NCBI GenBank assembly: GCA_965277685.1
Contig: OZ255830.1
Span: 1,385,367-1,449,366 of the forward strand
Direction: 5' to 3'
Length of the DNA stretch: 64,000 nt
From: Alphaproteobacteria bacterium
GTDB taxonomy: Bacteria; Pseudomonadota; Alphaproteobacteria; GM7ARS4; CBDIDI01
Shown: one piece after another, positions 1 through 64,000 of the stretch
How the letters are laid out: the number at the start of each line of letters is the position of its first letter
Position numbering within the stretch: the stretch's first letter is position 1
Notes under the pieces: model-generated
Seen by the model: the letters and a program-made list of their open reading frames with translations, nothing else
Database searches by the model: none
Told to the model about the DNA's origin: nothing
Made by a program: the position numbers and the translations under genes

Positions 1-1397
1 ATTCGGATGCGGCGCATGACGCATCGCGCGAACACTACGGTCGGGATGTTGATTTGCGTCAAGATGAAGATGTTCTCGATACGTGGTTTTCATCGGCATT
101 ATGGCCATTTTCAACCTTGGGATGGCCGGACGATAGCCCATGTTTGAAACGCTATTACCCGGGCGAGGTGTTGGTCACCGGTTTCGATATTATCTTTTTT
201 TGGATAGCGCGGATGATCATGCTGGGCCTGTATGTCATGGATGACGTGCCGTTTCGGGTCGTGCATGTGCATGCCCTGGTGCGTGATAGTCAGGGGCAAA
301 AGATGTCCAAATCACGCGGCAATGTGGTTAATCCGCTAAAATTGGTGGAACGTTATGGTGCCGATGCCCTCCGCTTTACTTTGGCGGCGCTTGCCGTGCC
401 CGGGCGTGACGTTCGTTTGGATGAAGAACGATTGCGCGGCTATCGTAACTTTGCCACCAAGATATGGAATGCGGCCCGTTTTTGTCAGATGAGAGAGATC
501 ACACCCGTTGCCGATTTTGACCCCGGGGCGTGTTGCAAGCCACTTAATATTTGGCTTATGCGCGAATTGGCGGATGCCGGTGCGTCGATTGGGAAGTCCC
601 TCGCGGATGGACGCTTTGATGAAGCGACCGGATCCGTGTATCGCGTCATTCGTTCGGTTTTTTGCGATTGGTATCTCGAGCTTGCAAAACTCCGCCTTAG
701 CGGGGACAATTCCTGCGTCGAGACGCGCCGATCGTGCGCGTTTGCGTTCGATGTGGCCTTGCGATTATTGGCACCGTTCATGCCCTTTATCAGTGCCGAA
801 TTGCGCCGTTCGCTTGGGTTTGGCGATGTTGCGACAATGGCCCGATGGCCCGATGTGACGCTGCCCCCGAACGTGGCGAAAAAGGGCGATGATGTTGCGA
901 TTCTGATCCGCTATATCGGGGCCCTTCGCACGGCCCGCAGCGATGCCGGGATACCGGCGGGGCATCCCTTGCCTTTAGTGGCCGGCCTCGATCGAAGCCA
1001 TGCCCGAATCGTTGATGATTGGCGCGATGAAATCGCGCGTCTGGCGCGACTTGAAAAAATCACTATCGCCGCGCCGCTTGGCGGTCATGGGCGGGATGCG
1101 CGGAAAAACACGAAAGAGGAACGGGATCGCAATGCGATTCGCATGCATGTTCCGGGCGGTGTGTTCTTATTGTCGGTTGGCGATGTGGTTGATCTGGATC
1201 GGGCGCGCGATCGGTTGCAAAAACAAATTGATGAAAAGAAGATCGAGATGGATCGATGCCAGGCTAAAATCGGCAATCGTCAATTCATGGATAAGGCCCC
1301 CTCCCATATTATTGAAAATCATCGCCGGCGCCTGCAACGGGCAAAGGACGATGTGGCCGGTCTTGATGATGCGCTGCGCCGCCTTGGTGACCGATAG
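1..1397 (+). CDS. valS: valyl-tRNA synthetase, C-terminal ~460 aa (5' end is upstream of the window)
   Basis: Frame is open from the window edge to TAG at 1395-1397. Class I aaRS KMSKS motif (KMSKSRGN). ValRS-type segment DVLDTWFSSALWPFSTLGWPD and GYRNFATKIWNAARF. C-terminal coiled-coil tail. Confidence 0.9.
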   Translation, partial: SDAAHDASREHYGRDVDLRQDEDVLDTWFSSALWPFSTLGWPDDSPCLKRYYPGEVLVTGFDIIFFWIARMIMLGLYVMDDVPFRVVHVHALVRDSQGQKMSKSRGNVVNPLKLVERYGADALRFTLAALAVPGRDVRLDEERLRGYRNFATKIWNAARFCQMREITPVADFDPGACCKPLNIWLMRELADAGASIGKSLADGRFDEATGSVYRVIRSVFCDWYLELAKLRLSGDNSCVETRRSCAFAFDVALRLLAPFMPFISAELRRSLGFGDVATMARWPDVTLPPNVAKKGDDVAILIRYIGALRTARSDAGIPAGHPLPLVAGLDRSHARIVDDWRDEIARLARLEKITIAAPLGGHGRDARKNTKEERDRNAIRMHVPGGVFLLSVGDVVDLDRARDRLQKQIDEKKIEMDRCQAKIGNRQFMDKAPSHIIENHRRRLQRAKDDVAGLDDALRRLGDR

Positions 1398-1608
1398 CCG
1401 CTTCGACGGCAAGGCGCCGGTCGGCACGATATGCACCCAATAGAGGGCAATAGAGGGCGATAGAGGGAATGCAAGCGCATCATGATGCGGGGTTGCCGAT
1501 CGTCACTTGGCCGGTGTCCACCCGATATTTACCCGATAATGTATAAGGGAAGGTGCCGACGTGCGATGCGACGGGTGACTTAATACTCCGCAGGTTAAAC
1601 CGAATATT

Positions 1609-1760
1609 GGGCCGGACAACCGACGGGACAACCGACGGGATGATGGGCCGGATAATCGACCGGATGATGGGCCGGATAACCGACGGGACAACCGACGGGA
1701 TGATCGACCGGATAATGGGCCAGATAACCGACCGGATGATGGGCCGGATAATCGAATGGA
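1609..1760. repeat. ~13 tandem copies of a degenerate 12-bp unit (ggatgatgggcc / ggataa[ct]cgacc / gacaaccgacgg) between the convergent valS and phaR
   Basis: 12-bp periodicity is directly visible. The ORFs drawn through it on either strand (1553..2032 +, 1503..1799 -) are just the repeat translated (GRIIDRMMGRITDGTTDG... / RLSGPSSGRLSGP...). Confidence 0.8.
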
Positions 1761-1814
1761 TATTGGGGGCACGGAGTCATCGTTCGGCATCCGTTGCAAC
1801 GGGAATGGTGGCGC

Positions 1815-2567
1815 TTATGAAGGTTTGGTCGCGATTTTTTTGCGCAGGGCGGCAACTTCGGCTTCCAATTCCCGGATGCGGCGATTATCGGTTTCGTCAC
1901 TTTCCTTATCGTCGGCGACATTCTCGTCGTTCCTCTGCCCCTCTTGCGTGGAAAGCCCACCGGGCAGGAATAAACGCATGGAATCGCGCATCATCTGACT
2001 TTGTTTTCGCCCCAAATCATCAAGGCTTTTAGGAAAATCCTCGGATAGGAAAAAATTGCCGTTCTTGAGCATCATTTGACGCATATCGTCCTGATGGGCC
2101 GTGAACTTGGTGATGGCTCCTTGCAGATAATCGGGTAAGAGCGAACGGATATTCTTGTCGTAATAATAGATGAGTTGGCGAAGGAATTCGGTCGGCAGCA
2201 AGGATGTTTGCTTGCCTTCGTTATCGAATATGATTTGGGCAAGGGTTGCGCGGGTCAGATCGGCCCCGTTTTTCGCATCGACAACCTTTACCGTGATGCC
2301 GGAACGAACCAAGACGGCAAGATCGTCCAAGGTGATATATCGACTCTTTGCCGAGTTATACAAACGGCGATTTGGATATTTCTTGATAACCAAAATATCG
2401 CCATCGCGGGCATTCGCATTATTCGTGCGGCGTCCCTTTCCGGCGTTATCACGATCGGGATCGTTCCCATCAAAGTTTTCGTTTTTGCGGGCGTGTCCGT
2501 CCGTGCCTTGGGGGGCATCGGGACGATCCGATCGGGCGTGTTTTTTTTCTGAAGAGGCCTGATTCAT
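1815..2567 (-). CDS. phaR: polyhydroxyalkanoate synthesis repressor PhaR (start uncertain; alternative ATG at 2612)
   Basis: Conserved PhaR N-terminal DNA-binding block LVIKKYPNRRLYNSAKSRYITLDDLAVLVRSGITVKVVDAKNGADLTRATLAQII plus the PhaR C-terminal region. The long low-complexity N-terminal extension in the maximal ORF suggests the internal ATG at 2567. Confidence 0.8.
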   Translation of the reverse strand: MNQASSEKKHARSDRPDAPQGTDGHARKNENFDGNDPDRDNAGKGRRTNNANARDGDILVIKKYPNRRLYNSAKSRYITLDDLAVLVRSGITVKVVDAKNGADLTRATLAQIIFDNEGKQTSLLPTEFLRQLIYYYDKNIRSLLPDYLQGAITKFTAHQDDMRQMMLKNGNFFLSEDFPKSLDDLGRKQSQMMRDSMRLFLPGGLSTQEGQRNDENVADDKESDETDNRRIRELEAEVAALRKKIATKPS

Positions 2568-2687
2568 GCGTGGAAATATAAGCTTTTTTTCCCATCTAAT
2601 CCAGCTTTTCATCCCGTGCTTTCTTTCGTGTTTCGAAATTCCCTTTTTTCTTAGGCTCGGTGATTCAATCGTGCCGATCGACGGGAT

Positions 2688-3326
2688 ATGTCGGCGTGCC
2701 TTTCGCCATCGTTAAATTGGCGGTATAATGAACCGGATATGGTGGAAAAAGATAATGAACAATTGGCCGATCTGGCCGGTAAATTGCTTGATCTATGGCA
2801 GGATCAAGCATCGGCCATGATGTCCGACCCGCGTTCCGCCGTCTTTTTTTTCCAATGGATGTCCGCGATGATGGACGCGCATCAATCCGGCGTGTCTTCC
2901 ACCGATACCAAGCGGCAAGACGCATCCTTGACAGATAAAGGGACGGGACAATGGCAAGAAAAAAAGACTCAAAAAGAAGGGCAAACGCCGAACATCGATC
3001 GGCGGGGGTGGGATCCTTCCGTTTTTCGTCAAGGTTTTGGCTATAATGAATTCCTCAAGGCCTGCAAGGCATGGAACGCCTTTGCGGGAAAAGACGTCGC
3101 CATCCCGGGCGGGGCCTCGGCACAAGGATTGGCCGACGCGTCTGGGCCCGCGACCGCTACCGATGCATCTATTTCCGGCAATGATAACCTGGATGACATC
3201 ACCACTCGCTTGGATTGCCTTGAGAGACGGCTTGATCGTATGGAAAGATCAAAAAAAAGCCGAAGACCTGCGCCGACAACTGCTTCGGTACCCGGTGTCG
3301 GACGGGGGGGCAAAAGCCAAGGATAA
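2688..3326 (+). CDS. putative PHA synthase subunit PhaE-like protein / hypothetical (212 aa)
   Basis: Lies directly upstream of, and overlaps in another frame, a class-III-type phaC, which is the phaE position in phaEC operons. W/Q-rich N-terminus (LLDLWQDQASAMM...FFFQWMSAMMDAHQ) and a coiled-coil C-terminus (LDDITTRLDCLERRLDRMER). No motif-level proof. Confidence 0.35.
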   Translation: MSACLSPSLNWRYNEPDMVEKDNEQLADLAGKLLDLWQDQASAMMSDPRSAVFFFQWMSAMMDAHQSGVSSTDTKRQDASLTDKGTGQWQEKKTQKEGQTPNIDRRGWDPSVFRQGFGYNEFLKACKAWNAFAGKDVAIPGGASAQGLADASGPATATDASISGNDNLDDITTRLDCLERRLDRMERSKKSRRPAPTTASVPGVGRGGKSQG

Positions 3327-4470
3327 GAGTTGCGAAGATCACAATTCCGGGGCCAAGGATAAGAGTTGCGAAGATCGCAATTCCGGAAATGCAACGGGCA
3401 ATGAAATTCGGTTTTTGCAGCACTTGAACGCGCACGGGCAACGGCGGTGCGCGGATTTTGTTGACGGTATTCTCGCGTATCGAAGACAAAGCGATATCGG
3501 ATTTGGGGCGCGGCGCGGCCGCCACCGCGAGCAACGCCGGGTGATTTGGCGTGACGGTGATAGTACATTGCGCGATTACGGAACCGGGGGCAAAGTGCCC
3601 CTCCTTGTCGTGCCTTCTTTGGTCAATCGTGCGTGGATTTTGGATCTGATCGAAGGGCAAGGTTTTTTGAGTTATATGGCCGAAAACGGCATCCATCCCC
3701 TCCTTTTGGATTGGGGTGAACCGGGTGACGCCGAGCGTTGCTTCGGCTTTGATGCCTATATTGCGCGTCTTACGAAAGCCCTGGCCGTGGCCAATCGTTT
3801 CTTTGCGCGTCCGCCGATTCTGCTTGGATACTGCATGGGGGGTAATTTGGCGATGGCGGCAGCCGTGTTATCACCCCGGATGGTCGGTGGTTTGGTTTTG
3901 CTTGCCACTCCCTGGGATTTTCATGTCGATGGCCAGAAAGAGCGCATGGTACCGGTGGCCATGGCCCGGCAGATGATCGACGCGGCCAAAAGATATTTTG
4001 GCACTATTCCGGTCGATGTCATGCAAATGTTTTTCATGGGACATAATCCGTTTGGAGCGGCGGAGAAATTTCGCAACTTCACCAAACTGGATGATGATGC
4101 GCGGTATTATTTCACGGCTCTTGAAGATTGGTTGAACGATGGCGTCGATTTGACGGTGCCATTGGCGCGTCAATGTCTTCTTGAATGGTATGATCGTAAT
4201 GATCCGGCCCAAGGAAGATGGAAGGTGTCCGGGCGCATCATTGACCCGGCGCGTTGGACGGGACGTTCTTTGGCGGTCATTCCATCGGTTGATCGTATCG
4301 TGCCGCCGCAATCGTCGATGGCTCTTGCCCGCCTTCTCGTCGGGGGTGCGTGCCAGCGTCCCGAATTAGGCCATGTCGGACTGATGGCCAGTCGTCGGGC
4401 CAAGGATGAATCTTGGTCGTTTATCGGTGATTGGATCCGCACGACGGGACTTGCGAAAGCCGATTCTTAG
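3295..4470 (+). CDS. phaC: poly(R)-hydroxyalkanoic acid synthase, class III PhaC-type catalytic subunit (start uncertain, somewhere in 3295-3424; GTG 3295 or TTG 3415/3424)
   Basis: Block-by-block match to class III PhaC: PLLVVPSLVNRAWILDLIEGQGF, LLDWGEPGDAER, lipase box GYCMGG, and a C-terminal alpha/beta-hydrolase region. The maximal ORF (from 3037) has a Pro/Arg-rich N-terminus that is really phaE-like DNA read in another frame. No in-frame ATG lies between 3327 and the conserved core. Confidence 0.75.
   Translation: MSDGGAKAKDKSCEDHNSGAKDKSCEDRNSGNATGNEIRFLQHLNAHGQRRCADFVDGILAYRRQSDIGFGARRGRHREQRRVIWRDGDSTLRDYGTGGKVPLLVVPSLVNRAWILDLIEGQGFLSYMAENGIHPLLLDWGEPGDAERCFGFDAYIARLTKALAVANRFFARPPILLGYCMGGNLAMAAAVLSPRMVGGLVLLATPWDFHVDGQKERMVPVAMARQMIDAAKRYFGTIPVDVMQMFFMGHNPFGAAEKFRNFTKLDDDARYYFTALEDWLNDGVDLTVPLARQCLLEWYDRNDPAQGRWKVSGRIIDPARWTGRSLAVIPSVDRIVPPQSSMALARLLVGGACQRPELGHVGLMASRRAKDESWSFIGDWIRTTGLAKADS
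3316..3387 (+). repeat. perfect-but-one 36-bp tandem duplication (2 copies) inside the 5' region of phaC
   Basis: gccaaggataagagttgcgaagatc[a/g]caattccgg[g/a] twice. In frame, encoding AKDKSCEDHNSG / AKDKSCEDRNSG. Confidence 0.9.
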
Positions 4471-4615
4471 CGATAGGGTAGGAATTGATTTTGCTCTTGC
4501 CGGGGTTGTTGCGGTTTCGTCGTTTTGGCTATGATTGTGCCTTGCGACGGCGTGTCGACCCGCACGATGTGGCTTGAGTTATTCTTGTTTTGGCAATGAC
4601 TTTAGGTGAGAGAGA

Positions 4616-5800
4616 ATGAACGGAAAAAATGATGTCGTAATCGTATCGGCGGCACGCACGCCAATCGGCTCCTTTCTTGGTGGATTATCGGGGCAGAGTG
4701 CGCGCAAATTAGGCGCGGCGGCCATCACCGGGGCGCTGTCGCGGGCAAACATTGCGGCGGATACCGTCGATGAGGTTATCATGGGGCAGGTCATTACGGC
4801 GGCCTGTGGTCAAAATCCGGCGCGCCAGGCGGCGATTGATGCCGGCATCCCCCAGGAAAGAACGGCCATGACGGTCAATCAGGTTTGCGGATCCGGATTG
4901 CGCGCGGTTGCTCTTGCCGCACAGGCCATTGCCCTTGGCGATGATGATGTTGTGGTTGCCGGGGGGCAAGAAAGCATGAGTTTATCTCCGCACGCGGCCT
5001 ATTTGCGGACAGGGCGTAAAATGGGGGATATGAAATTTACCGACACGATGATTCGAGACGGTCTTTGGTGTTCGTTTAACGACTATCATATGGGTTTGAC
5101 GGCCGAAAACGTTGCCCGCCGGTGGAAGTTGTCCCGTGATGACCAAGATCGTTTTGCCGTTCATTCGCAAAACAAAGCGGAAAAGGCGCAAAAAGATGGA
5201 AAATTCAACGATGAAATCATTCCCTTTACGGTAACGCACCGCAAGGGTGAAACGATCATCAAGGATGATGAATACCCGCGCCATGGCACCGATATGAACA
5301 CGATGGCCAAGCTTCGCGCTGCCTTCGATCGTGAAGGTACGGTGACGGCGGGTAACGCGTCCGGCCTTAACGATGGCGCGGCGGCATTGGTTATGATGTC
5401 TCGGAACGTGGCGGAAAAACGTGGAATCGCCCCGATGGCATCGATTGTTTCATGGGCCAGTGCCGGGGTCGATCCGGCATTGATGGGAACGGGCCCTATC
5501 CCGGCCAGCCGCAAGGCTTTGGAAAAAGCCGGGTGGGGTGTTGACGAACTTGATCTGATTGAGGCGAACGAAGCGTTCGCGGCGCAGGCATGCGCCGTCA
5601 ATAAAGAAATGGGATGGGATCAAGAAAAGGTCAACGTCAATGGCGGTGCTATTGCCCTTGGTCATCCGATCGGTGCTTCCGGCGCGCGTGTCCTTGTCAC
5701 TCTCGTGCACGAAATGGGCCGACGTGATGCCAAAAAAGGCCTTGCTACTTTGTGTATCGGTGGCGGAATGGGCATTGCCGTGTGTATTGAACGCCGCTAG
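4616..5800 (+). CDS. phaA: acetyl-CoA acetyltransferase (beta-ketothiolase)
   Basis: Thiolase N-terminus [14 protein letters not shown]. Active-site regions [10 protein letters not shown] and [11 protein letters not shown]. 394 aa. Sits directly upstream of phaB. Confidence 0.9.
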
Positions 5801-5932
5801 ACCATTGGTTGTTTCGATTTTATTTTCATCGTAATAGAGGTTCTTTGATCGATTATACCGATCCGACGCGTTTCGATAACGGTCGATCCATCGTTTAACC
5901 CCAAAAATTATTTACCCTTAAAGGAGTTTTTT

Positions 5933-6655
5933 ATGACAAGAATTGCACTCGTCACCGGCGGCACACGTGGTATAGGAGCCGCTATCGCCAAGGCATTAAA
6001 AGCGGCCGGCTATCGCGTTGCCGCCAATTATCACGGCAATGCCAAAGCGGCACAGGCCTTCCATAAGGAAACGGAAATCCCGGTTTATTCGTGGGACGTA
6101 TCCGATTTTGATGCTTGTGCCAAAGGCGTCAAGCAAGTGGAAGCCGACCTTGGCAAAGTCGAAGTGCTGGTGAACAATGCCGGGATTACCCGTGATATGT
6201 CCATGCACAAAATGACATTGGACGCTTGGAATGCGGTTATCACGACGGATCTTAACTCCGTTTTTTATATGACCCATGCCATTTATCCGGCGATGCGCGA
6301 GGCCGGGTTTGGTCGAATCATCAATATTTCTTCGATCAATGGGCAAAGAGGTCAATTTGGCCAGGTCAATTATGCCGCGGCCAAGGCCGGAATGGTTGGC
6401 TTTACCAAATCCCTCGCTTTGGAAGGTGCGGCCAAGGGCATCACCGCGAATGTGATTGCGCCCGGATATATTATGACCGATATGGTGGCGGCTATGCCGA
6501 AAGAGATTCTGGCTAAAACGGCTACCTATATTCCCGTTCGCCGTCTTGGTGAGGTGGATGAAATCTCTCGCATTGCCGTCTTTCTTGCCGCCGATAATGC
6601 GGGATTTATCACTGGATCGACAATATCGGTAAATGGTGGGCAATACATGATCTGA
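5933..6655 (+). CDS. phaB: acetoacetyl-CoA reductase (SDR family)
   Basis: MTRIALVTGGTRGIGAAIAKAL Rossmann motif. NNAGITRD. YAAAKAG catalytic YxxxK. 240 aa. Follows phaA. Confidence 0.9.
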   Translation: MTRIALVTGGTRGIGAAIAKALKAAGYRVAANYHGNAKAAQAFHKETEIPVYSWDVSDFDACAKGVKQVEADLGKVEVLVNNAGITRDMSMHKMTLDAWNAVITTDLNSVFYMTHAIYPAMREAGFGRIINISSINGQRGQFGQVNYAAAKAGMVGFTKSLALEGAAKGITANVIAPGYIMTDMVAAMPKEILAKTATYIPVRRLGEVDEISRIAVFLAADNAGFITGSTISVNGGQYMI

Positions 6656-6697
6656 CGGAGATCACTGGTGGGCACCGGGGGCCGGGGGCACCCGGCG

Positions 6698-7238
6698 TGC
6701 TTTAGCCATCGGGAATGCACCCGGCGTGGTTCACGCTGCCCCGTGGATCATGCTGCCTTCGTTCATGTTGCCCCCGTTTACGCTGCCCCCCCCGTTCACG
6801 TTGCCCATGCGTTTGATGTTTCCGTGTCCGGTGTTTTGGGTGTGATGTTGGAAAATGCGGATAAGGTCGCGAACGGGTATGGTTTGCGGCCATTCGATCG
6901 GGGGCGAGGCCGCTCGGATTTTCCTTAGCCGCCCTTTTTTAGCTACCTATTTTTAGTCATTGGGTCTTTAGCCATCGGGAATGCACCCGGCGTGGTTCAT
7001 GTTGCCTCCGTTCATGTTGCCCCCGTTTACGCTGCCCCCCGTTCACGTTGCCCATGCGTTTGATGTTTCCATGTCCGGTGTTTTGGGGGTGATGTTGAAA
7101 AATGCGGATAAGGTCGCGAACGGGTATGGCTTGCGGCCATTCGATCGGGAGCGAGGCCGCTCGGATTTTCCTTAGCCGCCCTTTTTTAGCTACCTATCTT
7201 TAGTCATTGAGGCTTTAGCCATCGGGTCCTTAGCCGCC
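6698..7238. repeat. two tandem copies of a ~270-bp module, with an internal 12-nt sub-repeat (gttca[ct]gttgcc) in each
   Basis: Copy 1 (~6698-6968) and copy 2 (~6969-7238) align with only a few substitutions. Each carries a conserved small ORF ending ...VHVAHAFDVS[V/M]SGVLGVML[E/K]NADKVANGYGLRPFDR[G/E]RGRSDFP. Confidence 0.85.
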
Positions 7239-8015
7239 GGGGGTGCGGCGGAAGGTGTTGCGTTGGCCGCGAATTTGACGGAATACTTCGGTCGGATGGG
7301 AATCGGCCATGCCGATCGCGGCTTTGAATTCCGCCTCCGCGCAGCGCAAAAACGGATTGCAGGCGATTTCCTCACCAAGATTGCCCGGGACGGTCGGTTG
7401 ATCTTTCCGGCGAAGATCGTCAATGCGTTTCTTATACGCTTGAATCTTCGGGTTGTCGGGTTCCAAGGATAGGGCAAATTCCGCATTGACGGCGGTGTAT
7501 TCGTGCCCACAATAAACCTTTGTGTCCGGGGGTAATTGGCGCATGCGATCCAATGATTCCCACATTTGTTCCGATGTTCCTTCAAACACCCGACCACAGC
7601 CGCCGATAAACAAAGCATCGCCGCAAAAAAGAGCTTTTTCAGTCGCGAAATAATATCCGATATGTCCGGCCGTATGCCCGGCAATATCCATCACGTCGGC
7701 TTTGGTATTTCCCAGGGAAAAGGTGTCCGAAGGATTCAACGTAACGGAAAGATCGGCGATGGCCTCCGCCTCGCTGGCGGGGCCGACAATTTGACACCCC
7801 GTTCGGGCGACCAATTCCTGATTGCCACCGGTGTGATCCCAATGGTGATGTGTAATCAAGATAAAATCGAGCTCGTACCCATGTGTCTTACATGCGGCAA
7901 GAACGGGTTCACTGTCGCCCGGATCGATGATAGCGGTAATGTCCTTACCGTCATCGTGAAGCAGGAACGTGTAATTGTCTTCCAGAATGGGAAGAACATC
8001 AATATGCAAAGCCAT
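7230..8015 (-). CDS. gloB: hydroxyacylglutathione hydrolase (glyoxalase II)
   Basis: Metallo-beta-lactamase motif ITHHHWDHTGG. GloB-type C-terminal domain. Start placed at MALHIDVLPILEDNYTFLL (ATG at 8015); the ORF-track N-terminal extension was discarded. Confidence 0.85.
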   Translation of the reverse strand: MALHIDVLPILEDNYTFLLHDDGKDITAIIDPGDSEPVLAACKTHGYELDFILITHHHWDHTGGNQELVARTGCQIVGPASEAEAIADLSVTLNPSDTFSLGNTKADVMDIAGHTAGHIGYYFATEKALFCGDALFIGGCGRVFEGTSEQMWESLDRMRQLPPDTKVYCGHEYTAVNAEFALSLEPDNPKIQAYKKRIDDLRRKDQPTVPGNLGEEIACNPFLRCAEAEFKAAIGMADSHPTEVFRQIRGQRNTFRRTPGG

Positions 8016-8142
8016 GAGAATCCACCATGCGATTAATTCAACCAAGCAAGATATACGCAATTTTGATGTTTGTGCCAAGTCACAATACGGGTCATCGGTA
8101 TTTTCGTCGGCAATCAAAACGTCCCGAGAAACATCCGAAATA

Positions 8143-8153
8143 CCCCCCCCCCC
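8143..8153. repeat. homopolymeric C11 tract in the gloB / rodZ-like divergent intergenic region
   Basis: tacccccccccccgg read directly from the sequence. Confidence 0.9.
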
Positions 8154-8316
8154 GGAACACGGGAACACGATGGTTGAACGGTCTTTCGTGATGTCCCGCA
8201 AATCACATATGGAGGATGGCAACTTCCGGTCGTTTTTTATCTAGGCCATGGGGCAAAAGCATTGTCGGATTATGCGTTTTGGTATAGGCTCGGGGGGCCA
8301 AGGGAGGTAGAACGTT

Positions 8317-9519
8317 GTGATGGATGAAAAGAGGAAGTCCAAAATCGCAAGTGATAAGAAGGAAGGTGCCGAGGTTGCGGACGGTACGATGACATGCGCG
8401 CAAATTGGTCATTACCTTAAACAGGTTCGCCACAAACGGGCTTGTACTCTGAAGGAGGTTGCCTCTTTCTTGCGGGTGCAGCCCCATCATATTGCCTGTA
8501 TAGAGGCAGGTGGGCTGCCGGATCCGCCGGGATTGCCCTACGCACTTGGTATTGTTCGCAGTTACGTGAGTTACCTTGGACTTGATCCGGATGTATTCGT
8601 GCCGGCGTACCGGAAATCCTACGGTCAGTGCAAAGTTCCGATGGCATCGGCGTATTCTTCTACGAAGCGTTCTGCTTTTGGAACGGTTGTCGCCGGTGTG
8701 ATGGTGGTCGCCTTGGCATGGGGCGGGTGGTATTATTACGCGCATTATGCACCGTCGTCGTGGTTCGGTTACGTGTCCGATCGGGGATCCGGCCAGGCAT
8801 CCGAGCAGACGTCCGACCAGAGATCCGATCAGGCATCCGATCATGGGGCGGGGTACGGACGGCGCGACGATCCGGCGACGTCGCCGGAAAAAATTGAAAA
8901 AGGGGTGCCGGTCTTCACTATTGATGAGGATGTGCCATTATCGTCCGGAAATTCTTTTATGGAGACCGACACCACACCGACGGAAGATTGGAAAGATGGG
9001 AATGGCGATGCTTTTTCCACCGATGCGGATCGTTTGGATGACACTTTTCCCACCGATTCCACTTTTCCCACCGATTCCAAGGACGTTACGAATGGAAGTG
9101 ATGATGTTTCCATTTTCTCTCCATCGATCTATGCGGCCGGTCGCCGCTTTGCCCGGGCTTTGGATAAATCGGTTGTTCTGGCGACGGCGGCGGATGCGTC
9201 GGCAATACCTCTTGGTGCCGATCCTCCTATTCTTAATGATAATATCGAAATTCGGGCTGTGGATGATTGCTGGATCGAGGTTCGCAAACGCAACGATGGC
9301 GCAATCGTTTTTTCGCGGCTTTTACGACGGGGGGAGCGTTTTCGTCTTGATGATGCTTCCGATTTATCCCTTAGCATAGGAAATGCCGGTGCTTTGGCGA
9401 TTTATCTGGACAACCGTTTCCTGCGGCAGGGGGGGCGCATGGGGGAGGTCGTATATGATCTTTCTTTGGATCCGGAAGATCTTTTATCGCAATCTTCCTT
9501 ATTGGCAACTCTGCGCTGA
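8317..9519 (+). CDS. RodZ-like cytoskeleton protein (XRE-type HTH, one TM segment, acidic linker, C-terminal DUF4115)
   Basis: N-terminal HTH (TLKEVASFLRVQPHHIACIEAG). TM segment VVAGVMVVALAWGGWYYY. C-terminal IEIRAVDDCWIEVRKRNDGAIVFSRLLRRGERFRL...SIGNAGALAIYLD, typical of DUF4115. In-frame 21-bp duplication encoding DTFPTDS-TFPTDS at 9040-9078. Confidence 0.55.
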   Translation: MMDEKRKSKIASDKKEGAEVADGTMTCAQIGHYLKQVRHKRACTLKEVASFLRVQPHHIACIEAGGLPDPPGLPYALGIVRSYVSYLGLDPDVFVPAYRKSYGQCKVPMASAYSSTKRSAFGTVVAGVMVVALAWGGWYYYAHYAPSSWFGYVSDRGSGQASEQTSDQRSDQASDHGAGYGRRDDPATSPEKIEKGVPVFTIDEDVPLSSGNSFMETDTTPTEDWKDGNGDAFSTDADRLDDTFPTDSTFPTDSKDVTNGSDDVSIFSPSIYAAGRRFARALDKSVVLATAADASAIPLGADPPILNDNIEIRAVDDCWIEVRKRNDGAIVFSRLLRRGERFRLDDASDLSLSIGNAGALAIYLDNRFLRQGGRMGEVVYDLSLDPEDLLSQSSLLATLR

Positions 9520-9699
9520 TCGATCCATGGTGCGGCGGAAGTCTCTTGGCGAAAAAAAGAAGCCCGAGTCTCGCTCGGGCCGTCATGGCGGTGGGGCTAC
9601 GGTGAAAAACACGCATAGCAATCCATCCCATCGGTCAAAGGGCAAGGCGGAAGAGGTAAAATCCAATGAACGGGGTGGGCCATCCGGCCCGGAGCCGAC

Positions 9700-9868
9700 C
9701 CGGTATGGTGATTGGGAATACAAGGGACGTTGCATTGATTTTTGACCTTAACCGATCCGGTATGGCGATTGGGAATACAAGGAACGTTGCATTGATTTTT
9801 GACCTTAACCGATCCGGTATGGTGATTGGGAATACAAGGGACGTTGCATTGATTCTTAACCTTTTTTG
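9700..9868. repeat. three tandem copies of a ~57-bp unit (ccggtatggtgattgggaatacaagggacgttgcattgatttttgaccttaaccgat)
   Basis: Copies differ by 1-3 substitutions. Intergenic, downstream of the rodZ-like gene. Confidence 0.9.
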
Positions 9869-10157
9869 ATGGTTCATCCGGTCAAAGGGCCATGATCATC
9901 CGATAGATTTTGAAGGGGTGTTTTATCTAAGATTCAAGATTTTCTTCCGTCCGGAGCATGCGCGTATATCCGACATGCCCCATATAAATGAAAAGAAAAT
10001 CATGCCGTGATCGGTAAAATAAAGGTCAACATGGGTGCTTCATTCCACTAAAACCATGATATCGGGGCATATCGGGGTATGAGGATGATATCTTTCATGG
10101 AAAAAGGGTTGTTTTTATGCCATTGATACCCCCAGTCTTTCTCTATCCTCGGGTTGT

Positions 10158-12023
10158 TTGATGCCGGTATATCGTTCTCGCACATCGACGCATGGCCGTA
10201 ACATGGCCGGCGCGCGCTCACTCTGGCGGGCAACGGGCATGGGTGACGGTGATTTCGGCAAACCCATTATTGCCGTGGTGAACTCCTTTGTTGAATTTGT
10301 CCCCGGCCATGTTCATTTGCGTGATCTTGGTCGTTTGGTTGGCACTGAAATCGAAAAAAGCGGTGGGGTGGCCAAGGAATTTAACACCATTGCCGTGGAT
10401 GACGGCATTGCCATGGGACACGATGGAATGCTGTATTCATTGCCATCGCGCGAATTAATCGCGGACAGTGTCGAATATATGGTGAACGCCCATTGTGCGG
10501 ATGCGATGGTGTGTATTTCCAACTGCGATAAGATCACCCCGGGTATGCTGATGGCGGCGATGCGGGTCAATATTCCGACTATTTTTGTATCCGGTGGGCC
10601 GATGGAGGCAGGCAAAATCACGGATGGCGACACGCAAAAATCCATTGATTTGATCGATGCCATGGTCCAGTCGGCCAATCCGGATATCAGTGATGAAGAA
10701 TCCCTTGAGTATGAGCGTAGTGCCTGCCCGACCTGTGGCTCGTGTTCGGGGATGTTCACCGCAAATTCAATGAATTGCCTAACCGAGGCCATCGGGCTTG
10801 CTTTGCCCGGCAACGGCAGCATGCTGGCCACGCATGCGGATCGTCGGGAGCTGTTTATGGATGCCGGACGTCATATTGTCGATTTGACCCGGCGTTATTA
10901 CGAGAAGGACGATCATTCGGCCTTGCCGCGTTCAATAGCGTCCAAACGATCCTTTCATAATGCGATGAGTGTCGATATTGCGATGGGCGGGTCGACGAAT
11001 ACGGTTCTTCACCTTATTGCGGCCGCGCATGAGGGCGAGGTCGATTTTGACATGGGGGTCATTAATGACCTTTCCCATAAGGTTCCGACTTTGTGTAAAG
11101 TGGCCCCAAGTTCTAGCTTTCACATGGAAGACGTGCATCGCGCCGGTGGCATCTTTGCCATCATGGGAGAGATGGAAAAAGCCGGCTTGTTGAATACCGA
11201 TGTGCCGATGGTGCATGCCCCGACTCTTGGCGAGGCGATCGACCGATGGGATATCGGTCGCAGCAAGGATGAAAAAGTGCGCCGTTTTTATATGGCGGCT
11301 CCCGGCGGGGTTAGAAGCAAAGAACCGTTTTCACAAAGTCAACGTTATGCAAGTTTGGATGATAACCGCGCCCATGGTTGTGTCCGTGATATTGCCCACG
11401 CGTATAGCCAGGATGGCGGTTTGGCCGTTCTTTACGGTAATTTGGCCAGGGACGGTTGTATCGTTAAAACGGCCGGGGTGGATGCCGACTTGCTGAATTT
11501 TCGTGGCCCGGCTCGAGTTTTTGAAAGTCAGGAAGGCGCCGTTGAAGGCATCCTCGGCGACCGAATTAAACCGGGCGAGGTTGTGGTTATTCGTTATGAA
11601 GGGCCGCGGGGCGGCCCGGGGATGCAGGAAATGTTGTATCCCACTTCTTATCTGAAATCGAAGGGATTGGGCAAGAAATGCGCCCTTATCACGGACGGAC
11701 GTTTTTCCGGTGGCACTTCCGGGCTTTCCCTTGGCCATGTTTCGCCCGAAGCATCGAGCGGCGGAAACATTGCCTTGGTTGAAGATGGCGATATCATTGA
11801 GATTGACATCGTCGCACGCAAGGTTTCGGTAATGGTCGACGATGCGGTTTTGGATGATCGTCGCCGGGCAATGGTCGGGGATGGCCATGGGCATTGGCAA
11901 CCAAAGGAAAAGCGCAAACGCAAAGTGAGCACGGCACTGAAAGCCTATGCGGCACTTGCGACCAGTGCATCGCGTGGTGCCGTGCGGGATCTTTCTTTGC
12001 TTCTTGAGCGTGATTCCTCATAA
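10158..12023 (+). CDS. ilvD: dihydroxy-acid dehydratase
   Basis: N-terminus [27 protein letters not shown]. Fe-S cysteines in [16 protein letters not shown] and [18 protein letters not shown]. 621 aa. Confidence 0.95.
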
Positions 12024-13288
12024 GTTTTCTCGCCCTTCGCCTCGACAGCCATGTTTTTTGAGCGTGACCCCGCATAGGCCTTACGGCCCTTCGCCTTGAC
12101 AACCATAATGGTTGCATCGTCGTACATGACTTCCTTGCCGCGAAATTTTTTCATGTCCTGCAGTATCGCATCGCATATTTGCGTGGCGCTATGGTCTCGA
12201 TAGCGGCGCACCAAGGATTCTATCTTTTTCCGTCCATAAAACTTTCCGGCCGCATTGCGCGTATCCCCTATGCCGTCACTCAGAATTGCCAGGATGCTTC
12301 CTTTTTTCATGTTTTTTAGGGATTGTTGCCGATAGCGATAATTTTTATCTATGCCAAGGGGTAGGGCACGTTGTGATAACTCTTCCGCTTTATCCTTGCC
12401 ATTCGGCAGAAAGAGGGCCGGTTCATGTCCGGCACTGCACCAATCGATCGATTGGGATGTGATTTGAAGGCAGAACATGGTGACGAATTGTCCATCGTCA
12501 AGGTCGCGATTTAAATGCCTATTGAGGCGGTTCATCTTATGATCGAGGGCCGGGGTGGTTTCAACAAAGCCGCGCAGAAGCGCGCGCGACGTTGCCATTT
12601 GCAAAGCGGCGGCAATACCGTGTCCGCAAACATCGCCAAGAACGATAACGCCCTCAACGTGTGTTTCTTCGGTCGGGTCACTATCCGCGTTTTGTTTGGG
12701 CTTTGACGCCGATGTTCGGACACGGTCGACCGCGATTATATCGAAATAATCACCGCCGGTTTCATCACAGGGAATATTACGACCGGCAATATCAAATCCG
12801 TCGATTTTAATATCGGCATGGGACATCAGATATTGTTGCGCTTGACCGGCAAGCCCAAGACTGCGTTCCATCCGCATTCTTTCGGCTAATGCCGGGGCCA
12901 TTTCATCGAATGCCTTGGCAAGTTTGCCGATTTCATCGCGCCTTTTAATATTGGAACGGGCGCTAAAATTACCTTTCTTCAATTGACGACTCATATCGGC
13001 CAGTTTGGTCATCGGTCGGGTTAATCGCGTCGAGATAATGATCGCGACCGTAATAACCGCGACACCAATCGCGGTCAGGGTAAAGGCATCACGTATAAGT
13101 TTGGCGATCGTCTTTTTTTCCAGATGGGATGCAATTCTTTCGATATGGCGAATCAACGATGAATCGTCAATCTCGACAAGATCGGCGAGAAGCGTGCGCA
13201 TGACGGTCAGATCGATGGTCGAATTGATCATCATCGGCACGAAGGCCGTGACGAGCAGCAAAATAAGAAATTTATACTTCAGATCCAT
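11945..13288 (-). CDS. membrane-anchored HAMP-domain PP2C-family (RsbU/SpoIIE-like) serine phosphatase
   Basis: Two N-terminal TM segments, HAMP ([43 protein letters not shown]), then a PP2C/SpoIIE domain (GGDYFDII...[11 protein letters not shown]...ILSDGI...[10 protein letters not shown]). The last 79 bp overlap the ilvD 3' end on the opposite strand. Confidence 0.7.
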
Positions 13289-13372
13289 CGGGCAGCATCC
13301 AGTTGATCCCGCATGCTGAGTAACGATACGCCCGGTAATGGCGCATCCTTAATGATGGGCGTTCGTGCGTCT

Positions 13373-14587
13373 TTACGTTAGTTCCCGATTGGCCTTTGCC
13401 ATTCGAACGCATGCCTCTGCCAAGGCTTCGTCCGAGGTCGCGTAGGACGCGCGAAGATATCCCGGCGCGCCAAAGGCCGTGCCCGGGACGAGGGCAACTT
13501 TAGCCGCGCCGAGAAGATAGCCGGCATAGTCCGTATCCGAGCCAATCGTTTGGCCATCGGGGGTTTTGCGGCCAATGACATCGGCGCAAGAGAAGAATAA
13601 ATAAAAGGCCCCCTGCGGCCGATTGACGCAAGACAGGCCGGTGATGGCGTTGATCGAATCGTAGAGAGTATCGCGCCGCTTGCAGAATCGGGCCGCGCGC
13701 TTTGGAATGAAATCCTGCGGTCCGGTCAGGGCGGCAACGGCGGCCGCTTGAGATATGGAACACGGGTTCGATGTGCTTTGGGATTGAATGGTTGTCATGG
13801 CTTTGATCAAATCCGGATCGCCACCGGCAAAGCCGATGCGCCATCCCGTCATGGCATAGGCCTTGGACACGCCGTTAACGGTCAATATGCGCGCGGATAA
13901 TTCCGGGGCAACGTCGGCAATGGTTGAAAAGTCAAGGTCGTCATAAATGATATGTTCGTACATATCATCGCAAAGGATGTGAAGATTTGGATGGTTGATT
14001 AAAATACGGGCAAGGGCCTGTAATTCATCGCGGCCGTACAATGCCCCGGTCGGATTTCCGGGCGAATTCAAGATCAGCCATTTACTCCGCTTCGTGATAG
14101 CGGCCTTTAGCGTATCGGCATCCAGTTTGAAATCGTTCTCCGCCTTGGTTTCGAGAATGACCGGCGTTCCACCGGCAAGCAGTGCCATATCGGGGTAAGA
14201 TACCCAATAAGGGGCGGGGATAAGAACCTCATCCCCGGCATCAAGGGTGGCGACGAGCGCATTATAGATGACTTGTTTGCCGCCACAGCCAACGATGATC
14301 TGGGAACGGTCGTAGTTGAGGTTGTTTTCACGGGCGAATTTATCTTGCACGGCTTGCTTTAGTTCGTCGGTGCCGCCAACGGCCGTGTATTTCGTCTTTC
14401 CGGCCTGAATGGCGCGGATCGCCGCGGCCTTGATATGGTCGGGGGTATCGAAATCAGGCTCGCCGGCACCAAGGCCGATGACGTTCTCCCCTCGGGCGCG
14501 CAATTGAGCCGCCATGCGTGTGACGGCCATTGTTGCTGAAGGTTTGATTTTACTAAGTCTCCGAGCAATAATCGTCATCGTTTCCAT
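13373..14587 (-). CDS. pyridoxal-phosphate-dependent aminotransferase, AspC family (aspartate aminotransferase-like)
   Basis: Class I aminotransferase motifs GAGEPDFDTP, NSPGNPTG, SKAYAMTGWRIG. Start chosen at METMTIIARRLSKIKPS (ATG 14587 or 14578) rather than the extended ORF start at 14686. Confidence 0.85.
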   Translation of the reverse strand: METMTIIARRLSKIKPSATMAVTRMAAQLRARGENVIGLGAGEPDFDTPDHIKAAAIRAIQAGKTKYTAVGGTDELKQAVQDKFARENNLNYDRSQIIVGCGGKQVIYNALVATLDAGDEVLIPAPYWVSYPDMALLAGGTPVILETKAENDFKLDADTLKAAITKRSKWLILNSPGNPTGALYGRDELQALARILINHPNLHILCDDMYEHIIYDDLDFSTIADVAPELSARILTVNGVSKAYAMTGWRIGFAGGDPDLIKAMTTIQSQSTSNPCSISQAAAVAALTGPQDFIPKRAARFCKRRDTLYDSINAITGLSCVNRPQGAFYLFFSCADVIGRKTPDGQTIGSDTDYAGYLLGAAKVALVPGTAFGAPGYLRASYATSDEALAEACVRMAKANRELT

Positions 14588-14680
14588 CCGCTTCTTTATA
14601 GCTTGACAATATAACCGTTTCCGCGAGGCTTCCCATCCTCGCGGTAACAGAACATCACAGATAAAGGCAAGGAACAATAA

Positions 14681-16843
14681 ATGCAAGGCGATCGCGATAA
14701 TGATATTGGTATTTCCTTTGATCGGGATAAAAAAATGCTTTCCCGGAATGCTCCTATGGAACGGTCAAGCGTGATTCAATGCCCTGATTTAGGGCAAAAA
14801 GCGGATTTCAAGATGTGTTCCGATTTCACCCCGGCCGGCGACCAGCCCCAGGCCATCAAGGCTTTGGCGCAAGGATTGGCGGAAAATAAACGCAATCAAG
14901 TGCTGATGGGGGTGACCGGTTCGGGCAAGACGTTCAGCATGGCCCATGTCATCGCCAAGCGGGGAACGCCATGTCTTATCTTGGCGCCGAATAAAACTCT
15001 TGCCGCCCAGCTCTACGGCGAGATGAAGTCCCTCTTTCCGGATAACGGGGTCTGCTATTTCGTGTCCTATTACGATTATTATCAACCGGAAGCATACGTT
15101 GCCAGCAGCGACACCTATATCGAGAAAGAATCCAGCATTAACGAACAGATCGACCGGTTGCGGCACGAGGCCACGCGCTCTTTGTTCGAGCGCCGCGATG
15201 TCATCATCGTTGCCAGCGTATCATGCATCTATGGTATTGGTGATCCACAGACCTATGCGATGATGACGGTATCTTTATCGAAAGGGATGGAGATCACGCG
15301 CGATGCGTTGCTTCGCCAATTGGTCGAGTTGCAGTACCGGCGCAACGATCATGATTTTCGCCGCGGGTTTTTTCGAGTCCGCGGCGATAGTGTCGAGATT
15401 TTTCCATCCCACTATGAGGATAAGGCATGGCGTTTGTCTTTTTTCGGTGATGAGGTCGAGGAAATAGCCGAAATTGATCCACTGACCGGCAAGGCCGATG
15501 CTTTTCCGAGCCATGTGCGTTTATATGGAAATTCCCACTATGTGACGACAAAACCGGCGTTAAAACAGGCGATTGTCGCCATCCGCGAGGAATTGACCGC
15601 ACGTTTGGTCGAATTGAAATCCGATAACCGCTTGATCGAAGCGCAACGGCTGGAGGAAAGAACCCAATTCGATCTTGAGATGATCGAGGCCACCGGCAGC
15701 TGTCCGGGTATCGAGAATTACTCGCGTCATTTAACCGGCCGTCCCTCCGGGTCGGCGCCGCCAACTCTTTTCGAGTATCTTCCCGATGATGCCCTTGTCA
15801 TTGTCGACGAATCCCATGTATCCGTCCCGCAATTGCGGGCGATGTTCAAGGGTGACCAATCACGCAAACGAAACTTGTCCGATTATGGGTTCAGGCTTCC
15901 GTCGTGTCTTGATAATCGCCCGCTTCAATTCGAAGAATGGGATCGATTGCGCACGCAGACAATTTTTGTTTCGGCCACCCCCGGCCCGTGGGAGATGAAA
16001 CAATTGGACAGCAAAATCATTGAACAATTAATCCGCCCGACAGGGTTGACGGATCCGGTCTGCGTGGTTCGCCCGGCCTTGCATCAAGTGGACGATTTGA
16101 TGAAAGAATGCCGCGACAGCGTCAAGAGAGGACACCGGGTTCTGGTGACGACGTTGACCAAAAGGATGGCGGAAGATTTAACGGAATACCTGTTTGATGC
16201 GGGGCTGCGGGTGCGTTACATGCATTCGGATATCGATACTCTCGAGCGGATAGAAATCATCCGCGATCTGCGCCTTGGGACATTTGATATTCTTATTGGG
16301 ATCAACCTTTTGCGGGAAGGTCTTGATATCCCCGAATGCGCCCTGGTTGCCGTTCTTGACGCGGACAAGGAAGGATTTTTGCGCTCGCGCACGTCGTTGA
16401 TCCAGACCATCGGGCGGGCGGCCAGAAATATTGACGGCAAGGTCATTCTTTACGCCGATACCATGACCGATTCGCTAAAAGCGGCGATCGAGGAAACGGA
16501 TCGCCGCCGGGAACGGCAGGAATTATGGAACACGCGCCATTCGATCACACCGCAATCGGTTAAGAAATCAATCACGGATATCATGGGATCGGTCTATGCG
16601 GCCGATTCCGTAACCGTTGATATTGACGGTGACAAGGCTTCCCGGCGCGCCGGCGTGGCCGATCCGGCGCAAATGATTAAAGACACGCGCCGGGCCATGT
16701 TGGCGGCGGCGGAGGATCTGGATTTTGAAGAGGCCGCGAAACTGCGTGATCGGTTGCGCGAATTGGAACATTCCGGACTTTCCCTGCCGCCGACCAACAC
16801 GCCGACCTATGGCCGAAAATCACGCCGCCGCCGGACCCGTTGA
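14681..16843 (+). CDS. uvrB: excinuclease ABC subunit B (true start possibly the internal ATG at 14735)
   Basis: [20 protein letters not shown]. Walker [10 protein letters not shown]. Helicase motifs. C-terminal UVR domain [14 protein letters not shown]. Confidence 0.95.
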
Positions 16844-18955
16844 GGGATGTTTGCCAAATTGTGATGGGGCCACCTCACTGGACGGCGGATATGCACGCCC
16901 GGTCAGGATATTATAACAAATTCGCACGGTTTCACTGACCATGATCCAGGTAATCAGGGTGAAAAAGACGCATAGTCCGGCATTGATATGGTCATTGACG
17001 ATTAAATGGGGGGCTTTTGCGGCGATATCCCGGGCCAGTGTTCCGGCTTCGAGACCTTGGCGAAGATGGCCGGCATGGGCAAGAAAGCCGATGCGAATAT
17101 CGTCACTGAAAAGTTTTTCCGCCGCCGCCGAAGACGTGACGATAAGCATCCAAACCATCGGTAACGCCGTTACCCAGACATAGCGGTGCTTGCCGGATTT
17201 CACGATAATGACACAGGCCACGGCAAGGGCGATAACGCCAAGCATTTGATTGGAAATACCAAAGAGCGGCCAAAGGGAATTGATGCCGCCAAGGGGGTCG
17301 ATCGTTCCGGCGTAAAGGAAATATCCCCATGCGGCGCAAAAGATGGCACTGGCAACGATACCGTTGATTGTGCCCCGTCGTTTCGATGTGTGAAAACCGT
17401 CCCTTTGCGATAGGGGGGAAAAGCCGGGCATGAATTGGGCCAACATATCTTGCAGCATAAAACGGCCGACCCGGGTTCCGGCATCAAGGGTGGTGAGGAT
17501 GAAAAGGGCTTCGAACATGATGGCGAAGTGATACCAAATCGCGATCATGGCATCGGACGTTAAACTGGCAAAGACGGTTGCCATACCGACGGCAAGGGAT
17601 GGCGCACCGCCGGTGCGGGCAAACAGGGTTTTTTCCCCGACCGATGCGGCCAATGCCTGCATTTGACCGGCTTCAAGGTGGAATCCCCACGCGTTGATGC
17701 TTGCCACGGCATCGGCGACGGTGGCCCCGGCGATGCCGGCCGGGGCGTTGATGGCGAAATAGACACCGGGTTGCAAAATTGTTGCCGCGACAATCGCCAT
17801 GATCGCGACAAACATTTCGATCGCCATCGCGCCAAAGCCGATAAAGCGGATATCGCGCTCGCTTTCAAGAAGTTTGGGCGTGGTGCCCGAACAGACAAGC
17901 GAGTGAAAGCCGGAAATGGCACCACAGGCAATGGTGATAAAGACGAAGGGAAACACGCTACCGGCAAAGATCGGGCCGCTTCCGTCGATAAAGCGGGTCA
18001 AGGCCGGCATTTGAATATCGGGACGAAGGGCAAGGATGGCGGCGGCAAGAAGAACGACGGTGCCAAGTTTCATAAAGGTCGATAGGTAATCGCGCGGCGC
18101 AAGGAGAAGCCAAACCGGCAAGGTGGACGCGGCAAAACCATAGGCAATCAACATCCAGGCGAGTTCGGAGGCATTAAAATCAAACCATCCGGCAATATCG
18201 GAATGGGCGATCGAGCCACCGCCAATCACGGCCAAAATCAATAACCCGACCCCGATTAATGTCCCCTCGACAATTTTTCCGGGTCGGATATTGCGCATGT
18301 AAAACCCGACCAATACCGCGATCGGGATGGTCGCGCCGACGGTGGCCACGGCCCATGGGCTGTGCTTCATGGCGTTGACAACGACAAGGCCGAGGACGGC
18401 GATAAGAATGACCATGATCACCATTAATCCGATCATGGCACTGTTTCCGGCCAGCGGGCCAAGTTCGTCCCGGGCGATTTGGCCAAGGGATCGGGCGTTG
18501 CGCCGGGCCGAGAAGCATAAAATAATAATATCCTGGACACAGCCGCCAAGGGCGGCCCCGACCAAAATCCAAAGCGTTCCGGGAAGATAGCCGAATTGGG
18601 CGGCCAGGGTCGGCCCGATAAGTGGCCCTGGCCCGGCGATGGCGGCAAAATGATGGCCGAAAACGACCCAGCGATTGGTCGGGATGAAATCGCGCCCGTC
18701 CTCAAGGCGGCGCGATGGCATTTCCCGCTTGGGATCGAGGGCAAGGATTTTGGCGGCGATAAAGGCACCGTAAAAACGATAGGCGAGGGAGCCGACACAG
18801 ACCGCGGCAATGATGAACCAGAGGGAATTAATCGTCTCGCCGCGACTAAGGGCGATGGTGGCAACCGCCACCGCGCCAAGCACGCCGATCCCGCCCCAAA
18901 GCAATAATCGGCCAAGGGCGGCGGAAAAATGATGGGGTCTTTGCGGGCGAATCAT
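16820..18955 (-). CDS. cstA: carbon starvation protein A family membrane transporter
   Basis: ~710-aa polytopic membrane protein with a CstA-like N-terminus ([35 protein letters not shown]...[16 protein letters not shown]). Start placed at MIRPQRP (ATG 18955) to avoid overlapping the next gene. Its 3' end overlaps the uvrB 3' end by 24 bp (convergent). Confidence 0.85.
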
Positions 18956-18983
18956 GGGTCGAATCCTATCCGTTTTTACCGGC

Positions 18984-20411
18984 TCAATAAAGGACCAACA
19001 CCTGTAAATCGGCGACATTGGTGCCGGTATCACCGGTCATGATTAAATCATCGGATGCCATAAGGGCCGGATGGGAATCATTAAGGATAAGTTTTTCACG
19101 GGGATCGATCTTGGCGTCTTTCATGCGGGTAAGGGTGGCGTCATCGACGATGGCACCGGCTGCGTCGGTTGGCCCGTCCCGGCCATCGGTGCCGCCGGAT
19201 AAAAAGACGTATCGGGTTAAGCCGGCCTTTTCGGCCTCGATGGCAAAGGCCAGGGCCATTTCCTGATTACGCCCGCCTTTGCCGCGCCCGCGCAGGGTGA
19301 CCGTGGTCTCGCCACCGCCAATGACCATGGCCGGGTGGGGGATGTCCTTGTATTGGGCGACCAATTTTTGGGCGGCATTCCGGGCCTCGCCGGTGATCGG
19401 TTCCGGATGAATGATGGGCCTGCCGTGGGATTTTTCCACCTTTTCCGCCATTGCCCTAATACTGGTGCGATTGGATGCGATGATGGTGGTTTTGATGACG
19501 TTGGCAAAGGTCGGATCATCCGCCGTGGGCGTTTCGTCAATGGCACCGTCAATACCACGAATCAAGTGGAGATAAACACTCCCAGGTAACTTATCCAACA
19601 ATTCGTATTTTTCGATGATATCCCAGGCATCTCGATAGGTACTGGGGTCGGGTGACATTGGGCCGCTGGCAATGGTGGACGGGTCATCGCCGACGACGTC
19701 GGAGATAATAAGAACGACCGATTGGGCCGGGTGGCAGGCCCGGGCCAGGCGACCGCCCTTGAAGGCGGATAGATGCTTGCGGACGATATTGACTTCCCTA
19801 ATATCGGCGCCGCAGGCAAGAAGTTCCTCCGTCGTTTTGATCTTGTCGGGAAGGGTCACCCGCCTGGCCGGGGAGGCGGCCAGGGCACTGCCGCCGCCGG
19901 ATAAAAGGACGAGGCATAAATCATCCTCGGTTGCCGCTTGGGCTTGCTTTAACAGTGCGTTGGCCCCTCTAACGCTTTCTTGATTGGGAATTGGATGTCC
20001 CGCTATAATCGAGCCGATACCAATATTCATGAAATCATGTCGGACGATGGTCTGTGTTGTCGGTAAATTGCTATCTTTGCAAATGGGAACAACTGTTTTG
20101 GCCATGATACCGGCGGCTTTGCCAAGGGCAAGGATATGAACCCTTTTGACGCTTTTCAGGGGGGAATTTCTCTCTTTTCTTTGTTCAAATGGATCGCGTA
20201 ATGCTGAAATCATGGCATTGATACCGGTGGCTCCGCTAAGGGCAAGGATATCAGCCATTCTGACGTCTCTCGGGATGGAATTGCTTTCTTTTAGTTGTTT
20301 AAATAGATCGAGTAATGGGAAGATCATGGCATTTCTTGGATCGGCGGTACGCACCCCGACATCAAAGATTCGCTCGGCCGCAAGGCGGGACAAGAAGACG
20401 GGGTTACTCAT
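18984..20411 (-). CDS. glycerate 2-kinase (MOFRL/DUF4147 family, TtuD/GckA-like)
   Basis: MOFRL-family signature GGGETTVTLRGRGKGGRNQEMALAFAIEA plus an N-terminal DUF4147-like region. 475 aa. Confidence 0.8.
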   Translation of the reverse strand: MSNPVFLSRLAAERIFDVGVRTADPRNAMIFPLLDLFKQLKESNSIPRDVRMADILALSGATGINAMISALRDPFEQRKERNSPLKSVKRVHILALGKAAGIMAKTVVPICKDSNLPTTQTIVRHDFMNIGIGSIIAGHPIPNQESVRGANALLKQAQAATEDDLCLVLLSGGGSALAASPARRVTLPDKIKTTEELLACGADIREVNIVRKHLSAFKGGRLARACHPAQSVVLIISDVVGDDPSTIASGPMSPDPSTYRDAWDIIEKYELLDKLPGSVYLHLIRGIDGAIDETPTADDPTFANVIKTTIIASNRTSIRAMAEKVEKSHGRPIIHPEPITGEARNAAQKLVAQYKDIPHPAMVIGGGETTVTLRGRGKGGRNQEMALAFAIEAEKAGLTRYVFLSGGTDGRDGPTDAAGAIVDDATLTRMKDAKIDPREKLILNDSHPALMASDDLIMTGDTGTNVADLQVLVLY

Positions 20412-20543
20412 GCTATGGCAGGGGCCGCAATGCGGGTTTTTTCGCCATCGGCCTTTTGATGGTTGGCGGCGGTTATGGCGGCCGTGGGGGCGCGTCGCGT
20501 CGATGGCCCATATGGGGATGAAGGAACGCCCATGGCGGGCGTG

Positions 20544-21515
20544 TCAAGCGACCCGATCGGGCGGGGCCTGACCGGCAAAAAACGCTTCGACATTGGTGAC
20601 CACCCGCATGCCCATGGCCTCGCGGGTTTCAAGACTGGCACTGCCGAGATGGGGTAATAAAAAGGCGTTTTCCGCCTGTAAAAGCCCGGGGTGGATGGAT
20701 GGCTCCCCGGCGTAGACATCCAAGCCGGCACCCTTGATCGTGCCTTTGGCAAGGGCGGTGACCAAGGCATCCTCGTCAACGATGTCGCCGCGCGCACTAT
20801 TGATCAGATAGGCGCCGGGCTTCATCCGGGCCAGGGTATCGCCATTGATTAAATGACGGGTTTCCGGTGTCGCCGGACAATGGATCGAGACAAAGTCACC
20901 CTCGGCAAGAACGGCATCCAAGCTGTCGACACGGCGCGCGGCCAAGGATTTTTCTTCGCCATCGGTTCGGTAATAGGGATCGTAATAGACGATATTCATG
21001 CCAAAGCCATGATGGGCGCGGTGGGCAGTTGCCCGGGCAATACGACCAAAGCCGATCAAAGCCAAGGTTTTGCCCGATACCTTGGTTCCCATCATATGGG
21101 TCGGTCGCCAACCGATCCAATCGCCGCCGCGCAAGTGACGCTCGCCCTCGCCGCCGCGCCGGGCCACGCCAAGAATCAACAAAAGGGCAATATCGGCGGT
21201 GCAATCGGTCAGGACTTCGGGGGTATTGGTCACGACGATGCCGGCCGATTTGGCCGCCTCGATGTCGATATTATTAAAGCCAACGCCAAAATTGCCGATG
21301 ATTTTCACCCGCCTTGGATCGGCATTGATCACGGATGCGTCAACCCGATCGGTCACGGTCGGCATAAGGGCATCATACGCGCCCATTGCATCGCGCAACT
21401 GATCGCCGGTCATCGGGCGATCATCGACATTTAATGTCGCGTCAAAAAGACGGGTGGCCTTTTCCTCGACCGCCTTTGGCCATCGGCGACTAAGGAGGAC
21501 TTTTGGCTTGCTCAT
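20544..21515 (-). CDS. D-isomer-specific 2-hydroxyacid dehydrogenase (glyoxylate/hydroxypyruvate reductase)
   Basis: NAD-binding GFGRIARATA. Catalytic region HLINGDTLARMKPGAYLINSARGDIVDEDAL. 323 aa. Confidence 0.85.
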   Translation of the reverse strand: MSKPKVLLSRRWPKAVEEKATRLFDATLNVDDRPMTGDQLRDAMGAYDALMPTVTDRVDASVINADPRRVKIIGNFGVGFNNIDIEAAKSAGIVVTNTPEVLTDCTADIALLLILGVARRGGEGERHLRGGDWIGWRPTHMMGTKVSGKTLALIGFGRIARATAHRAHHGFGMNIVYYDPYYRTDGEEKSLAARRVDSLDAVLAEGDFVSIHCPATPETRHLINGDTLARMKPGAYLINSARGDIVDEDALVTALAKGTIKGAGLDVYAGEPSIHPGLLQAENAFLLPHLGSASLETREAMGMRVVTNVEAFFAGQAPPDRVA

Positions 21516-21538
21516 AACTGGGGTCCCCGATTTATGCC

Positions 21539-22741
21539 CTAAGCATCAAGGGCTTTGCGCCAATATTCACCGGCGGCGGCCATGCCGCTTCCCGCTTTGA
21601 CGTCAATGCCACAATCGCGCATGGCCATTTCCGCGCCACTGATGGCACCGGCGACCTGCATTTCATTCAAATCGCCAAGATGGCCGATGCGAAAGACCTT
21701 GCCCGCAACTTCGTTCAATCCGGCCCCAAGCGAGATATGATATTTGGAAAAAGCGGTGGCAATGACCTCTTTGGCATCCGCGCCTTCCGGCACGCAAATC
21801 GCGCTTACGGTGTCGGATTCCCATTCCGGGCCTTGCGCGCATAGGCGAAGCCCCCAACCGTCCTTGACCGCGCGGCGCACGCCCTCGGCGATGCGGTGAT
21901 GGCGTTTGTGGACATTGTCCAACCCTTCCTCGAACAGGATGTCGATGGCAACGCGCAAGGCGCGCAACATCGGAATTTGCGGGGTATAGGGGAAATATCC
22001 GTCCTTGTTGGTTTTCATCATATCTTCCCACGCGTAATAGCAACGCTTTGATTTGGACGAGGCGTTGGCGGCAATAGCCTTTTCACTGGCCGCGATAATG
22101 CCCATACCGGCGGGAAGCATGAATCCTTTTTGCGATCCGGCGATGGCGCAATCGACGCCCCATTCGTCCATCTTGAACTCGATACTGGCGATCGAGGATA
22201 CCCCGTCAACGAATAACAGGGCCGGGTGCGCGGCACTATCCATCGCCTTGCGCACGGCGGCAACATCGCTTGTCACGCCGGTGGCGGTTTCATTATGCGT
22301 CACGCAGACGGCCTTGTATTCATGGGACGTGTCGGCGGATAAAATCCGTTCGACATCTTCGGCCGGGGTGCCGGTTCCCCATGGGCGGTCAATGACATTG
22401 ACGTCCATGCCAAGACGGCCAAGCATATCCGACCAGAGGAGGGAAAACGTACCAAAACGATAGATCAGAACCTTGTCCCCAGGGTTTAACGTGTTCAAAA
22501 TCGAGGATTCCCATGCCCCGGTTCCCGATCCGGGATAGACGAAAACGGTGCCTTTTTCGGTTCTGAAAACTTTTTTCAGATCGCGATAGAGGGGAATGGT
22601 GAATGCGGGGATTTCCGGGGAACGCTGATCCTCGGTGGAAATGTGGACGGCGTTTAAAACCGCCTCCGGAATATTGGTCGGGCCGGGAATAAAGATATGC
22701 ATACGACCGGGATGTTTGCGCGGCATGAAGCGTCCTTTCAC
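21539..22741 (-). CDS. serine--glyoxylate / alanine--glyoxylate aminotransferase (class V aminotransferase)
   Basis: Class V aminotransferase fold with a PLP-lysine region (IAGSQKGFMLPAGMGI). Start MPRKHPGRMHIFIPGPTNIPEAVLNA. 400 aa. Confidence 0.8.
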   Translation of the reverse strand: MKGRFMPRKHPGRMHIFIPGPTNIPEAVLNAVHISTEDQRSPEIPAFTIPLYRDLKKVFRTEKGTVFVYPGSGTGAWESSILNTLNPGDKVLIYRFGTFSLLWSDMLGRLGMDVNVIDRPWGTGTPAEDVERILSADTSHEYKAVCVTHNETATGVTSDVAAVRKAMDSAAHPALLFVDGVSSIASIEFKMDEWGVDCAIAGSQKGFMLPAGMGIIAASEKAIAANASSKSKRCYYAWEDMMKTNKDGYFPYTPQIPMLRALRVAIDILFEEGLDNVHKRHHRIAEGVRRAVKDGWGLRLCAQGPEWESDTVSAICVPEGADAKEVIATAFSKYHISLGAGLNEVAGKVFRIGHLGDLNEMQVAGAISGAEMAMRDCGIDVKAGSGMAAAGEYWRKALDA

Positions 22742-22841
22742 TAAGATACGAAAAACCTTGAAGAGCAGGCAAGATAAAGAATTGCCTGCTTGAAATCAAC
22801 AATCGATATCAATTTTTCCGACATTGGTTTTATCCACGGTT

Positions 22842-25085
22842 TTATCGATGCGGATTTTCCGCCTCGGTCTTTTCGATGCAATGATTCTCGTCCTGCATCA
22901 ACTTGCCCAGCATCGACCAGCGTTGGGTCGATGCGTGACTGGAGACCGCCATTTCCATGGCCCGTTGCTGGCCGATAATAATGACCAGCTGTTTGCCGCG
23001 GGTCATGGCGGTATAGAGCAAATCACGGCGCAGCATTAAATAATGCTGGGTGACGAGGGGAATCACCACCGCCGGATATTCCGATCCTTGCGATTTATGG
23101 ATGGTTGTTGCATAGGCCGGGACGAGTTGATCGATTTCCTTGAAGCTATAGGAAACAAGGCGCGTGCCGAACCCTACGTCAAGGCGGCTGTCGGCAAGGG
23201 AGATATCGCGGATAAAGCCGATATCGCCGTTATAGATATTTTTGTCATAGTCATTTTCGGTCTGCATGACTTTATCGCCGGCCCGCAACGTGCGTCCCAT
23301 TTTCTCGACCTGCAGCGAGGGATTGGGATTCACGCGTTGGCGCATATGGTCGTTTAAGTTAAGCACGCCAAGCATTCCCCGATTCATAGGTGTCAATATC
23401 TGGATATCGCGCACGGGATCAAGATGGTAACGGCGTGGAATGCGCTGGGTGACAATTTTCAAAATTTTATCCAGCGCGTCTTCTTGGCTGTCGGCGTTGA
23501 CGAAGTAAAAATCACGATGCGGATGGTCGTCGGGTGCGTTTATCGGTAATTTTCCCTCATTGACCCGATGGGCGTTGACGATGATTTGGCTGGATTTTGC
23601 CTGGCGAAAGATATCGGTCAATCGCGCGCTATCCAATGTTCCCGAAGCCAGGCAATCGGCAAAGGCTTGTCCCGGGCCGACCGGCGGTAATTGATCGGCA
23701 TCGCCGACCATTAGAATGGCGGCATGATCGCTTAACGCCCGCAACAGGGCATGAAAAAGTGGGATATCGACCATCGACATTTCATCGACGATGATCAAAT
23801 CGCAATCGAGGGGATTGCGTGGATTGCGGCGGAACGTGCCTTTGCCGGGATTGACTTCCAACAGACGATGGATGGTTTTGGCTTCGGTATCGGTGCTTTC
23901 GGATAATCGTTTTGCCGCCCGTCCGGTCGGGGCGCATAACTCGATCTTGACCTTGCGTGCTTTGATAATCGTTAAATAGACGTTGATCAAAGTCGTCTTG
24001 CCGACACCCGGCCCGCCGGTCAGGACAAACACCTTCTTTTTCAGTGCTTTTTCCAGCGCTTGCCGTTGCCCCGGCGCGAGGGTGATGCCGATATTCTTTT
24101 GGGCCCAATCGATGGCCTTGCTTGTGTCGATGGCGGTCCATGGTGGCGGCTGGGCCGATTTTTTGCGCAGTTGGGTGGCAATCGCGCATTCGGCGTGATA
24201 GAGCGCCCGGGCAAACACACAGACATGATCGCGTATCGTGTCCCGGACGAGATCGCCGCGCTCGATGGCGGCCAATAGGGCTTTTTCGGTAATATCGCTG
24301 TCCAGTTCGAGCAACTCGGAACTTTGCGCGCATAGTTGCAGATAGGGCAGGCCGCAGTGGCCATTATTGGCGGCTTCACGCATCAGGAACGTCAAAGCGG
24401 CGGCAATGCGTGACGGCGCGTTTTTGGCAACACCAAGTTTGCGGGCGACTTCGTCGGCAAGGCGAAAGCCGATGCCGGAAATATCACGGGCCAGGCAATA
24501 GGGATCGGCCGTGATTCGTTCCATGGTGTTTTCCCCATAGATGCGATAAATATTGGCGGCGCGGGCCATGCCGATTCCTTGGGAATGGAGGAAAATCATC
24601 GTTTCCCGCATCACTTTTTGCTCTTCCCAAGAATCGCGAATCATGGCGAGACGCTTTTTGCCGATGCCTTTGACTTTTTTGAGTTGGTGAAGGTCGTTTT
24701 CGATAACATCGAGCACCTTCTCGCCAAACGTTTCGACCAGACGCCGGGCATAGACCTTGCTGATACCGTTGATGGCCCCGGATGAAAGAAAGCGTTCGAT
24801 GCCTTCCTTGTTGCTTGGCGGCTTGATTTGGATGGCATCGGCCTTGAATTGGGCGCCATAGGATGATTCGTGCCAATTTCCGCGTGCCTTAAGAATATTG
24901 CCGACATGAATATTGCCGTTCCCATGGCCGACGACACGGATGGAATCTTTGCTGTCCGGCAGTTTGACGGCCAGGACGTAAAATCCGTTTTCCGGATTAT
25001 GATAGACAATGCGGCCGACCTCCCCGGATATGGTTTCAAAGGATGTCTTATGATCTTTTTCGGTCGGAATCATGACGGCCATCAT
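22842..25085 (-). CDS. recD2: RecD2-type ATP-dependent DNA helicase (RecD/TraA family)
   Basis: N-terminal OB/HhH region. Walker A LTGGPGVGKTT. Motifs IIVDEMSMVD and ILMVGDADQLPPVGPG. C-terminal SH3-like region. The ATG at 25085 overlaps the mfd TGA (ATGA overlap). Confidence 0.85.
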   Translation of the reverse strand: MMAVMIPTEKDHKTSFETISGEVGRIVYHNPENGFYVLAVKLPDSKDSIRVVGHGNGNIHVGNILKARGNWHESSYGAQFKADAIQIKPPSNKEGIERFLSSGAINGISKVYARRLVETFGEKVLDVIENDLHQLKKVKGIGKKRLAMIRDSWEEQKVMRETMIFLHSQGIGMARAANIYRIYGENTMERITADPYCLARDISGIGFRLADEVARKLGVAKNAPSRIAAALTFLMREAANNGHCGLPYLQLCAQSSELLELDSDITEKALLAAIERGDLVRDTIRDHVCVFARALYHAECAIATQLRKKSAQPPPWTAIDTSKAIDWAQKNIGITLAPGQRQALEKALKKKVFVLTGGPGVGKTTLINVYLTIIKARKVKIELCAPTGRAAKRLSESTDTEAKTIHRLLEVNPGKGTFRRNPRNPLDCDLIIVDEMSMVDIPLFHALLRALSDHAAILMVGDADQLPPVGPGQAFADCLASGTLDSARLTDIFRQAKSSQIIVNAHRVNEGKLPINAPDDHPHRDFYFVNADSQEDALDKILKIVTQRIPRRYHLDPVRDIQILTPMNRGMLGVLNLNDHMRQRVNPNPSLQVEKMGRTLRAGDKVMQTENDYDKNIYNGDIGFIRDISLADSRLDVGFGTRLVSYSFKEIDQLVPAYATTIHKSQGSEYPAVVIPLVTQHYLMLRRDLLYTAMTRGKQLVIIIGQQRAMEMAVSSHASTQRWSMLGKLMQDENHCIEKTEAENPHR

Positions 25086-28000
25086 GACGGCGCGTGGGTG
25101 GCAAGATCGGCAAGCACGTTGATGATATGATTGAGCGTATCGATCACCGGCCCGGTCGAGCGGGCGATAAGACAATGATCCGGGCGCAGTCGCAGGCTAT
25201 GACGATTTTGCTCGATCCATTGTAATAACCCGTCGACATTGGCAAAATGCGCTTTGCGGAAATGGATGATATTTCCCTTTGGCCCGGTTTCGATTTTTTC
25301 GATTCCGGCCCGCAGACATCCTTCTTTCATCCTAAGAACGGCAAGAAAATTATCCGCTTCTTCCGGCAAAGGCCCGAAACGATCTTTTAGCTCCGCCGCA
25401 AAATCTTCAATCTGGCGGCGTGTTTTTAAATTCGCGCCGCGCCGATACAAGCCCATACGAAGATCGAGGGCGGGAATATAATCGGACGGCAGAAGAACCG
25501 ATACACCAAGATGGATTTGAGGACTCCAGTCATGGGAGTCATCAAAGTCAGGGGATTCATCAAGGTCAGGGGATTCATCAACGTCAGGATTCTCGGCCCG
25601 GTCGTTGCCATGCGCCCCGATGATATCGGACGCATGCGCGTCATTTGGCCGATCCGAGCGACCGGCCATGATCGCCTCACGCAACAGACGTTGATAGAGT
25701 TCCGCCCCCACTTCACGGATATGTCCCGATTGTTCCGAGCCGAGAAGGTTGCCGCCACCGCGCAGGTCAAGATCGTGGCTGGCGATGGCAAATCCGGCAC
25801 CGAGTGAATCGAAAGCGCTTAACGCCTCAAGACGATGGCGGGCCGCATTCGTCAATTTTTGGGCGCGCGGAAGAAGAAAATACGCCCAGCCACGCCGGTC
25901 GGCGCGCCCAATTCGACCGCGAATCTGGTGCATCTGGGCCAGTCCGAACATATCGGCTCGCTCGACAATCAATGTATTGGCCTGGGGAATATCAAGCCCC
26001 GATTCAATGATCGGTGTTGCCAGAAGAACATCGTAACGGCCATCATAGAAATCGCCGATCGCTTTTTCCAGTTCTCGATTGGTCATTTGGCCGTGCGCCA
26101 CGGCAATGCTCAATTCGGGAACCCGCTTTTTAAGGTGGCGCAGGGCGCCGTCAATATGGCTGACTCGCGGGACGATATAGAAAGACCTTCCGTCGCGGTC
26201 ATGCTCACGCATTAGGGCTTCGCGGATAATGATCGGATCAAAGTCGGTCACGAAGGTGCGTACCGACAAGCGGTCGCTGGGCGGGGTGGAAATCAGACTC
26301 ATATCCCGAACGCCGCTGAGAGAAAATTGCAACGTGCGCGGGATCGGTGTTGCGCTGAGGGAAAGAATATGGCTTTGGTCACGAATACGCCGAAGCGCCT
26401 CTTTTTGGCGGACGCCGAAATGCTGCTCTTCATCGATGATGGCAAGCCCGAGTTTGTGAAAGGATAACCCCGGGGCAAGCAGGGCGTGCGTGCCGATGAC
26501 GATATCGACGGTTCCTTCGCGTAACTGATCCCGCACCTGCTTGGCTTGGTCGGGTTTGGTAAAGCGCGATAATTGTCCGATTCTAAACGGCAAATCACGA
26601 AAACGGTTTTCGAAATTCTCCCGGTGCTGGCGGGCCAGAAGGGTCGTTGGGGTTAATACCGCAACCTGACACCCTTGGGATGCGATGACGAAAGTGGCGC
26701 GCAAGGCAATTTCCGTTTTGCCGAACCCGACATCGCCACAGATCAGGCGATCCATCGGTTTTCCGGACGACAAATCGGATAGAACATCGTCAATGGCGCG
26801 TCTTTGATCGTCGGTTTCGGGAAATGGAAAGCGGGCGCAAAATTCTTCATAGGGGCCATTCGAAACACGATAGGACGGCGCTTTGGCGAGGGATCGGCGG
26901 GCTGCGGTTTTAAGCAGATGATCGGCAAGGTCACGCAGACGCTTTTTGACCGCTTCGCGCCGGATCGTCCATGCGGTCGATCCCATCTTGTCGAGCGGCA
27001 TATCGCCACCCCGGCCATAGCGCGATAAAATTTCAATATTTTCGACCGGCACGAAAAGAATGTCACCGCCGCGATAGCTTATCTCCAGGCAATCGTGGCT
27101 TGAATGATCGATATCAAGAGTTTTCAAACCCTGATAGCGTCCGATGCCGTGCTGACGGTGGACGAGTAATTCGCCCGGGTTAAGGACATCGTCCTCCCGC
27201 AGCGATTTTTTTTCATCTTTTTGATTGCTCCAGGATCGTCGGTGTTTGCCGCCAAAAAGATCTTGCTCGCCAATGACCAGCAAGTCGCCCGTGGAAAAAC
27301 CGCTATCCAAATCAAGAAGGGCCGAAAAGGGGGATGATTCCTTTACGTCATGGATGCTGGCGGCGATCTTCGGCATCGGCAGCCCACGGCGGGAAAAGAT
27401 ATTTTCCACCCGACGGCGCGACGATTCATCGGTCAGGGCAATGACGGTGCGGCGTTTGCGATCGATATCCCGGGCAAGGGTGCGATACCGCGCATCGGCC
27501 GGGGTTATGCTATGATAATTCGGTGCGCCCCGGCCATTGGCATCCCAATAATTTTCCTTTGCGGCACCGGTGAAAGGGGAAAAGATGCAAGAGCGATAGA
27601 GCAAGCCATCGCGCGATGGGGATTTTTGTCCCTTATGATTGTCATTCGCCATTCGGGGAAAGCGCCAGTGATCCTTGTCCAGATACAGGGCTTTGGGCGT
27701 TGCTAGACGGGGGTTTTGATCGTTGCCGGAGGGCGCTTTGCGGGTCTTTCTTCCAAATTCCTCGATCCTTGATGAAGATAAATTCCGCCGCATGTCATAA
27801 TTGGCGTGAACGGTCTCGACGAAACTGTCCATGGCCCCAAGACTGTCCGCATCGAAGGATAAAAGGCATCCCTTGTCTAAATAATGATGCAAGGGGACAA
27901 GGGAGGGTTGAAATAAAGCGAGCCAGTGGTGAATGCCGTTGGCATCACCGGATGCGACCACGTCACGATAAAAGGGGTCATTGTGTAAACCTTCCCCGGT

Positions 28001-28714
28001 GAGTGAGGCATAGCCGATTTTGAACGAGTGGATGGTTTCCGGCCCGCGTTCGATTTCATCGGCCGGCGTTAAGGTAATGTCTTGCGCATTGGCAATGCTA
28101 AGTTGGGAAGAAGGGTCAAAAGTGCGAATATCTTCAATCACATCGCCAAAGAAATCGATGCGAAAAGGGTGATCGGCATCGGGGGGGAAAATATCCAAAA
28201 GACCGCCGCGCCGGCAGAATTCGCCGACCATGCGGGTTGTGTCGACGCGTTGATAGCCATAGCGCAGCGCATAATCCTCGATCTTTTGCTGGCGCAGATT
28301 CTGTCCGCTTTTAATGATCCATTGGCCGTTTTGGAAATATTGGGCCGGGGGAAGGCGTTGCATGGCTGCGGCGGCGGTTGTGATGATGATGCGCTTGCCG
28401 GGGTTTGGCCGCGCAAGTTGGGCGCATCCACGCATTCTTGCCGCCATTGTCGCTTTGCCGGGAGATATAAGGCTATAGGGCGGGCAGTCCCAGGCAGGAA
28501 TGTGAATGATGTCAATTCCCGGGGCAAAAAAGGCCAGCGTCGAAAGCAATGACTGGGCCCGTCGGTCGTGTTCCGCGATATGCAGAATTTCATCGATTCC
28601 ATCACGTTCAATAAGTCCGGCCAGGAAAAAGGCCACCATTGACGGGGGCATTTGACCGATGGTCAAACCATGTTTAATGGGAGGAAATTGCATCTTTAGC
28701 TTTGCCGTGACCAA
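25082..28714 (-). CDS. mfd: transcription-repair coupling factor
   Basis: 1210 aa. UvrB-homology N-terminal region. RNAP-interacting domain. Superfamily 2 helicase motifs GDVGFGKTE, DEEQHFG, LSATPIPRT. TRCF C-terminal domain. Contains an in-frame acidic repeat insertion (...ENPDVDESPDLDESPDFDDSHDW). Confidence 0.95.
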   Translation of the reverse strand: MVTAKLKMQFPPIKHGLTIGQMPPSMVAFFLAGLIERDGIDEILHIAEHDRRAQSLLSTLAFFAPGIDIIHIPAWDCPPYSLISPGKATMAARMRGCAQLARPNPGKRIIITTAAAAMQRLPPAQYFQNGQWIIKSGQNLRQQKIEDYALRYGYQRVDTTRMVGEFCRRGGLLDIFPPDADHPFRIDFFGDVIEDIRTFDPSSQLSIANAQDITLTPADEIERGPETIHSFKIGYASLTGEGLHNDPFYRDVVASGDANGIHHWLALFQPSLVPLHHYLDKGCLLSFDADSLGAMDSFVETVHANYDMRRNLSSSRIEEFGRKTRKAPSGNDQNPRLATPKALYLDKDHWRFPRMANDNHKGQKSPSRDGLLYRSCIFSPFTGAAKENYWDANGRGAPNYHSITPADARYRTLARDIDRKRRTVIALTDESSRRRVENIFSRRGLPMPKIAASIHDVKESSPFSALLDLDSGFSTGDLLVIGEQDLFGGKHRRSWSNQKDEKKSLREDDVLNPGELLVHRQHGIGRYQGLKTLDIDHSSHDCLEISYRGGDILFVPVENIEILSRYGRGGDMPLDKMGSTAWTIRREAVKKRLRDLADHLLKTAARRSLAKAPSYRVSNGPYEEFCARFPFPETDDQRRAIDDVLSDLSSGKPMDRLICGDVGFGKTEIALRATFVIASQGCQVAVLTPTTLLARQHRENFENRFRDLPFRIGQLSRFTKPDQAKQVRDQLREGTVDIVIGTHALLAPGLSFHKLGLAIIDEEQHFGVRQKEALRRIRDQSHILSLSATPIPRTLQFSLSGVRDMSLISTPPSDRLSVRTFVTDFDPIIIREALMREHDRDGRSFYIVPRVSHIDGALRHLKKRVPELSIAVAHGQMTNRELEKAIGDFYDGRYDVLLATPIIESGLDIPQANTLIVERADMFGLAQMHQIRGRIGRADRRGWAYFLLPRAQKLTNAARHRLEALSAFDSLGAGFAIASHDLDLRGGGNLLGSEQSGHIREVGAELYQRLLREAIMAGRSDRPNDAHASDIIGAHGNDRAENPDVDESPDLDESPDFDDSHDWSPQIHLGVSVLLPSDYIPALDLRMGLYRRGANLKTRRQIEDFAAELKDRFGPLPEEADNFLAVLRMKEGCLRAGIEKIETGPKGNIIHFRKAHFANVDGLLQWIEQNRHSLRLRPDHCLIARSTGPVIDTLNHIINVLADLATHAPS

Positions 28715-28964
28715 GGGTGTGGTGCCGCAGGTGATCGATCATGGAACCATTGATGGTCTTTGGCGGTTTTTCACCGCTGATAATCCAGGCATGAATATCG
28801 GCATCGCTTTGCGCCAGAATATGTTCGAAATGGTCCAACTGATCGGCATTAAACGAAGCCAGATGGGACAACGCGAAGGGGGCGAGAAGCATTTCGGTTT
28901 CGCGCTTGCCGCGGTAACAACAGCGAAAATATATTTTTTTTAGGCGGGGGTCGGTAAAATGCAT
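28674..28964 (-). CDS. sdhE: succinate dehydrogenase assembly factor 2 (FAD assembly factor SdhE, DUF339)
   Basis: 96 aa with the RGxxE motif (YRGKRETEMLL), then DQLDHFEHILAQSDADIHAWI. Its 3' end overlaps the predicted mfd start by 41 bp. Confidence 0.7.
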   Translation of the reverse strand: MHFTDPRLKKIYFRCCYRGKRETEMLLAPFALSHLASFNADQLDHFEHILAQSDADIHAWIISGEKPPKTINGSMIDHLRHHTLGHGKAKDAISSH

Positions 28965-29061
28965 GGTGTCGCAAGTTGCTTTAGTGCCGAAAGAACCATA
29001 AATTATCCCGATATGCGCGGCGGAACGGGGACGCGATCGCCATCATCACGGGAGGACGGAC

Positions 29062-30333
29062 ATGACCTATAAATCACCATTCATGCGCCAAGCGCAAGAG
29101 CGGGGTTTTTTCCACCAATGCAGTGATGACGAAGGGATGGACGTGCTTCTTGCCGCCAATGGAGAGGGGCGCGCCAAAGATGGGCAAAAGAAAGGCCGAC
29201 CGATCGGTGCGTATGTCGGTTTTGACGGCACCGCTTCGTCATTGCATGTCGGTAATCTTGTATCGATCATGTTGCTGCGTTTGTTCCAGCGTTGCGGCCA
29301 TCGACCGATTGTTCTGCTGGGCGGGGGGACAACCAGGGTTGGCGATCCGTCCGGTAAGGAGGAAAGCCGTCGTCTGATCGGGCATGATGCGATCCGCGCG
29401 AATTTGGCATCTTTTTCCGAAACGTTTCATCGCTTCCTGGACTTTCGTGGGCCCAACGCGGCCATGGTGGTGGATAACGGCGAGTGGCTCGATAACCTTA
29501 ATCACTTGACGTTCTTGCGTGACATCGGTCGTCATTTTTCGATGAGCCGCATGTTAAGTCAAGATTCGGTTCGCCTGCGGTTGGAACGCGAGCAAAATCT
29601 ATCTTTTCTCGAATTCAATTATATGGTTTTGCAGGCGTATGATTTTCTTGAAGTTTCGCGCCGCAATATCTGTCCGATTCAAATGGGTGGCTCCGATCAA
29701 TGGGGCAATATTTTATGTGGAGTCGAGCTTGGACGAAGGGTCGATAACCGGCCTTTGTTTGCCTTGACGTGTCCTTTGATCGTGACGTCGGATGGACGCA
29801 AAATGGGTAAAACCGCCCGTGGGGCGGTATGGTTGGACGCGCAACGGACAAGCCATTGGGATTATTGGCAATTCTGGCGCAATGTTGCGGATGATGACGT
29901 ATCTCGGTTCTTGAAACTCTTTACCGATCTTGATGTGGATACCATTGATACCCTTTGCCGGGGCGATATCAATCAGGCTAAGAAAACCCTTGCGGATCAA
30001 GCAACGACCCTTTGCCATGGGTCGGATGCGGCGGCGGCCATTCGAAAACGGGCGGCCGAGGTTTTTGAAAAGGGTGGCCGTGGCGGCATGGGCATGACGG
30101 TGCCTGCGGGTGATATTGCCGATGGAATGTCGCTTTTTCGGCTTTTGAATCATTGTTCTTTGGCGGCATCCGGCGCGCAGGGGCGGCGTTTGGTGCGGGC
30201 CGGTGCGGTGCGGCTGAATGGGGAAAAAGTCCATGACGAGACATATGTTGTCGGCAAAACGGATTTTGCCGACGACGGGACTCTTCACCTGACCGTCGGC
30301 AAGAAGCAGCATCGTTTGCTGAAGATCGGGTGA
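29062..30333 (+). CDS. tyrS: tyrosyl-tRNA synthetase
   Basis: HIGH-type motif (GFDGTASSLHVGNLVSIMLL). KMSKS-type KMGKT. C-terminal S4-like domain. 423 aa. Confidence 0.9.
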   Translation: MTYKSPFMRQAQERGFFHQCSDDEGMDVLLAANGEGRAKDGQKKGRPIGAYVGFDGTASSLHVGNLVSIMLLRLFQRCGHRPIVLLGGGTTRVGDPSGKEESRRLIGHDAIRANLASFSETFHRFLDFRGPNAAMVVDNGEWLDNLNHLTFLRDIGRHFSMSRMLSQDSVRLRLEREQNLSFLEFNYMVLQAYDFLEVSRRNICPIQMGGSDQWGNILCGVELGRRVDNRPLFALTCPLIVTSDGRKMGKTARGAVWLDAQRTSHWDYWQFWRNVADDDVSRFLKLFTDLDVDTIDTLCRGDINQAKKTLADQATTLCHGSDAAAAIRKRAAEVFEKGGRGGMGMTVPAGDIADGMSLFRLLNHCSLAASGAQGRRLVRAGAVRLNGEKVHDETYVVGKTDFADDGTLHLTVGKKQHRLLKIG

Positions 30334-30610
30334 TTGGAATTTGCGCCCTTTAGGCATGATCCCCCCCCATGCCGATATGGACCATGCCGGTATGGAAAAG
30401 AATGGCCCGCTGCTGACGCTTGGGTGATTGGAATTTGCGCCCTTTAGGCATGATCCCCCCATGCCGATATGGACCATGCCGGTATGGAAAAGAATGGCCC
30501 GCTGCTGAAGCTTGGGTGATTGGAATTTGCGCCCTTTAGGCATGATCCCCCCATGCCGGTGGACCATGCCGGTGGCGATAAAATGGCCCGCCCATGGGTA
30601 TATGGGGGGA
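30330..30610. repeat. three tandem copies of a ~93-bp unit that begins at the tyrS stop codon; each unit has a poly-C tract (8/6/6 C) flanked by the inverted repeat ggcatg...catgcc
   Basis: Unit: gtgattggaatttgcgccctttaggcatgatcccccc(cc)atgccgatatggaccatgccggtatggaaaagaatggcccgctgctga[c/a]gcttgg. The tga of gggtgattgg is the tyrS stop and is re-copied in every unit. Confidence 0.9.
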
Positions 30611-30645
30611 TGATCGGCCAAGGATATGATGCGTGGCGGGTACCC

Positions 30646-33600
30646 TTAAAAGGGCGTGCGCTTGAGGGTATCGGGTGGATCGGATGGATCGGCAGCATCC
30701 GTGTCGGGGGCGCTGAAAAGATCAAAGATACGACGAAATATGCCCGGTGTCAGGGCCGAGAGCGGATTAAGGGCGACCTTGGGGTCTTCCGACGTTCCGC
30801 TCAGGCTGTAGCTTGCCGCCAGGGCATTTCTTTTCTGATTATCGGTGAGGATCGTTCCCAAAATCGGAATGTTGCTGAGGATAGAGTTAAGCGTATAGGC
30901 GGGAATGACTTCCCCGCGCATCGAGATCATGTCGTCTTTGGTGTCCAGGGTGCCTGAAAAAGTGATCCCAAGGGAAGAATTGGACATGCTTGCATCGGTG
31001 AGTGTCAACGTATTGCCATCGAGGTCGAAGGGGATGCGCAGACGATCAAAGGGCATGCTTTCATCCTGGGTCAGACGATTAAATATACCGGTGAGAGACG
31101 GCAATGAAAGAAGCTGTAGAAAAAGGGGTGATTCGTGCACGGCGTAATCGCGCATTTTCATCACTCCCGTGATCTTATCTTGGGCGATGATTCCTTGGAG
31201 ATTCAGATCCCCACCACGGATTTGGTGGTAGAGATCGAGGCGCTCCATCAGGGCGCCGCCATCGTTACTCGTTAAATCGAGGCGCATCGAGGTATCGCTT
31301 TTATGGGTGGCACGCACGCGAACGGAGTGCTTGTCGTCGATGGCCGCTTTGGCTTCGATATGGCGCAATATGCCCCGCTGACTGTGGATTCGACCGATGG
31401 CATCACGCAATGGTTTGCCGGCCGGTAATTGCAGAGATGCGATATGAAAAGAAAGGGTGAAATCGACCGGGTTATCCGATGTGGGCGTGGGTTCGTCCGG
31501 CGTATCGGTCAAGGAAAAATAGGGCGATAAATCAATGGCGGCGGCATCCAGCGTCGCGTCGATACGATCGGCACTGCGCCAGTCAAGGCGCAATTGACCG
31601 CGATTGGTTGCTTTTTCGCCATCCAGGACAAAATCTTCAATCGTGAGCATTCGGGGTCTGCCATCGGCTTCCAGAGTGCCTTTTCCTCGGGCCTTTAACG
31701 TCGCGCCGGTAAAGACGGCGCGCGTCACGGTTGCCGTATCGCCTTCATCGTCGGTGGTGATATCCGCGCTAAGGGATGCGGCATCGCCTTCCGGTTTTTC
31801 CCAGTCGATCATCGGCAAAGCCATTCGGGCATGTTCCAGATCAAAGATGGCCGCCGTCCGGTCGGTGCCGTTGATGAAGCTTTCTATCGTCAGGTCAACC
31901 CCTATCCGGCCATCCAGATAAGAGGACAATCCAACCGTGTCGATATGCCGCGAATCAAGGGTCATATGCGCTTGATAGCGTCGTTCCAATCCGTTCTCAT
32001 CGTCGAGAAAATCATAATAGGCCGTGACCTTTGCCGGAATCGTGCCGATTCGTGCGTGTCCGCTAAGGTGCATGCCTTTTCGGTCTAGGGATATATCCAT
32101 CATCGCGTCATTCAGATCATTTCCGTTGACGAAATCGCGAATGTCTAGGTTTTCCAAACGGCCTTGGGCGCTTAGGGCAACGTCATCGATGACCAAATCT
32201 TTGCGCAGCGGAAACTGAAAGCGGGCTTGTCCATCGACCCGGCCGATGGTGATCGGTTGATCAATTTCCATGCGTTCCCGGGCGCGCAGCGGTGGATGAT
32301 CGAGAATATCGATCAAATCCTTTAGCGGCCCGGCGATGGGCAGGATGATATCGGCAAGTTCGATATCGGTATCCAAATCATACAGATATACCCACCCGTC
32401 ATGAACGGGTAGATCGCCGACCGTGGCCGAGAGAACCGATATATCAAAGCGTTGCGTGTTAAAAACGGCCGTGGCTTCGATATTGCGGGCGGGGGGCATG
32501 CCATCGACATAATCGACGCTGACGGCACTGAAATCGATATTGCCTTCCAGACGATGGATGGCAAAGACAAGGGAATCGGTATTGGGCATATGGATAGCAA
32601 AATCAATATGGGCACGCGATGCCTTGCCGTCATTCATATTGACGGTGAACCAGTTGCGCGTCGGTTGGGCCATATGTTTGGGCCAAAGACGCTTGATCAT
32701 GGCAATGGGGATATCCTGTACGGTCGCATCGCCTTGCAAAATATAGGATTCACCTTCCATCTTTCCGTGTGCGGTCAGGTCAAAAATGGTGTCTTGGGCC
32801 GTTGCCGTGAAAAATATATCGTCGGTGGATGCCGATGGGCGGTTTAGCATCAACCGCATGGTGGCATTCCGGATCGATTGTCTTTGGGCCGTTTTCTTGC
32901 CGTTCTTCGGTGTTTCGGCATCGTTGCCTTGGATGTCGATTTCTCCTTGTCCGGCGATGATATCGACGGCAATCGAATGCATATGGCCATCGGCGTTGAT
33001 TTTGCTTTGCAGAGTGCCGTCGATCGGCAGATCAAGGCCGGAGAGCCAGGCAAGACGGGGTTTGCTGCATGATGCAAAATGGGCCGGTGTGATGGTGGAA
33101 AAATCGATATCAAGGGTCGCGTCATCGCCGTTATCCGCATGTTGGTAAGACATGCGCCATTGATTGACGATTGGCGCGTCGTTGATATTTTGATCCGGAT
33201 CGATGCCCGAATGAATTCCCGGATCGATGCCCGAATCGATAAGGGCGCAGGATGGACGCAGAAAGTTCATATCGGCGTTCGCGCGCAGGGTGTTTTTTTG
33301 GCGCAGAAAAGACAGCTCGACAAGGGACCATTGCCACCGTTGGCCATAGGCATCCAAAGAAAGGATCGAGTCGCGAATGCCGACCTCTAGGGTGCTACTT
33401 GGAATCGATTTGCGCCATTTCTCGTAGCGCGCGGCCAAAAGAGGCAAATCTTTTGAGAGGCGTTTGATGAATGAAATAGCGTTTGCTTCATGATTTTTAT
33501 CGGGGCTTTTATCGGGAAGGGTAAAATGCAATGACAATCCCTGAAAGAAAAGAGCGGAAGGGATAATCGAAGCGCGCAAAAAGGATGTCCAGCTTATGAT

Positions 33601-33927
33601 GAAGGACGCAACAGGCGCTTCGAGAACGATCGAATGTTGCGCGTCCTTGATCCGCAGGTTGGAAAGACGAATGGCCGGGGAGGTGTCTTTTGCGCTCCAG
33701 GTTAGAAAAGCCCGGTCGTAATCCACGTCATAGCCAATTTGGGTTTGGGATAAGCGATCTTGAAAATATCCCTTGGCAAAATCCAGGGGGAGGGGGGAAA
33801 AGGCGACAAATGTCCAGAAAAAAACGATCGCAATCGTCACGCCGATACACGTGGTGGTCATGATTTTGGCCACCTTTTTATCCATATAGCGCAGGGCCGG
33901 ATAAATGTATTTCGAAAGAATCGACAT
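30646..33927 (-). CDS. YhdP/AsmA-family large envelope protein (DUF3971 plus AsmA-like C-terminus)
   Basis: ~1090 aa. N-terminal TM anchor KIMTTTCIGVTIAIVFFW. Long beta-rich body. AsmA_2-like C-terminus (...ILTDNQKRNALAASYSLSGTSEDPKVALNPLSALTPGIFRRIFD). Start chosen at MSILSKYIYP (33927) rather than the ORF-track 34179. Confidence 0.6.
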   Translation of the reverse strand: MSILSKYIYPALRYMDKKVAKIMTTTCIGVTIAIVFFWTFVAFSPLPLDFAKGYFQDRLSQTQIGYDVDYDRAFLTWSAKDTSPAIRLSNLRIKDAQHSIVLEAPVASFIISWTSFLRASIIPSALFFQGLSLHFTLPDKSPDKNHEANAISFIKRLSKDLPLLAARYEKWRKSIPSSTLEVGIRDSILSLDAYGQRWQWSLVELSFLRQKNTLRANADMNFLRPSCALIDSGIDPGIHSGIDPDQNINDAPIVNQWRMSYQHADNGDDATLDIDFSTITPAHFASCSKPRLAWLSGLDLPIDGTLQSKINADGHMHSIAVDIIAGQGEIDIQGNDAETPKNGKKTAQRQSIRNATMRLMLNRPSASTDDIFFTATAQDTIFDLTAHGKMEGESYILQGDATVQDIPIAMIKRLWPKHMAQPTRNWFTVNMNDGKASRAHIDFAIHMPNTDSLVFAIHRLEGNIDFSAVSVDYVDGMPPARNIEATAVFNTQRFDISVLSATVGDLPVHDGWVYLYDLDTDIELADIILPIAGPLKDLIDILDHPPLRARERMEIDQPITIGRVDGQARFQFPLRKDLVIDDVALSAQGRLENLDIRDFVNGNDLNDAMMDISLDRKGMHLSGHARIGTIPAKVTAYYDFLDDENGLERRYQAHMTLDSRHIDTVGLSSYLDGRIGVDLTIESFINGTDRTAAIFDLEHARMALPMIDWEKPEGDAASLSADITTDDEGDTATVTRAVFTGATLKARGKGTLEADGRPRMLTIEDFVLDGEKATNRGQLRLDWRSADRIDATLDAAAIDLSPYFSLTDTPDEPTPTSDNPVDFTLSFHIASLQLPAGKPLRDAIGRIHSQRGILRHIEAKAAIDDKHSVRVRATHKSDTSMRLDLTSNDGGALMERLDLYHQIRGGDLNLQGIIAQDKITGVMKMRDYAVHESPLFLQLLSLPSLTGIFNRLTQDESMPFDRLRIPFDLDGNTLTLTDASMSNSSLGITFSGTLDTKDDMISMRGEVIPAYTLNSILSNIPILGTILTDNQKRNALAASYSLSGTSEDPKVALNPLSALTPGIFRRIFDLFSAPDTDAADPSDPPDTLKRTPF

Positions 33928-33991
33928 GGATAATATTTCGAGAAACAATGCTTCTGATGTAAACGCTGCGGCTATGATAGAGTAAAAGCAT

Positions 33992-36900
33992 ATGGGTGCA
34001 AATAATTCCCCCCTTGGCGCATCGGATGGAAAGCGCGCTCCCCTATTCGATGTCGAGCAACTGCGCGAAGGCGTGATCGATTCTGCCCGGGTGCCGCGGC
34101 CGATGCATATGCCGCGGGCAAAGCAGTCCCTGGCTTTGCTGCCCCCCGCATCGGCCGATTTGGCCACGGATCCGGCCATCCGCCCGACGATGCTTTGTGT
34201 CTTTGATCACTCCCCTTATCTGCGTTCTTTGATATGCCGCCATCCGGAAACGGTCAGGCAATTATTCACGGATGGCCCGAAATCCGTCCTACGTCAGATC
34301 ATGGGCGCGGTATCGGCCTTGCCGCCCGATACGCCAAAGCGGTCGGCGATGGCGGCACTGCGCCAATCCAAGCAACGGGCGGCGATAGCGATTGCCCTTG
34401 CCGATATATCGAAGATATGGGCATTGGATGACGTGACGTTGGCGTTAAGTCTATTCGCCGAGGCGGTTCTTGATAAAGCGGTGTCGATTTTATGCCGCGA
34501 TATCGCGGATAGTGATGAACAGGCAACGTTTTTGCGGGATTGTTACGTCCTTCTTGCGGTGGGAAAATTGGGTGGGGGTGAGCTTAACTATTCCAGCGAC
34601 GTCGATGTGATCGCCCTTTTTGATATTCCGCCCGATGACGCGCCCAATGATGCGCCCAATGACACGCACGGTGCGGGCAAGAAACGGCATTACCCGGATA
34701 TCAAGGGACAAGCCCCGATGCTGTTTTCCCGTTTGACTCGTGATCTCGTCCGGCTGATCGAGCAACGCACCGATGATGGTTACGTTTTGCGGGTTGATTT
34801 GCGGCTGCGTCCCGACCCGCTCTCCAGCAACCTTTGCGTGTCCCTGGACGGGGCGTTATCCTATTACGAGAGTGTCGGACAAAACTGGGAGCGCGCGGCG
34901 ATGATCAAAGCGCGTCCGATTGCCGGGAATAGAGAACTTGGCCGGCGTTTTATCGATCATTTGCAACCCTTTATCTGGCGGCGCAATCTTGATTTTGCCG
35001 CCATCCGCGATATTCAGTCAATCAAGCGTCAGATCGATGCGTCCCGCCCCGTTACCGGCAGGGGTACCGGTATGGGTATTGGCGGGGGTACCGGTATGGG
35101 TACTGGTAGGGGTACTGGCGGGGGTATGGGTGGTTCCGTTTCCGGACGGGAAGGCCCCGTTCCGGCGACGATGGATAAAAATGGCGATGCAGCACCATCT
35201 CCATTATCCGGATGGGATGTGAAATTGGGGCAGGGCGGCATTCGTGAAATTGAGTTCTTCGTCCAAACGCAACAACTGATCTATGGCGGGCATTATCCGG
35301 ATTTGCGCGTCTCTTCGACATGTGAGGGTTTGCGGCAATTGGTCAAGTTGGAAAGAATTGACCGCACGGCATATAACCGAATGCTCGAGGCCTATCACTT
35401 CTTTCGCCATCTTGAGCATCGCTTGCAGATGATTAACGATTGCCAAACCCATCGTTTGCCGACGACATTACCGCAAATCGAAAACCTGGCCCGTTTCCTC
35501 GGGTTTGGCAGTCGGGCCGCTTTCGAGCGTCGTTGCCATCGCCATCGCGATCGGGTGCAGACCATATACCGCGCTCTTTTTCGCCGGTCGGAACCCTTGG
35601 GCGCATCCGGCAGTCTTGTCTTTACCGGGGTTGACGATCATCCGGAAACCGTCGCCACCCTTGCGAAAATGGGTTTTTCCGATCCGGCCCATATCGGCGC
35701 GACCATCCGTCGCTGGCACCATGGGTGCTATCCGTCCACCCGTTCCGAGCACTCGCGCCAGTTGTTGACCGAACTTATTCCCGGCCTGCTTGAGGCCTTT
35801 TCCGATAGTGCCGATCCCCATACGGCGTTTACCGGATTTGATCGTTTTTTATCCTTATTGCCGGCCGGCGTGGCCCTGTTTAGTCTTTTCAGCGCCCGTC
35901 CGGTTTTGATCCGATTTCTTGCCTCGATCATGGGTAATGCGCCCCGTCTGGCCGAACGTCTGGCCCGCCGCCCGTTGCTTTTCGATCAGGTGATCCTGCC
36001 CGGGTTTTCGGATCCTTTGCCGACGTTCCAGGCAATGGCCGCCGATTTGGATCGGCGTTTGGCGGATTCGGAGGATTTTCCGCATCGTCTGGATGTGGCC
36101 CGTATTTGGGGTAAGGATCATAAATTCCGCTTGAACGTCCATCTTCTGTTTGACCGAATAGACGCAATCGAGGCAATGCCGGTCTATAGCGACCTTGCCG
36201 ATGTCCTGCTGCAAGGTCTTTTCCCCTGGTTGGAAAAAGAATTCATCCGTCAATATGGCGTTATCGAAGGCCATTCCCTCGCCATCGTCGGGATGGGTAA
36301 ATATGGCGGGCGCGAAATGCGGGCGGCATCGGATTTGGATATATTGATGATCTATGGCCCGGATGAAACAAAGCATAAGGGCAACGCCAGCGACTTGCCC
36401 GATTCGTTGTATTTCGTCCGTCTATCCCAGCGTTTTATCAATGCCGTTTCAGCCCATACGGCCGAAGGTGAACTATATACGGTCGATGGGCGATTGCGCC
36501 CTCTTGGTCGCGGGTCGGCCATTGCCTGCGGATTGGATGCTTTTTGCCGTTACCATCGCGAATCGGCTTGGGGTGTCGAACATATGGCATTGACCCGGTT
36601 TCGAATTGTTATCGCGCCGCCTGCGCTGCGCCGATCGTTAACGCATCATATCCGCCAGATTTTATGTCTGCCGCGGGATCGGGAAAAATTAGCCGTGGGG
36701 GCGCTTGATACACGAACGAAAATGGTGGCGGAACACGGCGGGCCAAGTCCCGATGATCGAGACGGTAAGAGTTTGCTGAAGGTCAAGCATATGCGCGGTG
36801 GAATCACCGATATCGAGTTCATTGTCCAATATTGGCAATTGATTCATGCGCACCGCCATCCCCGGGTTCTTTCCTGCAATACGCTGGATGCGATACGGCG

Positions 36901-37156
36901 TTTGGCCGGTGCCGGCTGTATCGACCGGGACGATGCCGAGGCATTATCCGAGGCATTAACCCTTTGGCACCGTTTGGAAGCGTTAATTCGCCTTTGTCTA
37001 CGGTCGGATTTTGCCCCGGCGGATGCGCCGCCGGGATTGAAGAATCTGATTTCTACGGCGGCCAGGGTCAAGGATAGTGCCGATTTAACCGATACCATTC
37101 GGCAACGCGCGGCGGCGGTGCGGGAAATTTTCATCCAAGTTTTCGGTCGGCTTTAG
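33992..37156 (+). CDS. glnE: bifunctional glutamine synthetase adenylyltransferase / adenylyl-removing enzyme
   Basis: 1054 aa. Two nucleotidyltransferase domains (GKLGGGELNYSSDVDVIALF and GMGKYGGREMRAASDLDILMIY), each followed by a GlnE-type helical domain. Internal Gly-rich tandem repeat insertion TGMGIGGGTGMGTGRGTGGGMGG. Confidence 0.9.
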   Translation: MGANNSPLGASDGKRAPLFDVEQLREGVIDSARVPRPMHMPRAKQSLALLPPASADLATDPAIRPTMLCVFDHSPYLRSLICRHPETVRQLFTDGPKSVLRQIMGAVSALPPDTPKRSAMAALRQSKQRAAIAIALADISKIWALDDVTLALSLFAEAVLDKAVSILCRDIADSDEQATFLRDCYVLLAVGKLGGGELNYSSDVDVIALFDIPPDDAPNDAPNDTHGAGKKRHYPDIKGQAPMLFSRLTRDLVRLIEQRTDDGYVLRVDLRLRPDPLSSNLCVSLDGALSYYESVGQNWERAAMIKARPIAGNRELGRRFIDHLQPFIWRRNLDFAAIRDIQSIKRQIDASRPVTGRGTGMGIGGGTGMGTGRGTGGGMGGSVSGREGPVPATMDKNGDAAPSPLSGWDVKLGQGGIREIEFFVQTQQLIYGGHYPDLRVSSTCEGLRQLVKLERIDRTAYNRMLEAYHFFRHLEHRLQMINDCQTHRLPTTLPQIENLARFLGFGSRAAFERRCHRHRDRVQTIYRALFRRSEPLGASGSLVFTGVDDHPETVATLAKMGFSDPAHIGATIRRWHHGCYPSTRSEHSRQLLTELIPGLLEAFSDSADPHTAFTGFDRFLSLLPAGVALFSLFSARPVLIRFLASIMGNAPRLAERLARRPLLFDQVILPGFSDPLPTFQAMAADLDRRLADSEDFPHRLDVARIWGKDHKFRLNVHLLFDRIDAIEAMPVYSDLADVLLQGLFPWLEKEFIRQYGVIEGHSLAIVGMGKYGGREMRAASDLDILMIYGPDETKHKGNASDLPDSLYFVRLSQRFINAVSAHTAEGELYTVDGRLRPLGRGSAIACGLDAFCRYHRESAWGVEHMALTRFRIVIAPPALRRSLTHHIRQILCLPRDREKLAVGALDTRTKMVAEHGGPSPDDRDGKSLLKVKHMRGGITDIEFIVQYWQLIHAHRHPRVLSCNTLDAIRRLAGAGCIDRDDAEALSEALTLWHRLEALIRLCLRSDFAPADAPPGLKNLISTAARVKDSADLTDTIRQRAAAVREIFIQVFGRL

Positions 37157-37200
37157 ACGGTTTTCGGTCGGCTTTAGACGATGGTGCTGTCGTTTCGGAT
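37157..37200. repeat. 21-bp tandem duplication of the glnE 3' end including its TAG stop (gttttcggtcggctttagacg x2)
   Basis: Direct reading: ...caagttttcggtcggctttagacggttttcggtcggctttagacgatgg. Confidence 0.85.
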
Positions 37201-37271
37201 ATTCTCGGGCTAGAATGGGCGGTCGAATATAATGACATCCGGGCATAATAACATGTGGAAAGGGATGGATT

Positions 37272-37736
37272 ATGGAATGCGTTATCGGTCGAAAAGCACC
37301 GTCTTTCACGTGCGTTGATGACCGGGAACAAATCGTGCGTTCGGACGATTTGCTTGGTCATCCGTGGGTTTTGTATTTTTATCCAAAGGACAACACAAGT
37401 GGCTGTACGCGCCAAGCCTGTGACTTTCGCCGACGTATAGATGATTTCACGCGCCAAGCCGTGCGCGTTATTGGGGTATCAAAGGACAGCATCGCCAGCC
37501 ACCGGCGTTTCCGTGAACGCTACCAGCTTCCCTTCACGTTGTTGAGTGATGCGGACACGCGGGTGTGCCAATCTTACGGGGTATGGGTGGAAAAATCGAT
37601 GTATGGGCGCCGCTATATGGGGATCGAGCGTTCGACCTTTCTTGTCGATGGCAAGGGGATATTGATCAACGCCTGGCGCAAGGTCAAAGTGCCGGGCCAT
37701 GTGGATGCGGTGGTCGGGTGTCTGGCCGATCTTTGA
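37272..37736 (+). CDS. bcp: thiol peroxidase Bcp (peroxiredoxin, bacterioferritin comigratory protein)
   Basis: AhpC/TSA fold with a peroxidatic Cys in YFYPKDNTSGCTRQACDFRRR. 154 aa. Confidence 0.85.
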   Translation: MECVIGRKAPSFTCVDDREQIVRSDDLLGHPWVLYFYPKDNTSGCTRQACDFRRRIDDFTRQAVRVIGVSKDSIASHRRFRERYQLPFTLLSDADTRVCQSYGVWVEKSMYGRRYMGIERSTFLVDGKGILINAWRKVKVPGHVDAVVGCLADL

Positions 37737-37765
37737 TGGCTCAAGGTATGCCCGGCGGACGAAAT

Positions 37766-37955
37766 CCGCGCAGGCCCCCATCCATTATCGTGACGCGGTT
37801 GCCAACCCGAATTAAGGCGCAGGCCCACCGATTATCGTGACGTGGTGGCCGACCGCATTAAGGCGCAGGCCGATCCATTATCGTGACGTGGTTGCCGACC
37901 GGATTAAGGCGCAGGCCCACCGATTATCGCGACGTGGTGGCCGACCGGATTAATC
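37766..37955. repeat. ~4 tandem copies of a ~46-bp unit (ggcgcaggcccaccgattatcgtgacgtggtggccgaccggattaa); the last copy is the apt 3' end plus stop codon
   Basis: Units end in ccggattaa. The apt terminus on the opposite strand is ...ccggattaa tcggcgac, with TTA = TAA stop at 37950-37952. Confidence 0.85.
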
Positions 37956-38465
37956 GGCGACTTTCAATAATGATTCCAAGGGTATATCAAGATTGGCGCG
38001 GGCACCAAGGGCGGTCAGTTCAATGATAGAGGCCGCCGCAACGGGCATCGTTTTTGCTTTGATCAGCACGCAAATCGCGGCCTGCATCGTCCCGCCGGTC
38101 GCAATCAGATCGTCGACGACAACAAGTCGCCCCCCGGTCGGGGCAATGCCGGTTTGCACCTCGATCGTGTCTTGTCCGTATTCCAGATCATAGTGATGGC
38201 GGATAAGATCGCCCGGAAGTTTGCCCTTTTTCCGTATCATTAAGATTCCGCATCCAAGCCGTTCCGCCAAGGGGGCGGCGACAAGGAAACCCCGCGCCTC
38301 AATGGCGGCCAACATATCGGGACGATAGGGGGCAATGCACTCTTCCATCCGGTCGAGGGTCTTTTTCCAAGCGGCCCCGTTGGCGATAAGGGTCGCGATA
38401 TCGTAGAACAGTATGCCTTTCTTGGGAAAGTCGCGAATCTGGCGCAGGTGTTTCTTAATATCCAT
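37950..38465 (-). CDS. apt: adenine phosphoribosyltransferase
   Basis: MDIKKHLRQIRDFPKKGILFYDI. PRPP-binding motif VVVDDLIATGGT. ~171 aa. Confidence 0.9.
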   Translation of the reverse strand: MDIKKHLRQIRDFPKKGILFYDIATLIANGAAWKKTLDRMEECIAPYRPDMLAAIEARGFLVAAPLAERLGCGILMIRKKGKLPGDLIRHHYDLEYGQDTIEVQTGIAPTGGRLVVVDDLIATGGTMQAAICVLIKAKTMPVAAASIIELTALGARANLDIPLESLLKVAD

Positions 38466-38545
38466 TGATCGAAATATCCACATATCTTGCCATCGGCAAG
38501 AACAATTATCGCATGCCCCATCATATCAATCGAGTGGAATGACGT

Positions 38546-38620
38546 CCATCACCAAGGTTCGTGATTTGCCCGCATGACCTCTTTCATCACCAAGGTTCGT
38601 GATTTGCCCGCATGACGTCT
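38546..38620. repeat. 37-bp tandem duplication (catcaccaaggttcgtgatttgcccgcatgac[c/g]tctt x2) between apt and clpA
   Basis: Direct reading. Confidence 0.85.
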
Positions 38621-38691
38621 TCCCTTCGGATATTTTTTTCCGGACATGGGGTCGATGGTGGGCAAAAGAAGGGCCCGTATCGATCCAATGC

Positions 38692-41091
38692 TCATCCGAC
38701 CGGAATGGGCTGGCGTTTGGGGGTCTTTTTGGTTTTGGCTTTTTTATCGTATGGGGGTTTATCCGTCGGATTGGTCGGGGATTCGGGCGTGGGATTGGGG
38801 AAAGTCCCTTTGGACGCGCGCTTCGAAGGGGGCCGGGCGGGGTCTTTTTTGGCAGAGATGGTGAATGCCGGTTTATTCCGTTTCAGGGATACCCGGACGT
38901 TGCCGCCACTGGACAACCGCCCGAAAAGAATATCATCGGCAAGCGATTTTTTAACCTCTTCTTGAATCAGGCGTTGCAAGGGACGCGCCCCATTGCTTGG
39001 GTCATGTCCTTTTTCGGCCAGCCACGCGCAGGCTTCGTCACTGAAGGTGATGCCGATTCCTTTGCTTTGCAGCTGGGTCGACAAGGCGGCCAATTGTTTG
39101 TCGAGAATGCGGCGAACGGTCGCCGGAGTGAGGGGGGAAAAATGGATGATGGAATCAAGGCGATTGCGAAATTCGGGGGAGAAAAGGCGTTCGATATCTT
39201 CGCTTTCCTCACCGCTGCGGTCATTTCGGCCAAAACCGAGGGCGGCTTTGGCGATGCGATGGGCACCGGCATTGGTCGTCATGATGATAATGGCATTTCG
39301 GCAATTCACCTTCTTGCCGTTATGATCGGTCAGAAAGCCGTAGTCCATCATCTGCAGTAAAATATTGAAAATATCACGATGGGCTTTTTCGACCTCGTCC
39401 AGAAGAAGAACGCAGTGGGGATGTTGTTCAAGGGCGTCGGTCAAAAGCCCGCCTTGCTCGAACCCGACATAACCGGGCGGCGCGCCGATCAAGCGCGACA
39501 ATGAATGGCTTTCCATATACTCGGACATGTCAAAGCGGTTCAGGGTAATATCGAGGTGCCGGGCAAGTTGGCGTGATGCTTCGGTCTTTCCGACCCCGGT
39601 CGGCCCGGCGAAAAGATAACAACCGATCGGCTTTTCCGGATCGCGCAGATCAATGCGGGATAATTTCACGGCATTGACAAGGGTGTGCAGGGCCTCGTCC
39701 TGACCGAAAATGGTCTGTTTCATTTGTGCTTCAAGGTCGCGCAGTATATCGGCATCGTCGGTTCCCATGCGCCGGGGCGGGACTTGGGCGATGGTGGAAA
39801 TCAGCTTTTCGATATCGCGCACGCCGATTCTTTTTTTGCGCTTATAAACGGGGTTTGACCGTTGCTTTGCCCCGGCTTCATCGATGACATCGATGGCCTT
39901 GTCCGGCAATTTGCGATCATTGATATAGCGCTGTGAAAGGGTGACCGCACTGCGGATGGCGGCATTGCTGTAAAGGACTTTATGGTGTTTTTCATAGGCT
40001 TTTTTCAACCCGTGCAGAATGCGCACGGCATCTTCGGTGTCGGGTTCATGGACATCGATTTTCTGGAAGCGGCGAAGCAGGGCGCGATCTTTCTCCAAGT
40101 GATTGCGATACTCTCGATAGGTGGTTGCGCCAATACAGCGCAGACCGTCGGAAAGGGCGGGTTTGATCAGGTTGGCTCCGTCCATGGCACCGCCACTGGT
40201 GGCACCGGCACCGATCAGGGTATGGATTTCATCGATGAACAAGACCGGGTGATCTTCTTCTTTGAACGCGTCAATGATCGATTTCATGCGTTCTTCAAAA
40301 TCACCGCGATAGCGGGTGCCGGCAAGAAGGGCGCCCATATCCAAGGCGTAAATGCGGGCTTTGACAAGGTGCTCGGGAACCTTGCCGGTGGCAATCCGGG
40401 CGGCAATCCCTTGGGCGATGGCTGTTTTGCCAACTCCCGGATCGCCAATCAACAAGGGGTTGTTTTTGACTCGGCGGGACAGGATATGGATCATTCTTTT
40501 GATTTCCTTATCTCTGCCGATAAGCGGATCGCAATCGCCTTTTTCAAAACGCCGGTTTAAATCAATGCACCATTGCCGGATCGGATCTTTGGCGTTTTTA
40601 CCCGGGTCTTGACGGTGCTCGCTTTTTTGTGACCGGCGCACGGTGACTCTTGCCGAAGACGGCCGTCGGGCAATGCCATGCGAAATGTAATTCACAACGT
40701 CCAGGCGCGATACGTTCTGCCGACGAAGAAAATACAGGGCATGGGATTCCCGCTCGGAAAACATGGCGGCAAGGACATGCGGGCCACCGACATCATCGGA
40801 ATTTTCACTCGAACGCATGTGCGATACCGCGCGTTGCAAAGCACGCTGGAAGGCCAAGGTCGGTTGAATATCGATTTTTTTGGTTAATCGTGGGACTTCA
40901 TCGGTCAAAAATTGACGCAGATCTTTTTCAAGACGATCGATATCCACGTGGCAAGATTCAAGAACTTGGCGCGAATCGGTGTCGTCAATCAGGGCCAGTA
41001 AAAGATGTTCGAGAGTCGCGTATTCATGGCGAAATTCACGGGCAAAACGCACGGCTCGGCGAACGCTTTTTTCAAGATCGGGGGATAACAT
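38692..41091 (-). CDS. clpA: ATP-dependent Clp protease ATP-binding subunit ClpA
   Basis: Clp N-domain start MLSPDLEKSVRRAVRFAREFRHEYATLEHLLLAL. Two AAA+ modules (GDPGVGKTAI and GPTGVGKTE). ~55-aa basic, Pro-rich C-terminal tail beyond the usual ClpA end. Confidence 0.9.
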   Translation of the reverse strand: MLSPDLEKSVRRAVRFAREFRHEYATLEHLLLALIDDTDSRQVLESCHVDIDRLEKDLRQFLTDEVPRLTKKIDIQPTLAFQRALQRAVSHMRSSENSDDVGGPHVLAAMFSERESHALYFLRRQNVSRLDVVNYISHGIARRPSSARVTVRRSQKSEHRQDPGKNAKDPIRQWCIDLNRRFEKGDCDPLIGRDKEIKRMIHILSRRVKNNPLLIGDPGVGKTAIAQGIAARIATGKVPEHLVKARIYALDMGALLAGTRYRGDFEERMKSIIDAFKEEDHPVLFIDEIHTLIGAGATSGGAMDGANLIKPALSDGLRCIGATTYREYRNHLEKDRALLRRFQKIDVHEPDTEDAVRILHGLKKAYEKHHKVLYSNAAIRSAVTLSQRYINDRKLPDKAIDVIDEAGAKQRSNPVYKRKKRIGVRDIEKLISTIAQVPPRRMGTDDADILRDLEAQMKQTIFGQDEALHTLVNAVKLSRIDLRDPEKPIGCYLFAGPTGVGKTEASRQLARHLDITLNRFDMSEYMESHSLSRLIGAPPGYVGFEQGGLLTDALEQHPHCVLLLDEVEKAHRDIFNILLQMMDYGFLTDHNGKKVNCRNAIIIMTTNAGAHRIAKAALGFGRNDRSGEESEDIERLFSPEFRNRLDSIIHFSPLTPATVRRILDKQLAALSTQLQSKGIGITFSDEACAWLAEKGHDPSNGARPLQRLIQEEVKKSLADDILFGRLSSGGNVRVSLKRNKPAFTISAKKDPARPPSKRASKGTFPNPTPESPTNPTDKPPYDKKAKTKKTPKRQPIPVG

Positions 41092-41096
41092 CCGTA

Positions 41097-41591
41097 TTAT
41101 TCCTTTTCAATCAGGCACTGCAGAGGGTGCTCTTGCCCGCGGGCACTCTCAATGACTTGGCAGGCTTTGGTTTCGGCAATTTGGTATGGGTAAATCCCAC
41201 ACACACCGGAACCACGGCGATGGATATGAAGCATGATACGGGTCGCTTCCTCCATCGTTTTTGCAAAAATCTTTTGTAAAATGTGGATAACAAATTCCAT
41301 CGGCGTGTAATCATCATTGACCAATACCACCTTATACAAGGCCGGTTTTTTCGGCTTGGTGTATTCTTCGGTGCGGTCAATAACAACGCTTTCCTGTCCG
41401 GGCTTTTCGTCCCCTTGGCCATCCCCTTGGCCATCTCCTTGATGCGGGACATCGGCGGCGTGCGGGCCACCGTCATATTGTCCCCGGTTATGGCATGGCC
41501 CTTTGCCACGGGTTTGCCGATCACGCCGATCACGATGGTTTGATCGGTTGGTTGAGTCGTGCACGTTATCCGGCAAATTATTCGGAGCCAT
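41097..41591 (-). CDS. clpS: ATP-dependent Clp protease adaptor ClpS (with a disordered N-terminal extension)
   Basis: C-terminal ~100 aa are canonical ClpS ([55 protein letters not shown]). Immediately upstream of clpA. Start set at MAPNNLPDN (ATG 41591); the ORF-track extension to 41873 is repeat DNA translated. Confidence 0.8.
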
Positions 41592-41639
41592 GGAAATATT
41601 CCTAGAGTGGTCTTGCCGTGGCATCACCGCCGCCGGGAT

Positions 41640-41880
41640 GTCCGCCCGGGATGTTTGCCCCGGGTTTTTGCCCCGGGTTTTTGAGCGGGATGCCATCCGG
41701 TGCCATCGATGCGCGGGCCGGTGTAATCCGGGCCGGCGTAATGCGATCCGATGCCATCGATGCGCGGGCCGGCGTAATCCGGGCCAGCGTAATCCGATCC
41801 GATGCCATCGATGCGCGGGCCGGCGTAATCCGATCCGGCGTAATCCGATCCGGCGTAATCCGATCCGATGCAATCAATGC
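41640..41880. repeat. tandem arrays upstream of clpS: ccccgggtttttg x2, then ~3 copies of a ~57-bp unit (ccatcgatgcgcgggccggcgtaatccgggccagcgtaatccgatccgatg) with a nested ggcgtaatccgatcc sub-repeat
   Basis: Direct reading. Translates on the minus strand into [15 protein letters not shown]..., which is not a real protein. Confidence 0.85.
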
Positions 41881-42165
41881 GCGGGGTTGGACAAGAAATC
41901 TTTATTTTATCAACAAGATAAGCTAGAGTAATGGGCGGTTCCTTGATTTAATTGAAGATCGTTCATTATTTTACTCCATTCCCGATATAAAGAGAAGATA
42001 TCCTTTGTCCGGATTAAACGGTTTTCTCTGATGTGGTTTTCATCCGCGTTTCGTTCGCAAAAGCGGGCGTTTTGTCATTTGATCGACAAATGGGTGATCG
42101 ACAAATGGGCAATAGACAGGCGGGCGACGGGGCGGGGCGGCCCGGCCCGATATGGGCGCCATTTA

Positions 42166-43458
42166 ATGGCATCGGGCTTGGTGCCACGAGGTTTGATACC
42201 ACGAATTTTGATGCTGTGGATTGCGGTCTTGTCGATTGCTTTGACGGTCAACCCGGCTTGGGCGGCACGCGCCAAACACGCCCGTCCGTTGCCGTCGGAA
42301 GTGGCCATCGACTTTGATTCCGGCACGGTTTTGCATTCCGTCAATATGGATGTCCAGCGTCGGCCGGCGTCCTTGACGAAAATCATGACCCTTTATCTTG
42401 TTTTTGCGGCCCTTGATGCGGGTACCTTAACGATGGATGACCGTCTTTCCGTTTCCCGCACGGCCAGCGGCCGATCGCCCTCGAAATTGTATCTGCAGCC
42501 CGGCCAAACGATTAGTGTGCGCAACGCGATCAAGGCATTGGTGACAAAATCGGCAAATGATGTCGCGACGGTGATTGCGGAACATTTGGGAAATGGTTCC
42601 GAGCGTCGCTTCGCGAAAAAGATGACCCGCATGGCCCGTGATCTTGGCATGACCCGAAGTGTTTTTCGAAATGCTTCCGGCCTGCACCATTCGCGTCAGG
42701 TCAGCACGGCCCGCGACATTGCTCTTTTGTGCCGACGGATGCTGCTCGATTTTCCCCATTATTACAGCTATTTCTCGATGCGTCGGTTTAGTTGGCGAGG
42801 CAAATCTTACAAAAATCACAACAATTTGCTTAATCAACCCAAGGTGGATGGCATCAAGACGGGCTATCTGCGCCGGTCGGGATTCCATATTGCCGTTTCG
42901 GCCAAACGCGGTAAAAGCCGCGTGATTGCCGTGGTGATGGGCGGCAAGAATAGCGGTGATCGCGATCGGCGAGCAGAATATTTACTGCAGGATATTCTCG
43001 ATTCGGACAAGCTGCAAAAGAGACTTGCTTTCGGGACGGTATTATCACGACCACCGTCGATCATCGTATCGGATCGGGCCCGCCTGAAACACGGGAATGG
43101 ACAATCGGGCGCGGGTATCGGTGTCGCAGATAAGGGCACGATCGCCCAATCCCAAAACGCCCAACCCAAAAACGATCAAATCCGGATAAATTCCGGACAG
43201 TGGCGGATTCAAGTCGGTGCCTTCCACCGGCGTGAAAGGGCTTATTTAGCGGCGGAGAAAAGCATGGAATCCGTCACGGATCATCTGGATCGCGCGTTCG
43301 ATAGGCCAACCCATATCCAGATTATTCCCCGCCAAAAGCGGAAAAGACGCTTGTATTTGGCGCGATTGACCGGGTTTGTCGGTCGAAAAGACGCATATAT
43401 GGCATGCCGCGTTCTGAAAAAAGCCGGGATGGATTGTTTGCCGATTGCGCCTTCTTGA
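42166..43458 (+). CDS. D-alanyl-D-alanine carboxypeptidase (PBP5/6, peptidase S11) with a C-terminal SPOR domain
   Basis: Signal peptide MASGLVPRGLIPRILMLWIAVLSIALTVNPAWA. SxxK (ASLTKIM), SxN (KSANDVA) and KTG (IKTGYL) motifs. C-terminal SPOR-like WRIQVGAFHRRERAYLAAEKS...LYLARLTGF. Confidence 0.8.
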   Translation: MASGLVPRGLIPRILMLWIAVLSIALTVNPAWAARAKHARPLPSEVAIDFDSGTVLHSVNMDVQRRPASLTKIMTLYLVFAALDAGTLTMDDRLSVSRTASGRSPSKLYLQPGQTISVRNAIKALVTKSANDVATVIAEHLGNGSERRFAKKMTRMARDLGMTRSVFRNASGLHHSRQVSTARDIALLCRRMLLDFPHYYSYFSMRRFSWRGKSYKNHNNLLNQPKVDGIKTGYLRRSGFHIAVSAKRGKSRVIAVVMGGKNSGDRDRRAEYLLQDILDSDKLQKRLAFGTVLSRPPSIIVSDRARLKHGNGQSGAGIGVADKGTIAQSQNAQPKNDQIRINSGQWRIQVGAFHRRERAYLAAEKSMESVTDHLDRAFDRPTHIQIIPRQKRKRRLYLARLTGFVGRKDAYMACRVLKKAGMDCLPIAPS

Positions 43459-43727
43459 TGATGCCCTCTTGATGCCCTCTTGATGCCCTCTTGATGCCCA
43501 CTTGATGATGGATGCCGGATGGGCGCCGATGGATTGTTTGCCGGTGGTGTCTTCTTGATGATGCCCACTTGATGCCCACTTGATGATGGATACCGGATGG
43601 GCGCCGATGGATTGTTTGCCGATGGTGTCTTCTTGATGATGCCTTCTTGATGCCCTCTTGATGATGGATACCGGATGGGCGCCGATGGATTGTTTGCCGA
43701 TGGTGCTTTCTTGATGATGCCCACTTG
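43424..43727. repeat. ~3.5 tandem copies of an ~85-bp unit whose first copy is the dacA-like 3' end including its TGA
   Basis: Gene end gccgggatggattgtttgccgattgcgccttcTTGAtgatgccc. Units gcgccgatggattgtttgccg[ag]tggtg[tc][ct]ttcttgatgatgccc[at]cttgatgccc[at]cttgatgatggataccggatgg. Confidence 0.85.
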
Positions 43728-44198
43728 GATACATGCGACGGCGGTAATGAAACCGGTCGATAGCGGTATGGCTCACCGCCCGTTTGCGGCGGATGGAAAA
43801 GCGGGCAGAGTCATGATACGGGCCATAATACGGGCGGATAAGTCGTGGGCCAATTGTCGTGGGGCCAATTAAGGAAAAATGCCATGGCGGCGGCAAGAAT
43901 GCACGGGTGGAACGGAGAGTTTCGAATAATCGACGGTGGTAATTGAATATGTATTTTTCCTATCCCATATTACTTCAAATGTTACTCAGTGTTATGGCAG
44001 GATGGAACGATGGTTTTTAGGATGATTCGAAGATTGGTTGCTTTGTTCGATAAGCGGCTATATTCTCACGGCTCTTTGTCTGTCTTTTTCTTTTGGGTAC
44101 GCACTTTTGAACAAACTGACCTTAGGTTGCGGGGGCGTATGGGCGGCACGGACTAGTGCGCCAATTCTTTTTGTATCAAGAATATCGGGAAAGAATCT

Positions 44199-46157
44199 AT
44201 GACGAAAAAGCCGGAAAAAAAATCGACACCGCTTCTTGACGATGTCAAAATTCCCGCCGATCTTCGCGGTTTTTCTACCGCACAGCTCAAGCAGCTGGCC
44301 GATGAGTTGCGTGATGAAGTGATTGATGCCGTATCGGCAACCGGCGGGCATCTTGGTGCGAGTCTCGGCGTTGTCGAGTTGACGGTCGCCCTGCACTATA
44401 TTTTCAAAACGCCGCATGATCGATTGATTTGGGATGTCGGGCATCAATCCTATCCGCACAAGGTTCTTACCGGGCGGCGTGATCGCATTCGCACCCTGCG
44501 TCAACCCGGCGGTTTGTACGGTTTCACCAAGCGATCCGAGAGTGATTATGATCCCTTTGGGGCGGCGCATTCTTCGACCTCGATATCGGCGGCTCTTGGA
44601 ATGGCGGTGGCGCGCGACATCAAGAAAGAAAAGCGGGATGTGATTGCGGTGATCGGCGATGGTGCGATATCGGCCGGCATGGCCTATGAAGCGATGAACA
44701 ACGCCGGATATATGGACGAGCGTTTAATCGTAATCTTGAATGACAACGATATGTCGATTGCCCCGCCGGTCGGCGCGATGAGTGCGTATCTTTCCCGCTT
44801 GATTTCGGGAAAGGCGTATAAGTCCCTGCGCGATATCGCGCGCGGTGTCGTCCGAAAACTGCCGAAAAGTATCGAAAAAGCCGCGACGAGGGCGGAAGAA
44901 TACGCCCGTGGAATGGTCACCGGCGGTACGTTGTTTGAGGAATTGGGGTTCTTCTATATCGGGCCGATTGACGGTCATAATTTGGATCATCTTTTGCCCG
45001 TTTTACGCAATGTCCGTGACACCAAGCAAAATGGTCCGGTTCTCGTGCATGTCGTTACGGAGAAAGGGCATGGTTATGCGCCGGCGGAAAAATCGGCCGA
45101 CAAATACCATGGCGTCGGCAAGTTCGATGTCTATACGGGAAAACAATTCAAAGCGGCGGCGACAGCGCCGTCGTACACGTCGGTATTTGCCGACAGCCTG
45201 ATTCAAGAGGCCAAGAAGGATCCGTTGGTGGTGGCGATTACCGCGGCCATGCCTTCGGGAACCGGAATTAACAAATTTATGGAGCATTTTCCCGACCGTT
45301 GCTATGACGTCGGTATTGCCGAGCAGCACGCCGTCACTTTCGCGGCGGGCTTGGCGACCGAGGGCATGAAGCCATTTGCCACAATCTATTCGACCTTTTT
45401 GCAAAGGGCCTATGACCAAGTCGTTCATGATGTCGCGCTCCAGTCCCTGCCGGTGCGATTTGCCATTGACCGAGCCGGTCTTGTCGGGGCGGACGGCCCG
45501 ACCCATGCGGGGTCTTTTGACATTACCTATCTGGCGACACTGCCGAATTTTATCGTCATGTGCCCTTCGGATGAGGCCGAATTGACCCACGCCGTTGCCA
45601 CTGCGGTATCGATCGATGATTGTCCCTTCGCTTTTCGTTATCCGCGCGGCGAATCGGTCGGTATCGGCGTTCCGGATCGGGGTGAGGTTCTTAAAGTCGG
45701 CAAGGGTCGGATCATGCGTGAGGGGACGACGGTGGCTCTTTTATCCTTGGGCCCGCGCTTGCATGAAGCGTTGGCCGCCGCCGAGGATCTGGAGCGACGA
45801 GGTCTTTCAACCACGGTTGCCGATGGGCGTTTTGCCAAACCGATTGACAAGGATATGATTCGTTCTTTGGCTCAAAATCACGAGGTATTGATCACGATTG
45901 AGGAAGGTTCGGTCGGGGGCTATGCCGCCCATGTTATGGGCTTTTTGGCGCATGCCGGAATGCTGGAAAATGGCCTTAGATTTCGACCGATATATTTTCC
46001 CGATATCTTTATTCCCCACGGCAAGCCGGAGGAACAATATGAACAAGCGGCCATGAATGCCCGCCATATTGTCGCAATGGCGATGTCGGCATTGCCGGCC
46101 CGTTCGGTCAATATGGCGATTGGCCCATCCGGTGGTAGGGCCGAGGGAATCGGCTGA
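44199..46157 (+). CDS. dxs: 1-deoxy-D-xylulose-5-phosphate synthase
   Basis: N-terminus [27 protein letters not shown]. ThDP motif [18 protein letters not shown]...NDN. Transketolase-like pyrimidine and C-terminal domains. 652 aa. Confidence 0.95.
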
Positions 46158-46178
46158 TATTCTTTTTCTGCCTCGACC

Positions 46179-47249
46179 TTGATTGCGGTGGATATGGGTG
46201 AAAAGCAACAAGATGGGCCGTCATCCAGGCAACAATCCGGGCGTTCGCCGGGCGTTCGTCCGGATGGTGATCCCGTTGATGGGTGGGTTTCGGCAATCGT
46301 TGCCGGTGATCGCAAGACATTGGCCAAGGTTATCACCCTTATCGAATCGAGCCGCGACGACCATCGCGCTTTGGCTCAGAAGATTCTTCTTTCCATTCTT
46401 GATCGTAAATCGTCACCCGACACCTTGCGGGTCGGCATTACCGGGCCTCCCGGGGCCGGGAAATCCACCCTTATCGAAGCCCTTGGCCAGTTGGCGGTGG
46501 CGCATGGTCGGCGCGTTTGCGTTCTGGCGGTGGATCCTTCGTCGCGCCGTTCGGGGGGGTCTATTCTTGGTGATAAGACCCGAATGGAAGAATTATCGCG
46601 CTCTGACCGGGCGTTTATCCGTCCCTCTCCAAGCGGATTAACCCTTGGCGGAATTGCCCGGCATACGTTCGAGACGATTTTGTGCTGTGAAGCGGCGGGA
46701 TATGATCTGATTATGATTGAAACGGTTGGCGTTGGACAATCGGAAACCGCCGTTTATGACGTCAGTGATATGTTTTTTCTTGTTCTTCCACCGGCATCCG
46801 GCGATGGCTTGCAAGGCATCAAAAAAGGTATTTTGGAAGTTGCCGATATGATTGCCGTCAATAAGGCCGATGGTGATTTGCGCTCGGCCGCGGGCCGGGC
46901 CGCCGCCGATTATGGGCGGGCTATGCATGTGATGCCGCCGTCTCGTCCGGGTTGGTCGGTGCCGGTTGATATGGTGTCGGCCCTTGGTGGCGAAGGTATC
47001 GATCGATTATGGAAACATATGGTGCGTTTTGGACAATTGCGCCGATCCGACGGTGCTTTGTCCCGGCTTCGTTCCGAACAATCGGTGGCGGCAATGTGGG
47101 CCGAAATTCGCGAACGGATCGGCGTTCGCATAAATGCCGGTGACAAAACCGGCGGATTGGAAGAAAAGGTATTTCGGATGGAAATGCTTCCGGCCCAGGC
47201 GGCCGAGCGGATTGAGGAACGGTTTTTTTCGGCGAAAGACGACCGGTGA
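46179..47249 (+). CDS. meaB: methylmalonyl-CoA mutase-associated G-protein chaperone MeaB/ArgK
   Basis: Walker A GITGPPGAGKST. G-domain motifs (IETVGVGQSE, NKAD). ArgK-type C-terminal helices. The N-terminus may begin at an internal start. Confidence 0.85.
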   Translation: MIAVDMGEKQQDGPSSRQQSGRSPGVRPDGDPVDGWVSAIVAGDRKTLAKVITLIESSRDDHRALAQKILLSILDRKSSPDTLRVGITGPPGAGKSTLIEALGQLAVAHGRRVCVLAVDPSSRRSGGSILGDKTRMEELSRSDRAFIRPSPSGLTLGGIARHTFETILCCEAAGYDLIMIETVGVGQSETAVYDVSDMFFLVLPPASGDGLQGIKKGILEVADMIAVNKADGDLRSAAGRAAADYGRAMHVMPPSRPGWSVPVDMVSALGGEGIDRLWKHMVRFGQLRRSDGALSRLRSEQSVAAMWAEIRERIGVRINAGDKTGGLEEKVFRMEMLPAQAAERIEERFFSAKDDR

Positions 47250-47316
47250 TCAAAAAAGATGCTTGACCGTTATCATTTGTTTTGTCACAAAGCGGCTGAC
47301 GGGCAAGCCTTCCAGG

Positions 47317-47490
47317 CACGTTATTTGTGCACGGAAGCAAGCCGAGAGAACCCAAGCAAGGGAAGTGTTCCATGACCAGATATTGCGAATTGACCGGCCG
47401 GACACGTTGTTTGTGCGGGGAAGCGGGCCACGAAAACCCAAGCAAGGGAATTGCCCCATGACCAGATGTTGCGAATTGACCGGTATGAAG
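47317..47490. repeat. ~87-bp tandem duplication covering the rpmB Shine-Dalgarno (aaggga), ATG and first ~9 codons
   Basis: Copy 1: gttatttgtgcacggaagcaagccgagagaacccaagcaagggaagtgttccATGACCAGATATTGCGAATTGACCGGcc. Copy 2: gttgtttgtgcggggaagcgggccacgaaaacccaagcaagggaattgccccATGACCAGATGTTGCGAATTGACCGGta. Confidence 0.85.
47372..47461 (+). CDS. 29-codon upstream ORF (MTRYCELTGRTRCLCGEAGHENPSKGIAP) derived from the duplicated rpmB start; its TGA overlaps the rpmB ATG
   Basis: ATG 47372 is preceded by aaggga. It reads through copy 2 in the +1 frame relative to rpmB and stops at TGA 47459-47461; the rpmB ATG is 47458-47460 (A-TG-A overlap). Whether it is translated is unknown. Confidence 0.35.
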   Translation: MTRYCELTGRTRCLCGEAGHENPSKGIAP

Positions 47491-47745
47491 GTTGCTGTCG
47501 GTAATAATGTCAGCCATGCCAATAATAAAACCAAGCGCCGCTTCCACCCTAATCTGCAAAAGATTTCTTTTTTCTCGGATCTGTTGAAAGAACGTATTTC
47601 GCTACGCGTTTCCGTTCGGGCATTGCGGATGGTGGAACGCAGTGGCGGTATTGATCGCTGGTTATCGGCGGCAAGTGATGCAGGATTAAGCAAGGTCGCG
47701 TCCCGACTTAAACGTCGTATCCGACAAAAAACACCGGCCGCTTAA
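47458..47745 (+). CDS. rpmB: 50S ribosomal protein L28
   Basis: MTRCCELTGMKVAVGNNVSHANNKTKRRFHPNLQKISFFSDLL...SVRALRMVERSGGIDRWL, colinear with bacterial L28 (95 aa). Embedded in the longer ORF-track frame 47134..47745. Confidence 0.9.
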   Translation: MTRCCELTGMKVAVGNNVSHANNKTKRRFHPNLQKISFFSDLLKERISLRVSVRALRMVERSGGIDRWLSAASDAGLSKVASRLKRRIRQKTPAA

Positions 47746-47893
47746 GGCGGGTGATCACACAGGGACAGCATTCCGGTGCGGTGTTATGTTGTTCATGGTG
47801 CAATTCCGGTCGATTTCTTTGATGCCTGAAGGGCGTTATTTGCGATGATATGGCCGATCATCCGATTCCATCCATATCGTGTAACGCCTAAAA

Positions 47894-49285
47894 ATGTTTG
47901 AGTGGGGCGTGCTTTTTGTGCCGTTGTGCTTTGCTGCGGCATTTTTTTACGGTCGGCGTCTGGCCCATGCGCGTTCCGGTTCACATATCCGCAATCTTTG
48001 TGCCAATCCCTTTTATCACGGTTTTTATCTTGCCCTGACCACGACGCTATGGGTGACGGTGTTCCTTGTCTGTTATGGACAGATTGTCGATATCTTTCGC
48101 CATGATTATGTTTTTTCCCTATTGCCCGGCGATGTCCAAGCACTCGGGTATGATCACCGCAGTTTGGTCACCAGCCGGATAGAGGATATCGCATCGATGG
48201 TCGGAGCGGGCATTCCGCCATCGGCAGATACAAAGGATTGGATGCATGATGGTGCCGTTGCGTTACACGAATTCAATGCCTATTTGCACGGATGGAAGAT
48301 CGTTCTTTCGCTTGGTTTGTATCTGATTGCGTTCATTGTCTTCTCGCGCTTGATCAGCCAACGATTCAATGCCCGGATTCGGGTGGAACGGATCGTGCGG
48401 GTTCTTTTGTTTTTTTGCGCTTGCGTGGCGGTGGCCGGTACTTTCGGCATTGTTTTCTCCATGCTTTTCGAGGCCATTGCCTTTTTCAAGGTCGTCCCTC
48501 TGCAGGATTTTTTATTCGGAACGGTCTGGGATCCGCGTTTTCAAGAAGCGGGCGACAGTGGGGCGTCCGGTGGAAATTTCGGGCTTTTGCCATTGTTGTG
48601 GGGAACGGTTTATATTTCTTTTGTCGCGATGCTGATCGCCGGCCCGATTGGGTTGATGGCGGCGGTGTTTCTTTCCCAATATGCGTCCAAACGCTGGCGC
48701 GCTTTTGCCAAGCCGGCATTGGAGATTCTCGCCGGTATACCGACGGTGGTCTATGGTTTTTTTGCCCTTGCCTTTGTCGGTCCGTTTCTGCACATTTTCG
48801 GCCAGACGATCGGGGTCGAGATCGGAACGACAAGTGTCATCGTGGCCGGTTTGGTGATGGGGGTGATGATTATTCCCTATGTATCCAGTTTATCGGAAGA
48901 TATTTTATCGGCGGTACCGCGTACTTTGGCCGAAGGCTCGGCCGCCCTTGGCGCAACCGGTAGTGAAACGATTTGCAAGGTTCTTATCCCGGCCGCGCTT
49001 CCCGGCATTGTCGCCGCTTTTGTTCTGGCTTTTTCCAGGGCCATCGGCGAAACGATGATTGTCGTGATGGCGGCCGGTATTGCGGCACGATTATCGCTTA
49101 ACCCGTTTGAATCTCTGACGACCATCACGGTCAAGATCGTTTCGCAATTGACCGGTGATCTTGAATTTGACACACCGCAGACGCAGGTTGCCTTTGCCCT
49201 TGGTTTGGTACTCTTCGTATTGACTTTTGTGATGAATATTTTTGCCCTGCGGATTGTTCGTAAATATCGCTTGCGATACGAATAG
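47894..49285 (+). CDS. pstC: phosphate ABC transporter permease PstC (long form)
   Basis: Polytopic permease with the ABC EAA-type loop (SRAIGETMIVVMAAG). First gene of the pstCAB-phoU unit. 463 aa. Confidence 0.85.
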   Translation: MFEWGVLFVPLCFAAAFFYGRRLAHARSGSHIRNLCANPFYHGFYLALTTTLWVTVFLVCYGQIVDIFRHDYVFSLLPGDVQALGYDHRSLVTSRIEDIASMVGAGIPPSADTKDWMHDGAVALHEFNAYLHGWKIVLSLGLYLIAFIVFSRLISQRFNARIRVERIVRVLLFFCACVAVAGTFGIVFSMLFEAIAFFKVVPLQDFLFGTVWDPRFQEAGDSGASGGNFGLLPLLWGTVYISFVAMLIAGPIGLMAAVFLSQYASKRWRAFAKPALEILAGIPTVVYGFFALAFVGPFLHIFGQTIGVEIGTTSVIVAGLVMGVMIIPYVSSLSEDILSAVPRTLAEGSAALGATGSETICKVLIPAALPGIVAAFVLAFSRAIGETMIVVMAAGIAARLSLNPFESLTTITVKIVSQLTGDLEFDTPQTQVAFALGLVLFVLTFVMNIFALRIVRKYRLRYE

Positions 49286-49292
49286 AAGGCCG

Positions 49293-50654
49293 ATGATGTT
49301 GAAAAACCCCATTAAGAATCATGAAAAAGAGATGCTTTCTCGTCGGCATCGAGCGGAACGCCGGTTCCATTTTTTTGGATTTTCCTCGGTATGCGTATCA
49401 TTTGCTTTTCTGGCGGCGCTTTTGGTTGTGTTGATGGCGCGCGCGATTCCGGCGTTTGTCGAGATACGTGTCGGGTTGGATATCACCCCGGATATGATAA
49501 GGGTGGTGTTGGATAAATTCCCGCCCCATGCGCGCCCGGCGGTTGATGCCCTTAGCGACCGGGACTATACGCAAATTCTGCGCCGGTCTTTGACCCAGGT
49601 CCTTGGCGCGGATCATATCAAAGGGCGCCAAGAAAAACGTCGTCTTTACGCTTTGTTGTCGGCCGGTGTCGGGCAAAGCGTTCGTGATGCGATGAAAAAA
49701 AGGATCGATCGCGATCATCATCCTTTGGTTGATGGGGCCGTTGATGGGGAGGAGGATCTTTCTTTCCTGCGTCATTCAAAGCGTTTCTGGGTGCCGCTTA
49801 GCGCCGATGCGGAAGATGTCCTTAAGGGGAGTGTTGACCTCGATCTTCCCGAAACCCGCAGGCGCTTGAAGGATGATCAACTGCGATGGTTGCGTGTTCT
49901 GGAAGATCAAGACCGGATAAGCCGCCGGTTTAATTGGACATTGTTTGAAAATGGCGCTTCCAATTATCCGGAACTGTCCGGAATTGGTGTGGCCGCGATC
50001 GGATCATTGATGATGATGATGGTGGTCTTGGCATTGACTCTTCCCCTTGGTGTCGGCAGTGCCATTTATCTTGAGAAATTCGCACCGGATAATCGATGGA
50101 CTCGTTTTGTTGAAATCAATATCAATAACCTGGCTGCGGTACCGTCGATTATTTTCGGTATTTTGGGCTTGTCCTTTTTTATCAACTTTGTCGGGTTGCC
50201 CAGATCCGCTCCGATCGTCGGTGGGCTGGTTTTAACCTTGATGACGCTTCCGGTTGTTATTGTTGCGGCGAGGGCCGCAATCAAGGCCGTTCCTTCTTCG
50301 ATCCACGAGGCCGCCTTGTCCGTTGGCGCATCGCATATGCAGGCGGTTTTTTATCATGTTTTGCCTTTGGCTTTCCCCGGTATTATGACCGGGACAATTA
50401 TCGGGTTGGCGCGCGCCTTGGGCGAGACGGCACCATTGTTAATGATCGGTATGGTGGCCTTTGTGACCGAATACCCACGTTCTATTTTTGAACCGGCCAC
50501 GGCTTTGCCGGTTCAGGTATATATGTGGGCCGGGGCGGCGGAACGGGCCTTTGTCGCGCGCACGGCGGCGGCGATTATCGTGTTGCTCGTTTTTCTTCTT
50601 TTAATGAATGCGACGGCAATCTATCTGCGCCATAAATACGAACGAGACATATGA
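49293..50654 (+). CDS. pstA: phosphate ABC transporter permease PstA
   Basis: Permease with the EAA loop ([18 protein letters not shown]). Start chosen at ATGATG 49293, just after the pstC stop. Its TGA overlaps the pstB ATG. Confidence 0.85.
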
Positions 50655-51466
50655 TGATTCTTCGCCCTCCCTCAACCAAGCAAGCCATCGCATCGCCAAC
50701 AAAAGCGCATGCGTGTAAGATTAAAACCCGTGGTCTCGATGTCTTTTACGGAGAAAAACAAGCGTTGTTCGGGATTGATCTTGATGTTTATGAAAAAACG
50801 GTAATGGCGTTAATTGGGCCTTCCGGTTGTGGTAAATCGACGTTTATTCGCTCGCTAAACCGCATCAATGATCAATTGCCGAGTTGCCGAGTGCGGGGCC
50901 GAGTGGAGATCGACGGTGCCGATATTTATTCTCCTAAAGTGGATGTCGTCCATTTGCGCAAACGTATCGGCATGGTGTTTCAAAAACCGAATCCTTTTCC
51001 AAAGTCGATTTTTGATAACGTTGCCTATGGGCCGCGCATTCATGGCTTGGTTCGAAATAAGGAAGAGATGGAACAGGTCGTCCGGAAAAGTTTGGTTCGG
51101 GCCGCTCTTTATGATGAAGTCAAGGATCGGTTGCATGATTCCGGCACAAGTCTTTCAGGGGGACAGCAACAACGCTTGTGCATTGCCAGGGCCCTTGCCG
51201 TTGACCCGGAAGTGATTTTGATGGACGAGCCATGTTCCGCCCTCGATCCCGTTGCAACGGCCCGAATCGAGGAACTGATCGATGAGTTAAGCAGTCGCTA
51301 TACCATCATCATCGTCACCCATTCGATGCAGCAGGCGGCGCGGGTATCGCGCTATACGGCATTTTTTCATTTAGGTCATATGGTCGAATTCGGTGATACT
51401 GAGAAAATCTTCACCAGTCCGCGGCATAAAAAAACGCAGGACTACATCACCGGTCGTTTCGGATAA
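50651..51466 (+). CDS. pstB: phosphate ABC transporter ATP-binding protein PstB
   Basis: Walker [13 protein letters not shown] signature [15 protein letters not shown]. Walker B ILMDEP. H-loop. 271 aa. Confidence 0.95.
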
Positions 51467-51472
51467 ACTAAA

Positions 51473-52240
51473 GTGGGAGGAAAAAGCAAGGTGGCCAATA
51501 TGAAATACGGACATACCGTCAAATCCTTCGATAAGGAACTGCAGTCATTAAGGGATAATATTTACACGATGGGGGAAATGGCCGGTGCGATGTTGGGGGA
51601 GGCCATGGTCGCCGCGTTGGAACGCGATCAAAAAAAATCGACCCACGTTATTCGACGGGACAGCACGGTTGATGATTTGGAAAACGATACATCGATGTTT
51701 GCGGTTCGGCTTCTTGCCCTGCGCCAACCGATGGCCAATGATCTTCGTCAGATCGTCAGCGCGGTCAAGATTGCCAGTGATATCGAGCGCATCGCCGATT
51801 ATGCGACAAGCATTGCCCGGCGTGCCGGATCATTGGATCGAACCAGTCCGATTGCACCGGAAAAACACGTGCGGCGGATGGCCAAAGCGGTGGATATGAC
51901 GTTGCGTGATACGTTGACGGCCTACCGAAGTGGCGATTTTACCCGCAGTTTGGAAATATGGGATCAGGATCGCGAAATCGATGCGATGTATGTCAGTCTG
52001 TTTCGTGAATTGGTGACGTATATGATTGAAGATCCACGTTGCATCGGGATCGGCATTCATCTTCTTTTTATGGCCAAAAACCTCGAGCGGATTGGCGACC
52101 ACGTGACCAATATTGCGGAATCGATGTATTATATTGCCCATGGCAAGCCACTGGTGCGGGAACGTCCATGGCGCGATGAGGAGCTTGGCGAATTCAAGCA
52201 AATCGTTACTTCCGGCAAAAAGCGTGGGCAGAATAAATAG
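51473..52240 (+). CDS. phoU: phosphate signalling complex protein PhoU (start likely GTG 51491 or ATG 51500)
   Basis: Two PhoU repeats (DDLENDTSMFAVRLLALRQPMANDLR and DREIDAMYVSLFREL...ERIGDHVTNIAE). Follows pstB. Confidence 0.9.
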   Translation: MGGKSKVANMKYGHTVKSFDKELQSLRDNIYTMGEMAGAMLGEAMVAALERDQKKSTHVIRRDSTVDDLENDTSMFAVRLLALRQPMANDLRQIVSAVKIASDIERIADYATSIARRAGSLDRTSPIAPEKHVRRMAKAVDMTLRDTLTAYRSGDFTRSLEIWDQDREIDAMYVSLFRELVTYMIEDPRCIGIGIHLLFMAKNLERIGDHVTNIAESMYYIAHGKPLVRERPWRDEELGEFKQIVTSGKKRGQNK

Positions 52241-52287
52241 GGGTTTTTCGGTCTCAACGGGCGATCGCGAATCGGCACCGTGATCGT

Positions 52288-52902
52288 ATGTATAACGTTG
52301 CCCGGAATAATTTTTACGCCAATCGTAAAAACGCCACGATCATGACACCGACCGGCGTTAGCCGTTTTATCTTCGATTTGGTGCGGGATAAAATCACCAA
52401 GGGTGTCGTGATCGATCCGTGTGTTGGCGACGGTTCTTTGCTGAAGCCGTTTGCCGATGATGGGTTTAAGGTTCTTGGTATCGATATCGAGCAACAGGGA
52501 TTTCGCCAAACCCATTGCCGTGATTTTATCGACGTCAAGCAAGGGGAATTTCCCGATCCTGCTTTGGTCGTGGCCAATCCACCGTTTAATATTGATCGCA
52601 AGGTCGGCGAAAAGATCAAGAGCATCTACGGCGCGCGTCCATTGCTGCCCGAGGTATGGTTGCAAAAAATCATTGCGTTGTGGGGATGCACAATTCCCAT
52701 TGTCCTTTTCACACCTTATGGAATGCGGCTTAACCAAACCAAGAAAAGCAAAAGATGGAATAAATTTGTCGATGGCACCTATCCACCGATTGCATCGATT
52801 GTCGCTTTACCCAAGGATGTATACGATAACGTTTTGTTTCATAGCGAGATTCTGATTTTTAATATCAAAGGTCTCGATGCGCATTACTTCTATCACGACT
52901 GA
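52288..52902 (+). CDS. small (204 aa) TaqI/Eco57I-like gamma-class N6-adenine methyltransferase-like protein with no adjacent restriction partner
   Basis: TaqI-type N-terminus (IMTPTGVSRFIFDLV..). Motif I VIDPCVGDGSLL. Motif IV NPPF about 54 aa downstream, the gamma-class order. No target-recognition domain. By eye the GC content is lower than the flanking genes. Confidence 0.5.
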   Translation: MYNVARNNFYANRKNATIMTPTGVSRFIFDLVRDKITKGVVIDPCVGDGSLLKPFADDGFKVLGIDIEQQGFRQTHCRDFIDVKQGEFPDPALVVANPPFNIDRKVGEKIKSIYGARPLLPEVWLQKIIALWGCTIPIVLFTPYGMRLNQTKKSKRWNKFVDGTYPPIASIVALPKDVYDNVLFHSEILIFNIKGLDAHYFYHD

Positions 52903-53007
52903 CGGCATGATTCTTGCGATCACCTTGCCGCGCCGGTGCGTGATTCGTTTATCCGCTTGGGGGCGGACTCTTTCGTCCCCCTCCGGTTCTCTTTAAAAAA
53001 TGGTTCT

Positions 53008-53808
53008 TTAAAAAGGCGTGACGGAAAAGCCGGTCAGGATAACCAACGCCAATCCCATCGTTCGCGCAATTCGGGGCAATGTCCGGTGGGATGCGGCCAT
53101 TGTCCGGCGACCAAAGGCAATGACGGCCGCCAGAATAAACCCCTGGACGAGGGAAAAGCCCAATAAATACGCGCCGGCAACCGGGGCGTCGGCACCGATA
53201 ATCATCTCGCCATAGGCATAGCCATGGGCAAGACCGGCAATGGGAAATGCTGCCATTAAGGAGATGGGCATCCATCGGATTTTTGGGTGGGATGTTTTTT
53301 TGGGGTCAAACGCGCCGGCGGCCATCCAAAGCAATATCGCGGCCATCGTCAAAGAAGACAGGATTAAAACCTCATCATTGATAAAGGTGGGGATAAAGGC
53401 GGGGACAAAGGAGAAAGAAGAAACAATACCCGACGGGGACATGCTGATAAGGGCGCCGATAGCAACCGCGGCAAGAAGCGATAATCCGGCCCGAAGGGCA
53501 AAATGGGCCGGTGCCATGCCGATCATCAGTCCGGCGGCAAGGATAAAGGCAAAATGATCGATCTCAATGATCGGATGGGCGATTCCCGATACCAGACCTT
53601 GCCACATCGTCATCGGTATCTGCCCGTCCATGACATGGTGCGCATGGGCGCTTGACGGCATGCCGATGATGATCATGCCCATCATAACAATGCCCATGAC
53701 GCCGGCAAAGGGCGCAAGCAAGACACGCGGAGCCGATGCGCAATAAGGCGTTTGGATGGATGGATGTCGTTGATGATCGGCTTTGCCGGAATGGGCCGCA
53801 ATCGTCAT
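53008..53808 (-). CDS. hupE: HupE/UreJ-family membrane protein (Ni/Co uptake accessory)
   Basis: N-terminal His-rich signal region (SSAHAHHV). Conserved HPxxExDH-like block (IAHPIIEIDHFAFILAAGLM). Multiple TM segments. Start chosen at MTIAAHSG. Confidence 0.6.
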   Translation of the reverse strand: MTIAAHSGKADHQRHPSIQTPYCASAPRVLLAPFAGVMGIVMMGMIIIGMPSSAHAHHVMDGQIPMTMWQGLVSGIAHPIIEIDHFAFILAAGLMIGMAPAHFALRAGLSLLAAVAIGALISMSPSGIVSSFSFVPAFIPTFINDEVLILSSLTMAAILLWMAAGAFDPKKTSHPKIRWMPISLMAAFPIAGLAHGYAYGEMIIGADAPVAGAYLLGFSLVQGFILAAVIAFGRRTMAASHRTLPRIARTMGLALVILTGFSVTPF

Positions 53809-53963
53809 ATGATGTGTTCCTGATGGCTGGATTTTCTTGGGGCGGCGGGTAAGACCCCCCATGCGTGCGCGCGGCGCGCAAACGCCAACCCCACAAGCAC
53901 AAGGCACCCGAACCGATGCGCTAGCACCGTATCAAAATGCCTTTCTCCGGCACGGTTGTCAAC

Positions 53964-54112
53964 GATGCGATGGCCGATGTTATCCTAGGGGGGCCGATGT
54001 GATGACCGACGCGATGGGCGATGGGATGACCGATGTTATCCTAGGGGGGGCCGATGTTATCACCGACGCGATGGGCGATGGGATGACCGATGTTATCCTA
54101 GGGGGGGGCGGT
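53964..54112. repeat. ~2.5 tandem copies of a ~60-bp unit (gatgcgatgggcgatgggatgaccgatgttatcctaG(6-8)ccgatgt[gt]at[gc]accgac) with a poly-G tract of 6, 7 and 8 in successive copies
   Basis: Direct reading. Intergenic, between the hupE 5' end and the ABC-2 permease 3' end. Confidence 0.85.
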
Positions 54113-54196
54113 CGTGCTTGGAGGGTATGCTTGTCAGGGATCATGATTTTTCCTTGCGGGCATGTCCGGTTTTTTATCGTGCTTTGACGCGGGCCA

Positions 54197-55084
54197 TTAA
54201 GATCGCAGGCGGTGACCGGTTGCAATCATTCGCCAACTAATCAGGGAAAGGGTGATGGCCGCCGCTGCCGTGATCGTCATCCCCAGGATAATATTGGTGT
54301 CATGATACCCGGTTAGGGCATATCGAAATCCGTCGATGAGGTAATGAAACGGATTAAAGGTACTGATGATATTCCATGGCTCGGGCAACTGCCGGACCGA
54401 ATAAAAAGTGCCGGAAAGAAATGTCATCGGCATGACGATAAAATTGGTGATCGTTGCCATTTGGTCAAATTTTCGCGCCCATATTCCGCCAATCAAGCCA
54501 AGGGCGGCCATAATCAGGCTTCCGATAACGGCATAAAACAGCCCGATGCCGATATGCCAGACGCTGTGCTCCATAAAGGGAACAAAAAGGATAAGGGCCA
54601 CACCGCCAACGATTAATGCCCGGGTCAAGGCGCCGAGAAGATAGGCCATCGTGATTTCCCCCGGGCTTAGCGGGGCCATCAGAATATCGACGAAAGATCC
54701 CATGATTTTCGAGTGCAGGATAGATGATGAAGAATTGGCAAATCCATTTTGAATCATCGCCATCATGATAAGGCCGGGGATCAGAAAATCGTAATAGTCA
54801 ATGCCGATATCAACGGCGCGGCGCACCGTGACATTGAAGATAATGATAAACATTGCCATCGTTAAGATGGGCGACAGGATGGTTTGGGCGCCAACGCTGG
54901 CAAAGCGCTGGACCTCTTTATAGTATAACGTCCACAGACCACGCCAATTATGGGTGGTGATCGTGACGATGGTCGGGACATAACCGGTGGGCGAATCGGT
55001 TGGCGGGGGATGGGGCATCGGCGGTGTGCGCATATGACTATTAATCTGGCTAAGGGATGGGGGCAGGTCAAGGGGTGATATCAT
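54197..55084 (-). CDS. ABC-2 family transporter permease (no adjacent ATPase gene)
   Basis: ABC-2 permease N-terminal pattern (NWRGLWTLYYKEVQRF) followed by six TM segments. ~290 aa. Confidence 0.65.
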   Translation of the reverse strand: MISPLDLPPSLSQINSHMRTPPMPHPPPTDSPTGYVPTIVTITTHNWRGLWTLYYKEVQRFASVGAQTILSPILTMAMFIIIFNVTVRRAVDIGIDYYDFLIPGLIMMAMIQNGFANSSSSILHSKIMGSFVDILMAPLSPGEITMAYLLGALTRALIVGGVALILFVPFMEHSVWHIGIGLFYAVIGSLIMAALGLIGGIWARKFDQMATITNFIVMPMTFLSGTFYSVRQLPEPWNIISTFNPFHYLIDGFRYALTGYHDTNIILGMTITAAAAITLSLISWRMIATGHRLRS

Positions 55085-55197
55085 TCTTTGGCACCACGAT
55101 AAGACGATGAAATCGTCCGGGGAAGCACTTGGCTTGGTCGCCTTTGTCCGATGTGCTAGAATGGGGCAGGAGAGAGAGTATGTGTAGGGAAAAGACT

Positions 55198-56001
55198 ATG
55201 AGGCATCCCACCGTTGATCTTCAGGCCATTTTGATTGACATGGAAGGGTCGATTGTTGAAAGCGAGGAAATTCATCGCCGCGCCTTCAATGCGGCGTTTC
55301 GTGAGTGTGGCATGGCATGGCACTGGGATCGGGCGATTTATAAGCAATTGTTATCCATTGCCGGTGGATTGGAGCGTTTGAAGCACTATATCACCCGGAC
55401 CGCGCCCGATATCATGAAGCGGCCGGATGGGTTCAGCTTTCTTGATTCGATGCATAAGGCGAAGAATATCGCTTACGCCCAACTTGTTGAGCGCGAGGGG
55501 GTTTCCCCGCGCCCCGGGGTCGAGCGTCTTTTGACCGAGGCCCGCCGGCGCGACATTAAACTGGCGGTTGTGACATCGGCAACGCTGGAAACCGTTCACA
55601 CCGTGATCGGCAAGGCCCTTGGCGATGATGCGTTGCAATGGTTTGAAGTGATCGCCGATGGGGGCAAGGTGCCCGCCAAAAAACCCGCGCCCGATATCTA
55701 TATTTGGGCAACCGAAGAAATGGGCGTGCCGGTTTCGGCCTGTCTTTCCTTTGAAGACACGCCGCGCGGGGTAAAAGGGTCGATGGCCGCCGGCGTTCCG
55801 GCCGTGGCAACCGTTTCATCCTATACCTATGATGAGGACTTCGACGGCGCCTTGGCGGTGATATCCCATCTCGGCAATCCGGATCAGCCGTTTAAAATGC
55901 TGGCCGGATCGGCTTTCGGTGCCGACTATGTGACGGTTGATTTATTGCGTAAATGGCACCGTTCGGCAAAGCCGACGGTCGTGCGTGGCGGGTGTCGTTA
56001 G
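55198..56001 (+). CDS. HAD-superfamily hydrolase, CbbY-like
   Basis: HAD motif I ILIDMEGSIVESE. Motif II/III region (VVTSATL...K...FEDT). CbbY-like overall pattern. Start chosen at MRHPTVDLQAIL. Confidence 0.7.
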   Translation: MRHPTVDLQAILIDMEGSIVESEEIHRRAFNAAFRECGMAWHWDRAIYKQLLSIAGGLERLKHYITRTAPDIMKRPDGFSFLDSMHKAKNIAYAQLVEREGVSPRPGVERLLTEARRRDIKLAVVTSATLETVHTVIGKALGDDALQWFEVIADGGKVPAKKPAPDIYIWATEEMGVPVSACLSFEDTPRGVKGSMAAGVPAVATVSSYTYDEDFDGALAVISHLGNPDQPFKMLAGSAFGADYVTVDLLRKWHRSAKPTVVRGGCR

Positions 56002-56009
56002 CGATTGGT

Positions 56010-58352
56010 ATGAAAAGGCACTATCGGACGATGACGGCGATCGCCGCGGCCGCTTTTTTGGCTTTTTGCCAAATCTTTTTTCCTTTATCACTCTCGGCCG
56101 GAAATATCGGGGATGCGTACGGGGATGTATCGTCGGTCTCGCTGATTGCGGCAAGCGAAGGGATTGCCCCGGGGCAAAAACGGGTTCTGGCCGGATTGCG
56201 GATAACCCTTGGGCCGGGATGGAAAACATACTGGCGCGCACCGGGGGATGCGGGGTTTGCTCTTTCTGCCAAGTGGACCGATAACGATAATATTCGGGAT
56301 ATCACGATCGAATGGCCGGCACCGCGTCGCTACAGCGAATACGGGTTGGAAACAATCGGCTATGAAAAAGATGTGACCCTTCCCGTAAAACTGACTCTGG
56401 CCGATCCGGGTCGGGCCGCGACGATCGGCGCCACCGTCGATTACCTGGTGTGCAAGGATGTGTGCATACCGAAATCGGCCCCCGTTTTTTTATCCTTACC
56501 GGCACTGGCCGCGCCGATGCCATCGCCGATGGCTCCGATTATTGAAGCCGCCCTCGATCGGGTGCCGCCGATGGCATCGGATGATTTGCGGATTGAAAAA
56601 GCACTCTGGCAAGCGGATGGGGTGCTGGAAATCGACGTGTCAAGCACGACGGCCATGGGTTCCCTTGATGCCTTTATCGAAGATGCCGGTGATATCTCTT
56701 TTCCGGCTCCGCAGATACGCTTTATGCATGATGGGTATCGGGCGTTGCTTCGCTTTCAGGCAAGGAAACCGGTGCAATCTTCCCCGCTTGGCCGTGTGAT
56801 AAGGGTGACTGTTGTCGATATGCCGGGCCAAGCGGATCGATCCGATCTTGATGCGGATCGCTTGCAATCGGTGGCCTGGCGCAGTGCTTCGGATATGGTC
56901 ACCGTGACCGGGACACCCGTTCGCGGTGGGGGCGGATTCCACCCGACGATGACGTTTTCCGGAATTTTATGGATGATGTTGCTGGCGGTCATCGGGGGTT
57001 TGATCCTTAACGTCATGCCGTGTGTTTTGCCGGTGTTATCGCTGAAATTGATGACGGTCGTTAACGCCCAACAAAGAAAAGGGCAAAGAGAGGGGCAAAG
57101 GGAAAGACCAAGGGACAGACAGGAAGAAAAGGATGGCGGGGACGAGAAAGCATGTGAGGGGGAGAAAGCCGCGCGTCCCGCAATGCATTCCGGCGGCGTG
57201 GCAATATGGACTAAATCCCTTTTTTCGAGGGGCGAGAAAGCCGCGCGTCCCGCGATCCATTCCGATGCCGTGGCAATACGGACTAAATTCCTTTTTTCGG
57301 TGGCGGGAATTTTGGTTTCTTTCATGCTTTTGGCATTGGCCCTGATTGTCTTTCGCGCGGCCGGATATGCCGTGGGTTGGGGGTTCCATTTCCAGTCGCC
57401 GGTATTCCTCGCTTTGATGGGGGCAATGATGACGATCTTTGCTTCATCGATTATTTTGGATGCGCCATTGCATTTGCCCGGATGGCTTTCCCAACGGCTT
57501 TCCCGCCATCCTGCCGATGGGAATGATCGGCACGGCGGGGCATTTATCCAGGGTATGTTCGCCGTGGCATTGGCAACCCCTTGTTCGGCACCGGTTATCG
57601 GAACCGTGGCCGGATTCGCTTTATCCCGCGGCGCGATTGATATTCTTTTGATCTTCCAAGCGATGGCATGGGGTTTTGCTTTGCCGTGGTTGGTGATTGC
57701 CGCGTTTCCGCGTTTGATTTTTCTATTGCCGAAACCGGGCCGATGGATGCGGGCGATACAGTGGGGTTTGGCCGTTGCATTGTTGTTGACGGTGGTATGG
57801 TTGATTTTTGTGATCATTGCCCAGCGAGGCGGCGGTGTTGCGGCCGTGGTCGCGCTGGGATGTGTGTTTCTCTTTTTCTTGCCGGTGCTGGTGCGCCGTT
57901 ATGTTTATGCCTTGATGATCGCGATTGTGGTGGCCATCGGCGCGGTGCCCTTTGTCCATGATGGGGCTCAAGATGGGCAAAAACGGGTGGCGGCAGCCGG
58001 CATTTGGTCGCCCCTTGATCCGGAACGAATCCCAATTTTAGTCGATCAAGGGCGCGTCGTTCTGGTCGATGTTACTGCCGATTGGTGCATCACGTGTCAA
58101 ATCAATCATCTTTTGGTTCTGGATCGGGATGCAACCCGGCGCATGCTTGATGATTTTAATGTCGTTGCCATGCGCGGTGACTGGACTTTGCCCGATGATC
58201 AAATTGCCGCTTTTCTTGCCGGGTTTCAGCGCTATGGGGTACCATTCAACGCCGTCTACGGACCCGGGGCAAAGGATGGCATTGTTTTGTCGGAAATCCT
58301 GGATCAAGACGATTTGCATGCGGCATTGGTCGCTGCATCAAGGCCAAAATAA
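56010..58352 (+). CDS. dsbD: thiol:disulfide interchange protein DsbD family (N-terminal periplasmic domain, TM core with two Cys, C-terminal thioredoxin CxxC)
   Basis: TM Cys pair (VMPCVLPVLSL and ATPCSAPVIG). C-terminal thioredoxin VDVTADWCITCQIN. Charged ~70-aa insertion containing a 69/71-bp tandem duplication in the first cytoplasmic loop. Confidence 0.8.
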   Translation: MKRHYRTMTAIAAAAFLAFCQIFFPLSLSAGNIGDAYGDVSSVSLIAASEGIAPGQKRVLAGLRITLGPGWKTYWRAPGDAGFALSAKWTDNDNIRDITIEWPAPRRYSEYGLETIGYEKDVTLPVKLTLADPGRAATIGATVDYLVCKDVCIPKSAPVFLSLPALAAPMPSPMAPIIEAALDRVPPMASDDLRIEKALWQADGVLEIDVSSTTAMGSLDAFIEDAGDISFPAPQIRFMHDGYRALLRFQARKPVQSSPLGRVIRVTVVDMPGQADRSDLDADRLQSVAWRSASDMVTVTGTPVRGGGGFHPTMTFSGILWMMLLAVIGGLILNVMPCVLPVLSLKLMTVVNAQQRKGQREGQRERPRDRQEEKDGGDEKACEGEKAARPAMHSGGVAIWTKSLFSRGEKAARPAIHSDAVAIRTKFLFSVAGILVSFMLLALALIVFRAAGYAVGWGFHFQSPVFLALMGAMMTIFASSIILDAPLHLPGWLSQRLSRHPADGNDRHGGAFIQGMFAVALATPCSAPVIGTVAGFALSRGAIDILLIFQAMAWGFALPWLVIAAFPRLIFLLPKPGRWMRAIQWGLAVALLLTVVWLIFVIIAQRGGGVAAVVALGCVFLFFLPVLVRRYVYALMIAIVVAIGAVPFVHDGAQDGQKRVAAAGIWSPLDPERIPILVDQGRVVLVDVTADWCITCQINHLLVLDRDATRRMLDDFNVVAMRGDWTLPDDQIAAFLAGFQRYGVPFNAVYGPGAKDGIVLSEILDQDDLHAALVAASRPK
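57159..57300 (+). repeat. in-frame ~70-bp tandem duplication inside dsbD (encodes EGEKAARPAMHSGGVAIWTKSLFSRG / EKAARPAIHSDAVAIRTKFLFS)
   Basis: gagaaagccgcgcgtcccgc[a/g]at[g/c]cattccg[gc]...gtggcaata[tc]ggactaaat[c/t]cc(t)tttttcg repeated. Confidence 0.85.
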
Positions 58353-58620
58353 TCCATCGGCATGGGTCGCTGCATCACGGCCAAAATAATCCATCGGCAT
58401 GGGTCGCTGCATCACGGCCAAAATAATCCATTGGCATTGGTCGCGGTCGTTATGGCGCGGCTAAGATTCCGCCCGGGTTGCCCCGGGATGACGTGCAAGG
58501 TTGCGTCCGGATGCCCCGAAATGGCTCCAAAATTGCATCAAGGAAATTGCGCTGGGATGCCCTGAAATAGCCCCGGAATTGCATCAAGGAAATTGCATCG
58601 AGAGAATTGCGGGGCCGGGA
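58323..58620. repeat. two adjacent tandem arrays after dsbD: ~3 copies of a ~40-bp unit containing the dsbD stop (cggccaaaaTAAtccatcggcatgggtcgctgcatca), then 2 copies of gaaat[ga]gc[tc]cc[ag][ag]aattgcatcaaggaaattgc
   Basis: Direct reading. The first unit is the dsbD 3' end (...AASRPK*). Confidence 0.85.
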
Positions 58621-58789
58621 TCTCGCGTCATGGTTCTTCCCCGAATACGGCCCTTATGCCGTCGCCGATCGCGCTTGGCGGCGTTTTTTGTTCATTATTA
58701 TCGCGCCCGATCCGCCCGATCGTGATCTTTTCGGCATGCCAGAAACGCCGTGTCCCGACAATAGGGCATATGCCGACCCGGCCTGAATC

Positions 58790-59065
58790 GTAGATGAATC
58801 ATAGATTTTTATGAAACAAGAACATAATAGATACAAAAAAAGAATAAAAGATAAACACCATGAATATGCAGTCAGAATATCATCAATTCACATAGGTTTC
58901 CCATGAAAATACCTTGATAATTCCATCTTTTTCTATATCTTCCCATGTATTCCCATTTGTGGGATGCACTTGTCTTGATGGCGGGATGATGCGTTCTTCA
59001 TCCCTCGATATGGCGGTTTGATCGATGGACATCGACGGGTATGGGCAAGAAATTGATACGGGAAA
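58790..59065 (+). promoter_or_regulatory. AT-rich leader/promoter region of the dcw cluster upstream of mraZ
   Basis: Marked drop in GC by eye (e.g. aacaagaacataatagatacaaaaaaagaataaaagataaacacc) immediately upstream of mraZ, the position of the conserved dcw promoter. Confidence 0.35.
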
Positions 59066-59551
59066 TTGATGCGGATGGCCTTATTCATTTCAACGACGGT
59101 CAACAAGGTCGATAGAAAATCACGGGTATCGGTGCCATCGTCGTTTCGCCATGCCTTGCAAGGCGACGGCAATGGGGCGATGGCTCTTTGGCCGCGCCAT
59201 GACCTGCAGGTTCTGGATGGGTGTGACCAGGGCCGAATCACGCGTCTTGCGGCAAGCATCGATGATCCCGGTTTTTTGGCCGGGCAAGAAGACATATCCC
59301 TTGATATTGCCCGTATTGCCCTTGCCGATGCGCGGATGCTGAATATCGATGGCAATGGGCGTATTGTTTTACCGGATGATTTTCGTGCCCATGCGAATAT
59401 TGAGGATCGGGTGGTTTTTGTCGGCATGGGCGCGATTTTCCAAATGTGGAATCCCAACGGCTATGCCCGGTGGCGCGATCAAAAATTGCAGACGGCAAAG
59501 AAAAAAGGGCTAAGCGTCAATCTGCGGCCTCTTGCCGGATCCGGGTCATGA
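59066..59551 (+). CDS. mraZ: division/cell wall cluster transcriptional regulator MraZ
   Basis: Two MraZ (SpoVT/AbrB-like) repeats, each with a DxxxR motif (VDRKSRVSVPSSFR and IDGNGRIVLPDDFR). Its TGA overlaps the rsmH ATG. Confidence 0.85.
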   Translation: MMRMALFISTTVNKVDRKSRVSVPSSFRHALQGDGNGAMALWPRHDLQVLDGCDQGRITRLAASIDDPGFLAGQEDISLDIARIALADARMLNIDGNGRIVLPDDFRAHANIEDRVVFVGMGAIFQMWNPNGYARWRDQKLQTAKKKGLSVNLRPLAGSGS

Positions 59552-60609
59552 ATACGCCCTCGCATATTCCGGTATTGCCGGATCAGGTCAAAAAGTGGTT
59601 ACCGACACGACCCGATGGAATTTATATCGATGGCACTTTTGGTGCCGGAGGGCATAGTCAGGCTTTGCTTGACCATTATCCTTGTCGGGTATTCGCCATT
59701 GATCGGGATCCCCGGGCGATTGCCGGCGCGGTTCGATTAAAGGAACGTTACCGTTCTCGCCTAACATTAATTCAGGGGCATTTTTCCCAAATGCGCGAAT
59801 TGCTGGCCGAGCACGGGGTATTTCAGGCCCATGGGGTTCTCTTTGATCTTGGTCTTTCATCGATGCAGCTTGCGTCCGGGGGATTTTCTTTTCGCGGCGA
59901 TGCCGATTTGGATATGCGGATGGATACGACCGGGGCCAGCGCGCGCGATCTTGTCAATCGCTCCGGAGAAAAAGAGCTTGAGCATATTTTGCGCCAATAC
60001 GGCGAGGAAAAAAAGGCACGGGCCATCGCGCGGGCCATCGTTGCCGCCCGCCGCCAAGCACCAATCATGCGAACGGGGGTGTTGGCCGATATCATTCGTT
60101 CGGTTTTGGGACACCGGCGCCCGGGGAAGATCGATCCGGCGACACGTTCCTTTCAAGCGATAAGAATTGCGGTTAACGACGAATTGACGGAACTGCGCCA
60201 AGGGCTTTCCCAGGCAGAGCACATCCTTGTCGCCGACGGACGTCTGGCGGTGATTTCGTTTCATTCGCTTGAGGATCGGATCGTCAAGAATTTCTTTCGC
60301 CCGGCGCCATCCCAAGCGCGCGGCGCGCCGGGGGGCGGCATCGTTTCCCAACCATCGTGGGCATTGTTGCATCGCGGCTGTTTGCGCCCGCAATCCGCGG
60401 AGGTCGAGATGAACCCGCGCGCGCGCAGTGCCCGGATGCGCGTTGCCCGCCGTCTTGGGTCGTCTTGGGCGGCAAAGCCGGTGTTATCCGGAAAGGCATC
60501 ATCCGGACGGGCAGTGCAAGATTCCGGCGTTATGGCGGGTGCGCACCGTTCCCATAGGGGGGCGGAAAAAGGCCGTGTCGTGGCCATCGGGTGCGGGCTA
60601 TGTCACTAA
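59548..60609 (+). CDS. rsmH: 16S rRNA (cytosine1402-N4)-methyltransferase RsmH (MraW), with a ~45-aa C-terminal extension
   Basis: HIPVLPDQV...YIDGTFGAGGHS SAM-binding motif. FDLGLSSMQL. Usual terminal NPRARSARMRVARRL is followed by extra residues that overlap the ftsL start. Confidence 0.9.
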   Translation: MNTPSHIPVLPDQVKKWLPTRPDGIYIDGTFGAGGHSQALLDHYPCRVFAIDRDPRAIAGAVRLKERYRSRLTLIQGHFSQMRELLAEHGVFQAHGVLFDLGLSSMQLASGGFSFRGDADLDMRMDTTGASARDLVNRSGEKELEHILRQYGEEKKARAIARAIVAARRQAPIMRTGVLADIIRSVLGHRRPGKIDPATRSFQAIRIAVNDELTELRQGLSQAEHILVADGRLAVISFHSLEDRIVKNFFRPAPSQARGAPGGGIVSQPSWALLHRGCLRPQSAEVEMNPRARSARMRVARRLGSSWAAKPVLSGKASSGRAVQDSGVMAGAHRSHRGAEKGRVVAIGCGLCH

Positions 60610-61022
60610 GGGGTGTGTTTGCCGTCGTGGTATGGGCGTTGATTATGCTTGTTTCGGGGTCGAGCGTCTTTGTCATCGAAAGAAACCTGATCCGCATCCA
60701 TCAGGAAAGGCGCGATCTTGAGCGTCTTATTATCGACTATCGGCGTAATATTCGCCTGTTAAGGGCAGAGAAAAGCTATCTCTTGCGGCCCGATCGCCTT
60801 GAATATATGGCCCGGCGCCATCTTTCGTTGACACCATCCAGGCCGGCCCGGGGTATGCATGCTGCCAATCGGCCAGGTTTAAAATCGACCATACAAGATA
60901 CGGCAATCGATTTGCCGATGGCGATGGGGCATGCCGCCAATCGGCCAGGTTTAAAATCGGTCATTTCAAAATCGACCATACAAGATACGGCAATCGATTC
61001 GCCGATGGCGATGGGGCGTTAA
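60600..61022 (+). CDS. ftsL: cell division protein FtsL (alphaproteobacterial type) with a duplicated C-terminal tail
   Basis: Position between rsmH and ftsI. Single TM segment VFAVVVWALIMLVSGSSVFVI followed by a coiled coil (IHQERRDLERLIIDYRRNIRLLRAEKSYL). Confidence 0.75.
   Translation: MSLRGVFAVVVWALIMLVSGSSVFVIERNLIRIHQERRDLERLIIDYRRNIRLLRAEKSYLLRPDRLEYMARRHLSLTPSRPARGMHAANRPGLKSTIQDTAIDLPMAMGHAANRPGLKSVISKSTIQDTAIDSPMAMGR
60842..61000 (+). repeat. in-frame ~72/87-bp tandem duplication at the ftsL 3' end (HAANRPGLKS..TIQDTAID[L/S]PMAMG x2)
   Basis: catgc[tc]gccaatcggccaggtttaaaatcg...accatacaagatacggcaatcgatt[tc]gccgatggcgatgggg repeated; copy 2 has an extra 15-nt internal insertion. 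Confidence 0.85.
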
Positions 61023-61024
61023 TA

Positions 61025-62830
61025 ATGCCCGGTCGAATGATTCCCCGCCCGGGTCGTGACCTGGTCATATTCGGTCCGGATGGACGCGATCCGATGACGG
61101 GGCCTTTGGATCCTTTTGCGACCGATAAAGGGGTCGATTTCACCGGTGATTCGCGTGGCTTGTCGCTGTCGGCGCGATTGCGTGTCGGAATGCTTGTCTT
61201 TTGTGCGATTTGGGGCGTGTTTACCTTTCGATCCATTGACCTTGCCATGATGGATCCATCGATACGGCAGGTGGCCACGGTTGCCGAAAACACGGTGCGC
61301 GGCGATATAATGGATCGCCATGGGCGGCTTCTTGCCACGAATATTGAGACGATTTCCCTTGGAATAAATCCAAGCGCGATCACCGATGCCGCCGCGTTAA
61401 GCGCACAATTGGCCGAAGTCTTTCCGACCATTGATGCCGCTAAAGTCAAACATTTGGCTTCGGGCAAAGGAAAATTTGCGGTGATCCGCCGCGATATTAG
61501 CCGCCGGCAGGAACGGGAAATATTATGGCGTGGTATTCCCGGCGTCGAATTCCAGCGTCGCTATCGCCGTATTTATCCCTATGGGCGGATGATGTCGCAT
61601 ATTGTCGGCTTTACCAACATGGACGGGCAGGGGCAATCGGGAATCGAGCGCACGATGGACGGCGTATTGGCCCACGATCCGGTTCGATTAACCATCGATG
61701 CCCGTTTCCAGCACGCCCTTCACGCGGAATTATCGGCGACTTTGCGCGCAACCGGTGCAACCGGTGCCAGCGGTGTCATTCTCGACACTACCAATGGCGC
61801 GATTGCGGCAATGGTGTCGTTGCCGGATTTTGATCCCCACCATCCGTATCCCGACGGCAAGCCTTCCCCGTCATTGTTTAATCGGGCGATTTCGGGCGTG
61901 TATGAGGTTGGTTCGTCCTTGAAATTATTCACCGCGGCGATGGCGTTGGAAAGCGGTGCCAGTCTTGACGATAGCTATGATGTCGGCACCCCGTTGCGAG
62001 TCGGTCGGCGAGTCGTGCGGGATTACCATCCGCGCAGTGGCTCGATCACCCTTGGCGAGGTCATTCAGCATTCCTCCAATATCGGCGCGGCGCGTATAGG
62101 ATTGGCGGTTGGCGGGTCGGCCCAAAAGCAATTTTTACGCCGCTTCGGCTTTTTTGATTCCCTGGCGGTTGAGATTGCTGAAAAGTCGCATCCTTTGGTA
62201 CCGGTGCGTTGGGGCAATGGTGAGGTCATTTCGGTTTCATTTGGTTATGGGATGGCACTCAGTCCCCTTCATATTGCCTCTGCATCGGTTCCGCTTGTCA
62301 ACGGCGGTATATTTTTCCAGCCAACCCTTTTGGCCGGGCATGACAATGCGCATCGACCGCAATATCGGATTATTTCGGAAGAGACATCTTTCGTCATGCG
62401 GCAAATGATGCGCAAGGTCGTGCATGCGGGTACGGGATCGAGGGCGCGCTCGGCCTATGATATCGGTGGCAAAACCGGGACGGCGAATATGATCACCGCA
62501 AAAGGGTATGATCGAGATCGCAATATCGTATCGTTCCTTGGGGCCTTTCCGATGATCGAGCCGCGCTATGTCGTCTTTGTATTGATTGAATCGCCGAATA
62601 AAGAGCCGGGGATATCGGCATTGCCGACCGGTGGACGGATTGCGGCACCGGTGGTGCGGAAAATTGTTGAGCGCATCGCCCCTCTGGAAGCCGTTTCCGG
62701 CTCTGATGGATCGATATTAGCCCCCATCCACACCCCTATTCCCCCCATCCACACCCCTATTCCCGCCATTTCCCCCATTCTCCCCATTCCCGGAGTTGAA
62801 AACGTTGCAGTTATCCGAACTGATCGCTGA
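61025..62830 (+). CDS. ftsI: peptidoglycan D,D-transpeptidase FtsI (PBP3)
   Basis: PBP dimerisation domain, then transpeptidase domain with SxxK (GSSLKLFTAA), SxN (HSSN) and KTGT (GKTGTA). Pro-rich repeat tail PIHTPIPPIHTPIPAISPILPIPG. Confidence 0.9.
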   Translation: MPGRMIPRPGRDLVIFGPDGRDPMTGPLDPFATDKGVDFTGDSRGLSLSARLRVGMLVFCAIWGVFTFRSIDLAMMDPSIRQVATVAENTVRGDIMDRHGRLLATNIETISLGINPSAITDAAALSAQLAEVFPTIDAAKVKHLASGKGKFAVIRRDISRRQEREILWRGIPGVEFQRRYRRIYPYGRMMSHIVGFTNMDGQGQSGIERTMDGVLAHDPVRLTIDARFQHALHAELSATLRATGATGASGVILDTTNGAIAAMVSLPDFDPHHPYPDGKPSPSLFNRAISGVYEVGSSLKLFTAAMALESGASLDDSYDVGTPLRVGRRVVRDYHPRSGSITLGEVIQHSSNIGAARIGLAVGGSAQKQFLRRFGFFDSLAVEIAEKSHPLVPVRWGNGEVISVSFGYGMALSPLHIASASVPLVNGGIFFQPTLLAGHDNAHRPQYRIISEETSFVMRQMMRKVVHAGTGSRARSAYDIGGKTGTANMITAKGYDRDRNIVSFLGAFPMIEPRYVVFVLIESPNKEPGISALPTGGRIAAPVVRKIVERIAPLEAVSGSDGSILAPIHTPIPPIHTPIPAISPILPIPGVENVAVIRTDR

Positions 62831-64000
62831 CAATCGGGATTGTGCCGCCGTTATTGGCGGTGTGTCCTGTGATATACGGGGGCTTGCGTGTGATTCTCGC
62901 AAGGTCGGCGATGGATTTTTGTTTGCCGCTTTGCCGGGCGAGCGTCACGATGGTCGCGATTTTATCGATCAGGCGGTCGAGCGCGGGGCCCGGGCGGCTT
63001 TGGGACCGGTCGGATTATCGGCGCGGGCCCCGGGACACGTCACGGTGGTTGAAAGCCATAATCCTCGTCGTGCCTTGGCCCAAATGGCGGCGCGCTGGTG
63101 GCACCCCCAGCCGGCGGTTGTCGCGGCGGTGACGGGAACCAACGGCAAAAGTTCGGTTGTGACGTATTTGCGTCAATTATGGGGCAACGCCGGTATTGCC
63201 GCCGCCGGCATTGGCACGTTGGGCATCGAAACGACGACGGCCAAGTCGGTAAAGCAAGGCAAAGGTCGGGCAATGACAACACCGGACAGTCTTGCTCTGC
63301 ATGAAATGCTACACTCTCTGTCGGGCCAATCGATCGGTCATGTCGCGATCGAAACATCATCCCATGCCCTTGCCCAGCATCGTGTTGACGGTGTCGTTTT
63401 AAGCGCGGCGGCGTTTACCTGTTTGGGTCGTGATCATCTTGATTATCACCATGATCAAGAGTCCTATTTTCATGCAAAGGGGCGCTTGTTTAGCGATATT
63501 CTACCGATATCTGCAACCGCCGTTCTAAACCGTGATTCGCCCCATGTTTTTGATCGGCTGTACCCATTATGCCGCCGGCGCAAGCATCGGATTTTTTCTT
63601 ATGGTTGGCACGATGATTCCGATTCACGGCGGGGTAATGGCGCGGATATCGATATTTCCTGTCGGCGGCAAGGGTTTGATCGATCGGGAATAAGCGTCGT
63701 TCTGGATATTGACGGGCATGCGTATCCGTGCCGCCTTCCCTTCATTGCCGATTTTCAGGTGATGAACGCATTATGCGCCCTTGGCATGTTTGCCGCCTGT
63801 GGCGGTCGTTGGTCGGACGGGGTTGCCGGGCTTGCCGGGTTAACGTCGCCAACGGGTCGGCTGCAAGCGATCTCGTCACCATTGGTGGGGGATCGCTCGA
63901 TTTATATTGATTATGCCCATACGGCCGATGCGCTGTCCTGTGTTTTGACGGCGCTGCGCCAACATATGGATATGGGTTTTGGGCAGGATGCGGGCAAAGC
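62796..64000 (+). CDS. murE: UDP-N-acetylmuramoyl-L-alanyl-D-glutamate--2,6-diaminopimelate ligase, N-terminal ~400 aa (continues past the window; start TTG 62796 or 62805, uncertain)
   Basis: Frame is open from 62796 to the window end and overlaps the ftsI stop. LKTLQLSELIADNRDCAAVIGGVSCDIRGLACDSRKVGDGFLFAALPGERHDGRDFIDQAVERGA. Mur ligase Walker-like GTNGKSS. Not in the ORF track because no stop falls inside the window. Confidence 0.8.
   Translation, partial: MKTLQLSELIADNRDCAAVIGGVSCDIRGLACDSRKVGDGFLFAALPGERHDGRDFIDQAVERGARAALGPVGLSARAPGHVTVVESHNPRRALAQMAARWWHPQPAVVAAVTGTNGKSSVVTYLRQLWGNAGIAAAGIGTLGIETTTAKSVKQGKGRAMTTPDSLALHEMLHSLSGQSIGHVAIETSSHALAQHRVDGVVLSAAAFTCLGRDHLDYHHDQESYFHAKGRLFSDILPISATAVLNRDSPHVFDRLYPLCRRRKHRIFSYGWHDDSDSRRGNGADIDISCRRQGFDRSGISVVLDIDGHAYPCRLPFIADFQVMNALCALGMFAACGGRWSDGVAGLAGLTSPTGRLQAISSPLVGDRSIYIDYAHTADALSCVLTALRQHMDMGFGQDAGK

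Follow-up and report, generated by a model that had tools for sequence, protein, structure and literature searches.

The DNA analysed here, a 64-kb window on a 1,633,338-bp alphaproteobacterial contig, raises the question of why tandem arrays should begin at the 3' ends of several genes and re-copy their stop codons downstream. The GC content of the window is 54%, and its best matches are Rhodospirillales-like. Based on the evidence below, it seems likely, with a probability of about 0.75, that the stop-re-copying arrays are harmless survivors of genome-wide tandem duplication and reading-frame selection, and that no mechanism specific to gene ends is involved.

Five such arrays, at tyrS, glnE, apt, a dacA-like gene and a dsbD-like gene, had been described in an earlier note, and all of them are present at the positions given there (TRF, shift-match, motif coordinates and the sequence itself). 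Each begins within the last 4-32 nt of its gene and re-copies the stop codon one to three times. The gene identities were confirmed with NCBIfam profiles. Those of TyrS, GlnE and Apt extend to 2-5 residues short of the stop, the match of the DsbD-like protein stops 34 residues ahead of it, and the final ~150 residues of the DacA-like protein have no NCBIfam match.

The tyrS array (30317..30591, + strand) consists of 3.0 copies of 92-93 nt. Its first unit contains the final 17 nt of the gene, including the TGA (30331-30333), which recurs at 30425 and 30517, and the three peptide tails read LLKIG, LLTLG and LLKLG, each followed by a stop. At glnE (37139..37180, + strand), a perfect duplication of 21 nt (2.0 copies) includes the final 18 nt of the gene with its TAG (37154-37156); the TAG copy lies at 37175, and the junction has zero microhomology. 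The array abutting the 3' end of apt (37768..37953, - strand) comprises 4.0 units of 46 nt with a 92-nt ABAB superstructure, and its TTA (the stop in reverse complement) is native at 37950 and copied at 37904, 37858 and 37812. The gene overlap of 10-45 nt that had been proposed does not extend to apt, where only the stop codon (37950-37952 on the + strand) and 1 nt lie inside the unit. The dacA-like array (about 43429..43727, + strand) has a measured period of 78 nt instead of the ~85 bp first given. Its about 3.9 copies count a degenerate genic first copy with about 30 nt of the gene, its TGA is native at 43456-43458 and copied at 43556, 43634 and 43712, and an 11-nt sub-repeat is nested within it. 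Lastly, the dsbD-like array (58321..58444, + strand) contains 3.4 copies of 37 nt, of which the first includes the final 32 nt of the gene with its TAA (58350-58352) and copies 2 and 3 are identical; TAA copies follow at 58387 and 58424.

The depths of gene overlap in these five arrays (4, 17, 18, about 30 and 32 nt) are scattered, which fits random breakpoints. Among the five, only the 21-nt glnE copy has a repeated stop that shares the frame of the native ORF, and the other stop-to-copy distances of 94, 46, 37 and 100 nt include no multiple of 3.

While all five cases are real, the list was incomplete, since the window contains 30 arrays, including one at a 5' end. Thirteen are intragenic, nine are wholly intergenic, one lies at the 5' end of rpmB and five or six lie at 3' ends. 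Unit lengths range from 10 to 250 nt, and the longest array is at most 490 bp. The rpmB duplication (47317..47483, + strand; 86 nt x 1.9; TRF, shift-match and L28 domain) has an upstream copy made of about 55 nt of leader, an ATG (47372) and 26 nt of coding sequence ahead of the native start at ATG 47458. It creates an upstream ORF of 29 codons, which ends in a stop that overlaps the native start (ATGA). A sixth 3'-end case, beyond the range covered by the earlier note, is found at gloB (6742..7232, - strand; TRF and motif coordinates). There, an old degenerate series of ~14.5 nt re-copies the stop, with TTAGCC native at 7230 and then at 7215, 7200, 7186 and 7172. A later 247-nt x 2 duplication (6742-7227) stops 2 nt short of the stop codon and duplicates the ~14.5-nt series.

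The wholly intergenic arrays, to which no strand is assigned, include one of 57 nt x 3 at 9695..9863 (TRF) that touches no gene, so a gene terminus is not required for arrays to form. Others are a 38 nt x 2 duplication in the spacer that separates the 5' end of apt from the 3' end of clpA (38547..38621; TRF), arrays of 13 nt x 4.6 and of 51 nt x 3.1, the latter containing a nested 15-mer, in the spacer of the divergent clpS and dacA-like genes (41633..41867), and a 57 nt x 2.6 array between hupE/ureJ and an ABC-2 permease gene (53963..54107; TRF). The intragenic arrays have units of 12-114 nt, all in frame. For example, a 114-nt (38-codon) duplication with copies 79% identical lies within the glycerate kinase coding region (20105..20333, - strand), and a 72-nt (24-codon) duplication within the dsbD-like gene lies just upstream of the DsbD-matching region (57156..57299, + strand).

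This abundance of arrays is far above chance. The window has 0.47 arrays per kb, covering 5.4% of its bases, vs 0.068 per kb and 0.47% of bases in 77 control loci of other bacteria (1.35 Mb), or about 7x the array density and about 11x the repeat bases. Markov-simulated windows contained 0-2 arrays each. Moreover, the arrays are sharply divided by reading frame. The period is divisible by 3 in 13/13 intragenic arrays vs 7/16 non-intragenic ones (Fisher P = 0.0012), and the chance of all 13 intragenic periods being in frame is (1/3)^13 = 6e-7. Out-of-frame periods are confined to the outside of genes, and spacer and boundary arrays take any period. Selection against frame disruption is the expected outcome for coding sequence.

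A simple sequence of events probably explains both the density and the frame filter. Short tandem duplications with units of 10-250 nt would arise often and anywhere in this small and sparsely sampled alphaproteobacterial genome and would be removed slowly, with purifying selection filtering them afterwards. A wholly intragenic duplication would persist only when its length is a multiple of 3, but a duplication that lies in a spacer or crosses the end of a gene would always leave one intact gene copy. Duplication over a stop would yield the native ORF followed by a dead partial 3' copy, and duplication over a start would place a dead partial 5' copy ahead of the native ORF. Because spacers are short relative to the unit lengths, many tolerated duplications must overlap a gene terminus, which would give the appearance of arrays that re-copy stops. 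The arrays would later extend as stretches of several sizes were duplicated again, and would decay by point mutation.

The idea that gene termini act as nucleation sites finds no support, because arrays occur throughout the window. In a neutral placement model that keeps for every array its own collapsed spacer and its unit length, 4.17 arrays are expected at 3' ends and 5 are observed (P = 0.39), with 1.57 expected vs 1 observed at 5' ends and 5.74 vs 6 at any boundary; these statistics come from 16 non-intragenic arrays in one 64-kb window with approximate gene starts. Duplication might instead be targeted at 3' ends by slippage at sites of transcription termination, or at sites where replication runs into RNA polymerase or ribosomes that are terminating. 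Consistent with this, boundary arrays favor 3' over 5' ends by 5-6 to 1, and an array covering a stop also occurs in the relative L081. Under a window-wide uniform null, 13% of tolerated duplications span a 3' end alone vs 5-6/16 observed (P = 0.05 for five arrays, 0.013 for six), although this null is inflated by three large spacers that are probably under-annotated. In long spacers, three arrays lie at a 3' end vs 0.96 expected (P = 0.058), and there may be a real but mild 3' preference. However, the spacer-conditioned model accounts for the count, the majority of arrays are elsewhere, breakpoints within genes keep no fixed distance to the stop, and no terminators or stable hairpins were found in or beside the units. 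Selection alone would also be expected to produce the asymmetry between the two ends, since a duplication at a 5' end moves the promoter away and introduces an upstream ORF. Overall, targeting of 3' ends is unlikely.

The absence of structure bears as well on a possible selected function of the arrays, whether as stacked terminators, as 3' structures that stabilize mRNA, as sets of protein-binding sites or as back-up stops. The position of arrays in the 3' UTR of six genes would suit such roles, as would the retention of stops in every extra copy, although retention says nothing in copies this young. In contrast, ten units folded no better than shuffles (z -0.7 to +1.3), and terminator-like sites in the window are at chance (28 vs 27.4 expected), with one weak match inside an array and no systematic placement in arrays, results that speak against the stacked terminators suggested in the earlier note. 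No Rfam family matched. The units have no common 5-mer or junction motif, the copies are diverging, and the lack of frame in all re-copied stops except that of glnE does not suit back-up stops. Selected function is thus very improbable. Phase-variable or contingency loci were also considered and rejected, since the terminal arrays lie downstream of intact stops, the intragenic arrays are all in frame and most copies have diverged.

Insertion of a dispersed repeat family of the MIRU, REP or MITE type beside stop codons would be another source of such loci. The MIRU-VNTR loci of Mycobacterium tuberculosis reportedly consist of 40-100 nt tandem units of variable copy number in short spacers, with ends that reach into the stop and start codons of the genes on either side; they belong to one dispersed family present at about 40 loci. 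The gene-end arrays described here are likewise tandem units in short spacers that overlap the ends of flanking genes, and their 37-92 nt units resemble those loci. Unlike MIRU, however, the unit of each array is its own and comes from the sequence at that locus. When 17 units were compared all against all, the matches (7-12 nt, E at least 0.02) and the shared 8-10-mers did not exceed chance, and no copy of any unit was found beyond its own array in the 64-kb window. Furthermore, the first unit is the native coding sequence of the adjacent gene, as illustrated by the TyrS tail, which aligns with that of the relative. With no consensus common to the units of different loci, a MIRU- or REP-like family is refuted within the window, a dispersed origin is scarcely credible, and the original view of locus-specific duplication rather than a shared mobile repeat is upheld. 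Collapse or expansion of repeats by the assembler is equally hard to credit. Nothing specific points to it beyond copy numbers that rest on a single assembly, while the copies bear distinct substitutions and indels, the intragenic arrays keep the reading frame, the arrays are short and the same architecture is present in the relative's independent data set.

The copies also differ in age. Identity within arrays ranges from 73 to 100% and is mostly 73-95%, which argues against rapid homogenizing turnover in most arrays. In the apt array, copies 2-4 are 95.7% identical and neighbours 89%. The perfect glnE array and copies 2-3 of the dsbD-like array are recent. Together with nested sub-repeats and ABAB block growth, these graded identities indicate repeated rounds of duplication over a long time.

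In terms of mechanism, bacterial short direct duplications are reported to arise with little or no junction homology and to be later amplified or lost. The arrays in the window differ from generic duplication by slipped-strand or illegitimate recombination in magnitude only. The perfect two-copy arrays have 0-4 nt of junction microhomology, which makes slippage, as previously suggested, a reasonable mechanism, and replication slippage or template switching at such sites probably generated the units. The underlying cause may be, for instance, that repair or selection is weak in a reduced genome; uvrB and mfd are both in the window. The only relative found (L081 and L083, sample SRR25758456; 64-70% protein identity) is equally array-rich; one of its arrays covers the stop codon of the gene that converges on tyrS, and a second spans a gene junction. 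It is conceivable, though we would advance it only tentatively, that replication or repair in this lineage has a specific, heritable defect or peculiarity, one that makes 10-250-nt duplications nearly free of microhomology so often that spacers expand and conserved enzymes (glycerate kinase, GlnE, Mfd, DsbD and FtsI) gain peptide repeats, perhaps with a mild preference for transcript 3' ends.

High array density, locus-specific units and noncoding tolerance of out-of-frame periods, all observed in this window, are traits of tandem-repeat-rich reduced genomes. According to PMC10710844, which summarizes Collins et al. (2005) and Frutos et al. (2006), Ehrlichia ruminantium has long spacers and many locus-specific noncoding tandem repeats, and it is at these repeats that expansion and contraction take place. 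The present genome resembles it in being small, alphaproteobacterial and rich in locus-specific tandem repeats. However, E. ruminantium is an AT-rich member of the Rickettsiales with about 64% coding sequence, in-frame duplications inside conserved enzymes are an additional common feature of this window, and strain variation in copy number is documented there, whereas for this genome searches turned up a single assembly with identical proteins. Duplications in E. ruminantium are also said to truncate or re-copy parts of genes. In the whitefly endosymbiont Portiera aleyrodidarum BT, a lineage-specific burst of tandem repeats in spacers enlarged the intergenic regions without deletion bias and was attributed to the loss of genes for replication and repair, dnaQ and mutL among them (PMC3673631). 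The same kind of explanation is put forward for this genome, although most repeats of Portiera are 7-nt microsatellites, in a genome of 0.36 Mb and 26% GC, and those described here are minisatellites of 10-250 nt.

In conclusion, striking re-copying of stop codons can come from a duplication-prone genome and frame selection without a dedicated mechanism, and at gene-end arrays the native ORF would stay intact by construction. Annotation is also misled by arrays of this kind, since they extend ORFs falsely, give rise to small ORFs that are spurious and leave partial gene-end pseudo-copies. The 29-codon ORF ahead of rpmB is a case in point, as are the ORFs of clpS, gloB and phaC with their long N-terminal extensions. 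If copy numbers differ between strains, the arrays would be convenient typing markers. The genome also joins, as a GC-neutral case, the small genomes whose spacers and proteins have grown by tandem duplication, counter to the usual bias toward deletion. If the lineage does carry a heritable defect, it would be a GC-neutral minisatellite parallel to Portiera and Ehrlichia, and would offer a natural setting in which to study how the deletion bias of bacteria may be counteracted by a bias toward duplication.

Tandem arrays that begin at the 3' end of a gene and re-copy its stop codon, as described in the earlier note, are present at all five of the loci named there. The arrays were located with Tandem Repeats Finder (TRF) and then checked by reading the sequence, and the gene identities are confirmed by NCBIfam. 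Downstream of tyrS (29062-30333, +), a unit of 92-93 nt is present three times (30317-30591), overlapping the gene by 17 nt and repeating the native TGA at 30331 at positions 30425 and 30517. The glnE array (37139-37180) is a perfect 21-nt duplication (2.0 copies) which overlaps the gene (end 37156, +) by 18 nt and repeats the TAG at 37154 at 37175. On the minus strand, apt (37950-38483) adjoins four copies of a 46-nt unit (37768-37953), in which the stop at 37950 (TTA as the reverse complement) recurs at 37904, 37858 and 37812. This array has only 4 nt in common with the gene, the stop codon plus one base, and not the longer gene end that had been described. The array of the DacA/DacD-like carboxypeptidase gene (42031-43458, +) spans about 43429-43727 and overlaps the gene by about 30 nt, with the TGA at 43456 re-copied at 43556, 43634 and 43712. 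Its period is 78 nt (about 3.9 copies) rather than about 85 nt. Lastly, the dsbD-like gene (55953-58352, +) shares 32 nt with an array of 3.4 copies of 37 nt (58321-58444), which repeats its TAA at 58350 at 58387 and 58424. The family profiles of TyrS, GlnE and Apt end 2-5 residues short of the stop, and the tail of TyrS (…KQHRLLKIG*) can be aligned with that of its nearest relative. The genic copies are native coding sequence, and the re-copying of the stop codons is thereby confirmed.

These five loci are a fraction of a far bigger array population. With the same TRF cut-offs throughout (score of 50 or more, period of 9 or more), 30 arrays are called in the window (0.47 per kb), covering 5.4% of its bases. 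The corresponding values for 77 loci (1.35 Mb) from other bacteria are 0.068 per kb and 0.47%; these loci came from a PrxQ scan of species-representative genomes and were used purely for density. First-order Markov simulations of the window yielded 0-2 arrays. When the census was set against the gene map, 13 arrays fell in coding regions, 5 across a 3' end (the same five loci), 1 across a 5' end and about 9 entirely within spacers (for instance 9695-9863, 38547-38621, 41633-41867 and 53963-54107). At rpmB (+), the 5' case, there are two copies of an 86-nt unit that comprises about 55 nt of leader, the ATG and 26 coding nucleotides, with the native start at 47458 and a dead copy at 47372. This dead copy (47372-47461, +) constitutes an upstream ORF of 29 codons, complete with an ATG and a leader, and its TGA overlaps the native ATG (ATGA). 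The accidental layout is akin to translational coupling and could affect expression of L28. A sixth 3' case, outside the range of the earlier note, is gloB (stop 7230, -), which is followed by a degenerate ~14.5-nt repeat series with TTAGCC at 7215, 7200, 7186 and 7172; the series was copied once more by a later 247-nt duplication. The most iterated array of the window (1612-1767) is a complex 12/24/48/72-nt array with about 12 copies of CCGGATAAYCGA-like units. It is located between valS and phaR, which are convergent, and contacts neither gene.

The periods of the arrays depend on where they lie. Within genes, all 13 periods are divisible by 3 (12, 15, 18, 21, 36, 72 and 114 nt; (1/3)^13 = 6e-7), while this is true of 7 of the 16 non-intragenic periods, which include 10, 13, 37, 38, 46, 86, 92 and 247 (Fisher P = 0.0012). 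Some of the in-frame duplications lie within conserved enzymes, for example one of 38 codons in glycerate kinase, where the GKAAG motif is kept in the second copy, and one of 24 codons in the DsbD-like protein. The duplications therefore arise everywhere, and those that break the frame are purged.

The proposal that gene termini nucleate the arrays is not supported by their placement. For a unit of length u and a spacer of length S there are S+u-1 tolerated placements, and each flanking gene is overlapped in u-1 of these, a straddling duplication being tolerated because one gene copy stays intact. As u nears S, the majority of placements overlap a gene end. Each non-intragenic array was collapsed to one unit and placed at random within its own spacer. 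Under this spacer-conditioned model, 4.17 arrays were expected at 3' ends and 5 observed (P = 0.39 for 5 or more), 1.57 were expected at 5' ends and 1 observed (P = 0.51 for 1 or fewer), and 5.74 were expected at any boundary and 6 observed (P = 0.55 for 6 or more). A window-wide uniform null, with 13% expected at 3' ends alone and P = 0.05 for 5 of 16, was judged unreliable and set aside in favor of this model, because it is dominated by three spacers (1349, 2340 and 950 nt) that probably hide unannotated genes. In the long spacers, the 3' end is reached by three arrays (glnE, dacA and dsbD) against 0.96 expected (P = 0.058), a residual hint of a mild 3' preference that is unnecessary to explain the data. 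Additionally, the arrays reach into their genes to widely varying depths (4, 17, 18, about 30 and 32 nt), which is the pattern that random breakpoints would produce. The stretches 12024-13372, 22742-25081 and 58611-59445 are without family-annotated genes, which affects any window-wide null. No Pfam hit was obtained for the ORFs at 13005-13319, 23043-23357, 23782-24333, 24641-25039 and 58933-59457, and the ORF at 59066-59551 (+), which lies upstream of rsmH, may represent mraZ.

The arrays are locus-specific duplications and not members of a mobile family, in agreement with the earlier note. An all-against-all comparison of 17 units, which would have revealed a dispersed repeat family, gave nothing beyond chance matches of 7-12 nt, and a search with the same units found no copies elsewhere in the window. 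A shared motif or site-specific trigger was likewise rejected, since no 5-mer is present in over 10 of the 30 units and nothing is common to the junctions. MIRU-type families are alike in position and size but differ in possessing a shared consensus, which the arrays lack; a literature search on tandem duplications at gene ends and on MIRUs that overlap codons found nothing usable. The units fold no better than dinucleotide shuffles (z -0.7 to +1.3), and no Rfam family was found at threshold, which argues against a structured RNA. The suggestion of stacked terminators fails on the same folding values and on the number of terminator-like sites, 28 against 27.4 expected by chance, with one weak match inside the arrays. 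An assembly artefact is most likely not the explanation either, because the copies differ by substitutions and indels, the intragenic frames are respected and an independent data set is architecturally alike.

Copy-to-copy identity is mostly 85-95%; it reaches 100% at glnE and between copies 2-3 of dsbD, and falls to 73% when the first copy at dacA or apt is compared with the later ones. Divergence of this extent speaks for most arrays being old relics and against VNTRs that are rapidly homogenized. A few arrays are recent. The arrays are also hierarchical. The tyrS unit contains 15-nt duplications, the dacA unit 11-nt repeats and a 51-nt unit near clpS a 15-mer, and the apt array has an ABAB pattern (copies 2 and 4 are 95.7% identical, neighbours 89%), which shows that a two-unit block was duplicated. 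Perfect two-copy arrays extend only 0-4 nt past the integer copy number, so the founding events had little or no microhomology, which would fit slippage or template switching and not recombination between pre-existing repeats.

Proteins identical to TyrS and ClpA of the window are encoded on one 1,633,338-bp contig (NCBI/ENA). Exact-match look-ups with Apt and TyrS of the window, and with an identical protein (P0001), gave no record. The source proteins aside, none of 5.8 billion proteins came nearer than 64-70% identity, and among the species-representative genomes no PrxQ orthologue exceeded 57%. The one relative is represented by two contigs of the Logan sample SRR25758456, L081 and L083, with 6 arrays in 8.8 kb. 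Among these, a 30-nt x 2.5 array covers the stop of the gene that converges on tyrS, a 45-nt x 2 array crosses a gene junction and an in-frame 18-nt array lies near the C-terminus of ClpA (L083 2666-2724). Because the relative is array-rich too, the architecture is a lineage trait. The tyrS spacer is 81 nt in the relative versus 312 nt in the window, where the array downstream of the tyrS stop makes up 258 of the 312 nt. A ClpA hit (P0123, contig L082) was rejected as a second relative, being unrelated, with 61% GC and a different gene order; its high score resulted from a 420-nt internal duplication. This metagenomic contig encodes a 915-aa ClpA with an in-frame tandem duplication of 140 codons (4706-5555, 84% identity), a large internal duplication within an AAA+ protein.

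Several observations concern the genes themselves. Convergent with tyrS is a 1177-aa ORF (30646-34179, -) with no NCBIfam hit at E <= 1e-5. Its syntenic counterpart in L081 (>910 aa, 2738-5470, minus) indicates that it is a real, lineage-conserved large protein without an assigned family. The mechanical ORFs of clpS (41097-41873, -), gloB (7230-8222, -), phaC (3037-4470, +) and hupE (53008-53907, -) run 75-165 codons upstream of the family-profile starts; the true starts are probably further downstream, and thus repeats inflate ORF calls. One array (3316-3386) lies within such an extension and another (41410-41441) at the inferred clpS start. Repeat-built C-terminal tails occur on conserved proteins at 62721-62791 (+) and 38692-38890 (-) of the window and at the L083 ClpA array; the FtsI C-terminus has 21-nt/9-nt proline-rich repeats, and ClpA runs about 60 residues past its profile. 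A 91-nt tRNA-Gly(TCC) called by ARAGORN (13389-13479, -) inside a class I/II aminotransferase ORF (13373-14686, minus) is probably a false positive, as no Rfam tRNA was found at this position. A PHA cluster (1815-6655) comprises phaR, a class III-like phaC with a long N-terminal extension, the phaA thiolase and the phaB reductase. Its presence in a 1.63-Mb genome suggests that carbon-storage metabolism was kept despite the small size.

In Portiera BT, intergenic tandem repeats have proliferated and spacers have enlarged, which coincided with dnaQ, mutL, ssb and further genes of replication and repair being lost (PMC3673631). The window resembles the closest known cases, Ehrlichia ruminantium and Portiera BT, in array density, in locus specificity and in having its frame-breaking arrays in noncoding DNA only. 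Differences lie in the lineage, in the base composition (54% GC) and in the units, which are minisatellites and not the mostly 7-nt repeats of Portiera. Overall, the re-copying of stop codons is a correct and statistically robust observation. Its best explanation, to which we assign a probability of about 0.75, is a duplication-prone, slowly purging genome in which a reading-frame filter would leave the arrays that are observed. The significance is chiefly for annotation, and the lineage also provides a further natural case of duplication bias in a small genome.

Follow-up and report, generated by a model that had tools for sequence, protein, structure and literature searches.

A tandem duplication at the start of rpmB creates a 29-codon upstream open reading frame whose stop codon overlaps the rpmB start codon

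Why does the gene for ribosomal protein L28 (rpmB) carry a second copy of its own start region immediately upstream, and does the short open reading frame created by that copy regulate the gene? The question arises from one 64-kb stretch of alphaproteobacterial DNA, which we call the window. A preliminary description of this locus had suggested that the upstream copy could be a leader-peptide or autoregulatory device.

The repeat consists of two contiguous direct copies of 86 nt that lie head to tail in the same orientation with no spacer between them, giving a total array of 172 bp. The features of the array and of the two open reading frames that start in it are as follows:

47312 to 47397, + strand: tandem copy 1, 86 nt, containing most of the 5' leader, a Shine-Dalgarno (SD) motif, an ATG and the first 26 nt of rpmB-like coding sequence
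47358 to 47363, + strand: SD-like AAGGGA of the upstream open reading frame (uORF), 8 nt ahead of the ATG at 47372, with the same sequence and spacing as the rpmB SD
47372 to 47461, + strand: uORF, 29 codons plus TGA, with the translation MTRYCELTGRTRCLCGEAGHENPSKGIAP and then the stop, ending Pro-UGA-C
47398 to 47483, + strand: tandem copy 2, 86 nt, containing the working rpmB SD, start codon and codons 1-9
47444 to 47449, + strand: SD-like AAGGGA of rpmB, within uORF codons 25-26 (AAG GGA)
47458 to 47745, + strand: rpmB, ribosomal protein L28, 95 aa, matching Pfam Ribosomal_L28 with E = 6.6e-23

Ungapped alignment of copy 1 with copy 2 showed that 72 of the 86 positions are identical (84%), and Tandem Repeats Finder (TRF) described the array with a period of 86, 1.9 copies, 85% matches, 0% indels, and a score of 250. 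The preliminary description was correct that a direct repeat exists but gave its copies as ~87 bp long; both the alignment and TRF set the period at 86 nt, and the blocks that had been proposed for alignment, 47317-47403 and 47404-47490, are one base out of register. Copy 1 and copy 2 differ at 14 unit positions, namely 3, 5, 12, 20, 21, 28, 29, 33, 34, 37, 54, 57, 58, and 71, and 11 of these changes are transitions. The duplication of the SD, the start codon and nine codons can be read directly from the sequence, as can the motif common to both copies, cccaagcaaggga-N8-ATGACCAGAT[A/G]TTGCGAATTGACCGG, both as described earlier. In each copy the SD-like motif has the form AAGGGA-N8-ATG with the same sequence and spacing, and a 16-nt block, AACCCAAGCAAGGGAA, is identical in the two copies. 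When the rpmB start region was compared with its own upstream DNA, the local similarity score was 34 here and no higher than 11 in 81 other rpmB loci. The repeat at the rpmB start is far beyond chance.

The two ATG codons in the array differ in what follows them. Position 1 of the Pfam Ribosomal_L28 profile falls at residue 3 of the protein read from the downstream ATG, so that this ATG (47458) is the true rpmB start, as had been proposed. Codons 1-9 of the uORF are those of L28 except for C4Y. Its translation confirmed the frame-shifted 29-codon reading frame that had been reported, with a TGA at 47459-47461 that overlaps the rpmB ATG at 47458-47460 as ATGA, a -4 overlap between co-directional open reading frames. 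This overlap of stop and start is automatic because the period of 86 equals 3x28+2 and an A follows the ATG (codon 2 of L28 starts with A). A ribosome coming from the first ATG meets the second one base late and reads TGA. The sole further requirement for the overlap is that 20 out-of-frame codons contain no stop, and a random 20-codon stretch is open with P = 0.60 in this window. Similarly, the Pro-UGA-C at the end of the uORF is no sign of design because it is fixed by the rpmB sequence CC-ATG-ACC. An open reading frame on the opposite strand (47250-47693) had no family match and we take it to be spurious.

We examined how widely the duplication is distributed, beginning from the L28 protein. 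A search of 5.8 billion protein clusters yielded 2174 homologues, all PF00830, among which the sole close relative (P0002) has 74% identity and every other has less than 60%. The contig that carries this relative, L081, comes from the Logan assembly of SRR25758456 and has the gene order dxs, meaB, rpmB, pstC, pstA, which is the same as in the window. Its meaB-rpmB spacer is 63 nt long and contains one SD (GAAGGGA), one ATG, and no tandem repeat. The preliminary description had proposed comparing rpmB upstream regions for the presence of the duplication, and this comparison found it in neither L081 nor 80 further alphaproteobacterial rpmB loci (0 of 81); a uORF with a stop overlapping the start codon was likewise found at 0 of these 81 loci. 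In the JGI metagenomes, a degenerate DNA pattern for MTR[CY]CELTG gave three chance matches, none of them L28.

The divergence between the copies gives an indication of age. Four-fold degenerate sites differ between the window and L081 at 65% (JC about 1.5), whereas copy 1 and copy 2 have diverged by a JC distance of 0.18 over the whole unit and of 0.29 at the positions that appear to be free, those belonging to neither the SD nor the coding part. Divergence between the copies is far smaller than that between the window and L081, suggesting that the duplication is much younger than the split from L081, yet not recent. From comparison with this single close relative, in which the region is single-copy, the duplication is to all appearances a derived, lineage-specific state.

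We wished to determine whether copy 1 bears the mark of selection. In its SD and from its ATG to the end of the copy, 1 of 32 positions differs from copy 2, compared with 13 of 54 elsewhere. Against a uniform null this deficit of changes has P = 0.0085, as expected from the functional constraint on copy 2. Under a fair null, in which copy 2 is frozen and copy 1 drifts at half the pairwise rate, P = 0.089. With the constraint on copy 2 taken into account, the shortage of substitutions thus falls short of significance, and selection on copy 1 was set aside as an explanation. At ~0.13 substitutions per site per copy, the chance survival of the six SD and three ATG bases is about 0.3 and, together with the P value under the fair null, this makes neutral persistence adequate. 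These numbers leave room for weak selection or gene conversion acting on the SD, ATG, codons 2-9, and open frame of copy 1. The single coding difference between the copies is TGT to TAT in copy 1; L081 has TGT, so that the change fits the loss of an L28-type constraint on copy 1. The SD, ATG, codons 2-9 and open frame of copy 1 have all survived the divergence that separates the copies.

For the uORF to be translated, copy 1 would have to be on the rpmB mRNA. Upstream of both copies is a sequence that resembles a promoter:

47263 to 47291, + strand: promoter-like element, with a -35 of TTGACC (47263-47268), a 17-nt spacer, TG at 47283-84 and a -10-like CACAAA (47286-47291)

Two segments of this region, CTTGAC (47262-47267) and TTTGTCACAAAGCG (47281-47294), are common to L081 at an identical 19-nt offset. 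The L081 counterparts of CTTGAC and TTTGTCACAA[A/G]GCG are at 4858-4863 and 4877-4890, and the spacer that separates them has diverged. Local alignment of the promoter region of the window with that of L081 had a score of 23, compared to a shuffle mean of 12.8, and 0 of 500 shuffles reached this score. We infer from this conservation that the element acts as a promoter with a start near 47298. A generic sigma-70 scan of 47000-48000 called no promoter; the promoter-like element was missed because its -10 lacks the final T. The -10, CACAAA, is weak. No terminator-like site was found in the leader, including between the uORF and rpmB. The conserved promoter-like element precedes both copies, so that the rpmB mRNA probably includes them both.

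Other candidates for control elements and repeat copies in this region were tried and rejected. The TTGACC in copy 1 (47390-47395) was considered as part of an internal promoter; 17 nt further on the sequence reads GTGCGG, which by eye has no -10 character. The position of pstC after rpmB suggested that the leader might contain a Pho box or a Zur box; by eye, there is one TGTCAC half-site, and L081 does not share its partner at 11-nt spacing. Smith-Waterman alignment of 47250-47311 with the copies did not support a third, degraded copy that extends into the promoter: the score was 14-15, the shuffle mean was 12-13, and 72-115 of 500 shuffles reached the score. Hints of such a copy, namely that TTGACCG occurs at the -35 and again in codons 6-8 and that the promoter and the unit each contain TTTGT, are taken as coincidence. 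The distance of 85 nt from the -35 to codon 7 in L081 is close to the 86-nt period and is also taken as coincidence.

An RNA-based device might be recognizable from its structure. An Rfam scan of the whole window at the gathering threshold gave 0 matches, and a permissive scan (E <= 10) of 47000-47900 gave three chance-level matches, all outside the repeat. Folding z-scores of the leader and of the single copies were +0.17 to +1.40, meaning that they are less stable than shuffled sequences. In the leader we found no significant fold, no alternative structures, and no regulatory codon runs, and outside the SD and coding bases the leader could not be aligned with that of L081. The predicted cost of opening the initiation region is 5.3-6.4 kcal/mol for the uORF and 9.2-9.3 kcal/mol for rpmB, about 3 kcal/mol higher. 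This gap is intrinsic to the two copies, with small hairpins predicted to pair the SD GGG and the AUG of copy 2. At 37 other gene starts in the window the median opening cost is 8.2 kcal/mol with an interquartile range of 6.0-10.5 kcal/mol, and both the uORF and rpmB are within the range of these starts. At the level of sequence and predicted folding, the uORF initiation site is intact, accessible and competent.

The rpmB array is not the only one of its kind in this DNA. Using a period >=30 and a score >=100 to define an array, the 64-kb window contains 16 distinct tandem arrays that together make up 2,793 bases, or 4.4% of the window. There are two such arrays in 84 comparator loci covering 433 kb, so that the window is ~54-fold denser. 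Comparison of all arrays against the 64-kb window with blastn-short showed that each is locally unique and that the rpmB unit has no copy elsewhere in it. On a crude ORF map, at least 10 arrays are between long ORFs, three are in-frame inside genes, and three are uncertain. In one in-frame example, 114 nt (38 residues) are duplicated at the N-terminus of a DUF4147/MOFRL glycerate-kinase-family protein, and the second copy alone aligns to the profile. The window spacers that are syntenic with L081 are all longer than their counterparts, two of them by 3- to 5-fold (740, 208, and 148 nt in the window compared with 162, 63, and 109 nt in L081). The rpmB array therefore belongs to a large set of lineage-specific tandem duplications and is one outcome of a general mutational habit. 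Because the genome is packed with similar tandem duplications, an accidental origin is the simplest reading of the rpmB case.

We think it likely that the array is an accidental 86-bp tandem duplication that the -4 overlap made tolerable, and not a regulatory device. An old, lineage-specific duplication would have copied most of the leader and the SD, start, and first 26 coding bases of rpmB. Ribosomes probably initiate at 47372, given that the SD and its spacing are identical to those of rpmB and the predicted accessibility is at least equal. They would then translate 29 codons across the rpmB SD, which would open the ribosome-binding site of rpmB, and stop at Pro-UGA-C on its AUG, where some of them would reinitiate with the help of the internal SD. 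Reinitiation would be expected because natural gene pairs that overlap as ATGA behave in this way; 13 of 14 such pairs tested were strictly coupled (Huber et al. 2019, PMC6728339), which bears out the earlier statement that the geometry is that of translational coupling. Direct initiation at the second SD probably goes on in parallel. By analogy with these pairs, termination-reinitiation probably supplies rpmB with ribosomes from the uORF, and the 29-residue peptide itself probably has no function and is a by-product. That the duplication was harmless enough to persist is most likely due to the -4 overlap. A duplication in frame would add 29 residues to L28, and the survival of the least disruptive frame points to a tolerance filter rather than to design.

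This accidental origin has to be weighed against the possibility that the uORF is a selected leader that delivers ribosomes or regulates, with rpmB dependent on, or tuned by, its translation. The paucity of changes in the SD, ATG, and codons 2-9 of copy 1 is what selection would produce, yet it is not significant under the appropriate null. The rpmB start is predicted to be costlier to open than that of the uORF as a property of the copies themselves, but both energies are ordinary for genes of the window. The uORF ends with Pro-UGA, a context that a passage in PMC7246954, citing Hayes 2002 and Pierson 2016, reports to slow peptide release, but these bases are dictated by rpmB itself. Delivery of ribosomes by a uORF is a recognized idea (PMC12548453), but neither the closest relative nor any of the 80 other loci has the feature, the leader yielded no runs of regulatory codons, no terminator, and no alternative structures, and the excess of tandem duplications is a sufficient neutral origin. 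We consider a selected leader unlikely. It could take the form of an rpmB start that drifted into hairpins opened by the elongating ribosome, or of slow RF2 termination at Pro-UGA-C that gates reinitiation. A C-terminal proline is reported to slow release (in a passage of PMC7246954), making a pause on the rpmB start conceivable. It is similarly doubtful that the duplication has become entrenched, such that the output of rpmB comes largely from ribosomes that load at the upstream copy, the more open of the two, and pass to rpmB at the ATGA, with RF2 release at Pro-UGA-C setting reinitiation. The device proposed in the preliminary description fared poorly on these grounds: no relative has the duplication, no significant or conserved RNA structure, Rfam family, or terminator was found in the leader, the overlap follows from arithmetic, and copy 1 is compatible with neutral decay.

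The remaining explanations concern a silent start, a binding site for L28, and an artefact. The upstream start would be silent if the rpmB transcript began in or after copy 1 or if copy 1 were occluded, leaving the duplication as inert leader or spacer DNA. The promoter assignment is based on a pattern conserved in two genomes only, the generic scan saw no sigma-70 promoter, and the TTGACC in copy 1 could in principle serve as a -35. Nevertheless, the sequence at the -10 distance from that hexamer is unlike a -10, the sole element conserved with L081 is upstream of copy 1, and the start region of the uORF is predicted to be more open than that of rpmB; a silent start seems rather improbable to us. 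An autoregulatory leader that binds L28 as an rRNA mimic, present in two tandem copies, would be in keeping with the occurrence of such leaders in many ribosomal-protein operons and with the 16-nt block shared by the copies. However, the leader had no Rfam match at either threshold, its folding is no more stable than that of shuffles, and it could not be aligned with L081 outside the SD and coding bases. We found no precedent for such a leader; repression of E. coli rpmB-rpmG by L28 was considered and dropped, since the literature says the opposite: the operon does not respond to an excess of its products (Aseev 2016, according to passages in PMC10931766 and PMC7297116). We regard such a leader as very improbable. 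Least credible is an assembly or sequencing artefact, even though there is one assembly on record, in which the L28 and Dxs protein clusters have one member each on one 1,633,338-bp contig. An assembly error would yield identical copies and a long-read error would yield indels, whereas the copies here differ at 14 of 86 positions, mostly by transitions, with no indels, and the same window has 15 other diverged tandem arrays.

Short uORFs that act on a downstream gene have been described in other bacteria, and the Mg2+ transporter leader of Salmonella is reportedly an example in which a short uORF promotes the gene that follows. The rpmB uORF resembles these in being a short open reading frame in a 5' leader whose translation can promote initiation downstream; theirs are conserved and experimentally tested, whereas the rpmB uORF occurs in a single genome and is known from sequence. 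According to a review, short uORFs can deliver ribosomes to the downstream gene or open its ribosome-binding site (PMC12548453). Natural ATGA-coupled pairs share with the rpmB locus the geometry of stop and start, a downstream SD inside the upstream open reading frame, and an upstream open reading frame with its own SD and ATG. Unlike in those pairs, the upstream partner here is not a gene but a 29-codon, out-of-frame chimera of the start of the downstream gene, and its coupling is a prediction. The open reading frames of mycobacterial interspersed repetitive units (MIRUs) couple at -4 nt, an arrangement interpreted as allowing additional DNA at a start codon while the gene that follows is little affected (PMC12548453). 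Like the rpmB unit, MIRUs are units of tens of bases ahead of a gene, often in tandem, with a small open reading frame whose stop overlaps the start by 4 nt. MIRUs are dispersed and apparently mobile, whereas the rpmB unit is unique in the window and derived from the leader and codons of its own target; on both counts it falls outside the MIRUs.

Autoregulatory leaders of ribosomal proteins and arrest or attenuation leaders such as TnaC, ErmCL, and PheL are also located in the 5' leader, and the uORF ends with Pro-UGA as TnaC does. The rpmB leader differs from them in having no conserved structure, conserved peptide, or terminator and no relatives with the feature among the loci compared, and no L28 feedback is known in E. 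coli. We do not class it as a ribosomal-protein autoregulatory leader because structure and conservation are both lacking, nor, given that it has neither a conserved peptide nor a terminator, as an attenuation or arrest leader. In agreement with the preliminary description, we found no rpmB leader or uORF of this kind described in the literature. The components and the principle of the rpmB uORF are already known.

If the uORF is translated, it would be a clean natural example of a random tandem duplication that creates a new upstream open reading frame. It would show why the -4 overlap class survives ahead of an essential, highly expressed gene, by the same logic that has been proposed for MIRU insertions, and would be relevant to the birth of small open reading frames and to translational coupling. 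Were the duplication entrenched, a ribosomal-protein gene would have its output buffered by a decoy start site that arose from its own by tandem duplication. The present evidence reveals no new regulatory principle for ribosomal protein synthesis.

More unusual than the uORF is the very large number of tandem duplications of medium period that this genome carries. In Ehrlichia ruminantium, a genome-wide expansion of non-coding regions by tandem repeats has been reported (Collins 2005 and Frutos 2006, as summarized in a passage of PMC10710844). Both are cases of a small alphaproteobacterial genome with long spacers built by active tandem duplication, seen here as the arrays and lengthened syntenic spacers of the window. 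The organism is a different one, and the window has a G+C content of 54% with long ORFs covering about 85% of it on a crude ORF map.

We found that medium-period tandem repeats are very dense in the window, with 16 arrays in 64 kb; the other DNA examined, most of it alphaproteobacterial, has 2 arrays in 433 kb. These 16 arrays have periods of 36-247 nt, contain 2-4 copies and show 77-97% matches. Every one of them is locally unique and most are intergenic. Their positions in the window are:

1612-1767
3316-3386
6742-7226
9695-9863
20105-20333, (-), in the DUF4147/MOFRL gene
30317-30591
35053-35126
37768-37953
38547-38621, (-), upstream of a phosphoribosyltransferase gene
41695-41852
43481-43727
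47317-47483, at the start of rpmB
53963-54107
57156-57299
58321-58444
58509-58596

This pattern is reminiscent of Ehrlichia ruminantium, for which an expansion of spacers driven by repeats has been described. Comparison of the syntenic dxs-meaB-rpmB-pstC block with its counterpart on L081, the contig of the closest relative, showed that two spacers are 3- to 5-fold longer in the window, and each of these longer spacers holds a tandem array:

Window 43459-44198, 740 nt; L081 1614-1775, 162 nt
Window 47250-47457, 208 nt; L081 4863-4925, 63 nt

The second of these is the spacer ahead of rpmB, where the two copies of the 86-nt duplication meet in the palindrome CCGGCCGG (window 47394-47401). The left (TTCC|AGG) and right (CCGG|TATG) boundaries of the duplication share no microhomology, and thus it does not look like the product of slippage between short direct repeats. 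A search of the entire 64-kb window with Rfam returned no family at gathering score and no tRNA, rRNA or riboswitch.

Read back from the true start, the frame of L28 has no stop for 108 codons (47134-47457), crossing both copies and entering meaB at its 3' end. Because 17% of random 108-codon stretches in the window are also open, this is unremarkable. A consequence, though, is that a ribosome shifting by +1 within the part of the 29-codon upstream ORF that lies in copy 2 would give an N-terminally extended L28. The ATGA overlap between the stop codon of this ORF and the rpmB start is possible because residue 2 of L28 is threonine (ACC). In this lineage L28 begins with MTRCCELTGMK (window 47458-47490; L081 4926-4958), which carries Thr2, a Cys-Cys pair and Met10; in the other alphaproteobacterial L28 proteins, 80 in all, the N-terminus reads MS/MA-R-x-C-...-GK. 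Neither genome pairs rpmB, which stands by itself, with rpmG (window 47458-50654; L081 4926-8053); the genes immediately after rpmB are pstC-pstA, and pstS does not intervene.

Repeats also touch other genes in the window. An ORF at 18984-20411 (-), predicted to encode a DUF4147/MOFRL (glycerate-kinase family) protein, carries an in-frame 114-nt tandem duplication (20105-20333) that adds a repeat of 38 residues, 79% matching, at the N-terminus of the protein. The Pfam profile aligns from residue 70 only, which makes the first 38-residue copy an extra segment. Directly upstream of clpS, repeats of 13, 15 and 51 nt (41645-41867, (-)) lie 5' of the ClpS domain and give rise to a 258-codon ORF in which the ClpS match is limited to residues 175-253. 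The N-terminal extension of this ORF is probably generated by the repeats and not real protein. Upstream of the phosphoribosyltransferase gene (37950-38483) is a 38-nt unit present twice (38547-38621, (-)) with 97% matching, a repeat that is very recent. Within each unit lies a mini-ORF, ATG CGG GCA AAT CAC GAA CCT TGG TGA (MRANHEPW*), and TGATG comes after it. Here too, a duplication in a 5' leader multiplies start and stop codons.

Follow-up and report, generated by a model that had tools for sequence, protein, structure and literature searches.

Within the window (the whole stretch of DNA that we analysed, 64 kb from a genome of ~1.6 Mb) a complete open reading frame (ORF) lies between phoU and hupE. 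Upstream, on the same strand, Pfam matches identify pstC, pstA, pstB and phoU. Downstream there is a converging HupE/UreJ gene on the opposite strand; an ABC-2 permease gene and a HAD hydrolase gene lie beyond it. A preliminary description, made from the sequence alone, had placed a solitary methyltransferase gene here, and both the sequence and the Pfam assignments of the flanking genes confirm that arrangement. The coordinates are collected in Table 1. Transcription from pst-phoU may possibly read through into the methyltransferase gene, because a consensus scan of the + strand found no terminator-like hairpin in the intervening spacer. The same scan located a promoter-like site inside the 3' end of phoU. 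On the other side, the spacer shared with hupE contains two terminator-like hairpins.

Table 1. Features of the methyltransferase locus, numbered as positions in the window.
Feature	Position	Strand	Remarks
Promoter-like site	52103-52132		inside phoU 3' end; consensus scan
Spacer, phoU stop to methyltransferase start	52241..52287	+	47 bp; consensus scan
Methyltransferase ORF	52288..52902	+	complete, ATG start, 204 aa plus stop; predicted compact gamma-type N6-adenine DNA methyltransferase, solitary in the window
N-terminal tail, residues 1-16 MYNVARNNFYANRKNA	52288..52335	+	M1, Y2, R6, N7, F9 and K14 invariant in the alignment; pLDDT <50
Motif X-like helix TPTGVSRFIFDLV	52345..52383	+	T20 and P21 invariant; ahead of motif I as in gamma-class enzymes
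Motif I, SAM-binding loop VIDPCVGDGSLL, V41-L52	52408..52443	+	D43, P44, C45, G47, G49, L51 and L52 invariant
Motif IV, catalytic NPPF	52576..52587	+	N97, P98, P99 and F100 invariant; after strand beta-4
Invariant loop P143-W157 PYGMRLNQTKKSKRW	52714..52758	+	after strand beta-5; family-specific
Spacer, methyltransferase and hupE	52903..53007	.	105 bp, converging genes; position of the nuclease in relatives
Terminator-like hairpin	52929-52942		in the methyltransferase-hupE spacer
Terminator-like hairpin	52952-52967		in the methyltransferase-hupE spacer

The preliminary description recognised a TaqI-like N-terminus, motif I and, some 54 residues further on, NPPF. All three are where it put them. 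The motifs follow the gamma-class order, with motif X (TP, residues 20-21) first, then motif I and then motif IV. Residues 43-52 read DPCVGDGSLL, and the spacing from D43 to the start of NPPF is 54 residues. The Pfam model N6_Mtase (PF02384) matches the protein with 31.5 bits, above its gathering cut-off of 20.4, and the best stretch of the match covers residues 16-52. No NCBIfam model matched above noise, and this includes every model of an rRNA or protein methyltransferase. Weak matches were seen to 'Type II methyltransferase' in PADLOC and to 'DNA methyltransferase' in PHROGs. We infer from the sequence that the protein would have m6A activity on DNA.

The methyltransferase gene is intact and solitary (an orphan) within the 64 kb. 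There are no restriction-modification (R-M) genes among its immediate neighbours, and the window holds no second copy of the methyltransferase. Searching the window for an EcoRI-like endonuclease with six nuclease queries (tblastn) gave a best E of 7.7, for a match located elsewhere than the spacer next to hupE. That spacer contains the hairpins only, and no nuclease remnant. These results agree with the earlier remark that no endonuclease or second methyltransferase lies nearby. Similarly, no transposase was matched in the window at E <= 1.

With a GC content of 45.9%, the gene ranks last among the 38 long ORFs of the window (mean 53.9%, z = -3.2), in agreement with the earlier estimate by eye. 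At third codon positions (GC3) it has 52.9%, where the same ORFs average 58.0% (z = -1.2). The low GC is mainly a matter of amino-acid composition, the family being rich in K, N, I, F and Y, and not of foreign codon usage. Because GC3 is near normal, any horizontal acquisition of the gene was not recent. The locus had been described as looking like a single-gene horizontal insertion; the gene does belong to a horizontally mobile family, set out below, but GC3 weakens the case for a recent arrival. The same account had the gene interrupting a conserved phoU-hupE neighbourhood, which we could not confirm. A metagenome scan by PhoU yielded 47 loci, all of them distant (identity <=51%), and neither hupE nor a methyltransferase gene adjoined phoU in any. 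Neither an exact protein look-up nor the PhoU-based scan turned up a close relative of the window genome.

Several repeats were seen in this part of the window. An imperfect inverted repeat brackets the methyltransferase ORF (52273-52293 and 52910-52930; 21 nt, 76% complementary, core CGGCAnnGTGATCG). We rejected it as a pair of transposon ends; 28 further chance pairs in the same 1.4 kb are at least as strong, and it does not match the ends of the transposon found in relatives. The spacer that separates hupE, on its upstream side, from the 3' end of the ABC-2 permease gene contains a 57-bp tandem repeat (53963-54107; 2.6 copies, 94% match). Within a 799-aa ORF (55953-58352), a 72-bp tandem duplication (57156-57299) doubles the peptide segment GEKAARPA-H-...-K-LFS. 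Across the 3' end and stop codon of that ORF there is a 37-bp repeat (58321-58444; 3.4 copies).

The AF2 model of the protein has a pLDDT of 85.7 and a pTM of 0.85. Foldseek placed lmo1582, M.TaqI and HsdM at the top of its matches, and the catalytic-domain fold superimposes on the M.TaqI/MmeI/HsdM type. In structure, the protein best matches catalytic domains that belong to much larger enzymes, namely MmeI, BsaXI, PglX and HsdM. Between 172 and 183 of the 204 residues align to catalytic domains. The protein stops 104 residues past NPPF, and we found neither a separate C-terminal target recognition domain nor a specificity subunit for it. The earlier view of a gamma-type catalytic module that has no separate recognition domain is therefore well founded. 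Enzymes of the M.TaqI/MmeI/HsdM type are 380-1500 aa long and come with a separate domain for recognition or with an HsdS subunit, whereas the window protein consists of the catalytic fold only; sequence identity between them is just 14-20%. No close solved structure or NCBIfam model was found for the methyltransferase family.

Lacking a recognition domain of its own, the protein would have to read its target through the N-terminal tail (residues 1-16) and family-specific loops (residues 143-157 and 174-187), perhaps as a dimer. The tail, strongly conserved yet predicted to be disordered, is a candidate DNA-contact element. The loop P143-W157 is a candidate target-recognition loop embedded in the catalytic domain; P143, Y144, G145, R147, L148, N149, Q150, S154, R156 and W157 are invariant columns, and the pLDDT of the model is lower over residues 141-150.

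A search of 5.8 billion proteins returned at least 338 significant homologues, all about 205 aa in length (range about 203-240 aa, coverage 99-100%), with E down to 1e-89. The best 120 of these at least 338 proteins have lengths of 203-264 aa and align with 98-100% of the query at 57-68% identity. All homologues listed, except three, carry PF02384. A profile search of 1.84 billion cluster representatives (50% identity clusters) matched 638 clusters with E <= 1e-3, 117 of them with E <= 1e-30; almost every one is 180-250 aa. We aligned 55 of the best homologues and found 61 invariant columns, running from M1-Y2 through to H199-Y200-F201, with a conserved C-terminal HYFY. The invariant blocks are R6, N7, F9 and K14 in the tail, motif I, NPPFN, RPLLPE-W, PYG-RLNQ--S-RW, LPK and FHSE. 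The window protein keeps all 61 invariant residues. Judged by these relatives, 204 aa is the native and conserved length of a large family, and the window gene is no truncation. A remnant of a type IIG or BREX PglX-like enzyme had been one of three readings in the preliminary description. Despite the structural matches to far larger enzymes, a truncated leftover of a type I HsdM, type IIG or BREX PglX methyltransferase has next to no probability and is effectively refuted by the uniform family length, since hundreds of homologues share start, stop and length, and no large enzyme of solved structure has more than marginal similarity in sequence (best E = 0.0075).

Scanning one genome per GTDB species, we recovered 78 loci that encode the methyltransferase. 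All-against-all clustering of the ORFs in these loci identified one recurrent neighbour. This co-oriented ORF, 230-249 aa long, has its start at the methyltransferase stop codon or overlaps that codon. Its product is an EcoRI-family nuclease (43-61 bits against Pfam PF02963, GA 22; E = 3e-7 against EcoRI in the PDB). Using tblastn, we found the full-length nuclease directly 3' of the methyltransferase gene in 30 of the 78 loci, usually in overlapping frames. Only a partial nuclease was present in 11 (2 of them cut by a contig end), and none was present in the remaining 37. Where relatives have the nuclease, it always adjoins the methyltransferase. The genome-locus copies closest to the window protein are mostly nuclease-linked and alphaproteobacterial (L056 and L057, 68% identity; L080, 67%; L004 and L009, 65%). 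The exception is a partial copy, L075, with 68% identity and no nuclease. Across the family, the protein would serve a type IIP R-M system as its modification subunit, with an EcoRI-family enzyme as the nuclease. The window ORF itself is, with good confidence, a complete single-domain SAM-dependent N6-adenine methyltransferase, the orphan M of this mobile EcoRI-like family.

At four of the nuclease-containing loci, the methyltransferase frame is broken by homopolymer tracts (G10-14, C10 and G9) at three different positions, while the downstream endonuclease frame is intact (L056:~6110-6135, L057:~3000-3030, L080:~6255-6265 and L081:~6400-6410). Either phase-variable switching or homopolymer errors in long reads could account for these breaks. 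A nuclease without its methylase would need explaining if they are real.

Alignment of the partner nuclease with EcoRI shows that P90-D91, E111, K113, Q115, G140-N141-A142, E144-R145 and K148-N149 are retained. Conversely, the positions that match R200 and R203 are not conserved, and an arm segment of EcoRI is deleted. In EcoRI, Asn141, Ala142 and Arg145 contact the central AATT (Pingoud et al., PMC4081073). Because the partner nuclease keeps these residues, the window methyltransferase probably recognises a site with an AATT core. The loss of R200 and R203 means that the site need not be GAATTC. The enzyme would flip out and methylate an adenine in an AATT-core palindrome, on both strands, with NPPF forming the catalytic pocket. 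We also measured site avoidance, as the O/E of all 4-bp palindromes and of NAATTN, in 349 kb of nuclease loci, in 303 kb of methylase-only loci and in the window. AATT was not avoided in any of the three sets (O/E 0.92-0.97), a result that is uninformative on specificity.

The family shares with the EcoRI R-M system a compact two-gene operon and an EcoRI-type nuclease in which the catalytic and AATT-contact residues are kept. The gene order differs, being M then R in the family and R then M in the EcoRI system. The methylases differ too; M.EcoRI has 326 aa and belongs to PF13651, whereas the window protein has 204 aa and no PF13651 match. Homology to M.EcoRI was considered and rejected (BLASTP E = 0.033 over 77 residues round NPPF; hhalign probability 10%). 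An EcoRI-family system on a Paracoccus plasmid was also set aside as a relative, its methylase being D12-class and unrelated. EcoRI-type nucleases are, on these comparisons of sequence, paired with unrelated methylases. Among named enzymes, M.MunI belongs to a circularly permuted clade (PMC4738411) and M.Tsp509I has been characterised as A(m6A)TT (PMC3287169). A literature search for characterised AATT, CAATTG or RAATTY methylases of ~205 aa found nothing.

The M-R pair is sometimes linked to a transposase. The links to an EcoRI-like endonuclease and to an IS1595-type transposase are missing from the preliminary description; they emerge at the level of the family and are invisible in the window by itself. 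An IS1595/ISXO2 transposase (PF12762 plus zinc ribbon) is encoded upstream, on the same strand, at no fewer than seven loci (L004, L016, L017, L040, L046, L074 and L080), and in most of the seven its gene ends a few bases before the methyltransferase gene. Remnants of an IS1595 transposase are present at three others (L009, L039 and L048). One Bryobacterales chromosome (MAG OZ244625.1) contains two 100% identical copies of a 2,590-bp Tnp-M-R unit (L016:4962-7551 and L017:4962-7551). The unit is bounded by perfect terminal inverted repeats of 27 bp (GGGAATTATATACGAAAGTGGCGAAAA). Each copy has its own 8-bp target duplication, AAACGGAT in one case and CTGATTAT in the other. Identical copies, inverted repeats and distinct 8-bp duplications are together the signature of transposition by a Tnp-M-R element. 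We found no third candidate gene in the 2.59-kb unit. Earlier work had already described R-M units that have inverted repeats and 8-bp duplications (Furuta et al. 2010, PMC2853133, citing Siguier et al. 2009). The relatives match such transposon-like units, and IS1595 elements with passenger genes, in their inverted repeats, 8-bp duplication and M plus R cargo. Unlike those elements, the window has no transposase, and a search of it for the terminal inverted repeats of L016 gave no match.

The methyltransferase family is scattered over more than 10 phyla. Carriers include Alpha- and Gammaproteobacteria, Bdellovibrionales, Spirochaetia/Entomospira, Chloroflexota, Bryobacterales and Latescibacterota. 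Further carriers are Nitrospirales, Myxococcales, Vampirovibrionales, many CPR lineages and one Mycoplasmataceae MAG. In 'Ca. Phytoplasma australiense' there are 12 copies, 53-54% identical to the window protein. The phytoplasma homologue is the 'CHPmethylase' of that organism's PMUs, a multi-copy protein of 209 or 225 aa with Pfam02384 and a role described as unknown (PMC3750655). It belongs to the same family as the window protein. Nevertheless, the settings differ; the phytoplasma copies are in PMUs, with one of the 12 followed by a nuclease (L061), and the window copy is single and lies among housekeeping genes. That paper was the only literature on the family that we found, and our search returned no experimental characterisation.

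One viral contig (L132) carries an M+R pair. The phage collection gave only short methylases of 31% identity, in the SUP05 podophage Lau218, and the plasmid collection gave one weak partial match. Taken together, the M-R unit would travel as a passenger of an IS1595-family transposon, and also on viral contigs and in phytoplasma mobile units. On another contig (L133:6001-8392; IMG/VR UViG_2721755262_000001), the gene of a short methylase with 45% identity runs into the start of the gene for a GmrSD type IV restriction enzyme. The contig is phage-like, with weak tail-fibre and holin domain matches upstream, and GmrSD is a different partner for the same methyltransferase family. Many of the carriers among L004-L081 are symbionts, parasites or predators with small genomes, for which a sampling bias of MAG collections is possible. 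They include sponge-associated Porisulfidus and Poriferihabitaceae, CPR bacteria, Bdellovibrionales, Entomospira and phytoplasma.

The third reading in the preliminary description, an N6-amino methyltransferase acting on a non-DNA substrate, is made unlikely by the adjoining EcoRI-family nuclease and by the patchy distribution. The protein does resemble RsmD, PrmC, TrmN6 and METTL5 in structure, and it could be argued that an NPPY/NPPF-type N-methyltransferase acting on RNA or protein (RsmD, PrmC or METTL5-like) merely looks like a DNA methylase. We regard this as very improbable. The resemblance is structural only, with no match to those family models above noise, while the Pfam match is to N6_Mtase. 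In addition, the gene forms an operon with the nuclease in 30 of the 78 loci, and it is patchily distributed, multi-copy and transposon-borne rather than universal and single-copy. Conversely, an orphan DNA methyltransferase, as the preliminary description had also allowed, fits.

The loci of the family may be arranged as a decay series, from a complete R-M system, through M with nuclease fragments, to a solitary methylase. Solitary copies occur in Puniceispirillales-type MAGs (L019, L022, L028, L031, L077 and L078), among shared housekeeping genes that vary with the locus. An RpoH-like sigma factor gene and a pseudouridine synthase gene lie nearby (downstream), and two loci are downstream of phosphoglucomutase and HisS-type genes. 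The orphan gene is syntenic in four diverged MAGs of this type, where it is intact and 79-93% identical within close genome pairs. This suggests that the lineage has retained its orphan copy vertically. A different setting was seen in a Paracoccaceae MAG (OY729418.1; L003:8001-9361, which equals L010). There, the methyltransferase gene is followed by a gene for an AlkB-like 2OG-Fe(II) oxygenase (PF13532, 179 bits), with no endonuclease, in an island rich in toxin-antitoxin genes and IS elements and with one disrupted hsdM.

With the series running in full from Tnp-M-R to M-R, to M with nuclease fragments and to M alone, the window gene could be an inactive relic, left over from a decayed R-M unit, that serves no purpose today but has so far escaped disruption. 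The region upstream of the gene, in which no strong promoter or Shine-Dalgarno sequence is evident, is in keeping with that idea. We give it only a slim chance. The frame is intact with every family-invariant residue kept, which makes it probable that the enzyme is still active; GC3 near the host average implies long residence without disruption; and orphan copies have stayed intact in diverged syntenic genomes.

The orphan methyltransferase of an EcoRI-like family might instead have relaxed specificity, or none. In that case, it would resemble M.EcoGII, modifying most adenines or a very short motif, and would give blanket protection that extends to the sites of the EcoRI-like partner. In favour of this, the window protein has no recognition domain, and ~180 of the 204 residues are accounted for by the catalytic fold. 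Broad anti-restriction activity would pay on mobile units, viral contigs and phytoplasma PMUs, all of which carry the gene, and it would still guard against the linked nuclease. Nevertheless, we consider the idea improbable. Identity of 57-68% is maintained across phyla over the full length, including the surface loops and the N-terminal tail. A conserved surface, together with the invariant AATT-reading residues of the nuclease, fits a fixed and specific DNA interface. Heavy genome-wide methylation would be costly for a chromosomal orphan, and there is no similarity to enzymes of the M.EcoGII type, which are beta-class.

We favour the reading in which the window protein is a specific DNA methyltransferase that became solitary. 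Either M was acquired together with a nuclease and transposase that later disappeared, or it came by itself. The most economical history would have the gene arrive in an M-R or Tnp-M-R unit that then lost R and Tnp. At present the enzyme may provide residual self-protection, make the cell immune when the same R-M unit reinvades, or set epigenetic marks. Solitary methyltransferases with known regulatory roles are Dam, which is alpha-class, and CcrM, which is beta-class; both are conserved across whole clades. Like them, the window gene is intact and has no cognate nuclease in the visible region, and some lineages of its family show syntenic retention. The comparison ends there.

What had been an unexplained methylase with no recognition domain thus becomes an ordinary solitary methylase of a mobile EcoRI-like R-M family, with the prediction of an m6A motif that has an AATT core. 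Its curiosity is its minimal size; otherwise it is ordinary. Tentatively, and with more doubt than confidence, we suggest that the family (~205 aa) is among the smallest sequence-specific methyltransferases, that it reads a palindrome with its tail and embedded loops, possibly as a dimer, and that survival of the orphans reflects a selected role beyond restriction. If so, a role such as reinvasion immunity or epigenetic control would be what keeps orphans in the window genome, in genomes of the Puniceispirillales type and in the mobile units of phytoplasma. The Tnp-M-R unit is a clean case of an R-M system carried as IS cargo. Spread over more than 10 bacterial phyla with about 60% identity, the family would be a minimal scaffold for understanding how a bare catalytic domain recognises DNA.
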